Shown one piece after another: positions 1 to 64,000 of a stretch of DNA of 64,000 nucleotides. Below the pieces are notes generated by a model. It was given only the letters and a program-made list of their open reading frames with translations. It searched no databases and was not told the origin of the DNA. This DNA is from a virus. Made by a program: the position numbers and the translations under genes. Position 1 is the stretch's first letter. Every line of letters starts with the position of its first letter. The DNA lies in IMG/VR virus record IMGVR_UViG_3300031949_000002. One strand, written 5' to 3'.

Positions 1-7637: not shown

Positions 7638-8822
7638 GTGAAGCTCCGCTACCGCTTCCGCTTCTACCCCACCGAGGAGCAGGAGCGCGTCCTCGCCCGC
7701 GTCTTCGGCGCGTGCCGCTACGTCTACAACTGGGGCCTCCGCCTCCGGTCCGACGCGTACAAGAACGAGAAGCTCTCGTTTACTTACGTGGATTCCAGCG
7801 CCGCGCTGACCGCGCTCAAGAAGACGCCGGAGCATGCCTGGCTCAACGAGGTCTCCAGCGTACCGACTCAGCAAGCGCTCCGACACCTCCAGACCGCCTT
7901 CGTCGCCTTCTTCGAGAAGCGCTCCAAGTACCCTGCTTTCAAGCGCAAGGCGGGCGAGCAGAGCGCGGAGTATACACGCTCCGCCTTCTCCTGGCACGCC
8001 TCGGATCGGTCGCTCGCACTCTCCGGCGTCGGCAGGCTCAAGATCCGTTGGTCCAGGATCTTCCGATCCGAGCCCACCACCGTTACGGTCAAGAGGGATA
8101 CCGCAGGTAGGTACTTCGCGACGCTCTGCCTGGACGAAGAGATCGAGAAGCTTCCGGCCATCCATCGCCCGGTCGGAATCGACCTGGGCATCACGGCTCT
8201 GGCGACCCTCTCGACCGGCGAGAAGATCGAGAATCCGCGGCACATCAAGCGCCTGGAGCGTCGGCTCACCCGCGCGCAGCGCGACCTCTCGCGGAAAAAG
8301 AAAGGCTCTCACCGGAGAGAGTTCCAGCGACTCCGGCTCGCGCGCATCTACGCGAAGCTCTCCGACGCGCGGATGGACTACCTGCACAAGATCACGACGG
8401 ACATCGTCCGGCGCTTCGACGTCGTCTCCATCGAAGACCTGAACGTTCGCGGCATGGCTAAGAACCACAGCCTTGCCCGCGCGATCAGCGACGCAGCGCT
8501 CGGACGGTTTCGCCGGATGATCGAGTATAAGTGCGCCTGGTACGGGCCGGAACTGAGGCTTGTAGACCGGTTCTACCCGTCGAGCAAGCGCTGCTTCGAC
8601 TGCGGCTACGTCCTGGAGACGCTGGACCGAGGATGCCGCGAGTGGATCTGTCCCCAGTGTGGAAAGAAGCACGACCGCGACGAGAACGCTGCAAAGAACA
8701 TTCTGGCGGCCGGACAGGCCGTGACTGCGCGTGGAGGGACGGTAAGACCGATCCGTCGTGGACGGAGCGGCGCATCCCTGCGAAGCGCGAACCAGCCTGA
8801 GAGTACGCATAAAGCCTCTTAG
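7638..8822 (+). CDS. tnpB: TnpB RNA-guided endonuclease (394 aa)
   Basis: KLRYRFRFYPT HTH; VGIDLG, IEDLNV, DRDENAAKNI RuvC motifs; CFDC/CPQC Zn finger. Confidence 0.95.
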   Translation: MKLRYRFRFYPTEEQERVLARVFGACRYVYNWGLRLRSDAYKNEKLSFTYVDSSAALTALKKTPEHAWLNEVSSVPTQQALRHLQTAFVAFFEKRSKYPAFKRKAGEQSAEYTRSAFSWHASDRSLALSGVGRLKIRWSRIFRSEPTTVTVKRDTAGRYFATLCLDEEIEKLPAIHRPVGIDLGITALATLSTGEKIENPRHIKRLERRLTRAQRDLSRKKKGSHRREFQRLRLARIYAKLSDARMDYLHKITTDIVRRFDVVSIEDLNVRGMAKNHSLARAISDAALGRFRRMIEYKCAWYGPELRLVDRFYPSSKRCFDCGYVLETLDRGCREWICPQCGKKHDRDENAAKNILAAGQAVTARGGTVRPIRRGRSGASLRSANQPESTHKAS

Positions 8823-8899
8823 GAATCCTCGCCCTTTAGGGCGGGGAGGATGTCAAAAACCGCGGGCTCTACCTTTGAGCTAACGGCCCGGGAGACAGC

Positions 8900-11800
8900 T
8901 TACGCCTCGTCGTCGCTATCATCCAGGACCTCCTCAGCTTCGGAACTCTGCTTCGGTTCAAGATCGAACACGAAGTCCATCGGAAGATCGGCTGTCCCGT
9001 CCTTGCCCACCTCGGTCTTCTCCGGATACAGATCGTCGTCATCATCCCAACTGTGCGCCTCCGAAGGCTTCTTGTACCCGAGGCGCTTGCACTCCTCGTA
9101 GAGCTTCCGCAGCGACTTCCCGTGCGGGTCCACTCCGCGATCGATCAGGAACATCAGGTGCGGCCGGACTTCGTGCGGCCTGAACCGGTTGTTTCCTTCC
9201 TTGAAGCCGAGCATCTTCTTGTGCTCGGGCCAGAGATCGGGATCACCGTACTCCGAGATGAACTCGCGATACGCCTTTTCCTCAACGGCCTTCCCGATCC
9301 CAGCTTCGAGAGCGCTAACCGCATCCTCGACGCGTTCGCGGAGCGCGTCCCTCTTCTTCTCGGCCGCGGTAAGCCTCGTAATCTCTTCCCGGAACCGCTG
9401 CTCGTTTTCCTCGCTGCGCCAAATCACGCTCTGGCCCTCGCTACGGTAGCGGTAGCCCGGCTCCCAAGGGAACGTTCCTTCGAAAGTACGCGATCCGCCG
9501 CCCGCATAGAACCTGTGCGTGACCTCTCCCTTCTTGCGCTCCCAGTCGATCGATCCGGAGACAAGACCGACCCGATCCCATTCTCCGGTCATGAGGTATC
9601 TCGGAATCGAGTTCCGATCCTCCGCGTACCAGACCGCGAAGTCCACCTTTCCGCGGCTGTCCCTGCCGCGTGTGATCACGATCGGACGCTTCTTCTCGTC
9701 TTTCTTTTTCTGCTGCGCAAGGTGCAGGACGGTGGCCTGGACGATCCGCTCGACTTCAGGATCGGTAAGCTCGAATCCCATGCGCGTGTCGCGCACCCAG
9801 GCATCCCAGCGGGGAGACCTCCAGAGTTCGGCCCACCGCCAGTGTCGGTCATCAACCAGCGTCCATTCCCGAAGCTGAACCGATCCGAGACTCTTCGGGT
9901 CTTTCATCCCCTTGGGGAAGGAGTAGACGAACTCGTGGACCCAGATGTTCTCGTCGGTCCTCGCGGCCCGAAGCGCGACGTAGTGGCTCCCGCGCTTGTG
10001 GCCGATGTAGATCGCGTCCGAGACTCGCGAACGAAGCTCTTCGACGACCGCGGCATGGATCGACGCGCGGTCTCGACGGTCCTTCCGCAGGCCCTCCCGG
10101 GTTCCGAACTCCCGAACGATCATCCGGAGCGCCTTCTTGTCGTTCTCCTTCAGACCGCGCTTCGTCTTGTTCTTGAACTTGTACCAGCGCACGAGGTCGG
10201 GGACGGCCCTCTCGGCACGCTCGATCGAGACTCCGTATTCCGTGCTGATACTCCCAGCTAAGAGCTTGCGGAACGGCTCCTCCTCGCTCAACTCCCGCTC
10301 CTTCGCCCTCTTCACGCAACGGAGAAGCGGAAACATCTCAAGGTAGTTGTGCCGATCCACCCTGGACCCGAGATAGAACACGATGTCGGCCGGGTCCACG
10401 TCGTCGTAGTTGATGAAGAGGCGTGAGTCGCGGTTGACCGAACAGGAGGCCCTCTTCTGGGACTTCCGGACGCCTTCGTACGGGACGTAGATCTCGTCGT
10501 TCCTGACGTAGCGGAATTTTACGCTGCCTCCATCGACCTCGTCCACACTGTAGATCTCGAAGTCCTCAGGCGGGTCTGCCCTTTTCGGCGAAATATGTAC
10601 GTAATTCTTCGCCTCGTAGCGCCTCCAGGCCCCGACGATCCGGTGACCCTTGCGAACCTTCGAGTTCAGGTCCTCGAACCACTCCTCGAATGACTTCTTG
10701 CCGCTCGGGAGGCAAAGCTCCGCATCGTGAATGAACCGCAGCGCCTTCTCGTACGTCTCCGGATTTCCGACGTTGAGCCTGGCGACAGGCAATGGCCGGA
10801 ATACGACGGTACGGTCCAGGATCCCCTGGAGGAATAGGAGGATGCGGAGGTAGTGCCGCTGCTCTTCGTCCGCCTTCTCCACCGCCTCCATGTACTCCCT
10901 GCTGCCCGGTCGGATCGCTTCCCTTCTCTGCTTGTGCGTGTCCCAGTCGTAGCGGATCGCGGTGAAGATGCGGTCATACTCGTCACGTCGAGGGAAGAGG
11001 ACGTCATCAACCTCAAGATCCGTGCCGATCCTGTACAGGTTCTCTCCGTTCCGGAGCAGAAAGTACGTCTTGAGGTTCTTCTTGTTCATCTCCGCGTTTG
11101 CGTACGCACTGTTCGTGTACTCGACCGTTCTGCGCCGCGGCTTGATCGCCACCATGCCCTTGATCTCGGGCAGGACTTGCTCAAGGTTGGAAGGATCGGA
11201 CACCCACTTGTCGAACTCCTCGATCTTCTGGAAGTCGAGCCCTCCACTTTCCGCGTTGATCACGCTCTCCTCGTCCATGAAGAGGACGAGTTGCCGGATC
11301 GAGATCGGCTCTTCCTTCGGAGCCGGTACGCCCTTCTTCAACTGAAGAATCGTCTCGTCTTTGCCCAGGTAGAGGTTGATGGTCCAGACCGCTTCCTCCA
11401 GGCGTTCGACTACCTCCATGATGCCTTTAACGCTCAGTTCGAGCGCCGTGCTCTGCTCTTCGAGGAGGGCGGCGAGTTCTTTCTGCTTCGCCTGGATCGT
11501 CTTCTGGAACTTCTGAAGCGCGTTCCTGGTCTCTGCGACGCGGCGCTTGACCTCGCGCGGCTTCGACGGGACGATCAGTTCCTTGCTGTCCGACATCTCG
11601 ACCGGAGCTTCGTCCGGCCCGAGGAGGCCGTAGGTTTCCCGGACAAGCTGGTCCTGCCGGTCCGGAACCTTCAAAACTTCCTCCATCAGAGCGGCGATCT
11701 GCCCCTGACGCTCCTTCAGGCCGCTCGGGTCGAGACGGAACTTCGACTCGAAGTCGTCGAAGTCGGTCTCGCTGAAGTGATGGTCCTTATATAGGAAGTC

Positions 11801-11908
11801 GAACTTGTCCGCGCTTCCTCCGACGACGAGCACAAGTTCTCCGACCCGGAGCTTGACCCCGCAGCAATTGTGCTCCTGGACGACGCGGTAGTACCCTCTC
11901 TGAATCAT
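8900..11908 (-). CDS. Large hypothetical protein (1002 aa) with coiled-coil region
   Basis: Long ORF with consistent codon usage; no recognised catalytic motif. Confidence 0.85.
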   Translation of the reverse strand: MIQRGYYRVVQEHNCCGVKLRVGELVLVVGGSADKFDFLYKDHHFSETDFDDFESKFRLDPSGLKERQGQIAALMEEVLKVPDRQDQLVRETYGLLGPDEAPVEMSDSKELIVPSKPREVKRRVAETRNALQKFQKTIQAKQKELAALLEEQSTALELSVKGIMEVVERLEEAVWTINLYLGKDETILQLKKGVPAPKEEPISIRQLVLFMDEESVINAESGGLDFQKIEEFDKWVSDPSNLEQVLPEIKGMVAIKPRRRTVEYTNSAYANAEMNKKNLKTYFLLRNGENLYRIGTDLEVDDVLFPRRDEYDRIFTAIRYDWDTHKQRREAIRPGSREYMEAVEKADEEQRHYLRILLFLQGILDRTVVFRPLPVARLNVGNPETYEKALRFIHDAELCLPSGKKSFEEWFEDLNSKVRKGHRIVGAWRRYEAKNYVHISPKRADPPEDFEIYSVDEVDGGSVKFRYVRNDEIYVPYEGVRKSQKRASCSVNRDSRLFINYDDVDPADIVFYLGSRVDRHNYLEMFPLLRCVKRAKERELSEEEPFRKLLAGSISTEYGVSIERAERAVPDLVRWYKFKNKTKRGLKENDKKALRMIVREFGTREGLRKDRRDRASIHAAVVEELRSRVSDAIYIGHKRGSHYVALRAARTDENIWVHEFVYSFPKGMKDPKSLGSVQLREWTLVDDRHWRWAELWRSPRWDAWVRDTRMGFELTDPEVERIVQATVLHLAQQKKKDEKKRPIVITRGRDSRGKVDFAVWYAEDRNSIPRYLMTGEWDRVGLVSGSIDWERKKGEVTHRFYAGGGSRTFEGTFPWEPGYRYRSEGQSVIWRSEENEQRFREEITRLTAAEKKRDALRERVEDAVSALEAGIGKAVEEKAYREFISEYGDPDLWPEHKKMLGFKEGNNRFRPHEVRPHLMFLIDRGVDPHGKSLRKLYEECKRLGYKKPSEAHSWDDDDDLYPEKTEVGKDGTADLPMDFVFDLEPKQSSEAEEVLDDSDDEA

Positions 11909-11949
11909 GCAGCTAGTCTAACACTTGTTAACATCTGTGACAAGAAGAA

Positions 11950-12022
11950 TCGGGGCGGCCGGAATCGAACCGGCCTCGTACCCGGTCCCAGGCCGGGCGG
12001 GAAACCACTCCCCAACGCCCCG
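11950..12022 (-). tRNA. trnP: tRNA-Pro(TGG)
   Basis: CCCGG-CCTGGGA-CCGGG. Confidence 0.85.
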
Positions 12023-12028
12023 GATATA

Positions 12029-12106
12029 TGCCAGCGGCGGGATTCGAACCCGCACCATTCTACCTCCTCGGGGTAGCGCCTCTGCCGTAGGTTGGGCTAC
12101 GCTGGC
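12029..12106 (-). tRNA. trnL: tRNA-Leu(GAG), short variable arm
   Basis: CTACC-CCGAGGA-GGTAG. Confidence 0.8.
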
Positions 12107-12110
12107 GTGA

Positions 12111-12183
12111 TGGTCCCTAGAGGACTCGCACCTCTGACATCCTCCGTGTAGGGGAGGCGTTCTAGCTACTGAACTAAGGGACC
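12111..12183 (-). tRNA. trnV: tRNA-Val(TAC)
   Basis: CCTCC-CCTACAC-GGAGG. Confidence 0.85.
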
Positions 12184-12184
12184 T

Positions 12185-12258
12185 TGGTGCCCGCGGGAGG
12201 AGTCGCACCTCCGAGTCCTGGATGTGACCCAGGCGGTTTCCTGTTAGCCTACGCGGGC
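12185..12258 (-). tRNA. trnV: tRNA-Val(CAC), encoded CCA
   Basis: CCTGG-GTCACAT-CCAGG. Confidence 0.85.
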
Positions 12259-12443
12259 TGGCTTTCCTTGTTGTCCTCTTTGCAGAGGAGAACCGACAGT
12301 TCGGAGTGGACGCCGCGCGCCTCGACGCAGTTCGGGCACGGCCCCCAGGCTCCGTACTGATTGCCCTTGCAGTCGCAGTTTTCGCCGTACTGCCAGAGCA
12401 GGTTCTTGAGCTTGAGCAGTAGCTCGCGGTCGATCCGGACCAT
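12249..12443 (-). CDS. Small Cys-rich hypothetical protein
   Basis: 64 aa, GAGGGTGG RBS, CDC..CPNC. Confidence 0.5.
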   Translation of the reverse strand: MVRIDRELLLKLKNLLWQYGENCDCKGNQYGAWGPCPNCVEARGVHSELSVLLCKEDNKESQPA

Positions 12444-12462
12444 TCCACCCTCCAGAGTTCTA

Positions 12463-12535
12463 TAGCGGGCGCAGGAGTCGAACCTGCATTCTCCGGGTTA
12501 TGAGCCCGGTATGGATCCAATTCCACCAGCCCGCA
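12463..12535 (-). tRNA. trnfM: tRNA-Met(CAT), initiator-like
   Basis: 1:72 mismatch and GGG/CCC anticodon stem. Confidence 0.85.
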
Positions 12536-12541
12536 AGTATT

Positions 12542-12802
12542 TCAGCGCCGCAGGCCGGTCTTCTTCTCGGCGTCCCGGACGATCATCCGGAACTCCCCCG
12601 GCGTCTGCGGATAGTCCTTCTTGCACTCCTTCGCGACTTCGCGCGTGAGTTCGGTCATCTGCTGGTGGCACTCCTTCGTGCCGCCCTGGACCGCGAAGTT
12701 GTCGCCGAGCGTGATCCTCGCCTTTCCGTCTCCGCACTGCATGATGCCGTGGACGACGAAGCGCTTCTTCTCACTCATCTGCTGCTCCACTCTTCCTTGC
12801 AA
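12542..12802 (-). CDS. Hypothetical protein
   Basis: ORF between tRNAs, coupled to upstream gene. Confidence 0.55.
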   Translation of the reverse strand: MQGRVEQQMSEKKRFVVHGIMQCGDGKARITLGDNFAVQGGTKECHQQMTELTREVAKECKKDYPQTPGEFRMIVRDAEKKTGLRR

Positions 12803-13397
12803 CCGCAGCCTTGATCAGCGCGACGATCTCCTGGCCCGAGACGCGGTCTTCCACTCCGGTCCACCGGATCCCAGGCGCGATGTTGTAGTCTACCGCATAC
12901 CTGTTCCCGTCGCGATCGTAAACGCAATCGACCGCGAAGAGCGGCGCGTCGATATGGGGATGGTACCCCGAGCCCTCCGACTGGATCGCGATCTCGACCT
13001 CTCCGACGTTCGACCTCCAGGTATCGTCACTGCGGTAGCGTAGTATCCAGGATCTCGCGCCGATCTGCAAGAGTCGGAAGCTCTCCGGAGGACTTTCGAT
13101 GTACTCCGATGCGTAGGCGTCTGGGTACTTCTCCTGAGTCTCGATTGACGGTAGGAGCAGCTTACCTTCTCCGCGGTGAGACCCCTCGTCCGTGTAGACC
13201 ACGAGCTTCTTCAGAAGCGGAGCGATGTCACGAACTCGTCCGTGACGTGGCGTCGTAAACCCGACCGTCGAGAGCCATCGGAGCATCTCGGGTCGCGACA
13301 TCCCTTCGGTCGAGACCCGGCGGAACTCGTAGCCTTCGTGATCGAACCAGTGGTCGTAATGTGGCTCGCGCCAGTCCGAGATCAGTCGTACCTTCAT
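12771..13397 (-). CDS. Hypothetical protein, possibly ATP-grasp-like
   Basis: Start MKVRLISDW; C-terminal LFAVD..YAVDYNIAPG resembles ATP-grasp end. Confidence 0.6.
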   Translation of the reverse strand: MKVRLISDWREPHYDHWFDHEGYEFRRVSTEGMSRPEMLRWLSTVGFTTPRHGRVRDIAPLLKKLVVYTDEGSHRGEGKLLLPSIETQEKYPDAYASEYIESPPESFRLLQIGARSWILRYRSDDTWRSNVGEVEIAIQSEGSGYHPHIDAPLFAVDCVYDRDGNRYAVDYNIAPGIRWTGVEDRVSGQEIVALIKAAVARKSGAADE

Positions 13398-13399
13398 AG

Positions 13400-13474
13400 T
13401 GCCCGCTGCTGGATTCGAACCAGCACTGTCCATGTCCTGAGCATGGCGACTCCTGCCAATTGGTCTAAGCGGGC
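13400..13474 (-). tRNA. trnL: tRNA-Leu(CAG), short variable arm
   Basis: CCATG-CTCAGGA-CATGG. Confidence 0.85.
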
Positions 13475-13475
13475 T

Positions 13476-13552
13476 TGGTGGGCGCGCTCGGATTCGAACC
13501 GAGATGCCCACGCTTTAAGGGTGGCCCTTTACCGGAGTTAGGGTACGCGCCC
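13476..13552 (-). tRNA. trnL: tRNA-Leu(TAA), short variable arm, encoded CCA
   Basis: Loop CTTAAAG. Confidence 0.8.
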
Positions 13553-13557
13553 ACGAG

Positions 13558-13638
13558 TGAGCCGGGCGAGAATCGAACTCGCACGCAATGAAGCATCGCG
13601 TCCTAAGCGCGACGTGTCTACCGTTTCACCACCGGCCC
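13558..13638 (-). tRNA. trnL: tRNA-Leu(TAG)
   Basis: TCGCG-CTTAGGA-CGCGA, long arm. Confidence 0.85.
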
Positions 13639-13652
13639 GTGCGATTTCCAAG

Positions 13653-13735
13653 TGGGGATGGGGAGAGTCGAACTCCCACGCCCGAAGGCAGGTGATTTTG
13701 AATCACCCGTGTATACCAGTTCCAACCACATCCCC
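13653..13735 (-). tRNA. trnL: tRNA-Leu(CAA)
   Basis: GGTGA-TTCAAAA-TCACC, long arm. Confidence 0.85.
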
Positions 13736-13739
13736 TGGC

Positions 13740-13985
13740 TCACTGCGCTTCCGTCGCTCCGTGAAAGACCTCATCGACCCGAACCGTCTGCTCGCTCAAC
13801 TCCTCAAGATACTTCGGATAGACCAGTCCCCGATCCGCGGGGTCGATCGAGGCGAGGTCGTGAAGGAGGCCACAAGTGCAGATCTTGATCCGGAAGATCT
13901 CACAGTCCCCATGATGGACGATCGACCCGTTAGGATGCGCCTGCGTCTTCCGGAAGTACCGTTCCCGCAGCTTCTGAATTCTCAT
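13740..13985 (-). CDS. Hypothetical protein
   Basis: MRIQKLRERYF..., HHGDC..CTCGL. Confidence 0.55.
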   Translation of the reverse strand: MRIQKLRERYFRKTQAHPNGSIVHHGDCEIFRIKICTCGLLHDLASIDPADRGLVYPKYLEELSEQTVRVDEVFHGATEAQ

Positions 13986-14053
13986 GACGTTCTCCCTGCC
14001 TGAAGAAAACGCATGAGTTAGTATCGGTCTTTTTCGAGAACGATTCAATGCTA

Positions 14054-14126
14054 TGGGTGCGGCGGGGCTCGAACCCGCACTTTCCTGTGTAAGAAACAGG
14101 CACGCTGCCGCTCGCGTCCCGCACCC
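14054..14126 (-). tRNA. trnK: tRNA-Lys(CTT)
   Basis: CCTGT-TTCTTAC-ACAGG. Confidence 0.8.
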
Positions 14127-14131
14127 AAGAA

Positions 14132-14205
14132 TGCGCTCGGTCGGAATCGAACCGACGTCCCCTCGCTTAAAAGGCGAGTACAAAGCCAACGTTTGTTACG
14201 AGCGC
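14132..14205 (-). tRNA. trnK: tRNA-Lys(TTT)
   Basis: CTCGC-CTTTTAA-GCGAG. Confidence 0.85.
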
Positions 14206-14261
14206 ATCACGACCTGTCCTATGCCTGCGATGTTCCTAGCAAGCCATCCTTGAGATCGCGC

Positions 14262-15077
14262 TCACTGACAGGCTTGTTTTCGCTTTCTTTCTCGATACGA
14301 CCGAGCCCACTCTCTGCTTACGAGCTTGCACTCATCGCACTTTACTGGTCCGCACCTTTGATACGCCCACAAAGAGGCTCCGTGCATGATGGGTTTTTTA
14401 GCTCTCTCACTCCTTCGCAGTCCACCGAAAGGAGCCGCGAGCGCCCTCCAGCCCTTGTGCTGAGTTTTGTGCCCGTTTACCACCTCAGACATCTTGAAAC
14501 GGCTTAGTCCGTATTTCGCGCAGTGCTCTTTCATGTTTGTAAACGTCGTTACCTGACCGTCTGGACTCGCCATCGTATAGGTCTTTTGGTTGACCTGGAT
14601 CGACCTTTGGTAGGCTTGCGGACTTGCTATGCGCCCAGAAAGCAAGGTCGATAGTTTCCGTTTTGTTTCGTTTGTAACTCTGTGCCCCTTATGGCTGTCC
14701 GATAACCTCCTGCGGGTCTCGGCCGAAACTATCCTTCCACTGCTCTTAGCAGAGATCTTGCGCTTCGTCTCCTCGGACATCTTACCGGGACCGTTACCAG
14801 CGCGTAAGTTGTAGCCATTCGGAGAAAACGTGTTGAACAACTGTACGTAGAAGATCTCCATCCAGTTCAGTTCCTCTTGGGAGGAGCAGGCGCAGAGTTC
14901 CTCCACGTCGAAGCTCGCCTTCCCGTATTTCTTGATCGCAAGAGCGATCGGCATGCGATTATCCGAAGTCGAGGGCCAGCAGTGTCTCCGCCATCGGTTC
15001 GCGATGGTTTGCACGGTCTGTCCGACGTAAAGCTTGCCCGTAGCTCTGTTCGTGACCATATAGATCCGCATAGGCAA
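14262..15077 (-). CDS. GIY-YIG homing endonuclease with NUMOD3-like repeats
   Basis: IYMVTN..KLYVGQT..RWRRH; NGYNL; SEETKRKIS/SAETRRRLS repeats. Confidence 0.9.
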   Translation of the reverse strand: MPMRIYMVTNRATGKLYVGQTVQTIANRWRRHCWPSTSDNRMPIALAIKKYGKASFDVEELCACSSQEELNWMEIFYVQLFNTFSPNGYNLRAGNGPGKMSEETKRKISAKSSGRIVSAETRRRLSDSHKGHRVTNETKRKLSTLLSGRIASPQAYQRSIQVNQKTYTMASPDGQVTTFTNMKEHCAKYGLSRFKMSEVVNGHKTQHKGWRALAAPFGGLRRSERAKKPIMHGASLWAYQRCGPVKCDECKLVSREWARSYRERKRKQACQ

Positions 15078-15118
15078 ACTCGATTGGAGTTTACCATCGC
15101 ACCGATTGACGAATCAAG

Positions 15119-15192
15119 TAGCCCGTGCGGGTGCTGCCCCCGCTCCTCGACCTTGAAAGGATCGTGACCTAGCTAACGTAGTCGAACGGGCC
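15119..15192 (-). tRNA. trnE: tRNA-Glu(TTC)
   Basis: CGATC-CTTTCAA-GGTCG; atypical T loop. Confidence 0.8.
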
Positions 15193-15196
15193 TTGA

Positions 15197-15268
15197 TAGT
15201 CCCAGGGGGAGTTGAACCCACCGTTTCCAGATTGAGAATCTGGCGGCCTACCGTTAGCCGATGGGACC
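15197..15268 (-). tRNA. trnE: tRNA-Glu(CTC)
   Basis: CCAGA-TTCTCAA-TCTGG. Confidence 0.85.
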
Positions 15269-15269
15269 G

Positions 15270-15344
15270 TGGTATCCCCGGCAGGAATCGCACCTGCATT
15301 GGTCCGGGTAGAAACCGGATGCCTCTCTGTTCGGCCACGGGGAC
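15270..15344 (-). tRNA. trnR: tRNA-Arg(TCT), encoded CCA
   Basis: TCCGG-TTTCTAC-CCGGA. Confidence 0.85.
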
Positions 15345-15349
15345 GAGAG

Positions 15350-15432
15350 CACCAGGGGCAGGATTCGAACCTGCATACTCTTTCGAGCGCCGCATTAACG
15401 GTGCGGTGGGCTACCGATTACCCGACCCTGGT
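15350..15432 (-). tRNA. trnN: tRNA with GTT (Asn) anticodon and long variable arm
   Basis: CCGCA-CCGTTAA-TGCGG; extra arm CTC-GAAA-GAG. Confidence 0.75.
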
Positions 15433-15437
15433 AGGAA

Positions 15438-15510
15438 GGCTGGCGACCGGCTTTGCACCGGTAACCTCCCGCTTACGAAGCGGGTGCTCTACTGACTGAG
15501 CTACGCCAGC
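15438..15510 (-). tRNA. trnT: tRNA-Thr(CGT)
   Basis: CCCGC-TTCGTAA-GCGGG. Confidence 0.85.
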
Positions 15511-15514
15511 ATAG

Positions 15515-15587
15515 AGGGCGCGGCGGGTGCTGCCCCCGCTAACAACCGCTTTGCAGGCGGCCCCGTTTGCTGATTCGGTACGCGCCC
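15515..15587 (-). tRNA. trnC: tRNA-Cys(GCA)
   Basis: GCCGC-CTGCAAA-GCGGT; U73. Confidence 0.8.
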
Positions 15588-15595
15588 AGACGGAG

Positions 15596-15685
15596 CGGAG
15601 AGTGCGCGAGTCGAACGCGCGTCACGTCTCGCGACGTGGACGGTTTAGCGGACCGTTCTGGCGAACCGACAGCCAGCTACTCTCC
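15596..15685 (-). tRNA. trnS: tRNA-Ser(GCT)
   Basis: ACGGT-CCGCTAA-ACCGT, long arm. Confidence 0.85.
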
Positions 15686-15697
15686 AGGACATGAAGA

Positions 15698-15786
15698 CGG
15701 AGAGGGCCGGATTCGAACCGGCGACGCCTTGTGCGCGCCCGCGTTTTCCAAACGCGTACCCGCAGCCAAACCGGGACGTCCTCTCC
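15698..15786 (-). tRNA. trnS: tRNA-Ser(GGA)
   Basis: CGCGT-TTGGAAA-ACGCG, long arm. Confidence 0.85.
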
Positions 15787-15814
15787 AAGAAGTGCCTCCG
15801 AAGCTCGATCGCAC

Positions 15815-16012
15815 CTACTGCATGCGCCGAACGCAACTACAGACCTCCCACTTGCCGGTGAGGCGGTGGAGGCCCTCGCCCAAGCACACGATGCAGCTAG
15901 AGTTGGCCTTGTTGGCGGCCCGTTGGATGAAGGTGTTGAGATCGATGCGAAACTCTTCCGTTGACTCGATCCGTCTCGCGCGTGGATCCGGGCTCCCGAA
16001 GATGTACGTCAC
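15815..16012 (-). CDS. Small Zn-ribbon-like hypothetical protein
   Basis: CIVC..CSC; GTG overlaps upstream stop. Confidence 0.5.
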   Translation of the reverse strand: MTYIFGSPDPRARRIESTEEFRIDLNTFIQRAANKANSSCIVCLGEGLHRLTGKWEVCSCVRRMQ

Positions 16013-16263
16013 TTCTTCGCCCGTTTGCCGAACCCCTGCGCGAAGGCGACAGGAACCGTGACGACCGGGAAGATGCCGCCCATCAGCCCCCACCAGATCG
16101 CCCATCCGACCGACTTGTTCCTCTTGTAGCCGTGGTAGGCCGAGATTGCGGTTCCGGCCACACCGAGAGCGCCCCAGAGCACCTTGTAGAGAGTCGAGCG
16201 CGAGGAGGTGTCGGTGTCCTGGCTCAGAGTACCGACACCTTGCGTTCCAGCGGAGAGGTACAT
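16009..16263 (-). CDS. Small membrane protein, MYLS-type N-terminus
   Basis: Two hydrophobic segments around AYHGYKRN, basic tail. Confidence 0.7.
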   Translation of the reverse strand: MYLSAGTQGVGTLSQDTDTSSRSTLYKVLWGALGVAGTAISAYHGYKRNKSVGWAIWWGLMGGIFPVVTVPVAFAQGFGKRAKK

Positions 16264-16302
16264 GAGTCCATTATCCCCTCGCGACAAGGACGAGTCAAGA
16301 AG

Positions 16303-16386
16303 CGGAAGCGGCGCGAATCGAACGCGCGACCTCTTTCGAGGCTCCTGTTTTCAAGACAGGTCAGCAAGCCAACTGCAATCGCTTCC
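16303..16386 (-). tRNA. trnS: tRNA-Ser(TGA)
   Basis: CCTGT-CTTGAAA-ACAGG. Confidence 0.85.
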
Positions 16387-16391
16387 GAGAG

Positions 16392-16480
16392 AGGAAGGTG
16401 CCGGAGTTGAACCGGCAAGACGGTGTTACCCGCCTACTCCGATTCGAGCGGAGCGGACCTGCCGATGTACCAAACCTTCC
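16392..16480 (-). tRNA. trnS: tRNA-Ser(CGA)
   Basis: CTCCG-CTCGAAT-CGGAG. Confidence 0.85.
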
Positions 16481-16492
16481 AAGAACGGTCAA

Positions 16493-16563
16493 TGCCTGCG
16501 AGTGGTAACGCACCACCGTCTTCGGCTTATGAAACCGCCGCTCTACTATTGAGCTACGCAGGC
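16493..16563 (-). tRNA. trnM: tRNA(CAT), elongator Met or Ile2
   Basis: Loop TTCATAA; paired 1:72. Confidence 0.75.
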
Positions 16564-16567
16564 GTGA

Positions 16568-16638
16568 AGCCGACGATCGGGGTTGCACCGATGTTTGCCC
16601 GCTTACAGGGCGGGAGTCTTACCTTAGACGACGTCGGC
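16568..16638 (-). tRNA. trnT: tRNA-Thr(TGT)
   Basis: CCCGC-CCTGTAA-GCGGG. Confidence 0.8.
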
Positions 16639-16643
16639 GTGAA

Positions 16644-16715
16644 AGCTCACGAGCGGAGTCGCACCGCTATCTCCTAGATACCGGCTAGGCGGTCTGACTC
16701 TTGACCTACGCGAGC
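16644..16715 (-). tRNA. trnT: tRNA-Thr(GGT)
   Basis: CCTAG-CCGGTAT-CTAGG. Confidence 0.8.
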
Positions 16716-16719
16716 GAGG

Positions 16720-16974
16720 TTACTTCTTGGCTTGAACTACGATTTTGATTCCACCGTTGACGAAGATGAACGGGAGATACCCGCTCCATGTCTGCTTGGG
16801 AAGCAGGACGATCGTCTTCGACACGAAACCGGCCGTCGCGACCAACTCGATCGGCTCGTTGCCCGGATTTTCGATCGTGATGTCCACCTGGGACCGTCTC
16901 TGCGGCGGAGCGCACGCGGCGAGGAAGCAAAGGACTTCAATGGCGACGAATCGAAGGTTCCACAAAGTCTTCAC
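16720..16974 (-). CDS. Putative small lipoprotein/secreted protein
   Basis: Signal-like N-terminus ending LAAC; start codon lies at IscB element junction. Confidence 0.6.
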   Translation of the reverse strand: MKTLWNLRFVAIEVLCFLAACAPPQRRSQVDITIENPGNEPIELVATAGFVSKTIVLLPKQTWSGYLPFIFVNGGIKIVVQAKK

Positions 16975-18272
16975 GCAGCGGGAGCCCCGGGCTTCAGTCC
17001 AGGGAGGAGCCGCGTTCCTCCATTGTATTCGTAAGCGTCGGAACGATGTACTCGCGTCAGATGCTTCGGATGCACGTCGATCCTACCGATCATGAACGAC
17101 GGACGATGGCGGATCGCCACTTTGCCGATGACAATTCCGGCATATTTCCCTTTCGGAATGACTGCGCGGGCGACGTCCCCGCTCTGCCAGCCTTGAAATG
17201 TCCTGGCTCGCTTCGCGTGCGCCTTCGGGAATCCGAACGCATCGGTCAGGCATCTCTTCCTCCTGCCGTGGCCGATCGCCTTGATACGGAGGGGTACCAA
17301 TACGGCAGGAACACGGACCTCTGCCCCGGATTTCCCGACGCATGCCGCGTCGATCCAGTGCGCCTTCGGGAGTCCGAGCCTCGCCCTATTGAACTTCGTG
17401 CGACCTCCTGTACCGCATTCGACACGCAGTCCCGCCTTCTTGAGCCGCTCGAAGAGTGCCCAACGAGTCGCATTCACAGCAGCGGCGTCTTTGAGCGGTC
17501 GCTTAATTTCTGCCTCGACCTCTGGATGCCCGAACTCCGTAGCGGTCCTGTTCCCTTTTGCCTTGTTGCAGGGATCGCAGGCGAGTGTGAGATTCGAAAC
17601 TCTATTCGACCCACCGCGGCTCTTCGGAACGATATGCTCTACTTCCAGCGGCACATCCCGCACGTCGCAATAGGCGCACTTCCTCCCACGCTTCTCCAAG
17701 AGATACTCCCGCACTTCGTATCCCTGAAGCTCGCCTTGCTGATACTCGATGCCTGAAATCTCCGGGTTCTCCATCAACTGCGTGTCGAACCTCACGAGTT
17801 CAAGCGAGATAGACGAGACCGGCGCGAGACGCCGCGCCCGAAGAAGCCAAGTCTCGACGTTCGCGACGCGGCTCTCCAAGCTCGGAGGAAGCCAGCCCGA
17901 CCTCCGCGTCCTGTTCATGAACCTTGGAGCACGATAGCGAAGATGCCTGCTCCTTCTTCCACGACGGAGAGCGCTCCGAGAACCGAGCGCGTCTCGGATC
18001 GCTTCGCCTCGATGCGTGATCTCCGCGCCCCAGATGATCCTCTTGCCGTTCTTGAGATCCGCAACAAGCGCGAGTCCCGTGATCTTCGAACCCGGATCGA
18101 CCTTGAAGGCCACAGGCTGGACCTCCCCACCGGTCCGATCCTTGAGAATGATCGTGAAAGGGTAGCGCCGATAGATCGCCGCCTTGCCCTTGTCGAGCAA
18201 TTCCTTCGCCCTTGCGGGATGGCACGGCATAAGCGGTTTCTTTTTCCGGTCCAGCACGAAGACCCGCTGCAC
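16971..18272 (-). CDS. iscB: IscB RNA-guided endonuclease (PLMP-RuvC-BH-HNH)
   Basis: PLMPCHPARA, KVDPGSK, RRGRRSR, CAYC..EVEHIVP..SNLTLAC..CN, HWIDAAC. Confidence 0.95.
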   Translation of the reverse strand: MQRVFVLDRKKKPLMPCHPARAKELLDKGKAAIYRRYPFTIILKDRTGGEVQPVAFKVDPGSKITGLALVADLKNGKRIIWGAEITHRGEAIRDALGSRSALRRGRRSRHLRYRAPRFMNRTRRSGWLPPSLESRVANVETWLLRARRLAPVSSISLELVRFDTQLMENPEISGIEYQQGELQGYEVREYLLEKRGRKCAYCDVRDVPLEVEHIVPKSRGGSNRVSNLTLACDPCNKAKGNRTATEFGHPEVEAEIKRPLKDAAAVNATRWALFERLKKAGLRVECGTGGRTKFNRARLGLPKAHWIDAACVGKSGAEVRVPAVLVPLRIKAIGHGRRKRCLTDAFGFPKAHAKRARTFQGWQSGDVARAVIPKGKYAGIVIGKVAIRHRPSFMIGRIDVHPKHLTRVHRSDAYEYNGGTRLLPGLKPGAPAA

Positions 18273-18564
18273 TTCTCGTTCTCCGAAGAATGCCCCGTTA
18301 CCGGGGCCTTTCCGCTCTCGCGGATGAAGTTCGCCTCGACAATGTTGGACGGGCTTTTCGCGTCCGGCACACCGATCTACACCCTCGATCTTTTAATGCC
18401 GGACGACAGAGCGGAGGACTGGCAACGCATCCTCCGGTGTCCTGGCCCGACCAACGTAGTTCGGCGTGTACGTACGTCGCCGAACTGAGTCTGGTCAACG
18501 CGGGCTTACGTCACGGAGTCTTCTCCTTTCCGCAAGCCCCGGACTTTAGTCCGGGGTGGTTGAC
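16973..18564 (-). mobile_element. IS200/IS605-family IscB element
   Basis: Starts GTCAACCACCCCGGACTAAAGTCCGGGG; related hairpin CCCTGGACTGAAGCCCGGGG near the other end; boundaries +/-1 nt. Confidence 0.85.
18275..18564 (-). ncRNA. omegaRNA (HEARO-like) scaffold of IscB
   Basis: GTCAAC..CCCC hairpin, GTTGACCAGACTCAG, AACTACGTT, GACACC..GATGC..CCAGTCC..CTCTGTCG blocks upstream of iscB. Confidence 0.85.
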
Positions 18565-18612
18565 ATCTACTGCACCTCTGCTCTAGTAGTATACCGCATC
18601 GATTCGCTCGCC

Positions 18613-19254
18613 ATGGGTGATTGGTTATTCCAATTCGCATTCCGCAACCCATATAATATCGGTATGGGATGGAAATGCTTCGTGATCGAGAAGTCCCTCT
18701 ACATGCGTCGATCGCTTCGTCGCCACACATCGACCCCATGCGACAAAACGGCGGTGAAGCACCATGATACGACGATCGTCGTAGATGAGTATGTCCCAGC
18801 GCTCGGCCTGAGCGAGGGCGCATTCCTGGGAGACGCGGACGACGAGACGCCTGATCCGCGGTGGCCTCGATTCTGCCTCTGCGGATACCGGTTCCACCTG
18901 GAAGATCACTGGCAGGTGATCATGGACACCCTGTACGCAGGATTTCCGGACCGAAAGCTCTATTCCCTGCGTGACAATGACCTCCCGATCGGGGCGATGT
19001 GGGCATCCGACATGGTCGTTCACAAGGGGCCGGACGGAGCCGCCTGGTGCCTCCGACTTCCGGGAGGAATCGACTGGTCGGTCTACAGCCCGAGTTCGAA
19101 CGGCGTGAAGTGGGACGTCCGTGGCGTCCCGCCGAGCATCACGGTCTCTCCGAGCATTCACATGCCTGGCGTGTTCCATGGATTCGTGATTAGCGGGGTT
19201 ATCCAGGAAGATTGCGACGGCCGGAAGTTCGAAGGGATCCCCCGAACCGCGTAG
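18613..19254 (+). CDS. Hypothetical protein, C-terminal DUF6527-like motif
   Basis: PSITVSPSI..FHGFVISGV; start uncertain (18613 or 18664). Confidence 0.6.
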   Translation: MGDWLFQFAFRNPYNIGMGWKCFVIEKSLYMRRSLRRHTSTPCDKTAVKHHDTTIVVDEYVPALGLSEGAFLGDADDETPDPRWPRFCLCGYRFHLEDHWQVIMDTLYAGFPDRKLYSLRDNDLPIGAMWASDMVVHKGPDGAAWCLRLPGGIDWSVYSPSSNGVKWDVRGVPPSITVSPSIHMPGVFHGFVISGVIQEDCDGRKFEGIPRTA

Positions 19255-19327
19255 TGGACCCGGCAGGGCTCGAACCTGCAATTTCCTCGATGTCACCGAG
19301 GCGTCCTGACCATTGGACGACGGGTCC
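19255..19327 (-). tRNA. trnV: tRNA-Val(GAC)
   Basis: CCTCG-GTGACAT-CGAGG. Confidence 0.85.
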
Positions 19328-19329
19328 GA

Positions 19330-19588
19330 ACGGGACAGACCGTATCCCAGGTGCGCTAACCCCCAAGCCGCTGCCCCTGGAGTGCCTTGTCGATAGCGAC
19401 GGCATCGGGGGGCGGGGGATCGTCGCCTCGCTATGTACCGGCCCGGATCGACCCCCCCCCGCTGTAGACCGCGGGAGGGACTGTACCGGCCAACTCGCGG
19501 GACTCACCCCATTCAGCACATCGGCCTGCCTACAGACCTCAGTATCCTATCGGATGGCTCCGCGCCCCCCGGCGCCGTCGCACTAAAG
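19330..19588 (-). ncRNA. Unassigned ~260-nt structured RNA between tRNA-Pro and tRNA-Val
   Basis: Long-range helices GCGACGGC/GCCGTCGC, GGGGGGCG/CGCCCCCC, CTGTAGGC/GTCTACAG, GGGGGGTCG/CGATCCCCC; G-U pairs favour minus strand. Confidence 0.6.
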
Positions 19589-19590
19589 TA

Positions 19591-19663
19591 TCGGGCTCCG
19601 CGGACTTGCACCGCGCCGTACCCGTTCCCGAAACGGGTGGGACGCTACCTTCCCTTGAGCCCG
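19591..19663 (-). tRNA. trnP: tRNA-Pro(CGG)
   Basis: CGGGCTC/GAGCCCG acceptor; CCCGT-TTCGGGA-ACGGG. Confidence 0.8.
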
Positions 19664-19664
19664 C

Positions 19665-19673
19665 TGGTATAAT
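19665..19673 (+). promoter_or_regulatory. Extended -10 promoter (leaderless)
   Basis: TG-G-TATAAT, ATG 7 nt downstream. Confidence 0.65.
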
Positions 19674-19680
19674 CGCCTCG

Positions 19681-20361
19681 ATGGATGCCGACTGGATCCT
19701 CCACAGGAGCGGCCTGCCCTGGCTGAAGCTCGACATCGTCGTTCCGTATCGCGAGATCTTCGAGGAATCGATCCGAGTTCGCGACCGCTTCGTCACGCAC
19801 CGCTACCGCGGGAAGAAGGCGAACTGGAGAGCGGTCTGCCTCCACGGGATCTCGGCCGAGAAGATCGACAGCCCGAGCGTGTACGGCTTTGCGTCGGAAC
19901 GCGACGCTCCGTATCGATGGACCGACGTCGGGGAGTCGTGTCCGGCGACGAAGCGCTTTGTGGAAAGCCTCGGGTACGCATTCCTCTTCCGTGTCAGGTG
20001 GATGATCCTGGAGCCGGGCGCAGTCGTACCTCCGCACCGCGACTATCCGAAACCGTCCCTCAGCTACCTGAATGCGGCGATTCGCTACCCAAAAGGCTGC
20101 CGCTTCATCGTCCGCGGAGAGGACGTCCCGTTCGAGGACGGAATGGCGATCCTACTCGATGGATCTAACGAGCACTCGGTCCGGAACGACAGCGCGGAGG
20201 ACCGCCTTCATCTCGTGATCCACGGAGATCTCGCAAGTCCGCAGTGGAAGGATCTCGTCGAGAGGAGCTACGCGTTATCGGGGCGACTGGATTTGAACCA
20301 GCGATCTTCTGTCCCCCAGACAGACGGGAATTCCAGGCTTCCCCACGCCCCGTCGATGTGA
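19681..20361 (+). CDS. Asp/Asn beta-hydroxylase-like Fe(II)/2OG dioxygenase
   Basis: LEPGAVVPPHRD; DGSNEHSVRN...RLHLVIHG. Confidence 0.8.
   Translation: MDADWILHRSGLPWLKLDIVVPYREIFEESIRVRDRFVTHRYRGKKANWRAVCLHGISAEKIDSPSVYGFASERDAPYRWTDVGESCPATKRFVESLGYAFLFRVRWMILEPGAVVPPHRDYPKPSLSYLNAAIRYPKGCRFIVRGEDVPFEDGMAILLDGSNEHSVRNDSAEDRLHLVIHGDLASPQWKDLVERSYALSGRLDLNQRSSVPQTDGNSRLPHAPSM
20278..20352 (-). tRNA. trnP: tRNA-Pro(GGG)
   Basis: TCTGT-CTGGGGG-ACAGA; antisense to dioxygenase 3' end. Confidence 0.85.
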
Positions 20362-20428
20362 GCGCCCGGTTACGCTCCGGGTCCCCCTGGGCCACGGCCA
20401 GGTGCGCTACTATTACGCTACGCCCACC
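20357..20428 (-). tRNA. trnH: tRNA-His(GTG)
   Basis: CCTGG-CCGTGGC-CCAGG; atypical T loop AGCGTAA. Confidence 0.7.
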
Positions 20429-20440
20429 ACGAGAAGTAAG

Positions 20441-20511
20441 TCCACCAGGGAAGAGTCGAACTTCCGTTGACCGGTTATCGGCCGGTTCGTCTACCGTTGA
20501 CGTACTGGTGG
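20441..20511 (-). tRNA. trnI: tRNA-Ile(GAT)
   Basis: ACCGG-CCGATAA-CCGGT. Confidence 0.85.
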
Positions 20512-20515
20512 AGGA

Positions 20516-20586
20516 ACGGGGTGACCGGAATTGCACCGGCATCTGCTCCATGGCACGGAGCGATCCTGCTCTTGGACGACACCCCG
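20516..20586 (-). tRNA. trnG: tRNA-Gly(GCC)
   Basis: GCTCC-GTGCCAT-GGAGC; U73. Confidence 0.85.
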
Positions 20587-20591
20587 AATGG

Positions 20592-20662
20592 CCGCCCCGC
20601 TGGGAATCGAACCCAGGCCCTCCGCTTCAAAGGCGGCTGCACTACCATTATGCGACAGGGCA
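20592..20662 (-). tRNA. trnQ: tRNA-Gln(TTG)
   Basis: Loop CTTTGAA. Confidence 0.85.
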
Positions 20663-20668
20663 ACGAAA

Positions 20669-20758
20669 TGGGCGCGGCAGGATTCGAACCTGCATCCCTC
20701 TCGGTTGACCGGGTTACGGCCGGTTGAGCACTTTGTCCCAGACCTGCTCAGCGCGCCC
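20669..20758 (-). tRNA. trnY: tRNA-Tyr(GTA), enlarged D loop
   Basis: ACCGG-CCGTAAC-CCGGT, long variable arm. Confidence 0.8.
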
Positions 20759-20765
20759 GCGGAAA

Positions 20766-20838
20766 TGGACGGGAGGAGAATCGAACTCCCCGCACGCTGC
20801 GTGCAAGACAGCATCGCCACCTTGGTACATGCCCGCCC
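20766..20838 (-). tRNA. trnA: tRNA-Ala(TGC)
   Basis: G3:U70; loop CTTGCAC. Confidence 0.85.
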
Positions 20839-20842
20839 ATAG

Positions 20843-20914
20843 TGGACTCGAAAGGATTCGAACCTTCGTCTGCCGATCGCGAACCGGCTGCTCTACCTAT
20901 TGAGCTACGAGCCC
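20843..20914 (-). tRNA. trnA: tRNA-Ala(CGC)
   Basis: G3:U70; loop TTCGCGA. Confidence 0.85.
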
Positions 20915-20917
20915 TTA

Positions 20918-21003
20918 TCCCTCTGCGTTCTACCCTCCGTCGTCGCGGAGTCAGCAGATCATCCCACCCGTCGATGGAAGCCCAGTGGTAGCGCACGAGG
21001 GGA
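20918..21003 (-). ncRNA. Candidate ~86-nt small RNA
   Basis: Ends pair (TCCCCTCGTGCGCTACC / GGTAGAACGCAGAGGGA); internal CTCCG/CGGAG hairpin. Confidence 0.4.
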
Positions 21004-21006
21004 GAT

Positions 21007-21083
21007 TGGTGCCGCCCCCCGGAGTCGAACCGGGACCTGTCGCTTTTCAGACGACCGTCCAAAACCACCTAGACCAGAGCGGC
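21007..21083 (-). tRNA. trnF: tRNA-Phe(GAA), encoded CCA
   Basis: GTCGT-CTGAAAA-GCGAC. Confidence 0.85.
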
Positions 21084-21269
21084 GTGAAGTTCCTCTGCGG
21101 CGATCTCGATCGTGTCTCCGACCTTCCAAGGTTTGCTGTGGAAGCGGACGCGGATCGTCTTTATGTCGGAGAGATCGAAGAGCGTGTAGATGACCTCGGG
21201 AGAGATGAAGTCCGAGTGCGAGGCGCGTGGACCTGCCACTAACGCGACGACCCGATACTCCCGACTCAT
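21069..21269 (-). CDS. Hypothetical protein
   Basis: 66 aa between tRNAs, overlaps tRNA-Phe 5' end. Confidence 0.45.
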   Translation of the reverse strand: MSREYRVVALVAGPRASHSDFISPEVIYTLFDLSDIKTIRVRFHSKPWKVGDTIEIAAEELHAALV

Positions 21270-21281
21270 TAATCTATTGTA

Positions 21282-21353
21282 CTGCCTCGCTGGGGTTCGA
21301 ACCCAAACTTCCCGGGTCAGAGCCGGGCGGTCTTCCAGTTAGCCTACGAGGCA
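21282..21353 (-). tRNA. trnQ: tRNA-Gln(CTG)
   Basis: CCCGG-CTCTGAC-CCGGG. Confidence 0.85.
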
Positions 21354-21354
21354 A

Positions 21355-21431
21355 TGGCACCCCCGATGGGAGTCGCACCCACTTTCTTCGCCTTGACAAG
21401 GCGACGTCTCCACTGCTTCGACCTCGGGGGT
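21355..21431 (-). tRNA. trnD: tRNA-Asp(GTC), encoded CCA
   Basis: TCGCC-TTGTCAA-GGCGA. Confidence 0.85.
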
Positions 21432-21436
21432 ACGGA

Positions 21437-21507
21437 CAGGCCGTAGAGGACTCGCACCTCTGACTTCCGTTTTGGAGACGGATGCGTTTCTACTACGCCA
21501 ACGGCCT
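21437..21507 (-). tRNA. trnW: tRNA-Trp(CCA)
   Basis: TCCGT-CTCCAAA-ACGGA. Confidence 0.85.
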
Positions 21508-21510
21508 ATT

Positions 21511-21584
21511 TGGACCGGGCGAGGAGAGTTGAACTCCCGACTCGAACTTGGGAAGTTCGCGCGTTTCCGTTACGCCACGCCCGG
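21511..21584 (-). tRNA. trnG: tRNA-Gly(CCC), encoded CCA
   Basis: CGAAC-TTCCCAA-GTTCG. Confidence 0.85.
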
Positions 21585-21598
21585 GTGTTGCATGCGAG

Positions 21599-21669
21599 TG
21601 CGGGCGACCGGGCTCGAACCGGTACGACGACTTTGGAAAAGTCGCAGGCTGCCATTACCTCACGCCCGC
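21599..21669 (-). tRNA. trnG: tRNA-Gly(TCC)
   Basis: CGACT-TTTCCAA-AGTCG. Confidence 0.85.
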
Positions 21670-21673
21670 AAGT

Positions 21674-21712
21674 CGGAGAGAGGCATCTGCATCCGGCAGA
21701 CGCCTCCCTCCG
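21674..21712 (-). other. 17-bp hairpin immediately 5' of the first tRNA (possible processing stem)
   Basis: CGGAGGGAGGCGTCTGC / GCAGATGCCTCTCTCCG. Confidence 0.5.
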
Positions 21713-21798
21713 TTTGTTTCTCTCGTTTCGACCCGATTGCCAAAAAGCTGTTCGACCCGTCCCGGCTACCGCCGATGGAGCGAATCGATCCCGGGAAA

Positions 21799-21836
21799 CA
21801 AAAAAACCCGCGGCCGGTCTCCCCGGGCGCGGGTTC
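21799..21836 (-). terminator. Intrinsic terminator upstream of tRNA cluster
   Basis: AACCCGCG-CCCGG..CCGG-CCGCGGGTT followed by T run. Confidence 0.7.
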
Positions 21837-22035
21837 ATCAAGTTTCGTTCTCTACTTCATCTTGTCACCCCGCACCCGGGCCTCGCGTGCCCGACCGAGT
21901 TATCCTCGTACAGGCGCGTACCGAGGATCACGGCGGACAAGGGCGCAAACGAGGCGGACCATGTCCGCTGGCCGGTACGTTCCGGTCGCTTGCTTCCTTG
22001 CCTCTGGCGGGTTACCTGCATCATCGTCACCGCTG

Positions 22036-22064
22036 AACCTACGCTACGATCCAGAGAAAGTCAA
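22036..22064 (-). promoter_or_regulatory. Sigma70-type promoter
   Basis: TTGACT-17-TAGGTT. Confidence 0.55.
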
Positions 22065-22081
22065 GCACAAAATTCGAACCG

Positions 22082-22519
22082 CTACGGAATCCTGTTCCCG
22101 GCCTCGTCGAACCACGGCCTCCTCTTCTCTCCCGAGTAGGCCCTGGCGAGCCCCTCCGTGAGCAGGATCTCCGCGGCCGATCTCCAGCCGTCGCCTTCCG
22201 GGAACTCGACGTCGGCGAGCCATCGGCCGTACTGGTCCTCGGATTCCTTGCGTGAGCCCGGCTTGTAGGTCCGAAGGATGACTTCCTTCCCGAGGATCAG
22301 AGACTCCATCCGCGCCTTCGCGCGCTGCGCGAGGGTGCGCTCGTGCTGATTCGAGGATCTGAGTTCGGGCGTGTCGATCCCGTTGATCCGGTAGGTATCG
22401 ACGTCGTAGTCCTTCTTGCCGCGGTCGGTCAGTGCCGTGATCGTGTCTCCGTCTACGACGATCAGGACCTGTGCCCGATAGTGGAAGAGCTTCGGATGCG
22501 TAAGCGTAAACTTGATCAT
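22082..22519 (-). CDS. Thermonuclease (SNase-like)
   Basis: VVDGDT, RINGIDTPE, DQYGRWLADV, GLARAY. Confidence 0.9.
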   Translation of the reverse strand: MIKFTLTHPKLFHYRAQVLIVVDGDTITALTDRGKKDYDVDTYRINGIDTPELRSSNQHERTLAQRAKARMESLILGKEVILRTYKPGSRKESEDQYGRWLADVEFPEGDGWRSAAEILLTEGLARAYSGEKRRPWFDEAGNRIP

Positions 22520-22528
22520 CGGATCCTC

Positions 22529-22633
22529 CTACAGTCGCGGCCTACGATGCCGACGCGAAAGTACGACGGCGATCACCAGAACTCCGCCGAGAAACACCGT
22601 CAGAGAGATCAGGAAGAGCAGAGGCTGGGTCAC
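22529..22633 (-). CDS. 34-aa membrane peptide (not in ORF track)
   Basis: MTQPLLFLISLTVFLGGVLVIAVVLSRRHRRPRL; overlaps upstream stop. Confidence 0.5.
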   Translation of the reverse strand: MTQPLLFLISLTVFLGGVLVIAVVLSRRHRRPRL

Positions 22634-22944
22634 TTTCCCGCCTCTCCGCCTTCCGACCCGAGTTGTCTCGCGCGCCTCTTGATCTGGCCCTCTCCGATGC
22701 CTTCCGCAATCTTGGTCATGAACTCAGCCGCGTCGTCCAGTTCCTTACGGATCCCCTGGATTACTTCCTTGCTGTTAAGCAGCACCTCTCCGGCGACGTA
22801 CCGTTCCAGGTCGTTCACGAGAGCGCCGATCTCCTCGTCGATCCTCCCCTTCGCGCAGCGGACGAACGCGGCCTTGACCGTCGCCTTCAACCACTCCCGA
22901 TCGACGAACTTGTCTTTCCAGATCGGTGCCGGATCTCCGCCCAT
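22630..22944 (-). CDS. Hypothetical protein
   Basis: 104 aa, in coupled run. Confidence 0.55.
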   Translation of the reverse strand: MGGDPAPIWKDKFVDREWLKATVKAAFVRCAKGRIDEEIGALVNDLERYVAGEVLLNSKEVIQGIRKELDDAAEFMTKIAEGIGEGQIKRRARQLGSEGGEAGK

Positions 22945-22946
22945 GG

Positions 22947-23252
22947 CTACAGCACCTCTTCTCTTTCTCTCTCGATCGCGTCTACTACCGTAGCCTTCAA
23001 CCTATTGAGCGCCTCGGTGTGCTGCTCCACCATGCGTCGCCGCACGCGCTGGATCAAGTGACGTACGATTCGATCCGCAAGCTTGTTGGAGGCCCTCTCC
23101 ACTTCCTTCTCTTCCCGTGTCGGATGGGCCAGAATCTCCCGGATCGCCTCCTGGACCTCGGGAAGAATCCAGCCGCGGTCGATCGCCTCGCTCAGCCAGG
23201 TGGTGTTCAACGTCCTATCCCTCGCGATGTGCCGTAGCATAAGCCATTGCAC
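22947..23252 (-). CDS. Hypothetical protein
   Basis: 101 aa, helical. Confidence 0.55.
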   Translation of the reverse strand: MQWLMLRHIARDRTLNTTWLSEAIDRGWILPEVQEAIREILAHPTREEKEVERASNKLADRIVRHLIQRVRRRMVEQHTEALNRLKATVVDAIEREREEVL

Positions 23253-23284
23253 GTATCGTTGCAGATCTCATCGCGCGTTCCATG

Positions 23285-32662: not shown

Positions 32663-33265
32663 CTAGACCTCCTCGGCGAACCCAAAGGAGCGAATAGAGA
32701 GCGCTTTTCCGTCCGGAGCTTCCGCGTGATCTCCGACCACGATCGGCTCCGTGGCGTTCACCACCCCACCCGAGAAGATCGGGTAGTTGTCCGGGTAGTA
32801 GTACTGGTCCGGCGGGCACCAGAAGAAGTACTCACCATCGGCCGTCTCGATCCAGTAGCAGTCGTCGTACCACGGCTCGACGATCCAGCCCGCGTTGATC
32901 AGGTACGGGAAGAGATCGACGCTGACGATGTGGTGCCGATGCCTCGGACGACCCCAGCGGTGCCGCCAGTCGCCACGACGCGGATGACCGGGCCAGCGGC
33001 TCCGATCCGCTCCACGCGGAAAACCGCGCCCGGGGAGCCCAGGCATCCGACCCGGACGACCGCCCGCGGGACCTCCAGGCCCGGGACGCCGACCCGGACC
33101 ACGAGGCGCGACCGGGACCGCGGGAGGACGCGCGCCACCGGGCCGCGGCGCTCCACCGGCTCGACCTCCACCACCAGGACGTCCGCCGCCTCCAGCGGGA
33201 CGACCCCCACCGCCACCACCGCCCGGACGCCCTCCTCCACCGCCAGGTCCTCGTCCTAGATACAT
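32663..33265 (-). CDS. Gly/Pro/Arg-rich protein, MYLG-type N-terminus
   Basis: GGGGRP repeats then aromatic/acidic domain. Confidence 0.65.
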   Translation of the reverse strand: MYLGRGPGGGGGRPGGGGGGGRPAGGGGRPGGGGRAGGAPRPGGARPPAVPVAPRGPGRRPGPGGPAGGRPGRMPGLPGRGFPRGADRSRWPGHPRRGDWRHRWGRPRHRHHIVSVDLFPYLINAGWIVEPWYDDCYWIETADGEYFFWCPPDQYYYPDNYPIFSGGVVNATEPIVVGDHAEAPDGKALSIRSFGFAEEV

Positions 33266-33286
33266 ATTGCCTCCATTCGAGAATGT

Positions 33287-33489
33287 TCAGCGTCGAGTAG
33301 ACTGGGCAACGATCTGCCCAGTGCTAAGGTCCACCACATGCCACCAGTCGCGATCTCCTCCCTTGACGTTCGCAGCCCCGATCAGGGCTTCTCGCTCCGT
33401 TTCAAACGCGCCCTGGAAGTCGTACCATCCTCCCGATGGGTAGTAATCGGAGCCTGCGAAAGGAGGTACCGGAAGTTGTTCTCCCTCAT
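33287..33489 (-). pseudogene. Small gene with a 1-nt frameshift
   Basis: MRENNFRYLL in one frame continues as FAGSDYYPSGGWYDF in another; one T short at 33459-33461. Confidence 0.5.
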
Positions 33490-33791
33490 GTCGGCCTCGA
33501 CCAGACTCCAACGGAGCGGAACACGTAGAGGTAAGGATCGGCCCACTCCTTCCGGAAGAGGCCGCCACTCGACGTCGGGAGGCTGGAGATCCAGCGAACG
33601 AACTCCCGCTTGAACTCCTCGATGTCCCGCAGCCGGTCCACCATCACCTCGACGAAGGTCCGAGCCGTCCCGCCCCGAAGCGCCCTGAACCCTACCGTTC
33701 CCCGCGGCGCTGCTCCTTGATGCGAGAGATGACCCTGGAGCCATCCCGCGATCCGACCGACCGGAGCATTCGGCGCTTCGTTCAGGTACAT
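33486..33791 (-). CDS. Hypothetical protein, MYLN-type N-terminus
   Basis: GAGGAG upstream; starts just after upstream stop. Confidence 0.55.
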   Translation of the reverse strand: MYLNEAPNAPVGRIAGWLQGHLSHQGAAPRGTVGFRALRGGTARTFVEVMVDRLRDIEEFKREFVRWISSLPTSSGGLFRKEWADPYLYVFRSVGVWSRPT

Positions 33792-33793
33792 AG

Positions 33794-34126
33794 CTACGAT
33801 ACTCTCCTCAAGATCGGATCCACTTTCCTTCCGCCGACCCACCGGATCAGCGCGGCGACACCGAACCCCACGATCCCGAGACCGAGCGCGTATCCGGCCG
33901 CTCCGAGCGCGGAACTGATGAACGCTTCCTTCCGTCGCTCTCCCGCCGTCAACTGGAGATGCATCGTCTCCTTCAGAGCCGCTTTCGCGATCTCGCGCTC
34001 GTCGTCCTCCGTAAGCTCGATGCTCGTCCCCATCGGAGTCACGAGCGTCGCGAATCCGCCCGGCTTCGGCACGAGACTGTAGCTTTGCGAAAGCCCGACC
34101 GCGGTCGCCGTCCCGCTAAGATACAT
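33794..34126 (-). CDS. Membrane protein, MYLS-type N-terminus
   Basis: C-terminal TM helix + basic tail. Confidence 0.65.
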   Translation of the reverse strand: MYLSGTATAVGLSQSYSLVPKPGGFATLVTPMGTSIELTEDDEREIAKAALKETMHLQLTAGERRKEAFISSALGAAGYALGLGIVGFGVAALIRWVGGRKVDPILRRVS

Positions 34127-35486
34127 GCGCCTTCCCCTTCTTCTTTTTCGAGAGCGCGATCGCGAGGACGATTCCTCCCACGACAACGCCCCCTCCGACC
34201 AGAAGGACCGGCGTCCAAGGGAACGGAGCCCTCGGCTCCGGCGTCCACTCCTTCACGGACGGGACTCTCGCAAGGATCCACCGCTGGAACGTCGCGAGAG
34301 CCTCGTCCGGCACGCTCAAGACCTTGTAGATCTCCTTCTCGACCTCTTGCGATTCCTTCATGAGCCGCATCGTGAGCGAAAGACCGACCAGCTTGCCCAC
34401 GATGCTGTTGACCGCACCGATCATCGCCGGAGCGGCCGATAGCCCGATCAGGAGCCCAAGCGCCTTGAAGGCGTATCCTACGATCTTCCCTTCGCGCGCC
34501 TCGCTCTTCAAGTGCTCTTCCTGCTTCTTCAGGTAACGCTGGAACTCCGCCTCGAAGTGCCGCGCGAGAGCGTCCGGGTTGTTCTGGAGGAACTGCGCGA
34601 CGTCCCGTTCGATCTCCTCGCGAGACCGCGGGAAGTAGTCCGACATCGTTAGCTCAGGATCGAAGTAGCGGTACTCCTGGTAGAACGCGGGCGGGAACGG
34701 AGCCTCCTTGCCGTGCGTTTTCCGTTCCGTCGTCAGGCCCTGGAAGAACTCGTGCGGCCACGGGATCGAGAGATGAACCTCCTGAAGCATCCGCACGTTC
34801 CGGATCGCGGCGGCGATCCGTTCGGCCGGGATCGACCGATCGACCGCCCAGTTCACGTACGCGCCGAGAAACCCTCTCCACTCGATCGGGAGAGGATCGT
34901 CCGGGAAGGGAGGAAGCTCCTGCCCGATCCGGAAGTACTTGATCCCTCCGACGCTCGGCACCGGCCAGCTTTGCGTCCGAACTCCGCTCTTGTATTCCTT
35001 CAGGATCTTCTCCGCGCCGACCACGTATTCGAACCGCTGAGGCGTGTCCTGCCCGGACGCTGCGGCTTCGTACCACTTCCGAACGGGCCACCAGTCCCGG
35101 ATCCTCTCGATGTTTCCCGCCACGTCGCCGCGGATCAACTGCGGACCGGGCGGAGCAACCGCCTCCTTCAGGTAGCAGCCCCCGCTCTGCGCCGGAGAGC
35201 CCGGGTTGACCAGCCTGTACTCTTCCGCCGGAGAGCACGCGGGAGGAACGAAGCACTTCTTCGCGAGCGGATCGTAGATCTGACCCTGCGGACAATCCGC
35301 CTGACTTGCCGGAGCCTGCGTCGTGGTCGTCGTGGTAGGGCTCGGCGTGTAGGTGATGGTCGGAATCGGACCGGAGACCTGGATACCTACCGTGCCGGTC
35401 GGTCCGGTGTAGGTATAGGGAGACATGATCTGCCCAAGCCTACCCTTAGACCCGACTCCCGACAAGGCTCCGCTCGATACGTACAT
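34116..35486 (-). CDS. Putative virion membrane protein, MYVS-type N-terminus
   Basis: Thr-rich linker, Cys motif, C-terminal TM + KKKK. Confidence 0.7.
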   Translation of the reverse strand: MYVSSGALSGVGSKGRLGQIMSPYTYTGPTGTVGIQVSGPIPTITYTPSPTTTTTTQAPASQADCPQGQIYDPLAKKCFVPPACSPAEEYRLVNPGSPAQSGGCYLKEAVAPPGPQLIRGDVAGNIERIRDWWPVRKWYEAAASGQDTPQRFEYVVGAEKILKEYKSGVRTQSWPVPSVGGIKYFRIGQELPPFPDDPLPIEWRGFLGAYVNWAVDRSIPAERIAAAIRNVRMLQEVHLSIPWPHEFFQGLTTERKTHGKEAPFPPAFYQEYRYFDPELTMSDYFPRSREEIERDVAQFLQNNPDALARHFEAEFQRYLKKQEEHLKSEAREGKIVGYAFKALGLLIGLSAAPAMIGAVNSIVGKLVGLSLTMRLMKESQEVEKEIYKVLSVPDEALATFQRWILARVPSVKEWTPEPRAPFPWTPVLLVGGGVVVGGIVLAIALSKKKKGKAHVS

Positions 35487-35611
35487 CTGCTCCGATCGCT
35501 CCTTTACGCTTTTCCCGCGCCCGTAACGCTCCCGCACTTGACGCAGGTCGAGAACAGCATCCCCTTGTACGCCTCGACCTCGCTCTCCCACGGAGCGCCC
35601 CACTCGTGGGG

Positions 35612-36301
35612 TCATGTGCGCGGATTCGGTTTTCCCTTCTTGATCCTCTTGAGTTCGCCCTCGGCGGCTTTCCGCGCCTCGCCCTCCACATAGCTGAGAT
35701 CTCCGATGAAACCCCAGCAGGAGTCGATAACCTCGCCCTCCGTCACTTCCCCCGTCTCCGGATCTTCCTTGTCCCCCTCACGGACCTCGTATCCGTAGAC
35801 TTGACCGCTCAGGTAGAGGTCGTACGTCTCGACATCCGAGACAAGGGTCCTCTCCGCATCTTCCAGCGCCTTCTTCACTTCCGGGCCGAACCAGCGCTTC
35901 CCGGCGTACTTTCCGTGAAGCTTCTCCGGCAGAACTACGCCGAACTCCTTCTCCACGTCCGCACGCGTCGCATAGGTGAACCCGACTCGACCGCTGTCCC
36001 ACTCCGCATGTTGCGCGCGGCCCATGAAGCTGCCAGTGCTGATTCGGAGGCCGCTGTGGTCGTAGAGCCAGAGCGGCAGGATGACCGCGGCATCGTGGTT
36101 CTCGATGAGGTCTTTTTCAAGCTCCCGCCAGGAACCGTAGTTACTCGACTTGAAGTCGGTCTTGTCGCCGAGGTTGTACCGCTTGTGGAACGCGACCATC
36201 GTTCCGAAGTTGTCGTATTCCTCCCGCGGATTGATCGGATCTTCATCGTAGTAGATCGTGACCGTCAGGTCTCCGACCTTGAAGCTCTTTACCTCGTCCA
36301 C
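35612..36301 (-). CDS. Hypothetical protein
   Basis: YDEDPINPREEYDNFG..LPLWLYDHSGL..CWGFIG. Confidence 0.7.
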   Translation of the reverse strand: MDEVKSFKVGDLTVTIYYDEDPINPREEYDNFGTMVAFHKRYNLGDKTDFKSSNYGSWRELEKDLIENHDAAVILPLWLYDHSGLRISTGSFMGRAQHAEWDSGRVGFTYATRADVEKEFGVVLPEKLHGKYAGKRWFGPEVKKALEDAERTLVSDVETYDLYLSGQVYGYEVREGDKEDPETGEVTEGEVIDSCWGFIGDLSYVEGEARKAAEGELKRIKKGKPNPRT

Positions 36302-36302
36302 G

Positions 36303-36608
36303 CTATTCCTCCTCTGGGAATCCGAAGTCCACGCCGAACATGGACCCTCCGTTCGGAATGTGGACGACACCCATCGACCGCTTCATCCCGTAGCCGTACC
36401 GCGGCGTCTGCTCGAACGGGCTCGTCGCGACCTGCGGGAACTGCGGAAAATCCACGCTCTCCGGCTGCTCGAAAATGACCGGCTCCGGGCCTACCATCTC
36501 CTCCGTCTCGAACGGACTCATCATATCGGTGTCGAAAAGCGTCTCGACAGGATTGGGCCGTAGCCGCGAGCCCGCGCCGGGCAAATGACCAAGGTCGTTG
36601 ACGTACAT
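36303..36608 (-). CDS. Hypothetical protein, MYVN-type N-terminus
   Basis: 101 aa, low complexity. Confidence 0.55.
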   Translation of the reverse strand: MYVNDLGHLPGAGSRLRPNPVETLFDTDMMSPFETEEMVGPEPVIFEQPESVDFPQFPQVATSPFEQTPRYGYGMKRSMGVVHIPNGGSMFGVDFGFPEEE

Positions 36609-36609
36609 G

Positions 36610-36852
36610 CTACCGAGGCCCCCTGCGCCGTTCGTCGTGGATCTCGAACCACTGGAAGATTTCCGGGACGGGGAAGAACGGCGTCTTCCGTCTCGGACCG
36701 GTCGAAATGAAGATGACCGGCAGATCCTCCTGCTGGTCGATCCAGCGGTACACGGTCTGCACCGCGACACCGCATCGGTTCGCAACCTCGGCCGCGGTGA
36801 TGGACCGGCTTAGGATTTCCTCGATTATGCGCTGGTCGGTCAGATAGCTCAC
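36610..36852 (-). CDS. HTH DNA-binding protein (HTH_17/excisionase-like)
   Basis: ITAAEVANRCGVAVQTVYRWI. Confidence 0.75.
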   Translation of the reverse strand: MSYLTDQRIIEEILSRSITAAEVANRCGVAVQTVYRWIDQQEDLPVIFISTGPRRKTPFFPVPEIFQWFEIHDERRRGPR

Positions 36853-36872
36853 GTATTTTCCCTAACGAATAT

Positions 36873-37142
36873 TTACTCGAACCGGACCGGGGCTTCAGCG
36901 CCCGAGACGACGTCGGAGAGATTGGCCCAGGCACCGACGTCGAATCCCTGCGGATCCAGCATCCAAAGCTGAGGCTCTTTGCCCGGCCCCCAGAAGATCG
37001 AGTGAGCCCTCCACTCTTGACCTTTCTTCGTTTTCCCCAGCGTGGATCCGTTTCGGATATTGACCACGATACTGCCCCCGCGAGCCAGCGTCACGATGTC
37101 GCGTCTCGTCTCGATCATGCCGCTCGTACCGGCCTTTGCCAC
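36873..37142 (-). CDS. Hypothetical protein
   Basis: 89 aa, first gene after conserved 26-nt element. Confidence 0.55.
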   Translation of the reverse strand: MAKAGTSGMIETRRDIVTLARGGSIVVNIRNGSTLGKTKKGQEWRAHSIFWGPGKEPQLWMLDPQGFDVGAWANLSDVVSGAEAPVRFE

Positions 37143-37156
37143 GGAACCCCCTTTGG

Positions 37157-37182
37157 GTTAATTGTAAACAAATTCTCAGTTT
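37157..37182 (-). promoter_or_regulatory. Conserved AT-rich 26-nt element, copy 1
   Basis: Identical to 49943-49968; minus strand AAACTGAGAATTTGTTTACAATTAAC contains TACAAT. Confidence 0.75.
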
Positions 37183-37223
37183 CGGAGAAGAAGAAATGAT
37201 CCTCTTCTTGGGAGATCCCGTGC

Positions 37224-39284
37224 CTACTCGCCGTCGTCCGCAGGACCGTCCGTGTCGTCGTCGCAGAAGCCGAACTCGACGCCGGAGATCGCCTCTCCGA
37301 GGGCGTTCACGTCGCGGATCCCGTTCTCCTCGACGCACTTTAGGCGCTTGACTGCACCTTCCGTGGTCTCGTATTCGACCCTGTACTCCGAGCGTTCCTT
37401 CGGAGGGAGAGCGCCCTCCTGCGCTCCATGCCAGAGCCACCACTCGGGGCTGCCTGGAGTGATCCACTTAGGAGGAGTCGCACCTTTCGGAGCCCTCAGA
37501 GCACGAGGATCGGTCGTGGGGACCCAAGACTGAGCCTTAAGGTCCCAAACCGTCCAGGTTGTCGGCGCGTCTTTGACCAAGGTCTTCCGCTCGCTTTTCC
37601 AGCGCCTGCCGAACAATTTCCACTCCATACGCTCGATATTGTCGGGGCCGATCGTGGAGCGGAGCTTACCGGCCTCTTCTACCGCCTTGCGGACCGCGTC
37701 TTCTTGGGGCGTCCATGTGACGTGCCCTTCCTCGGCCGGAGGAACCGCGTACGGTCCTTCGTCATCGGGAGGGAACTGGTCCCATGGCTGCCCTTCGCCC
37801 TCGGGAGCCCTCCCTCGGGGAGGTTTCTCCGGCTTCGGCTTCCTTCCGGCAGGAGGCAGCGGCTTCCCAGGCTTCCCCTGTCCAGGGAACTCCTCGACCG
37901 GGATCTCCATGCCAGGGTAGTCCATCGGCAGCTTTGCGTCGGGGAACTTCTCGGCTCCACCACCGGGCTTCGACTTGTCGGACGGAGCAGAAGGTCCGGG
38001 AGGGGGCGGGAAGTCGAACCGCAGCGGACCGGATTTCGGCGGCCTCAGCCCCGCACCGGACGTCTCTTCTTTCTCGGTCGGAAGAAGACCCTCCTCGTCG
38101 AATTGCATCCACGGAGGAGGCTCGACGGCGGGTTCGAACGGGAGCTTGGGCTCGCCGGGACGCTTCCAGGGAACGGGCTCGGCGCCAGACGGAGGCTTGG
38201 GTTTTCTAGGCGTCAGAGCTTCCCCTGCTCGCCGCGCAGGAAGCCCCTCCTCCGGGAATTCCTCCCACGGCTCGGCTTCCTTCTTCGATGGGACCCCGAC
38301 CACAGCTTTGAACTGCGTCGTAGGATAGAGCGTCGTGAGAGCGACGTGCTGATCGGTCCGCGGCAGGTAGCGAACGGTGACCGTGTCCCGCGGATGGATC
38401 GTGAAGGTCACGGGCTTCCCCACCTTCATATCCTCGCGCAGCCGGTTCGCGATGCTCGCGAACAACATCGCGAGCGCTGTGTACCGGTCCTGCGTCTCCT
38501 TGACCTTCGAACGTCGGGCAGCGGAGGCCCACCAGCTTTCGAGATACTCGAAATGCTTCTTCAGCGCTTCCTGGACGTCCGGATCGAGCGTGAAGGCGCC
38601 GACCGGGACTCCGTACGCGCGCTGCCGGAGGCGGATCGACATCGCGAAGATCTGCACGGCCCAGCGGATCAGGTTCGCGCGGTTCGTCGGATCCTTCTCC
38701 TTCTTCGACTCTTCCTCCAGTCGGTACGCTTCCTTCTCCAGTTCGTCCGCCTCGGAGAGCAGGCCCTCCGCGGCCTTAGTGAGCTTCGGGGGCTGAGGAG
38801 CCGGGCTGGTCGGAGTAACCGTCGCGTAGGACATCTTCTCGGCGCGGTCCGCGCGCTCGAAGAGTTCATTCGCAACCGTTTCGAGCTTGAGCGCGCTCGT
38901 CCGGCACATCTCGCTGAGCACGGGGTTCGCTGCCTTGAACTTCGCCGCGAGCTTGCGCAGATCCTGAGCCTGCTGCTGGTATCGAGCGCCCGCCTCCTGG
39001 TACTCCTCGGACGTCCTCGGCGTCTTCGGAGGCGTGTACGACGTCAGCGCCAGCGAGATGAGTTCCGTTTCGATCGGGGGATGGGCGGGCGCGGGAGATT
39101 TGTCGAACTGCCACTCAGGCTCAGCCAGTACGTTCCCTGTCAGAATCGCGTCAGGGTCCTCAGAAACTGTACCTGACCGGTTAACCTCAACGACGTTTCC
39201 CTCGACGACCTCCTCAGGCCCCGAGGGCACTCGCCCGCCGCCGGTTCGCGAAGGCGCTCCGAGCCCTTCCCTACCAAGGTACAT
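37224..39284 (-). CDS. Pro-rich 686-aa protein, MYLG-type N-terminus
   Basis: GGAGG RBS; helical core and long Pro-rich disordered tract. Confidence 0.75.
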   Translation of the reverse strand: MYLGREGLGAPSRTGGGRVPSGPEEVVEGNVVEVNRSGTVSEDPDAILTGNVLAEPEWQFDKSPAPAHPPIETELISLALTSYTPPKTPRTSEEYQEAGARYQQQAQDLRKLAAKFKAANPVLSEMCRTSALKLETVANELFERADRAEKMSYATVTPTSPAPQPPKLTKAAEGLLSEADELEKEAYRLEEESKKEKDPTNRANLIRWAVQIFAMSIRLRQRAYGVPVGAFTLDPDVQEALKKHFEYLESWWASAARRSKVKETQDRYTALAMLFASIANRLREDMKVGKPVTFTIHPRDTVTVRYLPRTDQHVALTTLYPTTQFKAVVGVPSKKEAEPWEEFPEEGLPARRAGEALTPRKPKPPSGAEPVPWKRPGEPKLPFEPAVEPPPWMQFDEEGLLPTEKEETSGAGLRPPKSGPLRFDFPPPPGPSAPSDKSKPGGGAEKFPDAKLPMDYPGMEIPVEEFPGQGKPGKPLPPAGRKPKPEKPPRGRAPEGEGQPWDQFPPDDEGPYAVPPAEEGHVTWTPQEDAVRKAVEEAGKLRSTIGPDNIERMEWKLFGRRWKSERKTLVKDAPTTWTVWDLKAQSWVPTTDPRALRAPKGATPPKWITPGSPEWWLWHGAQEGALPPKERSEYRVEYETTEGAVKRLKCVEENGIRDVNALGEAISGVEFGFCDDDTDGPADDGE

Positions 39285-39308
39285 TCTGCCTCCCGAGTCA
39301 GATGTGAA

Positions 39309-39319
39309 TATTTTAACAG
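39309..39319 (-). promoter_or_regulatory. CTGTTAAAATA extended -10 motif, copy 1
   Basis: TG-T-TAAAAT; identical 11-mer at 60578-60588. Confidence 0.55.
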
Positions 39320-39374
39320 AAAAGATTGGAAAAGTGATCTGTTTCTTGGATTGGAGTTAACTTCCGCTAGGGAA

Positions 39375-41129
39375 TCATTTGGACGAACGGACTCCCATTT
39401 CGACGCGTACCTGCCTGAGCTTGTCCTCTGCCCTCGTCCTTGTCTCGGCAGATCCCGCAAACGCAATCGCGCTTTCAAGGTCCTTCTCAGCCCCAATGAG
39501 GTCATCAAGGTTAATCTTCGACAGCGCCCTATTGTAGTAGGCGTCGCTGTTCTGAGGCTGGATCCCAACCACGCGATCCATGTCTGCGACCGCCTTTTCG
39601 AATCGGCCTAGATTGAAGAAGGCGTTTGCTCGATTGAAGTAGGCCATCGCGAGAGTTGGGTCCTTCTCCACGCTCTTCCCGCAGGACTCTACACAGCCTT
39701 CGAACCTCTTCAGCTTGAACTGTACGTACGCAAGATTATTCCACGCTGTCGCGCTTGGAAACAGTTGGACCGTGCGTTCGAAGTCGCACAGGGCTTCTAC
39801 GAATCTACCTTGCCTGCTACGCGCCATCCCTCGCAGTTCATATCCGGAGCTTTCCATTTGGGACAGCATGATAGCTTCAGTCGCATCTCGGTCTGCCGCG
39901 TCGTAGTCCTTACTACGGAAATAGGCTTGACTGCGTCTACAGTACGCGACGTGCAGAGGCTTGACCCCGATGGAAGAGTCCAGCAGCTTGATGGCTCCTT
40001 CTGTATTTCCTTGGTTCAGCAAGTCATCCGCTTCTCTTACGAGCCTCAGGGCCTCTTCCGTAGCTCGCCTTTTCCTCGCCTCTTGCAGTTCCGATTCCAC
40101 ACGGCTCGCCTCCGCCTCCATCCTGTCAATCTCCGCCTGCCGCTTCTCCGCGCGCTCCTTCATCCACCGCTGCCCGAAGAACGCCCCAACCATGCCGCAC
40201 AGGAGCAGCCCGGCCAACCCGACCCCGAAGAGCGCCTTCTTCCGAAGGATCGTCTTCCTCGCGCGGTAGAGCATCGAGGGCGGGTGCGCCGCGATCGGCT
40301 CGTGCTTCAACCACCGCCCCAGGTCGTTCGCAAGATCCATCGCGGTCCGGTAGCGCCGCCTCGAATCCTTCTCCAGGCATTTCAGGACGATCGTGTTCAG
40401 GTCCTCATCGACCCGATGCGAGACCTGCCGAGGCGGTACCGCCTCGGTCTCCACGATCTTCCGGAGCAGGACCATCACGTCCTTGTGCCGGAACGGAGCG
40501 TGCTTCGTCAGCAGGTGGTAGAGCGTGACGCCCAGGCTATAGATGTCGGTCAGACCGGTCAGTCTCCGCTCCCCCGTCGCCTGCTCCGGGCTCATGTAGA
40601 GAGGCGTCCCAACCACCGTCCCGGTAGAGGAAAGCGCCGACTCCGCATTCATCGCCTTCGCAAGCCCGAAGTCCATCACGAAGACCCGAGCCGGACCCTT
40701 CTCGGCCGGGACGACCATGATGTTCTCAGGCTTGATGTCCCGGTGAACGATCCCGCACTCATGCGCGTAGTGGAGCGCGAGGGCGGACTGCCGAATCCAC
40801 TCCACGATCGTCCGGACATCGTGGTTCGAGTCGAGAGTCCGGCCCGGGACGAACTGCATCGCGATGTAGTTGTCGTGGGCTTCGTAGATCGCCGCGATGT
40901 TCGGATGGGAGAGCCTGGCCGCAGTCTCCGCCTCACGCTTGAACCGGCCCCGCTCCGCGGCGTCCGTCCCCTTCAGGAACTTCAGGGCGACCCAGCGCTT
41001 GAGTTCGGTGTCCCAAGCCTTCCAGACCTCGCCCATGCCCCCTTCGCCGAGCTTCTGGGTCTTGAGGTACTTCCCGACCCGCTCGCCGGTCAGAGGCTCT
41101 TTCGACTTCGACGTCATAGCGCTGCCCAT
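39375..41129 (-). CDS. Hanks-type Ser/Thr kinase + TM + TPR repeats
   Basis: LGEGGMGEVW, VALK, HRDIKPEN, DFGLAK, GTPLYMSPEQ, DIYSLG; TM; TPRs. Confidence 0.95.
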   Translation of the reverse strand: MGSAMTSKSKEPLTGERVGKYLKTQKLGEGGMGEVWKAWDTELKRWVALKFLKGTDAAERGRFKREAETAARLSHPNIAAIYEAHDNYIAMQFVPGRTLDSNHDVRTIVEWIRQSALALHYAHECGIVHRDIKPENIMVVPAEKGPARVFVMDFGLAKAMNAESALSSTGTVVGTPLYMSPEQATGERRLTGLTDIYSLGVTLYHLLTKHAPFRHKDVMVLLRKIVETEAVPPRQVSHRVDEDLNTIVLKCLEKDSRRRYRTAMDLANDLGRWLKHEPIAAHPPSMLYRARKTILRKKALFGVGLAGLLLCGMVGAFFGQRWMKERAEKRQAEIDRMEAEASRVESELQEARKRRATEEALRLVREADDLLNQGNTEGAIKLLDSSIGVKPLHVAYCRRSQAYFRSKDYDAADRDATEAIMLSQMESSGYELRGMARSRQGRFVEALCDFERTVQLFPSATAWNNLAYVQFKLKRFEGCVESCGKSVEKDPTLAMAYFNRANAFFNLGRFEKAVADMDRVVGIQPQNSDAYYNRALSKINLDDLIGAEKDLESAIAFAGSAETRTRAEDKLRQVRVEMGVRSSK

Positions 41130-41137
41130 TCCCACAA

Positions 41138-41166
41138 ATGTTAACATATGTTGCGGGTGGCGTCAA
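41138..41166 (-). promoter_or_regulatory. Sigma70-type promoter for kinase
   Basis: TTGACG-17-TAACAT; ATG 8 nt downstream. Confidence 0.65.
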
Positions 41167-41178
41167 GGGAATTATACC

Positions 41179-41286
41179 CTACCGCGGACTGTTGTTGCTC
41201 TTCTTCCGTGTAAAGAGCCATGTGAAGAAGGCGATGGAGAGGACCCCGGCGCAGACCAAGATGTACCGAATCCAGAAGTCGTCCAT
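41179..41286 (-). CDS. 35-aa membrane peptide (not in ORF track)
   Basis: MDDFWIRYILVCAGVLSIAFFTWLFTRKKSNNSPR. Confidence 0.45.
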   Translation of the reverse strand: MDDFWIRYILVCAGVLSIAFFTWLFTRKKSNNSPR

Positions 41287-41297
41287 AAGGACATCGC

Positions 41298-41771
41298 CTA
41301 ACGCAGGTCGAATAGGTACAGCACGGTGCCCCACCCTGTCGGCAGCATGTTCGGAGGAAACTCAAGCTTCTTCCCGTACTCGATCGCGACACTCAGGAAG
41401 TGGCGAGCGTGAAAATAGGCTTCCAGCATAGGACGCGTTGTCTCCAGCCACTTTCTATTGTGCGACATCTCGAACTTCTTCCCGGTGCCCTGACTGACGA
41501 TCTCCATGAACCACTTGTTCAGCGGCCGGTCCGGTAGGAGAGAGGAAAGAGCCTGAACGATCTTCAAGGTCCGCGATTGGATCCCGTATACCTTGTAGCT
41601 CTGGTGATAGAAGCGGTAGACCGCCTCCCGGCCTCCCCATTCGTGGTCGCACTCGGCAAGGAGAGTCTCCAGAATCGGCAACGACGCCTTGAGGTTCGAG
41701 AAGAGTTCCTTTACCTCTGCTCGATCGTCCTCGGATGGATTCGACCGCAACGATTCGGTGACGTTGACCAT
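41298..41771 (-). CDS. Hypothetical protein
   Basis: 157 aa; YRFYHQSYKVY, EAYFHARHFL conserved-looking blocks. Confidence 0.7.
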   Translation of the reverse strand: MVNVTESLRSNPSEDDRAEVKELFSNLKASLPILETLLAECDHEWGGREAVYRFYHQSYKVYGIQSRTLKIVQALSSLLPDRPLNKWFMEIVSQGTGKKFEMSHNRKWLETTRPMLEAYFHARHFLSVAIEYGKKLEFPPNMLPTGWGTVLYLFDLR

Positions 41772-41776
41772 GTTTG

Positions 41777-42175
41777 TTACCGCACTCGATTCAGGGGAGT
41801 CCCGGAGAGGAAGCTCATGAAGTTATAGAGGTCGTCCTTGCGGAGGAGGGCGTACTCCGGATCCGCACCGGACAACCCGAAAGCTTGCCCGCCCCCCGAC
41901 GCCTTGAGATCCTGGTACATCTCGTCGGTCTCTTCCATTGCCACCGCGACAAGGGATTGGATCCTACGGACGTCCACCGGGTCCAAAATGTCAAGGAGCC
42001 CGTTCTCTCTCAGCATGAGAAGCGTGAGACCGATCGCCACGGTGTCTCCAAAGGCGCGGTAAGCATAAAATCTCCCCTTATCGTCGTCTGATCGGCGAGC
42101 GTTGTCACGCTTGGTTCGCGCTCTCCCGAGAGCGGATTCAAGCGTGCTTACCAGCCAGTCTCCGTCTTGGCTCAT
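41777..42175 (-). CDS. Hypothetical protein
   Basis: 132 aa helical. Confidence 0.55.
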   Translation of the reverse strand: MSQDGDWLVSTLESALGRARTKRDNARRSDDDKGRFYAYRAFGDTVAIGLTLLMLRENGLLDILDPVDVRRIQSLVAVAMEETDEMYQDLKASGGGQAFGLSGADPEYALLRKDDLYNFMSFLSGTPLNRVR

Positions 42176-42216
42176 AACCTTCAGAAAGTGGGCGCTTTCA
42201 GCGCACTACCCATCCC

Positions 42217-42432
42217 CTACGAGACCCGAACCCTGTAAACTCCGACCTCTTGGGGGACCGACTCACCCGAAGACTTCATTGCATCTACCGTAGTTCTAAT
42301 CGCGCACCGAGCGTTTCGGAGAGCCTTAACCTTCGTTTTGCCCAAGGCGAAACAGCCAGGCAGGGCGGGGACAGACACGTTGTAGACCCTCCCCTTCGGA
42401 TCCCACTTCAGGGCTACAGTGAACTTCATCAC
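42217..42432 (-). CDS. HicB-like (partial RNase H fold) protein
   Basis: YNVSVPALPGCFALGKT..AL. Confidence 0.7.
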   Translation of the reverse strand: MMKFTVALKWDPKGRVYNVSVPALPGCFALGKTKVKALRNARCAIRTTVDAMKSSGESVPQEVGVYRVRVS

Positions 42433-42998
42433 TCCTCGCTCTCAGACTCGGCCTGTCTGACAACAGCTACGAATTTCTTCACCATGCCTGGAGCGTTCTC
42501 GGAAAGCCAGCGTTCGATCGCGGTAGCGTCGATTCCGGCCTTCACGAGTTCCACGACGTCCGTCCTGTCTTTCGAGCGCGGTGATTTCAGTTTCAGGTAG
42601 ATAAGAGCTTCGACCGGGGCGATAGGGATTCCCTCTCGAACAATCGGGCGATCCACTGCCGGAACAAGGAATGGCTCGTTGGCAGTCATCGAGATGGAAT
42701 CGATAGGCACCTCACCGTAGGAGATTGGAACTCCGGGGGCAAGAGTCACGAATCCTCCCCCATGGACGATGAATGCCTCGTCGCCTACGAGGAAGTCAAC
42801 GTCCTTGCTCCACCGAGGCCATCCGTAGGCTCCAACCGCCAGACCACCTACCAAGGCGTGCCTGACTCCAGCCGCCGTGAGTTGCGCCGACGCCTTCTCC
42901 ATCGCCTCAAGGATTCTCGGGTGGATCGTCCCCTCAAGCAACGATAGATCGGGATACTCTGAAGCCACTCGGAATCTCCTTGAAGCGAACTGTCGCAT
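42429..42998 (-). CDS. Minimal nucleotidyltransferase (AbiEii/DUF6036-like)
   Basis: LVGGLAVGAYG..SKDVDFLV; LKLKSPRSKDRTD. Confidence 0.75.
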   Translation of the reverse strand: MRQFASRRFRVASEYPDLSLLEGTIHPRILEAMEKASAQLTAAGVRHALVGGLAVGAYGWPRWSKDVDFLVGDEAFIVHGGGFVTLAPGVPISYGEVPIDSISMTANEPFLVPAVDRPIVREGIPIAPVEALIYLKLKSPRSKDRTDVVELVKAGIDATAIERWLSENAPGMVKKFVAVVRQAESESEE

Positions 42999-43015
42999 GC
43001 ACGCCCTCTACACAA

Positions 43016-43044
43016 TTGTTAACATCTGTCGTGCGTTGGGTCAA
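43016..43044 (-). promoter_or_regulatory. Sigma70-type promoter for NTase-HicB pair
   Basis: TTGACC-17-TAACAA; shares CAGATGTTAACAA with 11925-11937. Confidence 0.55.
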
Positions 43045-43658
43045 GGGCCAATTACCGGGGAAGGTCTGACTAGGAAGAGGTTATACCCTCCCCAGTGCTT
43101 CAGGAATTCTCCCACCCTGACCCACTCCTCAGGAACAGCCGGGCTCGTCGTGGAGGAGTTCGAGATCAGAAGTTCCGTCCGGAGCGTTGCGCCAAGCCTC
43201 TTTCCTTCTCGGATAATCTCCTCCTCAACGACACGGGCTCCCGCGATCAGTACCCAGTGGTCGGGACACTCCAGAGGCCCATTCTTCTGGTGAACGACAG
43301 GAGCGACTCCGTAGTAGCCAGCGTCAATCGCCATCCGCACGTACTGGAACCACTCCAGGGAGATCTCCCAGGCCGGGGCGCCGAAGAACGAGGAGGACTT
43401 CCAGGGAACCCACCAGGGGATGTCCGTGACGAGTCGGTCGATCGCACCCGCGGATAGGAGCTTCTCCAGCGCGTCGTACATCTCCGGTCCGGCGAAGCTG
43501 TCTTTCGCCGGATCTTTCCCGAGCGAGGCGTAGATGGACTGGACGTCGCAACCCAAGAGGCCGCCCAGGACGCACGGCCCGCAGTCTCCGCCAGGATGAA
43601 GGAAAGGAACGGGCTGAGCCGCGACCCGCCTCGGAAGGACGACACTGCCGGTCCGCAT
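43041..43658 (-). CDS. Peptidase C39-like protein
   Basis: DCGPCVL..DHWVLI. Confidence 0.55.
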   Translation of the reverse strand: MRTGSVVLPRRVAAQPVPFLHPGGDCGPCVLGGLLGCDVQSIYASLGKDPAKDSFAGPEMYDALEKLLSAGAIDRLVTDIPWWVPWKSSSFFGAPAWEISLEWFQYVRMAIDAGYYGVAPVVHQKNGPLECPDHWVLIAGARVVEEEIIREGKRLGATLRTELLISNSSTTSPAVPEEWVRVGEFLKHWGGYNLFLVRPSPVIGP

Positions 43659-43660
43659 CT

Positions 43661-44059
43661 CTAGCTGCGCTCCGTGTGCCAGAGCAGCGTTTCGTAGAGT
43701 TTGTCGCCGAGGATCCGTCCCAGGGATTCGGACTGACGCTTCACGCCTCGGAACGTCTTCTGGGCTTCCTTCATGTCCTCGAACCCGTACTCGGCCACCC
43801 AGTCGTCGAGATCCGGATAATTTTCGTAGGAAACCGCATCCATTGCGACCGTGTCCAGGACCTCCTCCACGGTCGGAGGCGCTCCCTTATGCCCGATCCC
43901 CTTCGAGTATGTGACGGTCATCCTTCCGTCCGGACCGATCAGCGTGACCTTGTAGTGGTCCGCTTGCTCCCAGCCAGGTCGATGACCGAAGTATTCCTTC
44001 CAGGCCATCCGCACGCCGGACCTCTTGATGAAGTCGGCGAGGCTCATCGCGGTGGTCAT
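43661..44059 (-). CDS. Hypothetical protein
   Basis: 132 aa; GIGH..PT..EVL..D. Confidence 0.65.
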   Translation of the reverse strand: MTTAMSLADFIKRSGVRMAWKEYFGHRPGWEQADHYKVTLIGPDGRMTVTYSKGIGHKGAPPTVEEVLDTVAMDAVSYENYPDLDDWVAEYGFEDMKEAQKTFRGVKRQSESLGRILGDKLYETLLWHTERS

Positions 44060-44074
44060 CTCCCGTTCCTTTCT

Positions 44075-44395
44075 CTAAACGTGCCGAGTGAGATTAGCGA
44101 AGATCCGCGGGAACGCCTCCCGCAGCTTCTCGGCCTGCTCGTGGTGGTTCGCGTCCTCCAAGGCTTCGTGGGCCGCCGCCAGGATCGCGCCGCTCCTGCC
44201 GTCGTGGTAAGACCCGAGAACAAGACCCGACGCGAGGATGTCGTAGATCAGAGGGTCTCTCTCCACGACCTCCGTATGGTACGAGCGAAGACGGTTGTTG
44301 ACGAGAACCTCCATGATGTACCGACCCATCTCGATCGGGTTTTCTTCGACCGCCTTCCCGACCTTCTCGATCAGCGACTTCTCTCGCGGTGTCAT
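44075..44395 (-). CDS. Hypothetical protein
   Basis: 106 aa, AAGGGAG RBS. Confidence 0.6.
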   Translation of the reverse strand: MTPREKSLIEKVGKAVEENPIEMGRYIMEVLVNNRLRSYHTEVVERDPLIYDILASGLVLGSYHDGRSGAILAAAHEALEDANHHEQAEKLREAFPRIFANLTRHV

Positions 44396-44407
44396 CGTGC
44401 TTCTCCC

Positions 44408-44812
44408 TTATTTCTGTTTCGGTTCAGGAATCTCGTCATCTGGTGCGAACCACCGCTTCGCACCCATCCGAGTACTCGCTTCGTAGATTTCGATCCGCCT
44501 CTCCCGCGGAAGCTCGTCCCACTCCAGCCACTCATCATCCTCACCTGGATAGAGAACATCTCCCTCGAACTTCCATCCGTAGATGTACCCCTGCGACGCG
44601 ATTACTCCGCTCGCACCGACCGGATTGAAAACCCGGCCAGATTCCTCGACCAAATACCTCCACTCCGTTCCGAGCGTGGTCGGATCGAAACCGCCACTGT
44701 ACAGGTCCTCAAGCCGCTCCACCGTCAGCCACCCATACTCCGGCTTCAATGGGCGGACCGTGTTCTTCGTGATCTTGAAGTACTTGGTCTTCGTCACCAT
44801 TATGAGACCCAC
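44408..44812 (-). CDS. Hypothetical protein
   Basis: 134 aa. Confidence 0.55.
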   Translation of the reverse strand: MGLIMVTKTKYFKITKNTVRPLKPEYGWLTVERLEDLYSGGFDPTTLGTEWRYLVEESGRVFNPVGASGVIASQGYIYGWKFEGDVLYPGEDDEWLEWDELPRERRIEIYEASTRMGAKRWFAPDDEIPEPKQK

Positions 44813-45156
44813 CCGTAATGTCGCAGTTCTCTCCTTACGATATCGCTCAGCCTGTTCGGCCTCAGATCCTGGATGCCAAACTCGAAGTAAAGCATCTGGG
44901 GTAGGTGCGTTTCGATTCCTGCTCTCTTACCGTCCTCGGTCAACAGGAAATCCTCGATGATCGCCAGCGTCTTCCGATCGCGCGCGTCGTAAACCTCGAA
45001 CCCCCAGATAAACCTTGGGCCTCCGGTGACCCGAATCCATCCGCTCGCGAGCGCGTCGTCATGCGTGATCCCCGTCGCTTCGTAGATCGCATCGAAGTGA
45101 ATCATCCCAGCGGGGACCTCGAAGCTCGACCCATCGGGAGCGATCCAAAGATTCAT
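44800..45156 (-). CDS. Hypothetical protein, paralogue of 52917-53444
   Basis: WIAPDG..H..SGWIR..IIEDF. Confidence 0.6.
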   Translation of the reverse strand: MNLWIAPDGSSFEVPAGMIHFDAIYEATGITHDDALASGWIRVTGGPRFIWGFEVYDARDRKTLAIIEDFLLTEDGKRAGIETHLPQMLYFEFGIQDLRPNRLSDIVRRELRHYGWVS

Positions 45157-45161
45157 CGCGG

Positions 45162-45599
45162 CTACTCTCGCGAGTAAGCTTCCCTGGCGGCCTTTCGGTA
45201 GCCCGGAGTCCATTCGAGGATCGCTTTCACGAACCTCACCGGCCTACCTTCCGCCCACTCCTGCACTGGGTCTTCGACCGCGTAGCTCATGTGGGCGTAG
45301 ACTGCGGGCTTCCGCAGGTTCGGGTAGGGATACCAGGTGCCATGGTCCGAGATGAACCCGTCCTGGCTGATGATCGGCGCGGACGTCAGCGCGTCGATGT
45401 CTTCGGGAGGAACCATGTTCCATCCATTCGTGAGCGCATACTCCAGCATCTCGTAGAAGCCGTTGTTGGTTTCGTTCCTCGCGACCCACTCCTTCGCCTC
45501 CTCGATGCCCTCGGGCGTGGGCTCCAGCCAGAGCGCATCTCCGATCTCGACGAGGTTGATGAAGCCCGCCCTCATCAGCAGTTTCCGCTTTTCTTTCAT
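45162..45599 (-). CDS. Hypothetical protein
   Basis: 145 aa, GGAGAGG RBS. Confidence 0.6.
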   Translation of the reverse strand: MKEKRKLLMRAGFINLVEIGDALWLEPTPEGIEEAKEWVARNETNNGFYEMLEYALTNGWNMVPPEDIDALTSAPIISQDGFISDHGTWYPYPNLRKPAVYAHMSYAVEDPVQEWAEGRPVRFVKAILEWTPGYRKAAREAYSRE

Positions 45600-45647
45600 A
45601 GCCTCTCCGTTCAGAACCTATTCGCAGCAAGCAAGATCTGGCCTGGC

Positions 45648-46175
45648 TTAGCCCCCTTCGCTCTCGTCATCATCATCGTCTTCGTACTCGTCGTCTTCCA
45701 CATCCCATCCACCGGGCTCGTCGTCCAGAGTTCCGACGATCGATCCGCTCACCCTAGCGTCGAAATACTTCGCGAGGTATCGGTGGACATGCGTCACGCA
45801 GCCTGTCTTTCCGGTGTCATCGTACCAGAGGCCCCCGATTACTACGCGCGATACACCGTCACGTTCGAGTCTTCTACGGAGCCTCCACAAGAAGGGAGGC
45901 CATGGCTGTTCAGCTTCATCGAAGTGGATCCAGACAATCGGCGGAAGACTCTGAGAGCGTTTCTCGATCTCGTCCAGGAGCCACATTCTAGGCTCTGACG
46001 GCTTTCCCTCGTCTTCCCAACCCTGGTCCACAATGTAGACCGGCCCCTCATGGAATTTTATCGCTGCCGCTATGGCCTCGGCCAGGTCGCCGCCCGTCCA
46101 CGACCCGATCTCTTCCGTGTAGGCGTCTAGGCTTGAAAGATGGACGATGACCAGGGCCTCCTTAGACCTCTTCAT
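45648..46175 (-). CDS. Hypothetical protein (possible cysteine-hydrolase-like fold)
   Basis: ALVIVH..; VVIGGLW..GCVTHV; acidic tail. Confidence 0.55.
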   Translation of the reverse strand: MKRSKEALVIVHLSSLDAYTEEIGSWTGGDLAEAIAAAIKFHEGPVYIVDQGWEDEGKPSEPRMWLLDEIEKRSQSLPPIVWIHFDEAEQPWPPFLWRLRRRLERDGVSRVVIGGLWYDDTGKTGCVTHVHRYLAKYFDARVSGSIVGTLDDEPGGWDVEDDEYEDDDDDESEGG

Positions 46176-46902
46176 CGACTTCCTCCTGCGTAAGGATCGC
46201 CATGTCCACCGCGGCGCGCTTCGCCAGCGTCTCGAACGCTTCGACCCACTCGTTGCCTCTCAGATCCGATCCCATCAATCCGCCGCTGAAGATGTAGTCG
46301 ATCATCTCGTCGGCCTGCGTCTCCATCGCGGACAGTTCGTACTCCTCGACGCTCTTGTACTGCCGCGACATGTCACGCGCATCGTAGAGGCCAGGGCCTT
46401 CGTACTCGGCGGCGACCGGATCCCAGCCTTGCTTCTTACGATAGCTACCGTAGGCCGAGTCGTGCGACTCCTTCAGTTTCTTCCAGTCCTTCTTTCCGCC
46501 GACGTTGACGAAAGGCTCTTCCTCGAACACGTAGCTGCCCTCGTCGCCTTCGAGATCGTACGCTTCGGTGTACCGTACGAACGGCTCGGAGTAAGGGACT
46601 TCTCGAAGCTCAATCGAGTCGAGAACTTTTCTTTCCCCCTTTTTCACCTTGATGTCTTTCAATTCCTGCTGCGTCGTATAGATGAGCGCCAGACCGAGCG
46701 ATACGCGCTCCAGGCTCGGGAACTCCGCGTACGGCACGATCTTGAACGTGCCGCTTTCCTTCAACTGGGCGTCGTACCAGTTGATCGCCCGGATCGTGGG
46801 ACTTCCCCAACGCTTCTCGTGCTTCCCTTTCCGGGCTGACTCCCAGTGCGCGCCCGTGATCGGCTTATCGGTGAACATCGCCTCTGCGAAATGCTCCGCC
46901 AT
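46162..46902 (-). CDS. Hypothetical protein with internal EKRWG
   Basis: KGKHEKRWGSP. Confidence 0.65.
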   Translation of the reverse strand: MAEHFAEAMFTDKPITGAHWESARKGKHEKRWGSPTIRAINWYDAQLKESGTFKIVPYAEFPSLERVSLGLALIYTTQQELKDIKVKKGERKVLDSIELREVPYSEPFVRYTEAYDLEGDEGSYVFEEEPFVNVGGKKDWKKLKESHDSAYGSYRKKQGWDPVAAEYEGPGLYDARDMSRQYKSVEEYELSAMETQADEMIDYIFSGGLMGSDLRGNEWVEAFETLAKRAAVDMAILTQEEVDEEV

Positions 46903-47531
46903 TACGCCTCCTTGAGCGCGGACTTGGGCCAACGCTCTTCCATCTCGGGCCGCGACAATCTGAGCGGATACCCGTCGATGTTGTCCCAGCCGTGATGGTC
47001 TCCGACCATCCTGTATAGCTCGGCTCGCTGGAGCGGGTTCGGGCTTATGGACATCTCTCCGAGTTCGGTAACGCTTACGCCCATCGTGTCTACGATCGCG
47101 AACCAGTCCGCCCAGTTGAGGTCCTTGACCGGATCGTCCTCGATGTCGAATCGGTAGACGGTATACCGATCCTCCCCGCGCTCGTCCAGGAACGCACCCC
47201 CGACCCATGCGTTATCGACCCAGAACTCCACCTTGGTAGAGGACTCCGTCATCTCGTACACCGGCTTGAGACGCTTCCTGATTTCTCGAATCGCCTCTTC
47301 TCTCGTAGCGAATTCGCCCAGGTCCATCCCAGGCGCAAGTTCCGCGGTCCACACCTTGTACTTCCGCTGCTCCTCTTCGAGAGGCTCATCCCAGTACTCG
47401 GCGCCGATGTATGCCTTGCCGCGATTGACGTAGCGAAACACGATCAATCCGCCGTAGTCGAGCGGGCTCTTGTCCCCGAGGTTGCCGAGGACCACGACCT
47501 CAGGCTCTTCTCTCATTGTCTTCTCCGACAC
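46902..47531 (-). CDS. Hypothetical protein
   Basis: GNLGD..P..YGG..V; C-terminal YHGW.N.D.YP-like block. Confidence 0.65.
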   Translation of the reverse strand: MSEKTMREEPEVVVLGNLGDKSPLDYGGLIVFRYVNRGKAYIGAEYWDEPLEEEQRKYKVWTAELAPGMDLGEFATREEAIREIRKRLKPVYEMTESSTKVEFWVDNAWVGGAFLDERGEDRYTVYRFDIEDDPVKDLNWADWFAIVDTMGVSVTELGEMSISPNPLQRAELYRMVGDHHGWDNIDGYPLRLSRPEMEERWPKSALKEA

Positions 47532-47858
47532 TTAGAACCTCACGAGGGACTTCTTCGCAATGTCGATCAGGCTATTTCTAGACGGAAGGTGTCCATTATC
47601 CACCATGAAGGTCAGCAGTTGATTCGCGTACCTCTCGGTCGTGGCGATCCAGTCGAATTCATCCCCCCATCTACGCTTTCCTCCGCCGACCTTTTCCAGC
47701 ACCTCGCCCGCCTCGATCGCGACTTGGTAGAAGCCAACGAAGCCGTCGCTGTCAGCCAGGGCGGAGTTGTACGCCCGCATCCTCAACGCCTCGTGAGCGC
47801 CGAACTCCAGCGCGATCGCTGCGACATTCTCAGCAACGGCATACTGGGCTTTGTTCAC
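47532..47858 (-). CDS. Hypothetical protein
   Basis: AAGGA RBS, GTG start. Confidence 0.55.
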   Translation of the reverse strand: MNKAQYAVAENVAAIALEFGAHEALRMRAYNSALADSDGFVGFYQVAIEAGEVLEKVGGGKRRWGDEFDWIATTERYANQLLTFMVDNGHLPSRNSLIDIAKKSLVRF

Positions 47859-48007
47859 GGTCCTTTCTCCTTTCGACCAATCGCCTTCGCAAGCGCGTCC
47901 TTCCCGACCAGCGCGACCATCAGTCCTACGACGAATCCGGAGAACCAGACTGCGAAGATCATCCAGTTGAACTCGCCGACTTCGGCCAGTAGAGTCACGC
48001 CTACCCC

Positions 48008-48244
48008 TTAACTCTCGTGACCCGGAACGCTGTAGGTCTTGAGTTGCTTCGTGGGATCCGGGATCCGGTTGAGAGGGACCGCTGTGATGAAGAATTCTTC
48101 CAGATATTCGCACGCTTCCAGATCGTCCATGCTGCGATCGTACTCCTTCGCTCCTCGACGAGCCTTGCTTAGCGACTCGTAGATCCCAATCATTCCGGTA
48201 CAACCCGATGGACCGGCGTAAAGAACGTAGACCGTTCGCATCAT
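48008..48244 (-). CDS. Hypothetical protein
   Basis: GGAGGG RBS. Confidence 0.55.
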   Translation of the reverse strand: MMRTVYVLYAGPSGCTGMIGIYESLSKARRGAKEYDRSMDDLEACEYLEEFFITAVPLNRIPDPTKQLKTYSVPGHES

Positions 48245-48546
48245 CCCTCCGCAATCCACCGCTTCCCGATCTTCCGGAGATCGGGGATCACGCCGTCGTA
48301 CATCTTGAGAAACCTGTCAAGATCCGTGATCCCGTACTCCACTTCCAGGTCGATCACCGCCGTCCCGCGCTCCGCCCGGATCTGTCCACGGGTCTCGGCC
48401 CCTGAAAGCGAGAGCTTCAGAAGCTTCGCCTCTCGCTTCGTCAACATGACGAACTCAAAGATATCCGGATCGACGCCGAATTCCATCGCGAGGTCCGGAT
48501 CCAAGATCTCGAACTGGATCCAGTAAAGCTTCTTTTCTTCCGTCAC
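48241..48546 (-). CDS. Hypothetical protein
   Basis: Coupled to neighbours. Confidence 0.55.
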   Translation of the reverse strand: MTEEKKLYWIQFEILDPDLAMEFGVDPDIFEFVMLTKREAKLLKLSLSGAETRGQIRAERGTAVIDLEVEYGITDLDRFLKMYDGVIPDLRKIGKRWIAEG

Positions 48547-48548
48547 GG

Positions 48549-48926
48549 TCAGAACGCCTTCATTTGCGTGATTATCAGCGCCCTGTGAATGATGCGTCGA
48601 TTCTCCAGGATGATCGTGTACACGTCGCCCCAGTCCGGCGGAGGCTCCGACCACCGCTTCTCTCCGAAGACCGGAGCGATGGGCGTCCAACTCTGCTTCA
48701 CGATCTTGACGTCGATTGGAAGATGCGCCCAATCTCCTTCACCCTCGTCAAGCTTCCACCAGATCGTAAAGGCCACACCGCTGAAGATCCCCACGCTTGG
48801 GTCATGCTCGGTCGAGATGAAGTCGGTCCGAAGGACGCCGCCCTTCTCCAGAACGGCATCGACATCGATGTCATCGATCAGTTCTCGGAAGCCCTTCTCG
48901 ACCTTCGCAAGCTCGGTTGAAATCAT
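48549..48926 (-). CDS. Hypothetical protein with EKRWS
   Basis: PVFGEKRWSEPP. Confidence 0.6.
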   Translation of the reverse strand: MISTELAKVEKGFRELIDDIDVDAVLEKGGVLRTDFISTEHDPSVGIFSGVAFTIWWKLDEGEGDWAHLPIDVKIVKQSWTPIAPVFGEKRWSEPPPDWGDVYTIILENRRIIHRALIITQMKAF

Positions 48927-48930
48927 TCGC

Positions 48931-49569
48931 TTACCACCTCTTCTCGATCGACCGCTCGTCCGGCATTGCGCGCTCCGAGACCAGTTCGGTGTAGACCTCG
49001 TAGTCCTCCGGATTACGCCCCTCTCTCTCCATGATCAGCCTGTACGAGTTCAGCAACTGCTTCGGGTAGCTCGCGAGAATCCCCCAGCGGTGTATCTCTT
49101 TTCCTCTCACCGCGTACAGGATCGATCCAGCGACGTGGACGAGACCTCTGAGCCACCCGCCCCTGGAGATCTCCTTCGTAGGTTCACTGCCAAAATACCG
49201 ATCCGTGATCGCGGCCTGAGCGTCCTCGACGACCTCGTCCCAGATGTGTGCGGCTTTGCCTGGAATACCCTCGACCCGAAGCTCGTAGTCCGGATTATCC
49301 GGATCATCGCCGAGTTCCTCCGGCCGCATCCTGCGAGCCCACTTCTCGAAGATCTCGATCGCGTCGGCTTCTCCCTGGCTTTCGCTCGTGTAGTCGCTGT
49401 GGCTCGCGGTCAGGACGGCGACGCGCAACGGAACGTGCCCGGACCCGGCATAGAGCATGAAGCCCCACCAGCCATCGTAGATGCCGCGAAGCAGATCGGG
49501 CCGTGAAATCTCGTCTTCCTCTGCGTTGAGGTAGACGTGAGCATCCGCTTGACGAGTCTCTTCGAACAT
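48931..49569 (-). CDS. Hypothetical protein ending in EKRW
   Basis: ..ERSIEKRW-stop. Confidence 0.65.
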   Translation of the reverse strand: MFEETRQADAHVYLNAEEDEISRPDLLRGIYDGWWGFMLYAGSGHVPLRVAVLTASHSDYTSESQGEADAIEIFEKWARRMRPEELGDDPDNPDYELRVEGIPGKAAHIWDEVVEDAQAAITDRYFGSEPTKEISRGGWLRGLVHVAGSILYAVRGKEIHRWGILASYPKQLLNSYRLIMEREGRNPEDYEVYTELVSERAMPDERSIEKRW

Positions 49570-49576
49570 GGCGCTC

Positions 49577-49918
49577 CTACGCAGAATCCCCGTAGTCCGC
49601 GCCTTCCTCGTCGAGCTTCCGGATCTCGTCCCAGACGTCAGCCTCCATCGCGAGGAAGGCCGCGGTCTGCCTCATCTGCTTCCAGTCCGCGTCTGGCCCG
49701 CTCATCGCCTTCACCTCGCGGCTGTCCGGCTCGTTCCGAGTATCTCTCAGAACGATCTCGTGGTTCCCCGTGTAGATGATCCACTGGGAGCTATCGACGT
49801 CCTCATGCACGCGATCGACACGTTCGTTGTGGTCCCGGCGCGAGTCCGGTAGCTCCTCATAGATCTCACGCGCGATCGAAACGACGCTCTCCCCGTATCC
49901 TGCGGGCGGTCTCGGCAT
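49577..49918 (-). CDS. Hypothetical protein
   Basis: AAGGAGGT RBS; first gene after 26-nt element copy 2. Confidence 0.65.
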   Translation of the reverse strand: MPRPPAGYGESVVSIAREIYEELPDSRRDHNERVDRVHEDVDSSQWIIYTGNHEIVLRDTRNEPDSREVKAMSGPDADWKQMRQTAAFLAMEADVWDEIRKLDEEGADYGDSA

Positions 49919-49942
49919 CTCCTACCTCCTTAGCTGCTCAAC

Positions 49943-49968
49943 GTTAATTGTAAACAAATTCTCAGTTT
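49943..49968 (-). promoter_or_regulatory. Conserved AT-rich 26-nt element, copy 2
   Basis: Identical to 37157-37182. Confidence 0.75.
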
Positions 49969-50218
49969 AGGCCGAGGGAAAAGGTCTACGGATCCGGCTC
50001 GAAATCCTCATGGGGAAGGTCCGGCACTCCGGGTTCAGAAAGCCGCGTCGTCGGCTCTCCGCTCCTGCGCTGCGATCGTAGAGTTCCTGCGTGTTCTCGT
50101 GGGCGGCGGGGATGTTCGTCCTCTTCGACGTAGGTCGGAACGTCGTCTCGCATCTCTGTCCAGCACTCGACATGGGAGCGTTCCCACTCCATGTTCGGCG
50201 CTGCCTTCAATAAAGAGG

Positions 50219-50565
50219 TGGATCCGGGGAGAATCGAACTCCCGTCCAGACGACCGTCATTACGGCGCTTCTACGTGCGTAGTCGGTGTTTTGATCTCGG
50301 GCCGCCGCCGGGCGCCAACACCCTGCGAAGGTCCGTACTCCGGCTAGGTTCTCGGCAGAGGTCTCCCGGATTCTTTCCCCTGCCCAGCAGATGCATTTAC
50401 GTCTTGCCGATCTATCTGCGTCGGCCGGTTCGACGGGCACGGCTAAGCCGCAGCCAGGAGCTTATGCTCAGCAGTTGTCTTTTCATCGCCTTTTAACGTG
50501 TCCAGGCGATGAACCACGGCACGCCACAACCGCACTTCGGTCGCTGTCGAAACCATTTCGGACCC
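50219..50565 (-). ncRNA. ssrA: tmRNA, tag (A)AEHKLLAAA at 50443-50472
   Basis: 5' GGGTCCG..GGTTTCGAC, 3' T arm GTTCGATTCTCCC..CGGATCCA, G3:U70, tag ORF ending AAA-stop. Confidence 0.9.
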
Positions 50566-50655
50566 ACATTTCCAAAGATCGCAATTTTTAGGCTGCGGGG
50601 ATCAGTCCCCGCAGCGAACCGTTACGCTCTCGCGACCGAGTCGCGTCGAATTATT

Positions 50656-51003
50656 CTATCCGTTTCCGGGCTCGACTTCGATCACAAGTTCGTGGCCGTT
50701 CACGCACGAAGCCCGGCCGCCACGCTTGAAAAACGGGTCCGTCACGTTGACCCACTTCGGACAGGACGGACAGGACGCGTAGACCTTACCGGCCGAGTTC
50801 GACATGAAGAGGATCCCGGTCATGCCGAGTTGCCAGCGGTAGTCGGAACGAATCGTCCCCTTGCCTCGACAGACCGGGCACTTTCCCTCCCCGTCCGTGG
50901 CGCGCGACCAGAACGCAGCGCTGATCCCGGGCGGTCCATGGTGGTGGACCTTCCCTTCGCCTTCGCAGTACGCGCAGGTCACCCGATCTCCGCTCTCTAC
51001 CAT
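50656..51003 (-). CDS. DnaJ-type Zn-finger protein
   Basis: CAYCEGEG, CPVCRGKG, CPSC..CVNGH. Confidence 0.65.
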   Translation of the reverse strand: MVESGDRVTCAYCEGEGKVHHHGPPGISAAFWSRATDGEGKCPVCRGKGTIRSDYRWQLGMTGILFMSNSAGKVYASCPSCPKWVNVTDPFFKRGGRASCVNGHELVIEVEPGNG

Positions 51004-51254
51004 GAATACCCCGCGATGTGCCGATCCCCGCTCCCCTTCGGGACCTTCTTCGACCGATAGACCATGCCCGACAGAGGCAACCACGCCATCGAGCCGTCGT
51101 ACGCGCGCCCCCAGTGCTCGCATCGCGCGATCATGACCATCACGTCCTTCGGTTCGTTCTCGATCAGGATCTCGGGTCCGTTGTCGATCCGGATCTGGAA
51201 AATGCCAAGCTTCAGGAGCGAACCGATCGAGATCTGCTTGCAACGGGGATTCAT
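50997..51254 (-). CDS. Hypothetical protein
   Basis: Downstream of TTGACA-16-TATCAT (51263-51290). Confidence 0.5.
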   Translation of the reverse strand: MNPRCKQISIGSLLKLGIFQIRIDNGPEILIENEPKDVMVMIARCEHWGRAYDGSMAWLPLSGMVYRSKKVPKGSGDRHIAGYSW

Positions 51255-51340
51255 CTCAACAGATGATAACACCTGTGGGGCTGGTGTCAAGGGACGGGCC
51301 GAACTGATAGTGCCTTACTTTCGATCGCCTGCCTGGAAGA

Positions 51341-51523
51341 TTACTTAGGGAGACGTCTCTTGATGACCTTGATTCTCGGGTCGTAGCGGTCATGCTCGAT
51401 CAGCGCGCGGCGAACCTCTTCGGCGGTCGTAGCAAGATCCCAAAACACCGTGTCGATCCACTTCTGTCCGATATATACGTCAAATACGCCATGACGAGGT
51501 TTCCCAAGATCGTAAATCGGCAT
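51341..51523 (-). CDS. Hypothetical protein
   Basis: 60 aa. Confidence 0.5.
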   Translation of the reverse strand: MPIYDLGKPRHGVFDVYIGQKWIDTVFWDLATTAEEVRRALIEHDRYDPRIKVIKRRLPK

Positions 51524-51583
51524 ATGCTGTCCTTACCATTCTTCCCTGGAGATCCTACTTGGACCCACCGAATTAGGGCGCTG

Positions 51584-51907
51584 CTACCGCACGAGTTTCA
51601 TCTCGGCAGGTGCAGGCTTCCACCAGCCTCCCGCCCGGATCCGGACGATCGCGACGTGCTCGTAGTACGCGCTGTCTCCCTCGCGCTTTCCCACCCCGGG
51701 AGGGCAAGGTACGGGAACAGAACTATCGATCGCGATCACGACCGGATCCCGGCCTTCGTACCGCATATCCTCCGCGTACTCGAACGCTAGATCCGCATCG
51801 TCGAAAAGGTAGACCGCAAGTCCGCAAGGTCCGGGGGACGGACGGAGCCCTTCTTTTCGAATCGCGGCCCAGGTCTCCCGGTCCGTGACGTGGAAGTACC
51901 GGCTCAC
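51584..51907 (-). CDS. ADP-ribosyltransferase-fold (Tpt1/DarT-like) protein
   Basis: YFHVT..I..EGL.P..VYL..A..YA. Confidence 0.5.
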   Translation of the reverse strand: MSRYFHVTDRETWAAIRKEGLRPSPGPCGLAVYLFDDADLAFEYAEDMRYEGRDPVVIAIDSSVPVPCPPGVGKREGDSAYYEHVAIVRIRAGGWWKPAPAEMKLVR

Positions 51908-51910
51908 CCG

Positions 51911-52510
51911 TTACCACTCATCGAAGCCGCAGATGCCCGGCGCGTCGCCGATGATCACGATGTCGTCCGCGGCCCCTTCAGGACGAACGATCGAGGACCC
52001 CTCGTCGGACCGGAGCATCTTGTCTCGCAGTGGTCTTTTGTCCACGGGGAAGCCGTACTTCCGGTCGAGGACATCCCATTGACCGCCCGCCTCTCCGCCG
52101 CCCGGTCCCGCGCTGTGCGGGTTCAGGATCGCGAGCCTGCACATGTCCCACAGCACCTCGGCGAACTCGTCCAACGTGACGGCCGGAGTCCACCCGAGGC
52201 TGAACGTTCCGAGGCAGACCGTGCCGCCGAAGATGTTCGGGTGAACGATCGGCGTGATCCACTTCACGTCGGGCCGCTGGAGCGGGTACTGCGCGCCTAG
52301 ACTTACCAGCGCTTCGTGCGTCTTTCCGATCTTCGCCCCGCCCCCGTCCCGGTCCGGCACGAGTCCATTTCCGTGGAAGAACATCCTGTAGAGGTCGGGA
52401 GGATCTCCCTCCGCATCGAAATCGAGAATGGTCGATTCGCCCCGGAGCTTCTCCATGCGCTTGAGGTCGGCTTTCAGCCTGCGCGAACGAGGTGAGTCGA
52501 ACGACATCAC
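51911..52510 (-). CDS. Ubiquitin-conjugating E2 (UBC-fold) protein
   Basis: RRLKAD, YPLQRP.V.W.TPIVHPNI..GTVCL..W.P..L; catalytic Cys present. Confidence 0.85.
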   Translation of the reverse strand: MMSFDSPRSRRLKADLKRMEKLRGESTILDFDAEGDPPDLYRMFFHGNGLVPDRDGGGAKIGKTHEALVSLGAQYPLQRPDVKWITPIVHPNIFGGTVCLGTFSLGWTPAVTLDEFAEVLWDMCRLAILNPHSAGPGGGEAGGQWDVLDRKYGFPVDKRPLRDKMLRSDEGSSIVRPEGAADDIVIIGDAPGICGFDEW

Positions 52511-52636
52511 TCCAGTCTACCAGCCGCGCCGGACCGCCGGAAGAAAATCGAGCCTTTGGTCCCCTCCACTATAGTCTGGGAGCCGGAAAGCAGGGATTTG
52601 TAAGAAGAAAATGATGGATACGGAATCGCATCTAGC

Positions 52637-52678
52637 TGAGTCAAAAGATGTTGACTCATCATGAGACTGGGTTACAAT
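52637..52678 (+). promoter_or_regulatory. Divergent promoter with inverted repeat over the -35
   Basis: TGAGTCAA-aagatg-TTGACTCA; TTGACT-16-TACAAT on plus strand. Confidence 0.65.
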
Positions 52679-52701
52679 TTTCACATCGAGAGGTGGCAGC
52701 G

Positions 52702-52890
52702 ATGAGTGAAACCGCGATCCGCGCTCGAAAGGAAACAGACACGGAGCGGCTAACTCAGCAGGCAGAGGCGCATCGCAAGCGCGGCCTGCCCGGCGACATT
52801 TCCTGGGCGATCACGTACGAGAGCCTCGTGCGGTCGATCCGCGACGGAACGATCCGGGACATGGCGAGCCGGTATCGAGCCTCCGACTAA
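52702..52890 (+). CDS. Hypothetical protein
   Basis: GAGAGG RBS. Confidence 0.6.
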   Translation: MSETAIRARKETDTERLTQQAEAHRKRGLPGDISWAITYESLVRSIRDGTIRDMASRYRASD

Positions 52891-52916
52891 GGGGAGAATC
52901 GGTCCGCGGGGGACAG

Positions 52917-53444
52917 TTGGAACGTTACCTGGTTTCGCCCGACGCCTTCTGGATCTCACCGGACGGCACGGTTCACGCCATCGCCGCGTTTGGGCACGAT
53001 TCCTTTGCGCGGGAGCAGGGATTCCAATCCGCTCGGCACGCGATCCTGTCAGGATGGATCCGGGGATTCGCAAACGAGGGATACCTCGCGTTCCACATCG
53101 GCACTCTGGACGACGAGAACGCGCTCGAACTGATCGAAGACTTCGCGTTCACGCACGGACCGAGCTACGGTCGCTGGATGGCCGTCATCGAGACCGAGAA
53201 TCCGACCGACCCGAAAATTCAGGTCATGGACCGCGACCTCCTCGATCTCGGGATCAAGGAAGCGGTCGCGTACGAACGAAGAATTGCCAGGCTGCGTCCT
53301 TTCGGCATGTCCGGGCTCGGGCTCCACTTCGAGGGGGAACGGGAGCGCAAAGTGCGGACGCGCAAGGGCACGCGAACGGTTCGCGAGCGGCTCTGGTACG
53401 ACTCAGACCAAGATGAGGTGATCGTAGAGCGGTTCGAGGAGTAA
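52917..53444 (+). CDS. Hypothetical protein, paralogue of 44800-45156
   Basis: WISPDG..H..SGWIR..LIEDF; start uncertain. Confidence 0.6.
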   Translation: MERYLVSPDAFWISPDGTVHAIAAFGHDSFAREQGFQSARHAILSGWIRGFANEGYLAFHIGTLDDENALELIEDFAFTHGPSYGRWMAVIETENPTDPKIQVMDRDLLDLGIKEAVAYERRIARLRPFGMSGLGLHFEGERERKVRTRKGTRTVRERLWYDSDQDEVIVERFEE

Positions 53445-53473
53445 AAGAGCCTGGCCCTGGAGGTTGAAGCGTT

Positions 53474-53875
53474 GTGGAAGCGGTAAAGACGAAGCTCTGC
53501 CCACGATGCGGCGAAGAGCAACTGATCGAGAACTTCGATCGGAACAAGGCTCGACCGGACGGAAGACAGGTCTACTGCAAGGGCTGCCGCAACGGGACGA
53601 AGAAGCCTGTCGAGCGGCCGAAGAACGGCACTGTCTCGCAGGTCCACGTACCGACCTGGGACCAGGAAGGGGTGACCGAGGCGGTCCTCCTCCGACACCG
53701 AAAGAAGTTCATCGCGATCATCGAGTCCGCTACTTTCGCCTTGGAGCGAATCGAATCGAAGCTGAGCGTACGCACGCGGAAGAAAACGAGCCGACGCTTC
53801 GTGGCGGACCGCGAAGAAGCGCCCGATGCGATCGACTGGCTGGAGGACGATGAGTTCGGCTGCGAAGCGATCTGA
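53474..53875 (+). CDS. Zn-finger protein (endonuclease-VII-like N-terminal finger)
   Basis: CPRC..F..DG...YCKGC. Confidence 0.6.
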   Translation: MEAVKTKLCPRCGEEQLIENFDRNKARPDGRQVYCKGCRNGTKKPVERPKNGTVSQVHVPTWDQEGVTEAVLLRHRKKFIAIIESATFALERIESKLSVRTRKKTSRRFVADREEAPDAIDWLEDDEFGCEAI

Positions 53876-53882
53876 GAGCAAT

Positions 53883-53965
53883 AAAAAAGCCGGTACTGCG
53901 CTTTTGACGCAGTTCCGGCCTGGAGAGAGGGGGTTGCCCGAGCCTTCCGGCTCTGCATGTCCCCC
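53883..53965 (-). ncRNA. Candidate ~83-nt sRNA
   Basis: TTGACT-16-TATAGT (53970-53997); GGGGG..GAGCC-GGAA-GGCTC..CCCCC; terminator hairpin + T6. Confidence 0.5.
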
Positions 53966-54045
53966 ATCTACTATACAAAAAGTGCATCAGAAGTCAAGGC
54001 TCTGTTAACTGATGTGGAACCCATGAGGAGCGGTATAATGGGTAA

Positions 54046-54117
54046 CCGGCTCTTGGAGTCGGATCGGACGCACGTAGAGACTCAGGCTCGCCCCTCCTCG
54101 CGTGCGTCCGTTTTTTT
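54046..54117 (+). ncRNA. Candidate sRNA or attenuator
   Basis: TATAAT 54034-54039; CGGACGCACG/CGTGCGTCCG stem + T7 before ATG 54130. Confidence 0.4.
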
Positions 54118-54129
54118 ACAGGTGAATCC

Positions 54130-54321
54130 ATGCCGTGTGCGATATGCGAGACCGATCGAAATGTCGAGTGGTTCAAATGCCGGGTCTGCGGAAAAACGAT
54201 CGGGAAGTTCTGTTCGGAATGCTGGCTCGGCAAGGAGGTGTTCAAACTCTACGAATCGAACTGTAGGAATGGGAAGCCGCACCGCGGCGAGATCGAGAAC
54301 AAAGGAGGGAGCGCGACGTGA
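54130..54321 (+). CDS. Small Cys-rich protein
   Basis: CAIC, CRVC, CSEC. Confidence 0.55.
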   Translation: MPCAICETDRNVEWFKCRVCGKTIGKFCSECWLGKEVFKLYESNCRNGKPHRGEIENKGGSAT

Positions 54322-54599
54322 GCATCCTCGACGATATCGGAATGATCCTGAAGGCGGTGGCGCCGGAAATCCTCAAGAACCTGACGAAGCGAGCGAAGGA
54401 CGGCGTCCTCCGCGAGTTCGTGAAGAAGCTCGACGTCGAGGAGGTCGAGACGTACGACTTTGGCGACGGGACGGAGGAGAACGTGACGTGGAAGCACTTC
54501 ATCCTGACCGAGGACTCCGTGATCGGGATCGGGAAGCGAGGCCCCCAGGTCAAGAAAGCGCGGCGCGTCCGGCGCGGACCTGCGGATGCAAAGAAATGA
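54318..54599 (+). CDS. Hypothetical protein
   Basis: AAGGAGG RBS. Confidence 0.6.
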   Translation: MSILDDIGMILKAVAPEILKNLTKRAKDGVLREFVKKLDVEEVETYDFGDGTEENVTWKHFILTEDSVIGIGKRGPQVKKARRVRRGPADAKK

Positions 54600-54654
54600 A
54601 CATTCTTCGCCGCACATTCTCCACACTGGTCGCGAAGCGATAGGGTGGAGTTAG

Positions 54655-55963
54655 CGGCGCGGCGGTCCTAGCTCTCGATGTAGATTGAGGTTATGACTAA
54701 ACGGATGTCCGAGGTCCAGAGAAGAGTCACGTACCGGCTCTACCCAACGCCGCGGCAGGCCGTGGCACTGGAGGAGCGACGCGCTCTCCACTGCGAACTC
54801 TACAATGCCGCGATCGAGGAGAGGCGTGAAGCGTGGCGAAGGCAGGGCCGCTCCATCTCGTACTACGACCAGCAGAACCAGCTTCCGGAGATCAAGGAGG
54901 TCCGTCCAGACCTGGAGCCGCTCGGTTCCCACGCGCTCCAGGCGACGTGCCGGAGAGTGGACCATGCCTACAAGGCGTTCTTCAAGCGCTCCAGAGAAGG
55001 GAAGACTCCAGGGTACCCTCGCTTCAAGAGTCGAAGACGGTTCAAGGGCTGGACGTGGCCCGATCCGACTGGGTGGAAACTGGTCGCTCCGGAGAAGCGC
55101 AGGAGACATCGACCGAGAGGCGCGGTCTTGCGGGTCTCCGATCTGGGCGACATCAAGATCCGAGGCCGGGCGCGGAACGAAGGCGAGCCTGTGACCTGCA
55201 CGATCACGCGGCGAGGCGGAGGCTGGTACGCCTCTATCGTGATCGACTGCGAGCCGGTGCGGAGGCACGGCACTGAGAAGGTTGGGTTCGACTGGGGGCT
55301 GGACTCGTTCCTTATGTTCGACGACGGATCGAAGCTGGAGAATCCACGGTTCATCGGGAAGGAAGAGGTCCGGAAGCTCCGGGGTCTCTCGAAGGACCTA
55401 TCGCGCAAGCGGCTCGGATCGAAGAACTGGAGGAAGTCAGCACGCAGGATCGCCCGGTTTCACGACCGGATCGAACGGCGGCGGGAGGATTTTCAGCACA
55501 AGGAGAGTGCGCGGATCGTGGATCGATCCGCGCTCATCGCGACGGAAGGGTTAGATACGAAGGAGTTGATCGAGAAGGAAGATCAGCCGCGCGCCCGCAG
55601 GCGCGCGATTCTGGACGGGGCACCGGCAAGTTTTCTTCAGAAGGTCCGGTACAAAGCGGAAGAGGCTAGTACCGGATACAAGGAAGTCCCAACGGTGCGC
55701 GTCAAGCCGAGCCAACGTTGCCCCGGATGTTTCCGGCTCTGCGGCAAGAAGAGGCTGGATGAGCGGGAGCATCACTGTCCTTTCTGTGGCTGGAGAGGAC
55801 CGAGGGACCAGGCTTCAGCGAAAGTTTGCCTCCAGTGGGCGGAGGGCAGGCGTCTACCGGGCCGGGGACCGGCCTCGACTGTGGAGGGGTGGGCTCGTAA
55901 AGACCCCCTTGGAAGCAGGAAACCGAACGCTAGGCGCGCGAGCGCCAGCGGGCGGTAGTTCAT
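54655..55963 (+). mobile_element. IS200/IS605-family tnpB-only element (left boundary uncertain)
   Basis: Right end GCGGTAGTTCA(T) after hairpin GCTAGGCGC-GCGA-GCGCCAGC; TTAG possible target. Confidence 0.55.
54693..55958 (+). CDS. tnpB: TnpB RNA-guided endonuclease (second copy, divergent)
   Basis: TYRLYPT; VGFDWGL, ATEGL, CPGC/CPFC, RDQASA. Confidence 0.9.
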   Translation: MTKRMSEVQRRVTYRLYPTPRQAVALEERRALHCELYNAAIEERREAWRRQGRSISYYDQQNQLPEIKEVRPDLEPLGSHALQATCRRVDHAYKAFFKRSREGKTPGYPRFKSRRRFKGWTWPDPTGWKLVAPEKRRRHRPRGAVLRVSDLGDIKIRGRARNEGEPVTCTITRRGGGWYASIVIDCEPVRRHGTEKVGFDWGLDSFLMFDDGSKLENPRFIGKEEVRKLRGLSKDLSRKRLGSKNWRKSARRIARFHDRIERRREDFQHKESARIVDRSALIATEGLDTKELIEKEDQPRARRRAILDGAPASFLQKVRYKAEEASTGYKEVPTVRVKPSQRCPGCFRLCGKKRLDEREHHCPFCGWRGPRDQASAKVCLQWAEGRRLPGRGPASTVEGWARKDPLGSRKPNARRASASGR

Positions 55964-56073
55964 AAAGCCGGAGACGGGCCGTTAGACCCGCCCCCGGCCA
56001 CTCTGGAGTGGAAAGAGTTATCGCGCGGACTCTACCCCAGAGGTCGCCCTACCGCGTCATCTTCACCTCCGGC

Positions 56074-56508
56074 CTACAGAGTGAATTCGATGACCGTCAG
56101 GTTTACAGCCGTATCGGCCGTGTCGTTCGGTCCAAGCCCCTGAATCGAGATCCCGACCGTGTGCGAACCCGCTGCGACTGGGACCGTGGCGCTGTGCATC
56201 AGCGTGAAGTCTTCTCCTGCAACCGCAACCGCGCTTGCCCCGACTTCCGCTCCGATCGCGGATCCGTCCACGCTGATCTGACATCCGATGCTCACATCAG
56301 GACCCGGGTCCAGGTTGAATGCGCTGTACACCACTTCGGCGATGACTAGAACTGGGCCTCCGGAAAACACAGCGGCCGGAATCTCGACGAGGATCGGAAG
56401 TCCCGTCAACTGGTTTTGCGCGTCCAGCAAGCTCCCACGGAGAGCGACTCCACCTCCGCCACCACCCGCCGCCACGACCTGGGAAAGAAAGTCGCCCTTT
56501 CTCGTCAT
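56074..56508 (-). CDS. Putative virion appendage protein, RKGDF N-terminus
   Basis: MTRKGDF + Gly linker + beta-rich domain. Confidence 0.65.
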   Translation of the reverse strand: MTRKGDFLSQVVAAGGGGGGVALRGSLLDAQNQLTGLPILVEIPAAVFSGGPVLVIAEVVYSAFNLDPGPDVSIGCQISVDGSAIGAEVGASAVAVAGEDFTLMHSATVPVAAGSHTVGISIQGLGPNDTADTAVNLTVIEFTL

Positions 56509-56530
56509 CGATGATCTCCTACCCTGAGAC

Positions 56531-56755
56531 TCAGATACGGAAGATCGCCTTCCCGATCGCCGCCATGGCTCCAACGGCAAGGACCGCGCCGAGTCCGATC
56601 AGCGTGACGGTGAAGGGCCAGCACAGTCCTCTCGATCCGAGGCCCGCGAGGGCGCCGGTACGTCTCGACTTCCGCTTTCGCTTCTTCCGCGGATTCACCA
56701 CGAGAAGGTCCGGATTCCTCCGGACCTTCGGATTGACTACCAGAAGATCTCCCAT
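56531..56755 (-). CDS. Small basic membrane protein with NP repeats
   Basis: DLLVVNP x2, RRNP, basic tract, C-terminal TM. Confidence 0.65.
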   Translation of the reverse strand: MGDLLVVNPKVRRNPDLLVVNPRKKRKRKSRRTGALAGLGSRGLCWPFTVTLIGLGAVLAVGAMAAIGKAIFRI

Positions 56756-56766
56756 GAAACGCTCCT

Positions 56767-59244
56767 TTACAGGCGTCCGCGATGGACCGTGCAGTTCAGT
56801 TTCTGCCCGACCCGGCTCGTGCCCAGGACGGTGAGGATGCCGGTGTCTCCGTCGAAGCTGTAGTCCACGCCTGCCGACAGCAGCTTGATCGGAGCGCCGG
56901 TCGCGGCATCGTACGCCACGACGCTGACGACCTCGGTCGCCGTCGCGCCGAGACTGATCGTCGCTGCGATCGCGACTCCATCCGCCAGGACCTGATCGAC
57001 CAGGCTGGTCCGCATCGCGTCCCGGATCTGCGCGGTCGTGAGAGAACTCCGTACCTCCAGCCCGAGCGTGGTCAGCTTCGGAGTCGTGCCGCCGTCCGCC
57101 GTCGTCATCCGGACCTTCACATCGACCTTGTCCGGCTTCGTGGCGGAGACATCGACCAGCGTGTTCGGAGCGACGTTCAGTACCGTGACCGCCCCGTCAT
57201 CGAGAACGAGGTCGTACAGGATCGTCGTCCCGGCGGGCTTCGTCTCGACCGGCTTCACGATCACGCTTTCCGTGTCGAGGAGCGAGAGCCCTTTGAAGGA
57301 CGCCGACCCTGCGAGAACCCACGGAGAGGCGATGGGCGTGGTCTCCTCGATCAGCAGGTTGTCCCGGTAGTACGTCCCGCCGCTCGTGAATCGCCAGTCC
57401 GCGCCGAGACCGAAGCCCGTCTCGACCCGGAAGATGTTGCCGACCTGACTGAGCGTAGCGAGGTTGACGATAGTCTGGTCGTATTGGACCACGTTGTCCG
57501 TGACGTTGAAGACCTTCATGCGGACGGTCTTCGCCACGATGTTCACTTCGAGCGAGATGTCGAAATACTTGTCGAGAGCCAGGGTGTTCTGCTGCACGAA
57601 GAGTTGCGTACTGAATACGGTGACTCCGCCCGGACCCTTGATGTTCAGGAATCCACCGGTCCACTCCACCGCGCTGCCGTCGCTGCCGCGAAGCGCCGTC
57701 GTTCCGATCACGACCTGATTCGTCGAAAGATTGGTCGGGCTCTTCGTGGCCTTGTGCCGGTACGTGACCTTGAGGTTCGCCCCGTGAGGCGTGAGCAGGT
57801 TGATGTGGATCGGGTTGTTTCCGTCCGTATTCCCCTTCACCGCCTCCTTCGTCGTCAGGTTGACGGAGAAACACGGAGTCCCGGGGCCGCCACAGATGAG
57901 CCCGAACTGGGGATTCACCTCGCTCATCACGGTCGAGACGGCGGCGGTGAAGTCCTCGTTGAAGAGCGTTCCGGGACTGAACGCGGAGGCGAGTTGGAGG
58001 AACTGCCCGATCGCGATTCCGATCGAGTCCCCCTTGGAATCGTTCAAAAAGTTGACGCTCTTGGTCGCCGAAACCGCCTCCGTCACCGAGGCGCCGCCGC
58101 CTTCGAGGACGTCCAGCCTGGAATCCAGAAGGTCCAGTTCGTCCTGAAGCCCTTGCGGCACGGTCGGCGCGCTCTCCAGTTCCGTGACGCGTGCCAGGAT
58201 GTCTCCGATCGCAGCGGCCAGGTTCCCCATTTCCTCCAGGGCCAGGAGCTTCGCTTTGTAGAGCGTAGCGCCGGTCTTGAGGTCGCTGAACGACCCGGTC
58301 TGGATCGACTGGAGCGCCGCCAGGTCCGGATGCGCCGCGGCCTGCGCCGCCGCGATCGCCGCGGTCAGCTTCGTCTCGTAGAGGGCCGTCTCGCTCGCGA
58401 GAGCGGTCACCATGGACGGAATCGGCTCGGCCGTGATCATGAAGATCGGGCCGGTCAGGATGTTCTGGAAGATGACCGTGCTCGTCGCTTCGTACCGGTC
58501 CGCATAGGCCGGAGTGTCGTTCATCAGGGTGACGATCGCGGGGAGCGACGGAACGTTGGAGAGCGCACCGACCGCGGTCTTCAGGCTGTCGCTCTCCTGC
58601 TTCGCGCCCTGTACCGTGTTGGACACTTCGGTCGTGAGCGTCTCGACGTCGGTCTCCAGGGTCTTGATCTGCTGCTGAAGCTGACCGACCGTCGTCATGT
58701 ACTGCTGCTGGAATACGTCGTCCTGCGCGACAGTCGCCTTCCCATTCGGGACGAAGACCATCGCGATCCGGACCTTGCCGACCTCGTTCAGTTCCTCGTC
58801 GGTGAACTTGACACCGGCCGCGCCCGCTACGCCCTGGATGACTTCGAAATCCTCCTGCTTCGCGTTGCCTCGCGAACGGACCACGCCTTTCGAATCGACG
58901 TCGCTTTTCAGAACGACGAGATCGTGCCGGTCCAAGCTCGCGTCCGCGGCCGGGATCGAGAGCGTCGCGACGATCTGTCCATCGACCATCGCGCTCTGGC
59001 CTACGATCTGCCCCTCGATCAGGGCGGAGCCGTCGTTGACCGAAACGACGCGCCCACCCGTCGCCGTCACCTTGAAGTTGTAGGAGACGAGTTCGAACTT
59101 TCCCGTCGTCGGATTCTTCCTGCGCTGCGGGATGACTCCGCTACCGAGCGCGCTCAGAGCCGACGCCAGGATGGGATCCGACTGGTCGTCGGAGCGCTGG
59201 TCCTTGAGAATGCCGTCGAGACCGGCAACCAAACGGGCGCCCAT
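56767..59244 (-). CDS. Putative structural (fibre/spike-associated) protein, 825 aa
   Basis: Coiled-coil centre, beta-rich C-terminal domains. Confidence 0.7.
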   Translation of the reverse strand: MGARLVAGLDGILKDQRSDDQSDPILASALSALGSGVIPQRRKNPTTGKFELVSYNFKVTATGGRVVSVNDGSALIEGQIVGQSAMVDGQIVATLSIPAADASLDRHDLVVLKSDVDSKGVVRSRGNAKQEDFEVIQGVAGAAGVKFTDEELNEVGKVRIAMVFVPNGKATVAQDDVFQQQYMTTVGQLQQQIKTLETDVETLTTEVSNTVQGAKQESDSLKTAVGALSNVPSLPAIVTLMNDTPAYADRYEATSTVIFQNILTGPIFMITAEPIPSMVTALASETALYETKLTAAIAAAQAAAHPDLAALQSIQTGSFSDLKTGATLYKAKLLALEEMGNLAAAIGDILARVTELESAPTVPQGLQDELDLLDSRLDVLEGGGASVTEAVSATKSVNFLNDSKGDSIGIAIGQFLQLASAFSPGTLFNEDFTAAVSTVMSEVNPQFGLICGGPGTPCFSVNLTTKEAVKGNTDGNNPIHINLLTPHGANLKVTYRHKATKSPTNLSTNQVVIGTTALRGSDGSAVEWTGGFLNIKGPGGVTVFSTQLFVQQNTLALDKYFDISLEVNIVAKTVRMKVFNVTDNVVQYDQTIVNLATLSQVGNIFRVETGFGLGADWRFTSGGTYYRDNLLIEETTPIASPWVLAGSASFKGLSLLDTESVIVKPVETKPAGTTILYDLVLDDGAVTVLNVAPNTLVDVSATKPDKVDVKVRMTTADGGTTPKLTTLGLEVRSSLTTAQIRDAMRTSLVDQVLADGVAIAATISLGATATEVVSVVAYDAATGAPIKLLSAGVDYSFDGDTGILTVLGTSRVGQKLNCTVHRGRL

Positions 59245-59287
59245 GATGAACCTCCCTTAGGTGTTTCGGAGAGTGCGTTTCCTTCAA

Positions 59288-59611
59288 CTACGGAAGGGTC
59301 TCGTCGGTCTGGTTGACCGCGAGCGAACCGCTCAGAGCCGCGCTGCCCACGTTCTTCGCCGTGACGGTCAGCTTGGTCCCTTCCTTCACGCGGAACCTGG
59401 GCTTCGCGGTCTGGACGTGCGCAGGAAGAAGGCCGGAAAGGAACGTCTCGGGCTTCCCCTTGTGGTTCGTGCCCGTGATCGTCCACTCCAGGTCGTTCGA
59501 GTCGAACGTCGTGACCGCGATCGTGTCGTTCGGGGCCGGGATGTCGATCTGCTGGGCAGGGGACGTCGCGCCCGGAGCGAGATTGGTCACCTTTGCAACG
59601 CTGGTCGCCAT
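59288..59611 (-). CDS. Putative structural beta-sandwich protein
   Basis: 107 aa, GAGGAG RBS. Confidence 0.6.
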   Translation of the reverse strand: MATSVAKVTNLAPGATSPAQQIDIPAPNDTIAVTTFDSNDLEWTITGTNHKGKPETFLSGLLPAHVQTAKPRFRVKEGTKLTVTAKNVGSAALSGSLAVNQTDETLP

Positions 59612-59626
59612 AGATCTTTCTCCTCG

Positions 59627-59839
59627 TTATTCCACATCCTTCAGGACCGAGACGGATCGCTTGAAGTCGTCCAGGATCCGCTTGGCCTCGGCGCGGGTCT
59701 TCTTCTCCTGTTCGACGAGGGTCGGTGCGGGCTTCATGCCCGCGTCCACCAGCATCTTCTTCGCCTTCTCCTGCACCACGAGCGCGTTCTTGAGACCGGC
59801 CAGTTTCTGCCGGAGGACGGGGAAATCGTTCGGCTTCAT
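59627..59839 (-). CDS. Hypothetical protein
   Basis: GAGGAG RBS. Confidence 0.55.
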   Translation of the reverse strand: MKPNDFPVLRQKLAGLKNALVVQEKAKKMLVDAGMKPAPTLVEQEKKTRAEAKRILDDFKRSVSVLKDVE

Positions 59840-59942
59840 CCTATTCTTCTCCTCTAATGGATGCTGAACACGCGAGTCGGTATCTCCATCACCTCTACGC
59901 ATAGGACCGTCTGACTAACGATGAACGCTCCCTTTCGGTTCG

Positions 59943-60308
59943 CTACGCGAATGCGACCCAATCGTAGTCCACTCCGAACGCGTTCCCGATTACACCTTCC
60001 AGCCTGAAGTCAAGGCCTACGATGGAGGCCGTGAAGTCGAGCGACCGATGGATCGGGAATACGACTGGGCCTGTGTCTCCGAAAATAACCCACGCGATCT
60101 GTCCCGGCATGGTGTCCGTCTTGACGAGAGAATCGGCTCCCTCCGCAGGAAACCGCTCGTAGACCTCCACCTTTCTCAACGGACCCGCAAGTCCGGTCGG
60201 AATCGTTCGCGGACTGGCGCCGTCTCCGCTGTAACTACCCGTCGCGATCTGTGTACCCCCTCCACCACCGGCCTGCTGCGTAGCGAGGAAGTCTCCTTTT
60301 CGACTCAT
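59943..60308 (-). CDS. Putative virion appendage protein, RKGDF N-terminus
   Basis: MSRKGDF..GGGGG..TGSYSGDG. Confidence 0.65.
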   Translation of the reverse strand: MSRKGDFLATQQAGGGGGTQIATGSYSGDGASPRTIPTGLAGPLRKVEVYERFPAEGADSLVKTDTMPGQIAWVIFGDTGPVVFPIHRSLDFTASIVGLDFRLEGVIGNAFGVDYDWVAFA

Positions 60309-60343
60309 TGCACAACCTCCCGCTTGGGTCCGCCCGTTCTTCT

Positions 60344-60553
60344 CTACACGACATCGAGATCGCGAATGTGCGTCTTGAACCGATCCAGCGCGTACTGGTA
60401 CGCGGCCGAGATCGCGTTCATGTCCTTCTGCCTCTGGCGCTTCACGCCCGAGTTGTGGTCCACCCACGCCTTGACCCAGCCCTGGTACTTGCTCTCCAGG
60501 TCGGACAGGTTCTGCTCGATCACCGCCGCATCCCGCGTCGTCGCTACCGGCAT
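60344..60553 (-). CDS. Hypothetical protein
   Basis: AGGAG RBS, downstream of CTGTTAAAATA. Confidence 0.6.
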   Translation of the reverse strand: MPVATTRDAAVIEQNLSDLESKYQGWVKAWVDHNSGVKRQRQKDMNAISAAYQYALDRFKTHIRDLDVV

Positions 60554-60577
60554 CTCTTGACTCCTAGAAAACGAGAC

Positions 60578-60588
60578 TATTTTAACAG
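60578..60588 (-). promoter_or_regulatory. CTGTTAAAATA extended -10 motif, copy 2
   Basis: Identical to 39309-39319. Confidence 0.55.
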
Positions 60589-60653
60589 TTCATACCTTTA
60601 TTAGCTAGACGTTTCGGTTCGCGCGGCAGATCCCGCCAGGGCCATTCCAGCCT

Positions 60654-61025
60654 CTACGTCGTCGCGTACCACGCGTACACGGCGCCTGTACGGTTCGGGG
60701 TCGTCCCGCCCGGTCCATTCACGACGAAGTCGAGCGCGGAGACGGAGACCTCCGTGTTGGTCGAAGCGACGCCGACCTCGGTTCTCTTCTCCGTCGTCCT
60801 TCCTCCGCCCGTCGCGGGAGAGATCGCGTCGATGCAGTTCCACTCGATTCCGACCGGGATGCCGCTCAAGGAGACCACGTACACTTTGCGGCACGGCGCG
60901 GTGAATCCGGTCGCGATCACTCTCCCGACCGCGTCGTTCCCCGTGTAGAACCCGCTCGCGGTTTGCGCACCGCTCCCGCCGCTTCCGGGCGATACCGCGT
61001 TCCATATGAAATCGCCTTTCCTCAT
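60654..61025 (-). CDS. Putative virion appendage protein, RKGDF N-terminus
   Basis: MRKGDF..GSGGSG..SGFYTGN. Confidence 0.65.
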   Translation of the reverse strand: MRKGDFIWNAVSPGSGGSGAQTASGFYTGNDAVGRVIATGFTAPCRKVYVVSLSGIPVGIEWNCIDAISPATGGGRTTEKRTEVGVASTNTEVSVSALDFVVNGPGGTTPNRTGAVYAWYATT

Positions 61026-61037
61026 CGTTCACCTCGC

Positions 61038-61457
61038 TTAGCCAAGCTCGATCGACCCGATCATGAAGGAGCTTCCGGTCGTCACGCCGGTCGCGTTCAC
61101 CTCGATGGAGATGAGAACTCCGACCGCGACCGGTACGGTCAGCCCGGAAGAGAATACTCCGGTCGATCCGGCGGCCAGCACGATCACGATAGCGGTCGGC
61201 ACTCCGTTGACGCGAACCGTGACGGGAACGGGCTGGTCGTAGCTGTTCGTCACCACGTTGAGATGGAAGTTGCGAAGCGTTCCGGCACGCGTCGCCGGGA
61301 ACTGCGCGTTCAGTTCGGACGCCTGCGCGACTCCGAACCCGAGGTAGCGAGTCGTGATTCCGGGCGTGGACCCGCCGACACTGTAGATACCCCCACCGCC
61401 CGACCCTCCGTTTCCACCCGGAGGAGGGCTGTTCGATATGAAATCTCCCTTTCTCAC
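61038..61457 (-). CDS. Putative virion appendage protein, RKGDF N-terminus
   Basis: GTG-RKGDF..GGNGGSGGGG. Confidence 0.65.
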   Translation of the reverse strand: MRKGDFISNSPPPGGNGGSGGGGIYSVGGSTPGITTRYLGFGVAQASELNAQFPATRAGTLRNFHLNVVTNSYDQPVPVTVRVNGVPTAIVIVLAAGSTGVFSSGLTVPVAVGVLISIEVNATGVTTGSSFMIGSIELG

Positions 61458-64000
61458 CGCGTCACCTCCATCTTCATGCCCTTCCTCTCCGCCGTATCGG
61501 CCCGAATCGCGGCGATCCATTCATCCGCGATCGTATTCCACCGGTAGGTCTGCACCTTCGCCTTGCCTCGGGCGGAGTACTCCTCCCACCGCTTCCGATC
61601 CTTCAGCATCCGCACCGATTCTTCAAGGAACAGCGACTGATACCGATCGGACCGAGAATCGCCCGGAATCAGGATTCCCGCGTCGCCCACCGTGGTCGAG
61701 AGAGCGGCAAGGTCCGACGTCACGATCGGGACTCCTCCCGCCATCATCTCCGCCGCAGTGATGCAAAACGTCTCGGTAAAGAACGTTGGGAAACACCACA
61801 GATCGGACCGCATGATCTCCTGCGCGAGTTCCCTCTGACCGATCCGGTCGTGGAACGTCACGCCGGGCTGGCAGAGCGCGGCCTTGATCCTCCGCATCCA
61901 TTCGACCTGCCGCGGATCGTTCCTTCGCTCGATCGCCGCTTCCCAGTTCTTGAAACCGTAATAGACATGGAGCGTCGCCTCCGGCACTTCCTTCCGGATC
62001 TTCGGAAAGAGTTCGAGGAGAACGTCCAGCCCCCGGTCCGGACTGCTGCTGTAGATCATCCGGCCCCGCTCGCGAGCAGGCGCGTCGTTGAAGCGCGAGA
62101 GATCGACACCGTCCCGGGTCACCACGACCTGATCCGGAGCGATCCGGTGATGCTGGACGAAGAAGTCGCGGTGCCACGGCGAGAGAACGTAGTACTTGTC
62201 TACGAGATCCCGCTTCACGTCGTACGAAGGATCGGACGAGAGCCAGATATCGTGGACCCAGCAGATCTTGTACCCCGCTCTGATCGGAAGCGAGAAGACA
62301 TCGGTCTGACGCGACGTAACGAAAATATCGATGTAGTTCTGCTCGGCAAAGGCCGGGAACTTCCTGTAATCGGAGTACACCACGTCGTCGTAGACGCCCT
62401 CTTCTCCTCCGATATCGGAGAAGACGAACGCACGGTAGCCACGCGCGGCAAATGCCCGCGCGACGTGGACCGCGCAAGTCTCGCTTCCGCCGATTCCTCC
62501 CTTGTCAATGCTGTCGGGACTCCACCGCTCCCAGGCCGGGCCGGTATAGAGTGCGAAGATCGGCTTCTTCCACTTCTCGTTGAAGTAGGCATGGTTCGCC
62601 CGGTCCTCCGCGTGGTGCTGCTCGTGGTTCGTGTCCTCGCTCTTCTTCCGGGTCTTCCCGCCGAAGTGAAAGACCCAACTGTCGTAGCTCTGGACGATCC
62701 TGTATCCCAACTTTTTGATCCGGCGGCAGTAGTCGAGGTCCTCGTCTCCGGACCGGAACTTCTCGTCCAGGATCCCGACGCGATCGATCACATCGCGAGG
62801 CGCGAGCGTGCAGTAGAACGCGATCCACTCGCGGTCCGTCACGACCTTTTCGTGCCGGTACGATTCGATCGCTGGAACGATCCGTTCGACGTCGCCGATC
62901 CCCATCCCGGCCCGAAGCTCCTGGCCCTCGATCAGGATCGTCTCGTCGTGGAGCCATCCCTTGTCGCAGTTCGAGAACGGACCAACCGCGCCGACTCCCG
63001 GCTTCATCGCTTCATGCATCAGAGCCGATAGCCATCCCTTCGAGACGATCGTGTCGTCGTTCAGGAAGCAGACGTACCGCTCCTTCGCGATCCGGAGCCC
63101 CGCATTGTTCGCCGCGGAGAAGTGGAGCCGGACCGGAGAGTTGTAGTAAATGATGTCGGGCTGCTCCTGGAGCCAGCGGCCGGTATCGTCCGTGCCGGAG
63201 TTGACCACCACGATGTTGTACGGATGGTCCGTGTTTCTCCGGATCGATTCGACGCACAGCTTGAGGTAGCTCAGATTGTTCCAGGTCGGGATGATAATGT
63301 CCACCTTCGGAGGCGAGCAGTTTTCTCTGCACGTCTCGTCGAGGAGTGCGAGCCACTGTTCTCCGATCGCGTCGATGAAGTATTTCTTCCTGACCTCGAC
63401 GCGAGCGGCGCGGCCCATCCTCTCCCGGAGCGAAGCGTCGTCCCGGAGAAGCATCAGGTACTTTTTCCAGTCCTCGAAGTTCTCGCAGATGAAGCCGGTT
63501 CTTCCGTGCTCGATCGCTTCACGGTATGCCCGGAGGGGGGACGCGACGACGGGGAGCCCGAGCGCCATCGCCTGCGTCGCTTTCGTGTTGGACTTCGCGG
63601 GCTGGAGCCACTCGCGCTGAGGGCAGATCGCGATGTCCGCTTCGGACATATCGTGTAGCCACGTCTTCGCGTTCCACCGCTTGTCCGCGCAGTCCCACTC
63701 CGAGATCACGACCAGTTCCATCCCGAGTTCCTGGATGATCGGCCGGAGCGGGTCGAGGTTCTGCGCGTTCCCGCCCATCCCGCACCACACGACCCGGACC
63801 TTCCCGTCCTTACCATGAGGTTCGTACCCATAGTTGACCGGATCGGTCGGCAGTTCATAGCTGTCCGGGATCGTTACGGTCCTGCCCAGGTCGGACCGGA
63901 GCTTCGAAAGCTCTGTGCTGCACGTCACGATCCTGTTCGCGGACTGGAGGCACTCGTCTCTCCAGGGCTGGCCCGGAACGTCCTCGTTGTGATCCGCCGC
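61454..64000 (-). CDS. Multi-domain glycosyltransferase (GT4-GT2-GT4), 5'-truncated
   Basis: Frame open to window edge; KSNTK..ALGLPVV; VDIIIPTWN..LNDDT; YSSSPDRGL..ETFCITAAE. Confidence 0.9.
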   Translation of the reverse strand, partial: AADHNEDVPGQPWRDECLQSANRIVTCSTELSKLRSDLGRTVTIPDSYELPTDPVNYGYEPHGKDGKVRVVWCGMGGNAQNLDPLRPIIQELGMELVVISEWDCADKRWNAKTWLHDMSEADIAICPQREWLQPAKSNTKATQAMALGLPVVASPLRAYREAIEHGRTGFICENFEDWKKYLMLLRDDASLRERMGRAARVEVRKKYFIDAIGEQWLALLDETCRENCSPPKVDIIIPTWNNLSYLKLCVESIRRNTDHPYNIVVVNSGTDDTGRWLQEQPDIIYYNSPVRLHFSAANNAGLRIAKERYVCFLNDDTIVSKGWLSALMHEAMKPGVGAVGPFSNCDKGWLHDETILIEGQELRAGMGIGDVERIVPAIESYRHEKVVTDREWIAFYCTLAPRDVIDRVGILDEKFRSGDEDLDYCRRIKKLGYRIVQSYDSWVFHFGGKTRKKSEDTNHEQHHAEDRANHAYFNEKWKKPIFALYTGPAWERWSPDSIDKGGIGGSETCAVHVARAFAARGYRAFVFSDIGGEEGVYDDVVYSDYRKFPAFAEQNYIDIFVTSRQTDVFSLPIRAGYKICWVHDIWLSSDPSYDVKRDLVDKYYVLSPWHRDFFVQHHRIAPDQVVVTRDGVDLSRFNDAPARERGRMIYSSSPDRGLDVLLELFPKIRKEVPEATLHVYYGFKNWEAAIERRNDPRQVEWMRRIKAALCQPGVTFHDRIGQRELAQEIMRSDLWCFPTFFTETFCITAAEMMAGGVPIVTSDLAALSTTVGDAGILIPGDSRSDRYQSLFLEESVRMLKDRKRWEEYSARGKAKVQTYRWNTIADEWIAAIRADTAERKGMKMEVTR

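Follow-up and report, generated by a model that had tools for sequence, protein, structure and literature searches.

Genes that open with a shared peptide

The window analysed here, a stretch of 64,000 nucleotides from a 341-kb contig of an uncultured giant soil phage, carries eight genes whose products begin Met-Tyr-[Leu/Val]-[Ser/Gly/Asn], as a preliminary description of the DNA had pointed out. We found all eight of the genes listed there, at the positions given in Table 1, as ATG-TAY-[CG]TN-(Ser/Gly/Asn) starts on the minus strand, with ORFs spanning 84–686 amino acids. The Gly-rich leaders described at the same time are also real, glycine accounting for 21 of the 72 residues at positions 5–13 as read off the N-termini, and so is the combination of a transmembrane (TM) segment with a basic tail in the products of the genes starting at 16263, 34126 and 35486. 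Two further members, MYLS at 24660 and MYIS at 4989, start with GTG, and public gene callers make the same calls. The tagged genes make up ~11% of the window's gene content, about one gene in nine, and the protein bodies behind the tag, of 76–686 residues, are unrelated.

There are 28 ATGTAY sites in the window, counting both strands; [LV][SGN] comes next in only eight, and every one of these heads a long ORF. Amino-acid composition predicts 0.06 tagged starts in ~90 genes, giving a probability of 5e-15 for eight or more, and a control phage of 364 kb had no MY[LV][SGN] start among its 475 genes, with tyrosine at position 2 in 1.7%. Independent gene callers agree on nine of the ten tagged starts. 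A public protein collection contains seven of the eight ATG-tagged proteins with exactly these starts, which means that an independent gene caller had picked the same ones; the exception is the Gly-rich ORF at 33265, for which the public gene caller chose an overlapping frame (32899–33240), and codon scores prefer the 33265 frame only from ~32960 downwards. A recognisable Shine–Dalgarno (SD) site is present at six of the eight ATG starts, and those at 39284 and 33265 have no alternative in-frame start upstream. The starts at 36608 and 33791 sit 1–2 nt after an upstream stop codon (at 36608, 1 nt past that of the HTH gene), a spacing that fits translational coupling, and at 34126 the start shares 11 nt with the end of the gene upstream.

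Table 1. Tagged genes and neighbouring features of the window, all on the minus strand.
Feature	Position	Length	Description
Ser/Thr protein kinase gene	39375..41117		C-terminal TPR repeats; directly upstream of tagged run
MYLG gene	37224..39284	686 aa	Pro-rich, acidic, no TM
Promoter-like element	37157..37182	26 nt	AT-rich; heads operon with six tagged genes
MYVN gene	36303..36608	101 aa	C-terminal end FGFPEEE
phrog_6186 gene	35612..36301	229 aa	Widespread phage family, inside tagged run
MYVS gene (P0001)	34116..35486	456 aa	Only member with homologues found
MYLS gene	33794..34126	110 aa	C-terminal hydrophobic segment and basic tail
MYLN gene	33486..33791	101 aa	Soluble; start 2 nt past upstream stop
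MYLG ORF	32663..33265	200 aa	Good SD site; least certain start of the set
MYIG ORF (M-Y-I-G-E-D)	32582..32662	26 codons	GTG start; follows directly on the stop codon of FGFAEEV; doubtful gene
MYLN gene	31864..32448	194 aa	Soluble
MYLS gene	24430..24660	76 aa	GTG start; two hydrophobic segments, basic tail RHLKNR
MYLS gene	16009..16263	84 aa	Small membrane protein, tail KRAKK
MYIS gene (M-Y-I-S-D)	4672..4989	105 aa	GTG start; marginal member, soluble, Cys-rich C-terminus

The 686-residue MYLG protein, for which a word search found no homologue, carries FGFCDDD towards its C-terminus, followed by an acidic tail, and the product of the 33265 ORF consists of ~110 Gly/Pro/Arg-rich residues and a Trp/Tyr-rich domain that ends in FGFAEEV. 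P0001 combines a PWPH box with a K/E-rich helix and a TM hairpin, and its C-terminus carries FPW, a TM anchor and a KKKK tail. For the 194-residue MYLN protein, the single-sequence fold was poor (pLDDT 44), a small C-terminal beta-beta-alpha-beta unit being the exception. The model of the phrog_6186 protein was confident (pLDDT 87) and matches no solved fold; the neighbours of this family in other phages carry no MY tags. The gene for the 84-residue MYLS protein occupies a gap between two tRNA-Ser genes in an array of nine verified tRNA genes at 14.5–17.2 kb, part of the large tRNA set that this phage carries, and the 26-nt promoter-like element has an identical copy at 49943.

A protein-level tag on unrelated proteins

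The signal resides in the protein rather than in the RNA, and selection acts at the protein level. Synonymous codons vary within the tag (CTC, CTG, CTA and CTT for leucine; TCC, AGC and TCG for serine), the DNA upstream of the tagged starts shows no conservation and the ribosome-binding sites are unlike one another, and no common mRNA fold was found at these starts, the folding energy being −13.5 kcal/mol, compared with −14.0 kcal/mol for other genes; a signal in the RNA is ruled out by these three observations. Paralogy of the tagged proteins could also be discarded, because all-against-all BLASTP similarity was confined to low-complexity runs.

Several types can be told apart among the members. 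Each of the four MY[LV]S proteins is a membrane protein whose C-tail is basic, and three other members bear a C-terminal FGFx(D/E)3 motif, which is absent elsewhere in the six-frame translation. An acidic residue is found at position 5–6 in five of the six soluble members (five of ten overall); in the remaining five, which are the four membrane members plus the Gly-rich one, the first 14 positions hold no acidic residue, and the 84-residue protein lacks glutamate entirely. Five of the ten members have a hydrophobic-Gly pair at residues 6–12, matches at residue 3 being the MYLG starts themselves. The tags do not resemble Sec, Tat or lipoprotein signal peptides, being rich in glycine and serine, with no hydrophobic stretch in the first 20 residues and with neither an RR motif (Tat) nor a cysteine (lipoprotein).

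No tagged protein gave a match in Pfam, PHROGs or NCBIfam, word-based searches with P0001, P0002 and an 825-residue window protein returned only the query itself, and the ESM Atlas provided no usable lead. An exhaustive phmmer search with P0001, in contrast to these null results, recovered 25 distant homologue clusters at 22–31% identity in other metagenomic contigs of unassigned type (2–64 kb); none was found in IMG/VR, GTDB genomes or GenBank phages. The 25 representatives align with P0001 over residues 203–420 only, so that the tag region lies outside the alignment. Even so, an opening of the form M(x)[YF][LVAI][STNGA] occurs in seven of the 25 and in none of 475 control proteins (P = 3e-10), and [LM]G lies within the first 30 residues of 16 of the 25 compared with 34 of the 475 (P = 9e-12). 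The openings include MYLSS (in one homologue), MFVSVENLGQ and MFASLENLGQ. That distant homologues of P0001 open with a related peptide is new here and, as many of them do so, the tag is old and under selection; homologues are known for only one of the ten tagged proteins, so that its conservation across genomes rests on one family. Weak support for the explanation favoured below comes from the Pfam family SseC (PF04888, a type III translocator), which matches two of 23 P0001 family members over the helix and TM hairpin, the best match, 34.5 bits over 77 residues of helix and TM, being one that may be compositional; comparison of the P0001 family profile with PDB sequences gave nothing meaningful.

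Role of the tag

The preliminary description proposed an N-terminal sorting or packaging signal. A signal of this general kind fits the protein-level conservation on unrelated proteins and the related peptide in the distant homologues of one member, whereas binding by a partner and the destination of the proteins, be it the capsid, a membrane complex or another site, are inferred. A close precedent is the capsid-targeting sequence (CTS) of T4, a 10-residue N-terminal peptide on diverse internal proteins that is enough by itself to bring foreign proteins into the prohead, and T4 Alt carries propeptides at both ends (PMC3012670, PMC9026906). As in IPI, IPII, IPIII and the propeptides of Alt and gp24, a short peptide is conserved here at the extreme N-terminus of otherwise unrelated, fast-evolving bodies and, as in Alt, signals may lie at both ends, three members adding the FGFx(D/E)3 motif. 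However, the sequence of the tag is unrelated to that of T4, four tagged members are membrane proteins, and the tag is found on about a tenth of the window genes, as opposed to a handful of proteins in T4. A prohead-protease site (L/I-x-E in T4; A/S/G-x-E in phiKZ and SPN3US) is also not general in the tags. The lack of such a site, the membrane proteins and the second, C-terminal motif may point to a different reader.

Other systems share single aspects of the arrangement. The giant phage SPN3US packages many ejection proteins, one of which has a TM domain, and an identical 15-residue N-terminus persists in two of its paralogous proteins that have otherwise diverged (PMC5694885). The likeness to SPN3US and phiKZ lies in phage size, in a common N-terminus on diverged proteins and in a TM ejection protein, but their propeptides are mostly longer than 100 residues and are cut after glutamate, whereas the tag is ~13 residues long, and the shared N-terminus of SPN3US links paralogues, which the tagged proteins are not. 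In Staphylococcus phage 80alpha, the capsid and scaffold proteins carry an N-terminal motif that copies the extension of host L27 and that a host cysteine protease cleaves at F|A (PMC5744158), so that one motif on non-homologous phage proteins is read by a single host factor; none of the tagged members has F-A or FF-A among its first 15 residues. Encapsulin targeting peptides, which dock cargo inside an HK97-fold shell, have a hydrophobic-Gly-Ser/Thr core with a nearby Arg or Lys and a flexible linker of 10–20 residues (PMC7925596). Several tags read GVGS-K, GAGS-R or GLGAPS-R, a likeness of low information content, although the encapsulin peptide is C-terminal and the tag is N-terminal with an invariant Met-Tyr start.

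The explanation that we favour, with about an even chance of being correct, is that the peptide is a portable, cytoplasmic N-terminal docking tag for a putative common partner, its most likely use being to load proteins into a phage structure during assembly. The tag would comprise M-Y-[LVI]-[SGN] followed within ~10 residues by a hydrophobic-Gly pair, in a flexible Gly/Ser-rich stretch at a free N-terminus, which in the membrane members is predicted to face the cytoplasm. Tyrosine at position 2 blocks Met aminopeptidase, and the initiating methionine should therefore be retained. A single partner, encoded by phage or host, would bind the tag and treat some ten unrelated proteins as a set; these would most likely be destined for the prohead and be delivered alongside the DNA, as for the T4 sequence, and one cargo would be the membrane-inserting P0001 family. 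No capsid, portal, scaffold or prohead-protease gene adjoins the tagged run, whose neighbours are the kinase gene, an HTH protein gene and a gene of an unassigned family. Two members, of 76–84 residues, are holin-like proteins with two TM segments and would be odd cargo for a capsid.

We can also picture, although we think it improbable, a more specific version of the docking tag in which the uncleaved peptide binds the inner face of an HK97-type shell or the portal, much as encapsulin cargo-loading peptides work, and brings about a tenth of the proteome into the head, to be delivered along with the DNA; a translocon-like membrane-inserting protein and small membrane proteins would be among the cargo. 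The FGF-acidic motif would then be a second contact or a handle for the TPR kinase; that the kinase-TPR protein might read the acidic C-tails is an idea only.

Among the alternatives, the one that survives best, though we consider it unlikely, is that the tag assembles a membrane-associated complex in the infected cell that is not part of the virion, the MY[LV]S proteins serving as anchors and the soluble members docking through the same partner. Four of the ten members are indeed membrane proteins with basic cytoplasmic tails, all with serine at position 4, and the translationally coupled operon contains regulators rather than virion genes. However, nothing indicates interaction among the members, the soluble ones are very diverse, and the tag is too little hydrophobic or amphipathic to bind a membrane alone.

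It appears improbable that the tag acts as a degron, or as a target for N-terminal modification, and times stability or activity through, for example, an adaptor of a host AAA+ protease or the neighbouring Ser/Thr kinase. The tag is laid out like a bacterial N-degron, with aromatic and aliphatic residues at a free N-terminus ahead of an unstructured spacer; the kinase-TPR gene lies directly upstream, and the tails of the membrane members are rich in serine and threonine. Nevertheless, because Met-Tyr resists Met aminopeptidase, the tyrosine would not become N-terminal without an extra enzyme, none of which is seen in the window, and no phospho-acceptor consensus is evident.

Rather less probable still is an effect on translation, in which the nascent Met-Tyr-Leu/Val-x gives efficient early elongation and has been reused as a preferred start cassette. 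Conserved amino acids with free synonymous choice would fit a nascent-peptide effect as well, and the phage has its own large tRNA set, but this leaves unexplained why the Gly and hydrophobic-Gly pattern extends to residue 12, why protein class is tied to residue 4 and why the distant homologues conserve the longer ENLGQ motif. Very unlikely, in our judgement, is a functionless historical residue, left when new genes were captured time and again downstream of a single duplicated gene start: a stretch of 7.5 kb holds seven members, and the internal-protein loci of T4 swap cassettes between conserved flanks, but the unlike upstream DNA and ribosome-binding sites, the scrambled synonymous sites, the three members 8–28 kb away from the cluster and the persistence of related tags in homologues at 22–31% identity all argue against it.

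The function of orphan genes is a long-standing gap in the understanding of giant phages, since most such genes lack homologues. Shared address tags would reveal which of these genes act together or travel in the particle, and tagging may be a general organizing principle of large phage proteomes. If sufficient for loading or docking, the 13-residue tag would be a practical handle for the delivery of proteins by phages.

Relatives of the window and type of virion

The only detectable relatives of the window were found through a 1002-residue protein, shared at 32–33% identity with 42 IMG/VR contigs; the relatives, on contigs of 180–390 kb, have no MY tags and almost nothing else in common with the window. 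A large terminase (TerL) is encoded on each of the five contigs tested, and a contractile sheath on four of them. The 825-residue window protein matches PHROG ‘head protein’ families and, to our knowledge, genomes of 341 kb with a large tRNA set are so far known from tailed phages only. The membrane-containing, possibly tailless double-jelly-roll virion suggested in the preliminary description is, on this indirect evidence, not supported, and we give very little credence to the tagged proteins being its internal-membrane proteins: there are several small membrane proteins, tail genes were not recognised within this window and the P0001 homologues lie on contigs of only 2–64 kb, but the contig size and tRNA set, the head-protein match and the terminase and sheath genes of the relatives all stand against it. 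A search of the relatives with PF05065 gave no capsid match, which says little because the capsid proteins of giant phages are divergent. When whole sequences were compared, the 1002-residue protein was the sole protein that contig G008 had in common with the window, and four window proteins had matches in the Tunturiibacter phage Tunturi_5.

Tagged starts and their level of conservation

The preliminary description had listed eight genes opening with M-Y-[LV]-[SGN], and all eight were found where it had placed them, on the minus strand, heading open reading frames of 84–686 aa. Among the 28 ATGTAY sites of the window, counted on both strands, only these eight are followed by [LV] and then [SGN], and each heads a long ORF. 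A Shine–Dalgarno site at normal spacing precedes six of the eight; two starts lie 1–2 nt past the stop of the previous gene and another start lies 11 nt inside the gene before it, and we therefore read the 31.8–37.1-kb run as a translationally coupled operon. An AT-rich 26-nt element stands at the head of this run, with an identical copy at 49943. Seven of the eight proteins were recovered by exact look-up in a public protein collection with precisely the same starts, which were thus picked by an independent gene caller. The exception is the Gly-rich 33265 ORF, for which the public caller took an overlapping frame; codon-score support for the MYLG frame is limited to its C-terminal half, and we retain it as a tagged member with an uncertain start. 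Nine tRNAs were confirmed around the 16263 gene.

Allowing GTG starts adds two members, both in the public collection with identical starts, for a total of ten tagged genes among approximately 90. A 26-codon GTG ORF beginning M-Y-I-G, directly past the stop of the 33265 gene, is doubtful as a real gene.

Positions of the tagged genes and of other features in the window
Feature	Position	Strand	Remarks
MYLG gene	39284 (start)	minus	
MYVN gene	36608 (start)	minus	
MYVS gene	34116-35486	minus	456 aa
MYLS gene	34126 (start)	minus	
MYLN gene	33791 (start)	minus	
MYLG gene	33265 (start)	minus	Gly-rich
MYLN gene	32448 (start)	minus	
MYLS gene	16263 (start)	minus	
M-Y-L-S member, GTG start	24660-24430	minus	76 aa; two hydrophobic segments; C-terminal end RHLKNR
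M-Y-I-S-D member, GTG start	4989-4672	minus	105 aa; soluble
Public-annotation ORF	32899-33240	minus	113 aa
Unannotated ORF	33287-33568	minus	no ATG
Glu-Glu codons/Shine–Dalgarno sites	32663-32690, 36303-36330	minus	GAGGAG
phrog_6186 gene	35612-36301	minus	229 aa
1002-aa protein gene	8900-11908	minus	
825-aa protein gene	56767-59244		
M(x)RKGDF[LI] proteins	56074-56508, 59943-60308, 61038-61457	minus	poly-Gly run follows
E-K-R-W(G) occurrences	23285-49569	minus	13, in frame

Amino-acid composition predicts 0.06 starts of the M-Y-[LV]-[SGN] type (probability of at least eight, 5e-15). In a 364-kb control phage, Tyr stands at residue 2 in 1.7% of the 475 genes, none of the 475 has an MY[LV][SGN] start, and any N-terminal four-residue word occurs at most three times. 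The codons of the tags are mixed (CTC, CTG, CTA and CTT for Leu; TCC, AGC and TCG for Ser), the 70 nt upstream of the tagged starts share no sequence, and start-region folding is no better than that of other genes (−13.5 vs −14.0 kcal/mol), with no common structure. The bodies of the proteins, compared all-against-all by BLASTP, showed no similarity beyond low-complexity runs. Taken together, these results indicate that the signal is the peptide, M-Y-[LVI]-[SGN] with a Gly-rich stretch behind it. Gly makes up 21 of the 72 residues at tag positions 5–13; five members have a hydrophobic-Gly pair at residues 6–12, a pattern that both MYLG proteins fit at residue 3.

Two further ORFs were noted beside the 33265 gene. 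The 113-aa public-annotation ORF is Val/Arg/Ala-rich, has no protein-like features and probably represents a high-GC shadow frame opposite no gene of its own but within the MYLG gene. The unannotated ORF, whose codon scores are positive and whose sequence is protein-like (GGWYDFQGAFETEREAL...), occupies a 220-nt 'gap' 3' of the 33791 MYLN gene. The first available start, a GTG, gives an overlap of about 80 nt with the upstream gene. The ORF has no entry in the public protein collection and may represent either a gene of its own or a C-terminal part reached by frameshifting.

Sub-classes and homologues

The four MY[LV]S members are without exception membrane proteins whose C-terminal tail is basic, and the positive-inside rule predicts cytoplasmic N-termini for them. 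Asp or Glu occupies position 5–6 in five of the six soluble members; the membrane members have neither before position 15. Three soluble members (39284, 36608 and 33265) end in FGF-x-(D/E)3, a motif expected about 0.004 times in C-termini and found in the six-frame translation of the window three times, always C-terminally in a tagged protein. For two of these genes the GAGGAG encoding Glu-Glu is also the Shine–Dalgarno site of the next gene; the acidic residues of the motif may thus reflect a ribosome-binding-site or translational-coupling constraint, which does not account for FGF. Carboxylate-clamp TPRs read EEVD tails, and by analogy the kinase encoded upstream could read the acidic C-terminal tails here through its TPR domain.

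None of the tagged proteins matched Pfam, PHROGs or NCBIfam, and word-based searches returned the queries themselves only. An exhaustive HMMER search, run for the 456-aa MYVS protein, gave 25 representatives (E 1e-25 to 6e-6, 23–34% identity), aligned over residues 203–420 only, a part comprising a PWPH box, a Lys/Glu-rich helix and a TM hairpin; a C-terminal FPW(W) and TM anchor are common to them. Two of 23 homologues matched Pfam SseC (type III translocator) over the helix and hairpin, a weak and possibly compositional match. The homologues sit on contigs of 2–64 kb, and none was found in IMG/VR, GTDB genomes or GenBank phages.

Many homologue N-termini, which fall outside the aligned residues, have a related opening, for example MYLSS...GVGDLG, MFVSVENLGQ, MFASLENLGQ, MFASLGNLG, MSFLTLSSLG and MSYLASGD...SLGMGQ, and one homologue begins at the equivalent of residue 15 in the 456-aa MYVS protein (RLGQIM). 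A start of the form M(x)[YF][LVAI][STNGA] occurs in seven of the 25, against 0/475 control proteins (P = 3e-10), and [LM]G within the first 30 residues in 16 of the 25, against 7% of controls (P = 9e-12); a MAFFT alignment places the LG in register across the family. Judged from these sequences, the tag is older than this phage. Its persistence at 23–34% body identity argues for function; a historical residue is kept as a rival explanation.

A proposed docking tag and its precedents

The tag is a free, flexible N-terminal peptide, cytoplasmic, maintained by selection, carried by unrelated proteins and distinct from Sec, Tat and lipoprotein signals; these features give it the look of a docking tag, which a single partner would read. 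The earlier proposal of a sorting or packaging signal fits the finding of a conserved peptide on unrelated proteins; the capsid or a membrane complex would be candidate destinations.

Its best precedent comes from T4, whose internal proteins, diverse in other respects, share a capsid-targeting sequence of ten residues that is enough to bring foreign proteins into the prohead (PMC3012670, PMC9026906). In T4 Alt both ends carry a signal (PMC9026906, PMC3012670), as in three tagged members here. Giant phages package many ejection proteins; among those of SPN3US is one with a TM domain, and the same 15 N-terminal residues are retained in two of its paralogues that have diverged (PMC5694885). Such a CTS-like tag is already known as a general idea; the literature searched yielded no description of this peptide, or of such tags in giant phages apart from the SPN3US work. 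A possible likeness, of low information content, is that of the hydrophobic-Gly-Ser/Thr...Arg core to encapsulin targeting peptides (PMC7925596).

Unlike the T4 kind, however, the tags here have no general Glu-ending protease site, holin-like membrane proteins of 76–84 aa would be odd cargo, and instead of head genes the tagged run has a kinase, an HTH protein and an unknown family as its neighbours. For these reasons we settle on a portable docking tag, a reading to which we give about even chances; within that total, capsid loading, the likeliest destination, is given chances clearly below even. A non-virion membrane complex, a degron or modification site, and a nascent-peptide effect are kept as rivals.

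Kind of virus and neighbouring features

The tagged proteins are encoded on a 341,371-bp contig. The 825-aa protein matches PHROG 'head protein' families at 9e-10, and the 1002-aa protein has full-length relatives (32–33% identity) on IMG/VR contigs of 180–390 kb, as well as a weaker one in the Acidobacteria jumbo phage Tunturi_5 (Caudoviricetes). A large terminase was found in all five of the tested contigs carrying such relatives, and a contractile sheath in four. Otherwise these relatives have hardly anything in common with the window, and they lack MY tags, so the argument on virus type is indirect; it points to a tailed giant phage, and the membrane-containing, possibly tailless virion proposed earlier found no support.

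The M(x)RKGDF[LI] opening is a second N-terminal tag, carried by small proteins encoded on either side of the 825-aa head-like gene; their bodies are only weakly similar. E-K-R-W(G) recurs at N-terminal, C-terminal and internal positions in different proteins, none with the MY tag. The phrog_6186 family has a wide distribution among tailed phages and is also present in a Nitrosopumilaceae spindle-shaped virus; its invariant columns are His, Asp-Ser-Gly and (Asp-Ser-Cys)-Trp-Gly. The model was confident (pLDDT 87) and matched no solved fold, and the family may be an undescribed enzyme. The 1002-aa protein, without a known domain, is kept at 27–40% identity in 42 IMG/VR contigs, many of 130–390 kb, and its family is a possible marker for one group of huge phages.

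Follow-up and report, generated by a model that had tools for sequence, protein, structure and literature searches.

A helix-closed non-coding insert fills the gap between two tRNA genes

The window, by which we mean the whole 64-kb stretch of viral DNA that was analysed, carries in its tRNA operon a 263-nt insert that the evidence supports as non-coding, closed by a helix, situated beside tRNAs and outside the known RNA families tested. The insert is real, single and unconserved, and phage tRNA arrays are already known to contain inserts of its kind. It occupies positions 19328-19590 on the minus strand (67% GC) and constitutes the entire gap between two same-strand tRNA genes, with an exact fit: tRNA-Pro(CGG) upstream (19591-19663, minus, without an encoded CCA) and tRNA-Val(GAC) downstream (19254-19327, minus). 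These boundaries bear out a sequence-only reading of the locus, which had placed an element of about 260 nt beside the tRNAs. The gene-free spacers nearby in this part of the operon mostly measure 0-13 nt, and the longer spacers there are two gene-bearing ones of 197 and 614 nt, one of 92 nt and the insert itself.

The window, whose minus strand carries over 40 tRNA genes from 6.5 to 21.7 kb, is part of a 341-kb soil contig that looks like a giant phage; the same DNA is found in ENA record ERZ27256953. Among named genomes, the closest HNH relatives are encoded in Planctomycetota MAGs, a likeness that points to a host probably within that phylum.

The insert is non-coding in all six frames, which score -0.47 to -0.75 bits per codon, compared with a minimum of 0.0 in 49 pieces of real genes of equal length. 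GC3 codon periodicity was looked for in the insert and not found, and the three ORFs that overlap it run through tRNA genes and gave no match in a PHROG search. The sequence-only reading was thus right that no credible ORF is present. Neither a sigma-70 promoter nor a terminator was called within or beside the insert.

The closing helix is the only feature beyond chance

The core of the insert, a candidate small RNA of 186 nt (19396-19581, minus), is closed by an 18-bp helix of 9+9 bp around a single mismatch. Its 5' arm (19563-19581, minus) consists of P1 (19573-19581) and P2 (19563-19571) with one C·A mismatch between them, and its 3' arm (19396-19414, minus), which is also found as an inverted repeat, provides the partner strands of P2 (19406-19414) and P1 (19396-19404). 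The score of this helix was reached by none of 300 shuffles and by none of 243 other 263-nt windows of the contig, and predicted pair probabilities are 0.83-1.0 for 17 of its 18 pairs and 0.51 for the innermost one. P1+P2 is the sole feature of the insert that exceeds chance. Because this helix contains one G-U pair whichever strand is read, and because the folding of 19393-19583 is equal on both strands (z -2.8 on one, -2.7 on the other), the strand assignment of the insert rests mainly on the direction of the operon.

Inside the core, the predicted helices P3 (8 bp), P4 (7 bp) and P5 (9 bp) have an ambiguous status. A possible inner domain (19462-19535, minus) would consist of P3 (19528-19535/19462-19469) around P4 (19520-19526/19488-19494), and a possible P5 (19414-19457, minus) would pair 19449-19457 with 19414-19422 and run on continuously from the 3' arm of P2; both are predicted with a probability of about 0.35. 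P5 competes with a 10-bp C-rich/G-rich hairpin (19453-19480, minus). The 8-nt loop of this hairpin coincides with the 3' strand of P3, so that a pseudoknot with P3 could form. The arrangement of P3, P4 and P5 with P1/P2 is predicted at -79.5 kcal/mol, versus -81.1 kcal/mol for the arrangement with the hairpin.

The nested helices of 8-9 bp described from the sequence are present (P1-P5, 7-9 bp), but their number is at chance, with 14 helices of at least 8 bp against a shuffle mean of 11.9 (reached in 56 of 200 shuffles), and the inner ones compete. Likewise, G-U pairs compatible with the minus strand only were confirmed for P3, P4, P5 and the competing hairpin but not for P1+P2. The term 'multi-domain' is not borne out for an A-poor RNA (15% A) in which the inner helices compete at chance level and the predicted ensemble is diffuse (0.29 bp distance per nt, versus 0.06 in the HEARO RNA and 0.17 in the tmRNA, both encoded in the window). 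The stability of the whole insert lies within the shuffled range (z -1.15 on the minus and -1.55 on the plus strand), and the interior of the core folds like shuffled sequence (z -0.23).

The repeat noted earlier, GGCCGGTACA, does occur in two copies (19482-19491 and 19434-19443, both minus), but a 10-nt repeat is present in 30 of 500 shuffles as well, which makes it borderline (p about 0.06) and not clearly above chance. We also considered a 15-nt complement of the first copy to the operon leader (21969-21983) and dismissed it, since it is among 36 comparable pairs within 4 kb. The 3' segment beyond the closing helix (19328-19395, minus, 68 nt) forms an irregular hairpin of chance stability (z +0.3) and faintly resembles the 5' half of tRNA-Pro (p 0.08-0.34). 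On the plus strand, 23 nt resemble the T arm of a relative's tRNA-Val (score 36, shuffle maximum 33); this candidate was rejected, as it has no surrounding acceptor or D arm. The likeness is absent with the phage's own tRNAs and is probably due to chance in a G run.

No homologue is found, and related arrays vary at the same slot

Searches by BLAST, nhmmer or covariance model gave no homologue among 50,697 INPHARED phage and 72,556 PLSDB plasmid records, 401 genomes of the phylum Planctomycetota, 56 genomes of the closest class (BLAST plus covariance model) or about 30 array loci or related viral records. The covariance models used, R1 and R2, were each built from single sequences and are weak detectors, and the sets searched are incomplete. 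Scanning for patterns made from the repeat or the 5' arm gave chance matches or nothing, and a 46-nt match in one of the 401 genomes was discarded because it lies inside a coding gene. The 64-kb window contains no second copy of the insert, and contigs from two other soil sequencing runs do not extend over it and gave no variants. Some neighbouring genes led to loci without tRNA arrays: the Asp/Asn hydroxylase, a 1002-aa protein and, in IMG/VR, an 84-aa membrane protein and an ATP-grasp-like protein. The homologue collection proposed with the sequence-only reading yielded no covariation count, and its suggestion of a new ncRNA class was not borne out, as no second member was found; the insert may represent a new ornate RNA class, but nothing supports this.

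Neighbouring proteins led to eight arrays that share the tRNA order around tRNA-Val(GAC) (L297, L298, L307, L311, L312, L316, L432 and L440). In six of them the slot is empty, with a spacing of 0-7 nt between tRNA-Pro and tRNA-Val(GAC), and in two, L307 and L432, it holds a short folded RNA. The slot RNA of L307 (10464-10544, plus) is tRNA-shaped, 81 nt long and ends in CCA, and its anticodon arm is lengthened to 12 bp with a 4-nt bulge. That of L432 (2128-2222, plus; JGI 3300031965, Ga0326597_10033384) comprises 95 nt, is closed by a 13-bp stem and contains a three-way junction (z -4.1); CGCUA/UAGCG could form a pseudoknot in it. It is identical to L431:211-305 and has no match in Rfam, INPHARED or the 401 phylum genomes.

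L440 belongs to a relative of the L432 phage (at least 90% identity in the adjacent protein), and the slot RNA is absent from it. Since the slot is empty in six arrays and L440 lacks the RNA of its close relative L432, the slot gains and loses folded RNAs quickly. The insert is dispensable, because six of the eight syntenic arrays, among them that of the near-identical relative of the L432 phage, have nothing in this slot.

The L432 locus resembles that of the window in the T arm of tRNA-Pro, the anticodon arm of tRNA-Val and a nearby opposite-strand gene. The 95-nt RNA and the insert occupy the same slot, have GACGGC/GCCGUC in common in their closing stems and both have a 3' strand that is continuous with the last inner helix, whereas the 95-nt RNA is one third as long and clearly stable (z -4.1). 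Eight of the first ten stem bases agree (about 0.008, a post-hoc count), and the L432 RNA was the best match to a covariance model of the insert in a search of 9.6 kb, with E 0.07 for the reverse and 0.37 for the forward strand. The reciprocal model built from the L432 RNA did not find the insert; whole-length alignment of the two was not significant (p 0.27-0.92), and their interiors gave no significant alignment. Common descent of the two stems is possible, with a marginal link at the sequence level. In one of 18 tests, a gapped alignment of the insert to the tRNA-like RNA of L307 reached p 0.004; two other scorings failed to reproduce it, and it was not retained.

The insert lies outside the families tested

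As had been asserted from the sequence, the insert matches none of the RNase P, SRP, 6S or intron signatures. The P4 pseudoknot and the motifs of conserved regions I and V of RNase P RNA, helix 8 with its GNRA loop and the CAGG/AGCA internal loop of SRP RNA, and the S element, G-binding P7 and domains V and VI of group I/II introns were all absent, and none of these families gave an Rfam score. Neither did 6S RNA (RF00013), although its model detects 6S in 27 of the 56 genomes from the likely host class. The Infernal/Rfam check proposed earlier gave no family at gathering score and, at E<=10, just four short chance matches (E 0.5-8.7). RAGATH-33 (RF03102) was unlisted for the insert at E<=10, and none was found in five related records. 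A likeness to group II intron ends seen by eye (GUGCG start, domain V words) had no pairing or pattern support; the same was true of a likeness to Cas12m CRISPR repeats and the end of the IscB element. The T-box motif is absent from the insert.

A tRNA origin was examined by several routes. The best likeness of the insert to tRNAs of the array scored 24, compared with 23-33 in shuffles, and there was no profile match and no cloverleaf; ARAGORN called no split tRNA on the minus strand.

Nor does the insert belong with the ribozymes tested. A strict HDV-like/theta descriptor (nested double pseudoknot, U..G loop L3, catalytic C in J4/2) was negative, and the match to a relaxed HDV-like descriptor was dropped since 134 of 200 shuffles match it too. 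Core motifs and Rfam matches of twister, twister-sister, pistol and hammerhead were absent. Theta ribozymes, which are minimal HDV-like ribozymes, share with the insert a position directly 3' of a phage tRNA and pseudoknot potential (PMC10879173), but the insert does not have the strict HDV-like topology and is longer than a minimal ribozyme.

Stable RNA species 1 and 2 (rnaC, rnaD) of the T4 tRNA cluster, which are among the closest known systems, presumably resemble the insert: these, too, are small untranslated RNAs between tRNA genes, with expected release by tRNA processing, and are dispensable. The insert differs from them in being longer and GC-rich, in having no sequence match in INPHARED phages and in being known from DNA alone.

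ROOL RNAs are over 500 nt long. The sequence-only reading had compared the insert with GOLLD and ROOL, a comparison that fails by size, Rfam score and conservation, the slot being empty in six of eight related arrays. Like the insert, GOLLD (RF02032) and ROOL are non-coding RNAs of phage tRNA arrays with an HNH marker gene (PMC12286853; PMC9569102), and many GOLLD RNAs exceed 800 nt (PMC12286853). The insert, in contrast, has 263 nt, no Rfam score for either family and no conserved covarying fold, and it is missing from most sister arrays.

The Y RNAs YrlA and YrlB resemble the insert in the long helix that joins the two ends, and arrays of related phages carry Ro60 and Y-like units. The Y-RNA motif GNCGAAN(0-1)G, found near the 5' end of these RNAs (PMC4201824), does not occur in the insert, which has CCGGGGG at the matching place. 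A tRNA-like module with T and D stem-loops, any T-loop motif, the Y-like repeat signature of the clade and a YrlA/YrlB Rfam score were likewise absent from it. No Ro60 gene was recognised among the longer ORFs scanned within 4 kb. In the slot RNA of L432, UGCGAAAG atop the 5' strand resembles the Y-RNA motif and is one base off GNCGAAN(0-1)G (PMC4201824). The raiA model (RF03072) gave no score for the insert, and the insert is outside every family tested.

An accessory small RNA is the preferred interpretation

Our preferred interpretation, to which we assign slightly less than an even chance, is that the insert is an accessory untranslated small RNA in a hypervariable slot, released by tRNA processing, protected by its helix and probably serving as a protein ligand or decoy. 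The insert would be co-transcribed with the tRNAs on the minus strand and, by standard bacterial tRNA maturation, freed through removal of the tRNA-Pro 3' trailer and an RNase P cut at the 5' end of tRNA-Val. Exonuclease trimming might then halt at the 3' hairpin, leaving about 260 nt, or at the 18-bp helix, leaving about 190 nt. The released RNA would be non-catalytic and could act as a stable ligand or decoy for an RNA-binding protein or nuclease of host or phage. This last step, the least supported one, is argued by analogy, because sister arrays carry Y-like and raiA RNAs and because conflict genes are typically gained and lost fast. The exact inter-tRNA fit, the non-coding nature of the sequence and the above-chance closing helix support the small-RNA interpretation, as do the related arrays, which use the slot for short folded RNAs and in this clade carry a divergent raiA RNA as well as Y-like repeats next to a Ro60 gene. 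The lack of any homologue found, the mostly empty slot, the chance-level stability of the interior and the non-significant alignment to the L432 RNA speak against it.

That the closing helix alone is significant in an A-poor insert with a diffuse ensemble, and that the slot is empty in most relatives, would also suit a relic or processing aid, in which the helix brackets the insert for looping out or an RNase III cut as the tRNAs mature, with the interior and the 3' segment as decayed remains of tRNAs or a gene that are degraded. The faint likeness of the 3' 68 nt to the 5' half of tRNA-Pro, duplicates of which are common here in relatives, fits this explanation as well. We consider it rather unlikely: the tRNA likeness is not significant (24 versus 23-33 in shuffles, p 0.08-0.34, no profile match), codon bias is kept in no frame, and six of eight relatives mature the same tRNAs without such a stem. 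Less likely still is a bolder form of the small-RNA interpretation. It would make the 186-nt core the founding member of an undescribed RNA family in giant Planctomycetota phages, pseudoknotted and closed by a helix. The 95-nt L432 RNA would be the minimal form of this family, and the core would be made abundantly from the tRNA operon and have a ligand or catalytic activity of its own.

It is improbable that the insert is an expanded and diverged Y-RNA-like molecule whose terminal helix binds a phage Ro60 and which descends from a short stem-closed RNA of the L432 type. The relative G001 does encode Ro60 inside its array, and the insert's 5' arm aligns by position with the UGCGAAAG-bearing strand of the L432 RNA, but the insert has neither the motif nor the T/D arms, clade signature or YrlA/YrlB score, and no Ro60 gene was recognised among the ORFs scanned within 4 kb. 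An undescribed catalytic RNA, for instance a self-cleaving aid to tRNA 3'-trailer removal built on the P3/hairpin pseudoknot, appears more improbable again. P3 can pair with the hairpin loop, and a role in processing phage tRNA trailers has been postulated for theta ribozymes (PMC10879173), but no ribozyme of Rfam scored, the strict HDV-like search was negative while its relaxed version also succeeded in 134 of 200 shuffles, the twister, pistol, twister-sister and hammerhead motifs are absent, and the A content is low. Least probable in our view is a small non-autonomous mobile DNA element inserted in either strand, with the helix arms as 19-bp terminal inverted repeats. Such an element would account for arms that fold equally on both strands and for presence and absence across relatives, in an array that also contains IscB with HEARO RNA and TnpB; however, it exists as a single copy in the 64-kb window, its arms have two mismatches at the DNA level, 68 extra nt lie outside them, and no target-site duplication was seen by eye.

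Unexplained RNAs such as GOLLD, ROOL, Y RNAs and theta ribozymes are known to come from phage tRNA arrays. In this clade of giant soil phages, small folded RNAs appear to be exchanged at one slot before tRNA-Val(GAC), which suggests that they come and go in phage-host conflict much as accessory genes do. If expressed and folded, the insert adds a candidate class; as a lone sequence, it is a lead rather than a discovery, and experiments would better begin with the shorter L432 RNA.

Other small RNAs and elements of the tRNA arrays

Related arrays contain further RNAs. L297 carries a divergent raiA motif RNA in its phage tRNA array (16807-17150, plus; 49 bits, E 8e-11, cut-off 101) with large insertions. 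Repeat units were observed at L307:14470-15210 and 8620-9490, L432:40-720 and L297:1960-2560. Their conserved arms read GGGGCUG or GGCGUUG, followed by GUUACUUC and AUUGCCCC, and they enclose permuted tRNA pieces (T arm, loop-closed acceptor and D arm), in some cases together with an anticodon-like loop. In G001, Y-like units lie inside the array directly upstream of the Ro60/TROVE gene. We regard the repeat units of L307, L432, L297 and G001 as Y-RNA-like. Another conserved RNA, with a variable central hairpin, lies between tRNA-Ala(CGC) and the next gene (L297:2650-2784 and L432:792-900, plus); an Rfam scan of L297 gave no match for it. L432 additionally holds a 143-nt stem-closed RNA (1300-1442, plus; z -2.0) with a T-arm near its 5' end, an order like that of YrlA.

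In the window, a 92-nt stem-closed non-coding spacer between tRNA-Phe and tRNA-Ala(CGC) (20915-21006, minus; z -1.7) is a second candidate small RNA of the operon. The operon leader contains a GC-rich hairpin followed by a T run (21800-21840, minus) after a 57-codon ORF, a possible attenuator, and a weak TTGACT-17-TAGGTT was spotted by eye at about 22064-22036. Antisense to the tRNA operon is an Asp/Asn hydroxylase-like gene, with an extended -10 element, TGgTATAAT (19666-19681, plus), 7 bases before its ATG, a position that suggests a leaderless mRNA. An IscB gene, intact and accompanied by HEARO (omega) RNA and terminal hairpins, is inserted in the operon (16971-18565, minus); TnpB is another mobile element of the array. 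A second tmRNA call by ARAGORN (20322-20758, minus) overlaps five tRNA genes and was rejected as an artefact; the genuine tmRNA of the window lies at 50217-50565.

Follow-up and report, generated by a model that had tools for sequence, protein, structure and literature searches.

A gene for a ubiquitin-conjugating enzyme (E2) in a bacteriophage raises the question of which modifier such an enzyme would conjugate, and which activating enzyme (E1) would charge it. The gene lies in a 64-kb stretch of DNA, the whole of which was analysed and is here called the window. The window is part of a giant soil phage of about 341 kb, the E2 protein being recorded on a contig of 341,371 bp. The readable share of this phage genome is 64 of about 341 kb (about 19%), and each relative is represented by no more than 20 kb. 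One soil metagenome contains the window stretch and may be where it came from, and no RNA runs containing it were listed in the sequencing-run search. The window has 37 tRNA genes and one tmRNA, an 825-aa protein that matches PHROG head proteins, an RRXRR-HNH endonuclease, a Ser/Thr kinase with TPR repeats and a giant glycosyltransferase. The E2 gene and its features are located as follows.

51911–52510, minus strand: UBC-fold E2 of 199 aa, first gene of a leftward transcription unit (Pfam, AF2, Foldseek, homologues).
52235–52243, minus strand: His90-Pro91-Asn92, the E2 active-site motif (sequence and 42 homologues).
52214–52216, minus strand: Cys99, the predicted thioester-forming catalytic Cys, in the context GTVCLG (sequence and 42 homologues).
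52019–52051, minus strand: tail motif FPVDKRPLRDK, residues 154–164, in place of the last helix of classical E2s (alignment, AF2).
51944–51967, minus strand: acidic-hydrophobic stretch DDIVIIGD, residues 182–189, in the disordered C-terminal tail (alignment).
52511–52647, no strand: divergent intergenic region between the leftward E2 unit and a rightward small zinc-ribbon unit (ORF layout).

The protein is predicted to be a canonical UBC-fold E2 with the appearance of catalytic competence. A preliminary description had recognised a lone viral E2 here from its UBC fold, HPNI motif and catalytic Cys, and each of these features was recovered. The sequence matches Pfam PF00179 (UQ_con) at 33.6 bits over profile positions 46–108, where the gathering cut-off is 27, and its homologues score 27–47 bits against the same profile. 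No Pfam family other than UQ_con was found for it. The structures of Ubc13, Rad6 and UbcH5 are matched by sequence with E values of about 1e-6. Polyubiquitin, which stood at the top of this structure-sequence match list, was rejected because its score is the sum of nine repeat matches of 2.8 bits each, an artefact with no homology behind it. The AF2 model, based on an alignment of 42 homologues, has a pLDDT of 82.9, with a confident core at residues 1–155 and a disordered tail at residues 166–199. The best 50 Foldseek matches of this model are all canonical E2s, with a probability of 1.00 and TM-scores by target of 0.6–0.7.

The active-site string of the E2 is HPNIFGGTVCLG...WTP, with H90-P91-N92 and C99 within HPNIFGGTVCLG. 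The Cys has the spacing expected of an E2, 7–8 residues downstream of the HPN. H90, N92, C99 and W107 are invariant across the 42 homologues, which are 40–63% identical, and P91 is retained in at least 90%. In the tail motif FPVDKRPLRDK, which has a pLDDT of about 95 and is shared with E2s of planctomycete operons, P155, D157, R159 and L161 are invariant. The conserved tail of the family as a whole reads FPVD.RPLRDK...GSSI.RP...DDIVIIDD..G.C. The DDIVIIGD stretch is conserved as dDivi.dD in the phage E2s and weakly in the planctomycete E2s, with a pLDDT below 50; by eye only, it may be SIM-like. After the tail, the longer homologues P0002–P0005 and P0013 have variable, mutually unrelated C-terminal domains of about 100 aa, and that of P0003 had no match among PDB sequences and no Pfam family.

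The database gene call for the E2 begins at M19. Homologues align from the extreme N-terminus, and the start is therefore GTG at 52510 or ATG at 52507, not an internal Met. GGAG is found immediately upstream of this start. No sigma-70-like promoter for the E2 gene was found, the single sigma-70-like site near the intergenic region being on the plus strand at 52651–52678.

The window and all the fetched loci were translated in six frames and searched with profiles of the host-type ubiquitin-like modifier (Ubl), E1, JAB peptidase and RING E3. There were no matches in the 64 kb of the window, with 52 kb and 11 kb around the E2, so the earlier statement that E1, Ubl and JAB genes are absent from the window stands. 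Likewise, the precomputed Pfam tables, which cover about −1.1 to 21.9 kb and 41.9 to 62.5 kb, contain no ubiquitin-pathway family. None of the four profiles matched in the phage-type loci L001/L002, L003–L005, L006/L007, L090–L094, L141/L144 or L142, each of 20 kb or less. At least seven distinct phage-type contigs have the orphan gene, several of them as a tandem pair in which each copy carries the HPN and Cys. The closest relative, L006, is syntenic with the upstream side of the window, where both have the giant glycosyltransferase and the small zinc-ribbon genes. Its E2 bears a 90-aa extension, and its downstream genes differ from those of the window.

A phylogeny with bacterial E2s had been proposed as a check, and it places the phage E2s together. 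In a FastTree phylogeny of 222 E2s, the orphans with adequate flanks and 37 metagenomic homologues form one clade of 54 rows (SH-like 99). The same orphan clade is found with IQ-TREE under the LG+C20 site mixture (33 of 84 rows, SH-aLRT 99). The cellular kin of this clade are planctomycete operon E2s. Capture of the phage E2 from a planctomycete host would be the economical reading of these trees, which are unrooted and therefore do not prove the direction of transfer. No orphan-type E2 was found in the cellular genomes searched, the best matches in 301 Planctomycetota genomes all being operon-type. Nor were relatives found in IMG/VR viral contigs, by single-protein and profile scans, or in 50,697 GenBank phage records, by tblastn. 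Conservation of the HPN and catalytic Cys throughout the phage clade points to a catalytically active enzyme, as predicted from the sequences. An active site that is unchanged across a deep, diversified clade at 40–63% identity, with duplications, shows long-term purifying selection there.

To collect the cellular relatives, an E2 profile was run against prokaryote genomes, one for each species; this gave more than 530 matches, of which 80 loci were kept. All 80 are from the Planctomycetota (Pirellulaceae, Isosphaeraceae and Planctomycetaceae), complete chromosomes included. Their E2s are about 36–45% identical to the phage E2 (38–45% for the nearest ones), which scores 175 bits against a profile of 65 of the planctomycete operon E2s. 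A Ubl gene is directly upstream of the E2 in 79 of the 80 loci, as judged by neighbour clustering, Pfam and profiles. An E1 (ThiF) and a JAB/Rpn11-like peptidase are present in nearly all loci with enough flank and a Prok-RING_1 E3 in about half, all within about 4 kb of the E2. The subfamily that scores best with the phage E2 profile has the alternative gene order E1-Ubl-E2-JAB. The Ubl is YukD-like (Pfam PF08817), of about 95 aa, and ends in ..VYPE[IV]VAG. It is conserved in the manner of ubiquitin, at 67–95% identity across families, which means that a single E2 could serve many hosts. The host Ubl at L033:9620-9925 and in 17 other planctomycete loci usually stops exactly at ..IVYPEIVAG and sometimes continues for 2–7 residues. 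A search of the protein database with the host Ubl returned 1804 clusters.

The passage of PMC4197634 that cites Burroughs, Iyer and Aravind (2011) describes a 'eukaryote-like' operon of five genes (Ub-like, E1, E2, RING E3 and Rpn11-like JAB), first noted in Caldiarchaeum subterraneum and also reported in Planctomycetes, Acidobacteria and Actinobacteria. The planctomycete operon is of this Caldiarchaeum type. Judged solely by the E2 phylogeny, Planctomycetota is likely to be the host phylum of the phage. Operon E2 matches were found in 33 of 301 evenly sampled Planctomycetota genomes (about 11%), and the phage's own host may therefore be without the operon. By the same count the operon is widespread in the phylum, but short of the near-universal presence that had been expected.

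A total of 56 phage-clade and 162 operon E2s were compared for conservation. Both groups keep SPR.RRL..D in helix 1, HPNI, VCLG, W.P, LWDM and the FP.D.RPLRD tail, and Cys99 is kept in phage and host E2s alike. The N-terminal helix of classical E2s faces the E1, and the HPN Asn is needed for isopeptide formation, not for charging. The enzyme has lost its genomic partners but kept the helix that faces the E1, the Cys for the thioester and the Asn, a combination best explained by use of the E1 and Ubl of the host. Since a cognate host Ubl cascade exists, its use is the most economical reading; with no partner genes near it, the phage E2 probably plugs into the host Ubl machinery. The chance is about even that the phage E2 is active, takes the host Ubl from the host E1 and thereby diverts conjugation.

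After infection, the phage E2 would use its conserved N-terminal helix to dock on the host E1, and the host Ubl, with its ..VYPEIVAG C-terminus, would be loaded on Cys99 as a thioester. The E2 would then hand the Ubl to lysines of targets favourable to the phage, which may be host or phage proteins, so that the host conjugation flux would be diverted. The variable C-terminal domains of the longer homologues may be target adaptors. We infer the charging by host E1, the use of host Ubl, the identity of the targets and the benefit to the phage. A complex prediction for the phage E2 with the host Ubl gave a score of 0.02, which is under the mark required for a verdict. The preliminary description had suggested a decoy or hijacking E2. 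Use of a host cascade is favoured by the finding that E2s of Ubl-E2-E1-JAB operons are the nearest cellular homologues, and the conserved active site argues against a passive decoy. The cascades it had named, Bil, CBASS and Bub, are not those indicated here. The PADLOC and NCBIfam models had no matches to the phage E2 at E ≤0.01, nor to the host E2 or host Ubl, a negative that is weaker for Bub as PADLOC 2.0 (2023) may be without Bub models, and the nearest system is the 'eukaryote-like' operon.

A rather unlikely alternative to this use of the host cascade is that the phage E2 is a sink or competitive inhibitor, which would bind the E1~Ubl of the host, drain or block it, and so shut down an antiviral host Ubl pathway. 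Draining could be by stable charging or self-conjugation, for example, with the pathway antiviral as in the Bil systems. The lack of partner genes nearby and the conserved helix facing the E1 speak for this as much as for the preferred reading, and pressure on dosage or from an arms race could account for the tandem E2 duplications in several phages. In Bil, conjugation of a Ubl is proven to act against phages (bioRxiv 10.1101/2023.09.04.556158), and the host operon is patchy in its phylum (33 of 301 genomes), as defence systems often are. However, the HPN Asn is invariant although it would be dispensable for a mere trap. No defence-system model is matched by the E2, Ubl or RING of the host operon, the Ubl is conserved far more strongly than is typical of defence proteins, and in some families the operon is accompanied by stable neighbours such as an M48 peptidase and an MMPL transporter.

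It is unlikely, somewhat more so than the sink, that the phage has a complete pathway of its own, whose E1 and Ubl, and possibly a DUB or E3 as well, lie in other parts of the genome or are too diverged to be recognised. About 80% of the 341,371-bp contig is outside the readable part, and pathway genes are often scattered in giant phages. In addition, the distant orphan E2s, often as two copies, are within a conserved gene module in six contigs, at the following positions.

L001:4700-12600: conserved E2 module.
L003:5400-10700: conserved E2 module.
L093:800-5000: conserved E2 module.
L141:100-7800: conserved E2 module.
L142:7400-14200: conserved E2 module.
L144:6900-15650: conserved E2 module.

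The module contains a PolX-thumb protein (PF14791) and families of about 300, 289 and 340 aa, the latter three without any database match, and might supply novel partners for these E2s. The presence of the E2 beside these three families and the PolX-thumb protein is compatible with a pathway encoded by the phage. The protein of about 340 aa was considered as a hidden E1 and rejected: it gives no sign of ThiF, and Pfam, PDB sequences and the Atlas contain nothing that matches it. Among the neighbours, the small conserved proteins are basic, rich in Lys and Arg, and by eye not beta-grasp-like. The module families are absent from the visible parts of the window and of L006, its closest relative. 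Cellular partners are always within a few kb of the E2, yet host-type Ubl, E1, JAB and RING are absent from the 64 kb of the window and from about seven other phage-type loci.

That the phage protein is a non-conjugating E2 fold, acting as a structural or regulatory binder or being a recently captured passenger gene without a role, is improbable: UBC-fold proteins without conjugating activity do exist, as the UEV proteins, and no partner or substrate of the phage E2 has been identified, but the catalytic Cys and HPN are kept across a deep, diversified clade (40–63% identity) that has duplications, and the gene is retained in at least seven phage-type contigs. A still more remote idea is that an E3-independent orphan E2 reads Trp tags, EKRW(G) in the window and [DG]PR[ED]WSPR in the relatives, and attaches host Ubl to the tagged phage proteins. 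It would be a bacterial-virus analogue of Ubc9 recognising the SUMO consensus motif.

The preferred reading, in which the host E1 and Ubl are used, can be set against systems already described. The planctomycete 'eukaryote-like' operon E2s have the UQ_con type, the HPN and Cys, the N-terminal helix and the FP.D.RPLRD tail in common with the phage E2. Unlike these, the phage copies are orphans in a clade of their own without nearby Ubl, E1, JAB or RING, and are sometimes tandem-duplicated or extended by variable C-terminal domains. Eukaryotic viruses tap the host ubiquitin system, partly through E2s of their own. The African swine fever virus UBCv1 (I215L) and the E2s of giant Nucleocytoviricota are lone canonical E2s that use host E1 and ubiquitin. 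The logic of tapping host conjugation would be the same. In the present case the host would be a bacterium, the virus is a giant phage of the tailed-phage type, and the modifier would be a YukD-like Ubl that ends in VAG rather than ubiquitin. Viral E2s that draw on a ubiquitin-type pathway of the host are known already; what would be new is such an enzyme in a bacteriophage.

To our knowledge, what has so far been known of Ubl conjugation in bacteria is its use by the host for defence (Bil, CBASS, Bub). The bacterial antiviral Ubl systems are Bil (BilABCD), Bub (6E/DUF6527) and type II CBASS with Cap2/Cap3 (PMC11601603; bioRxiv 10.1101/2023.09.04.556158). These resemble the present case in having E1/E2/Ubl/peptidase chemistry in bacteria and a setting of phage-host conflict. 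They differ in being host-encoded defence operons with E2s of other families, not phage genes. Full-text searches found no description of a phage-encoded UBC-type E2, and a wide-ranging comparison of jumbo phages refers to ubiquitin for eukaryotic viruses only. For Borg elements, deSAMPylases have been proposed as a counter to SAMPylation by the host, a parallel in which the modifier is removed. If the proposed use of the host E1 and Ubl is true, the contest between virus and host over a ubiquitin-type pathway extends to bacteria, between giant phages and the Planctomycetota operon. The targets of the phage E2 should reveal what the operon pathway controls, and so provide a handle on its function.

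The second gene of the leftward unit encodes a small protein, here called mini-ART.

51584–51907, minus strand: mini ADP-ribosyltransferase-fold protein of 107 aa with an H6-Y33-E83 triad (coding pattern, relatives, AF2, structure matches).

This gene begins 3 nt past the E2 stop codon. It was missed by one gene caller, and its GC content at the three codon positions (0.70/0.50/0.72) is coding-like. The two genes are probably co-transcribed in this phage. That an ADP-ribosyltransferase (ART)-fold gene is beside the E2, as the preliminary description had it, is confirmed by the AF2 model (pLDDT 90.2) and its structure matches. With VIA-align, the ART lobe of KptA/Tpt1 is matched with a Z of 8.8 (rmsd 2.4, 81 aligned, 27% identity), followed by TreX (8.3), PltA (8.0) and pertussis S1 (7.7). 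Rhs ART toxins, DarT, PARPs and Arr were also matched, nearly all of the listed rows being of the ART superfamily. ART proteins likewise head the Foldseek list, weakly (E 0.008–0.05). There are weak profile matches to Tpt1, and the language-model look-alikes are also ART-like. No family reached the Pfam threshold for mini-ART, the best being DUF7002 with an E value of 0.23.

A full HMMER scan found 20 relatives of mini-ART, which either stand alone at about 107–110 aa or are modules of larger proteins. Their alignment has the motifs Y[YF]HVT, G.CG.GVYL[WF]D and EGD..YY[ED]HV, which correspond to the H-Y-E triad and fit strands E2-9, E31-35 and E85-89 of the AF2 model. Among the 16 aligned sequences, at least 90% have H6, all have Y33, and all have either E or D at position 83. 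One relative, P0049, passes Pfam PARP with 27.7 bits against a threshold of 26.7. An ART module of about 100 aa is found at the C-terminus of proteins of 258–462 aa (P0045, P0046, P0049 and P0053), in some as two copies.

Mini-ART shares the ART split beta-sheet fold with KptA/Tpt1 and the minimal ART toxins (TreX/TreTu, Arr, DUF952). It differs from KptA/Tpt1 in being only about 100 aa, without the N-terminal RNA-binding lobe and the part of the catalytic residues that this lobe holds, and members of its family are either stand-alone proteins of phage contigs or modules within larger proteins. As it aligns only to chain residues 93–180, the C-terminal lobe, it is not a Tpt1, and with the N-terminal lobe absent a full Tpt1 catalytic set is impossible.

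The pairing of E2 and ART held only in part, since the neighbour is real and its position beside an E2 is conserved in no relative. An ART profile gave no matches in all other E2 loci, phage and host. The closest ART relative, P0044, is on a phage-like contig of 4.4 kb without an E2, and the 2.9-kb contig of P0047 has no Pfam-annotated gene. By these comparisons the adjacency is peculiar to this phage, and a relationship seen in no relative shows no functional link. Mini-ART as a partner of the E2, modifying the Ubl in the manner of SidE or CteC, was not adopted because there is no ART homologue near other E2s. It may instead be a separate phage effector, co-transcribed with the E2 in this phage only.

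Short Trp-centred peptide motifs are strongly enriched in the window, L001, L003 and L093, and have no occurrences in L006, L141 or L142. Translated in six frames, the window contains 12 copies of EKRW, a density of 11 per 100k aa against 0.1 in the 80 planctomycete loci. For [DG]PR[ED]WSPR the counts are 9 in 20 kb of L001 and 6 in 9.7 kb of L093; the proteins that carry it are unrelated, and many are encoded beside the E2.

Small Cys-rich zinc-ribbon proteins are encoded on both sides of the E2 unit, at 50656–51243 (minus strand) and 53474–53875 (plus strand), and have weak, sub-threshold matches to DnaJ CXXCXGXG and Lar restriction-alleviation models. Homologues of the rightward zinc-ribbon genes are syntenic in L006, where a protein with TROVE/Ro60 and vWA domains is encoded 0.8 kb downstream of the E2 (L006:11706-13457). 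The tmRNA gene is at 50217–50565, about 1 kb downstream of the E2-ART pair. Two TnpB genes (OrfB_IS605 / Cas12f-like TNB) are present in the window, at 54693–55958 on the plus strand and 7545–8810 on the minus strand, one of them 2.2 kb from the E2.
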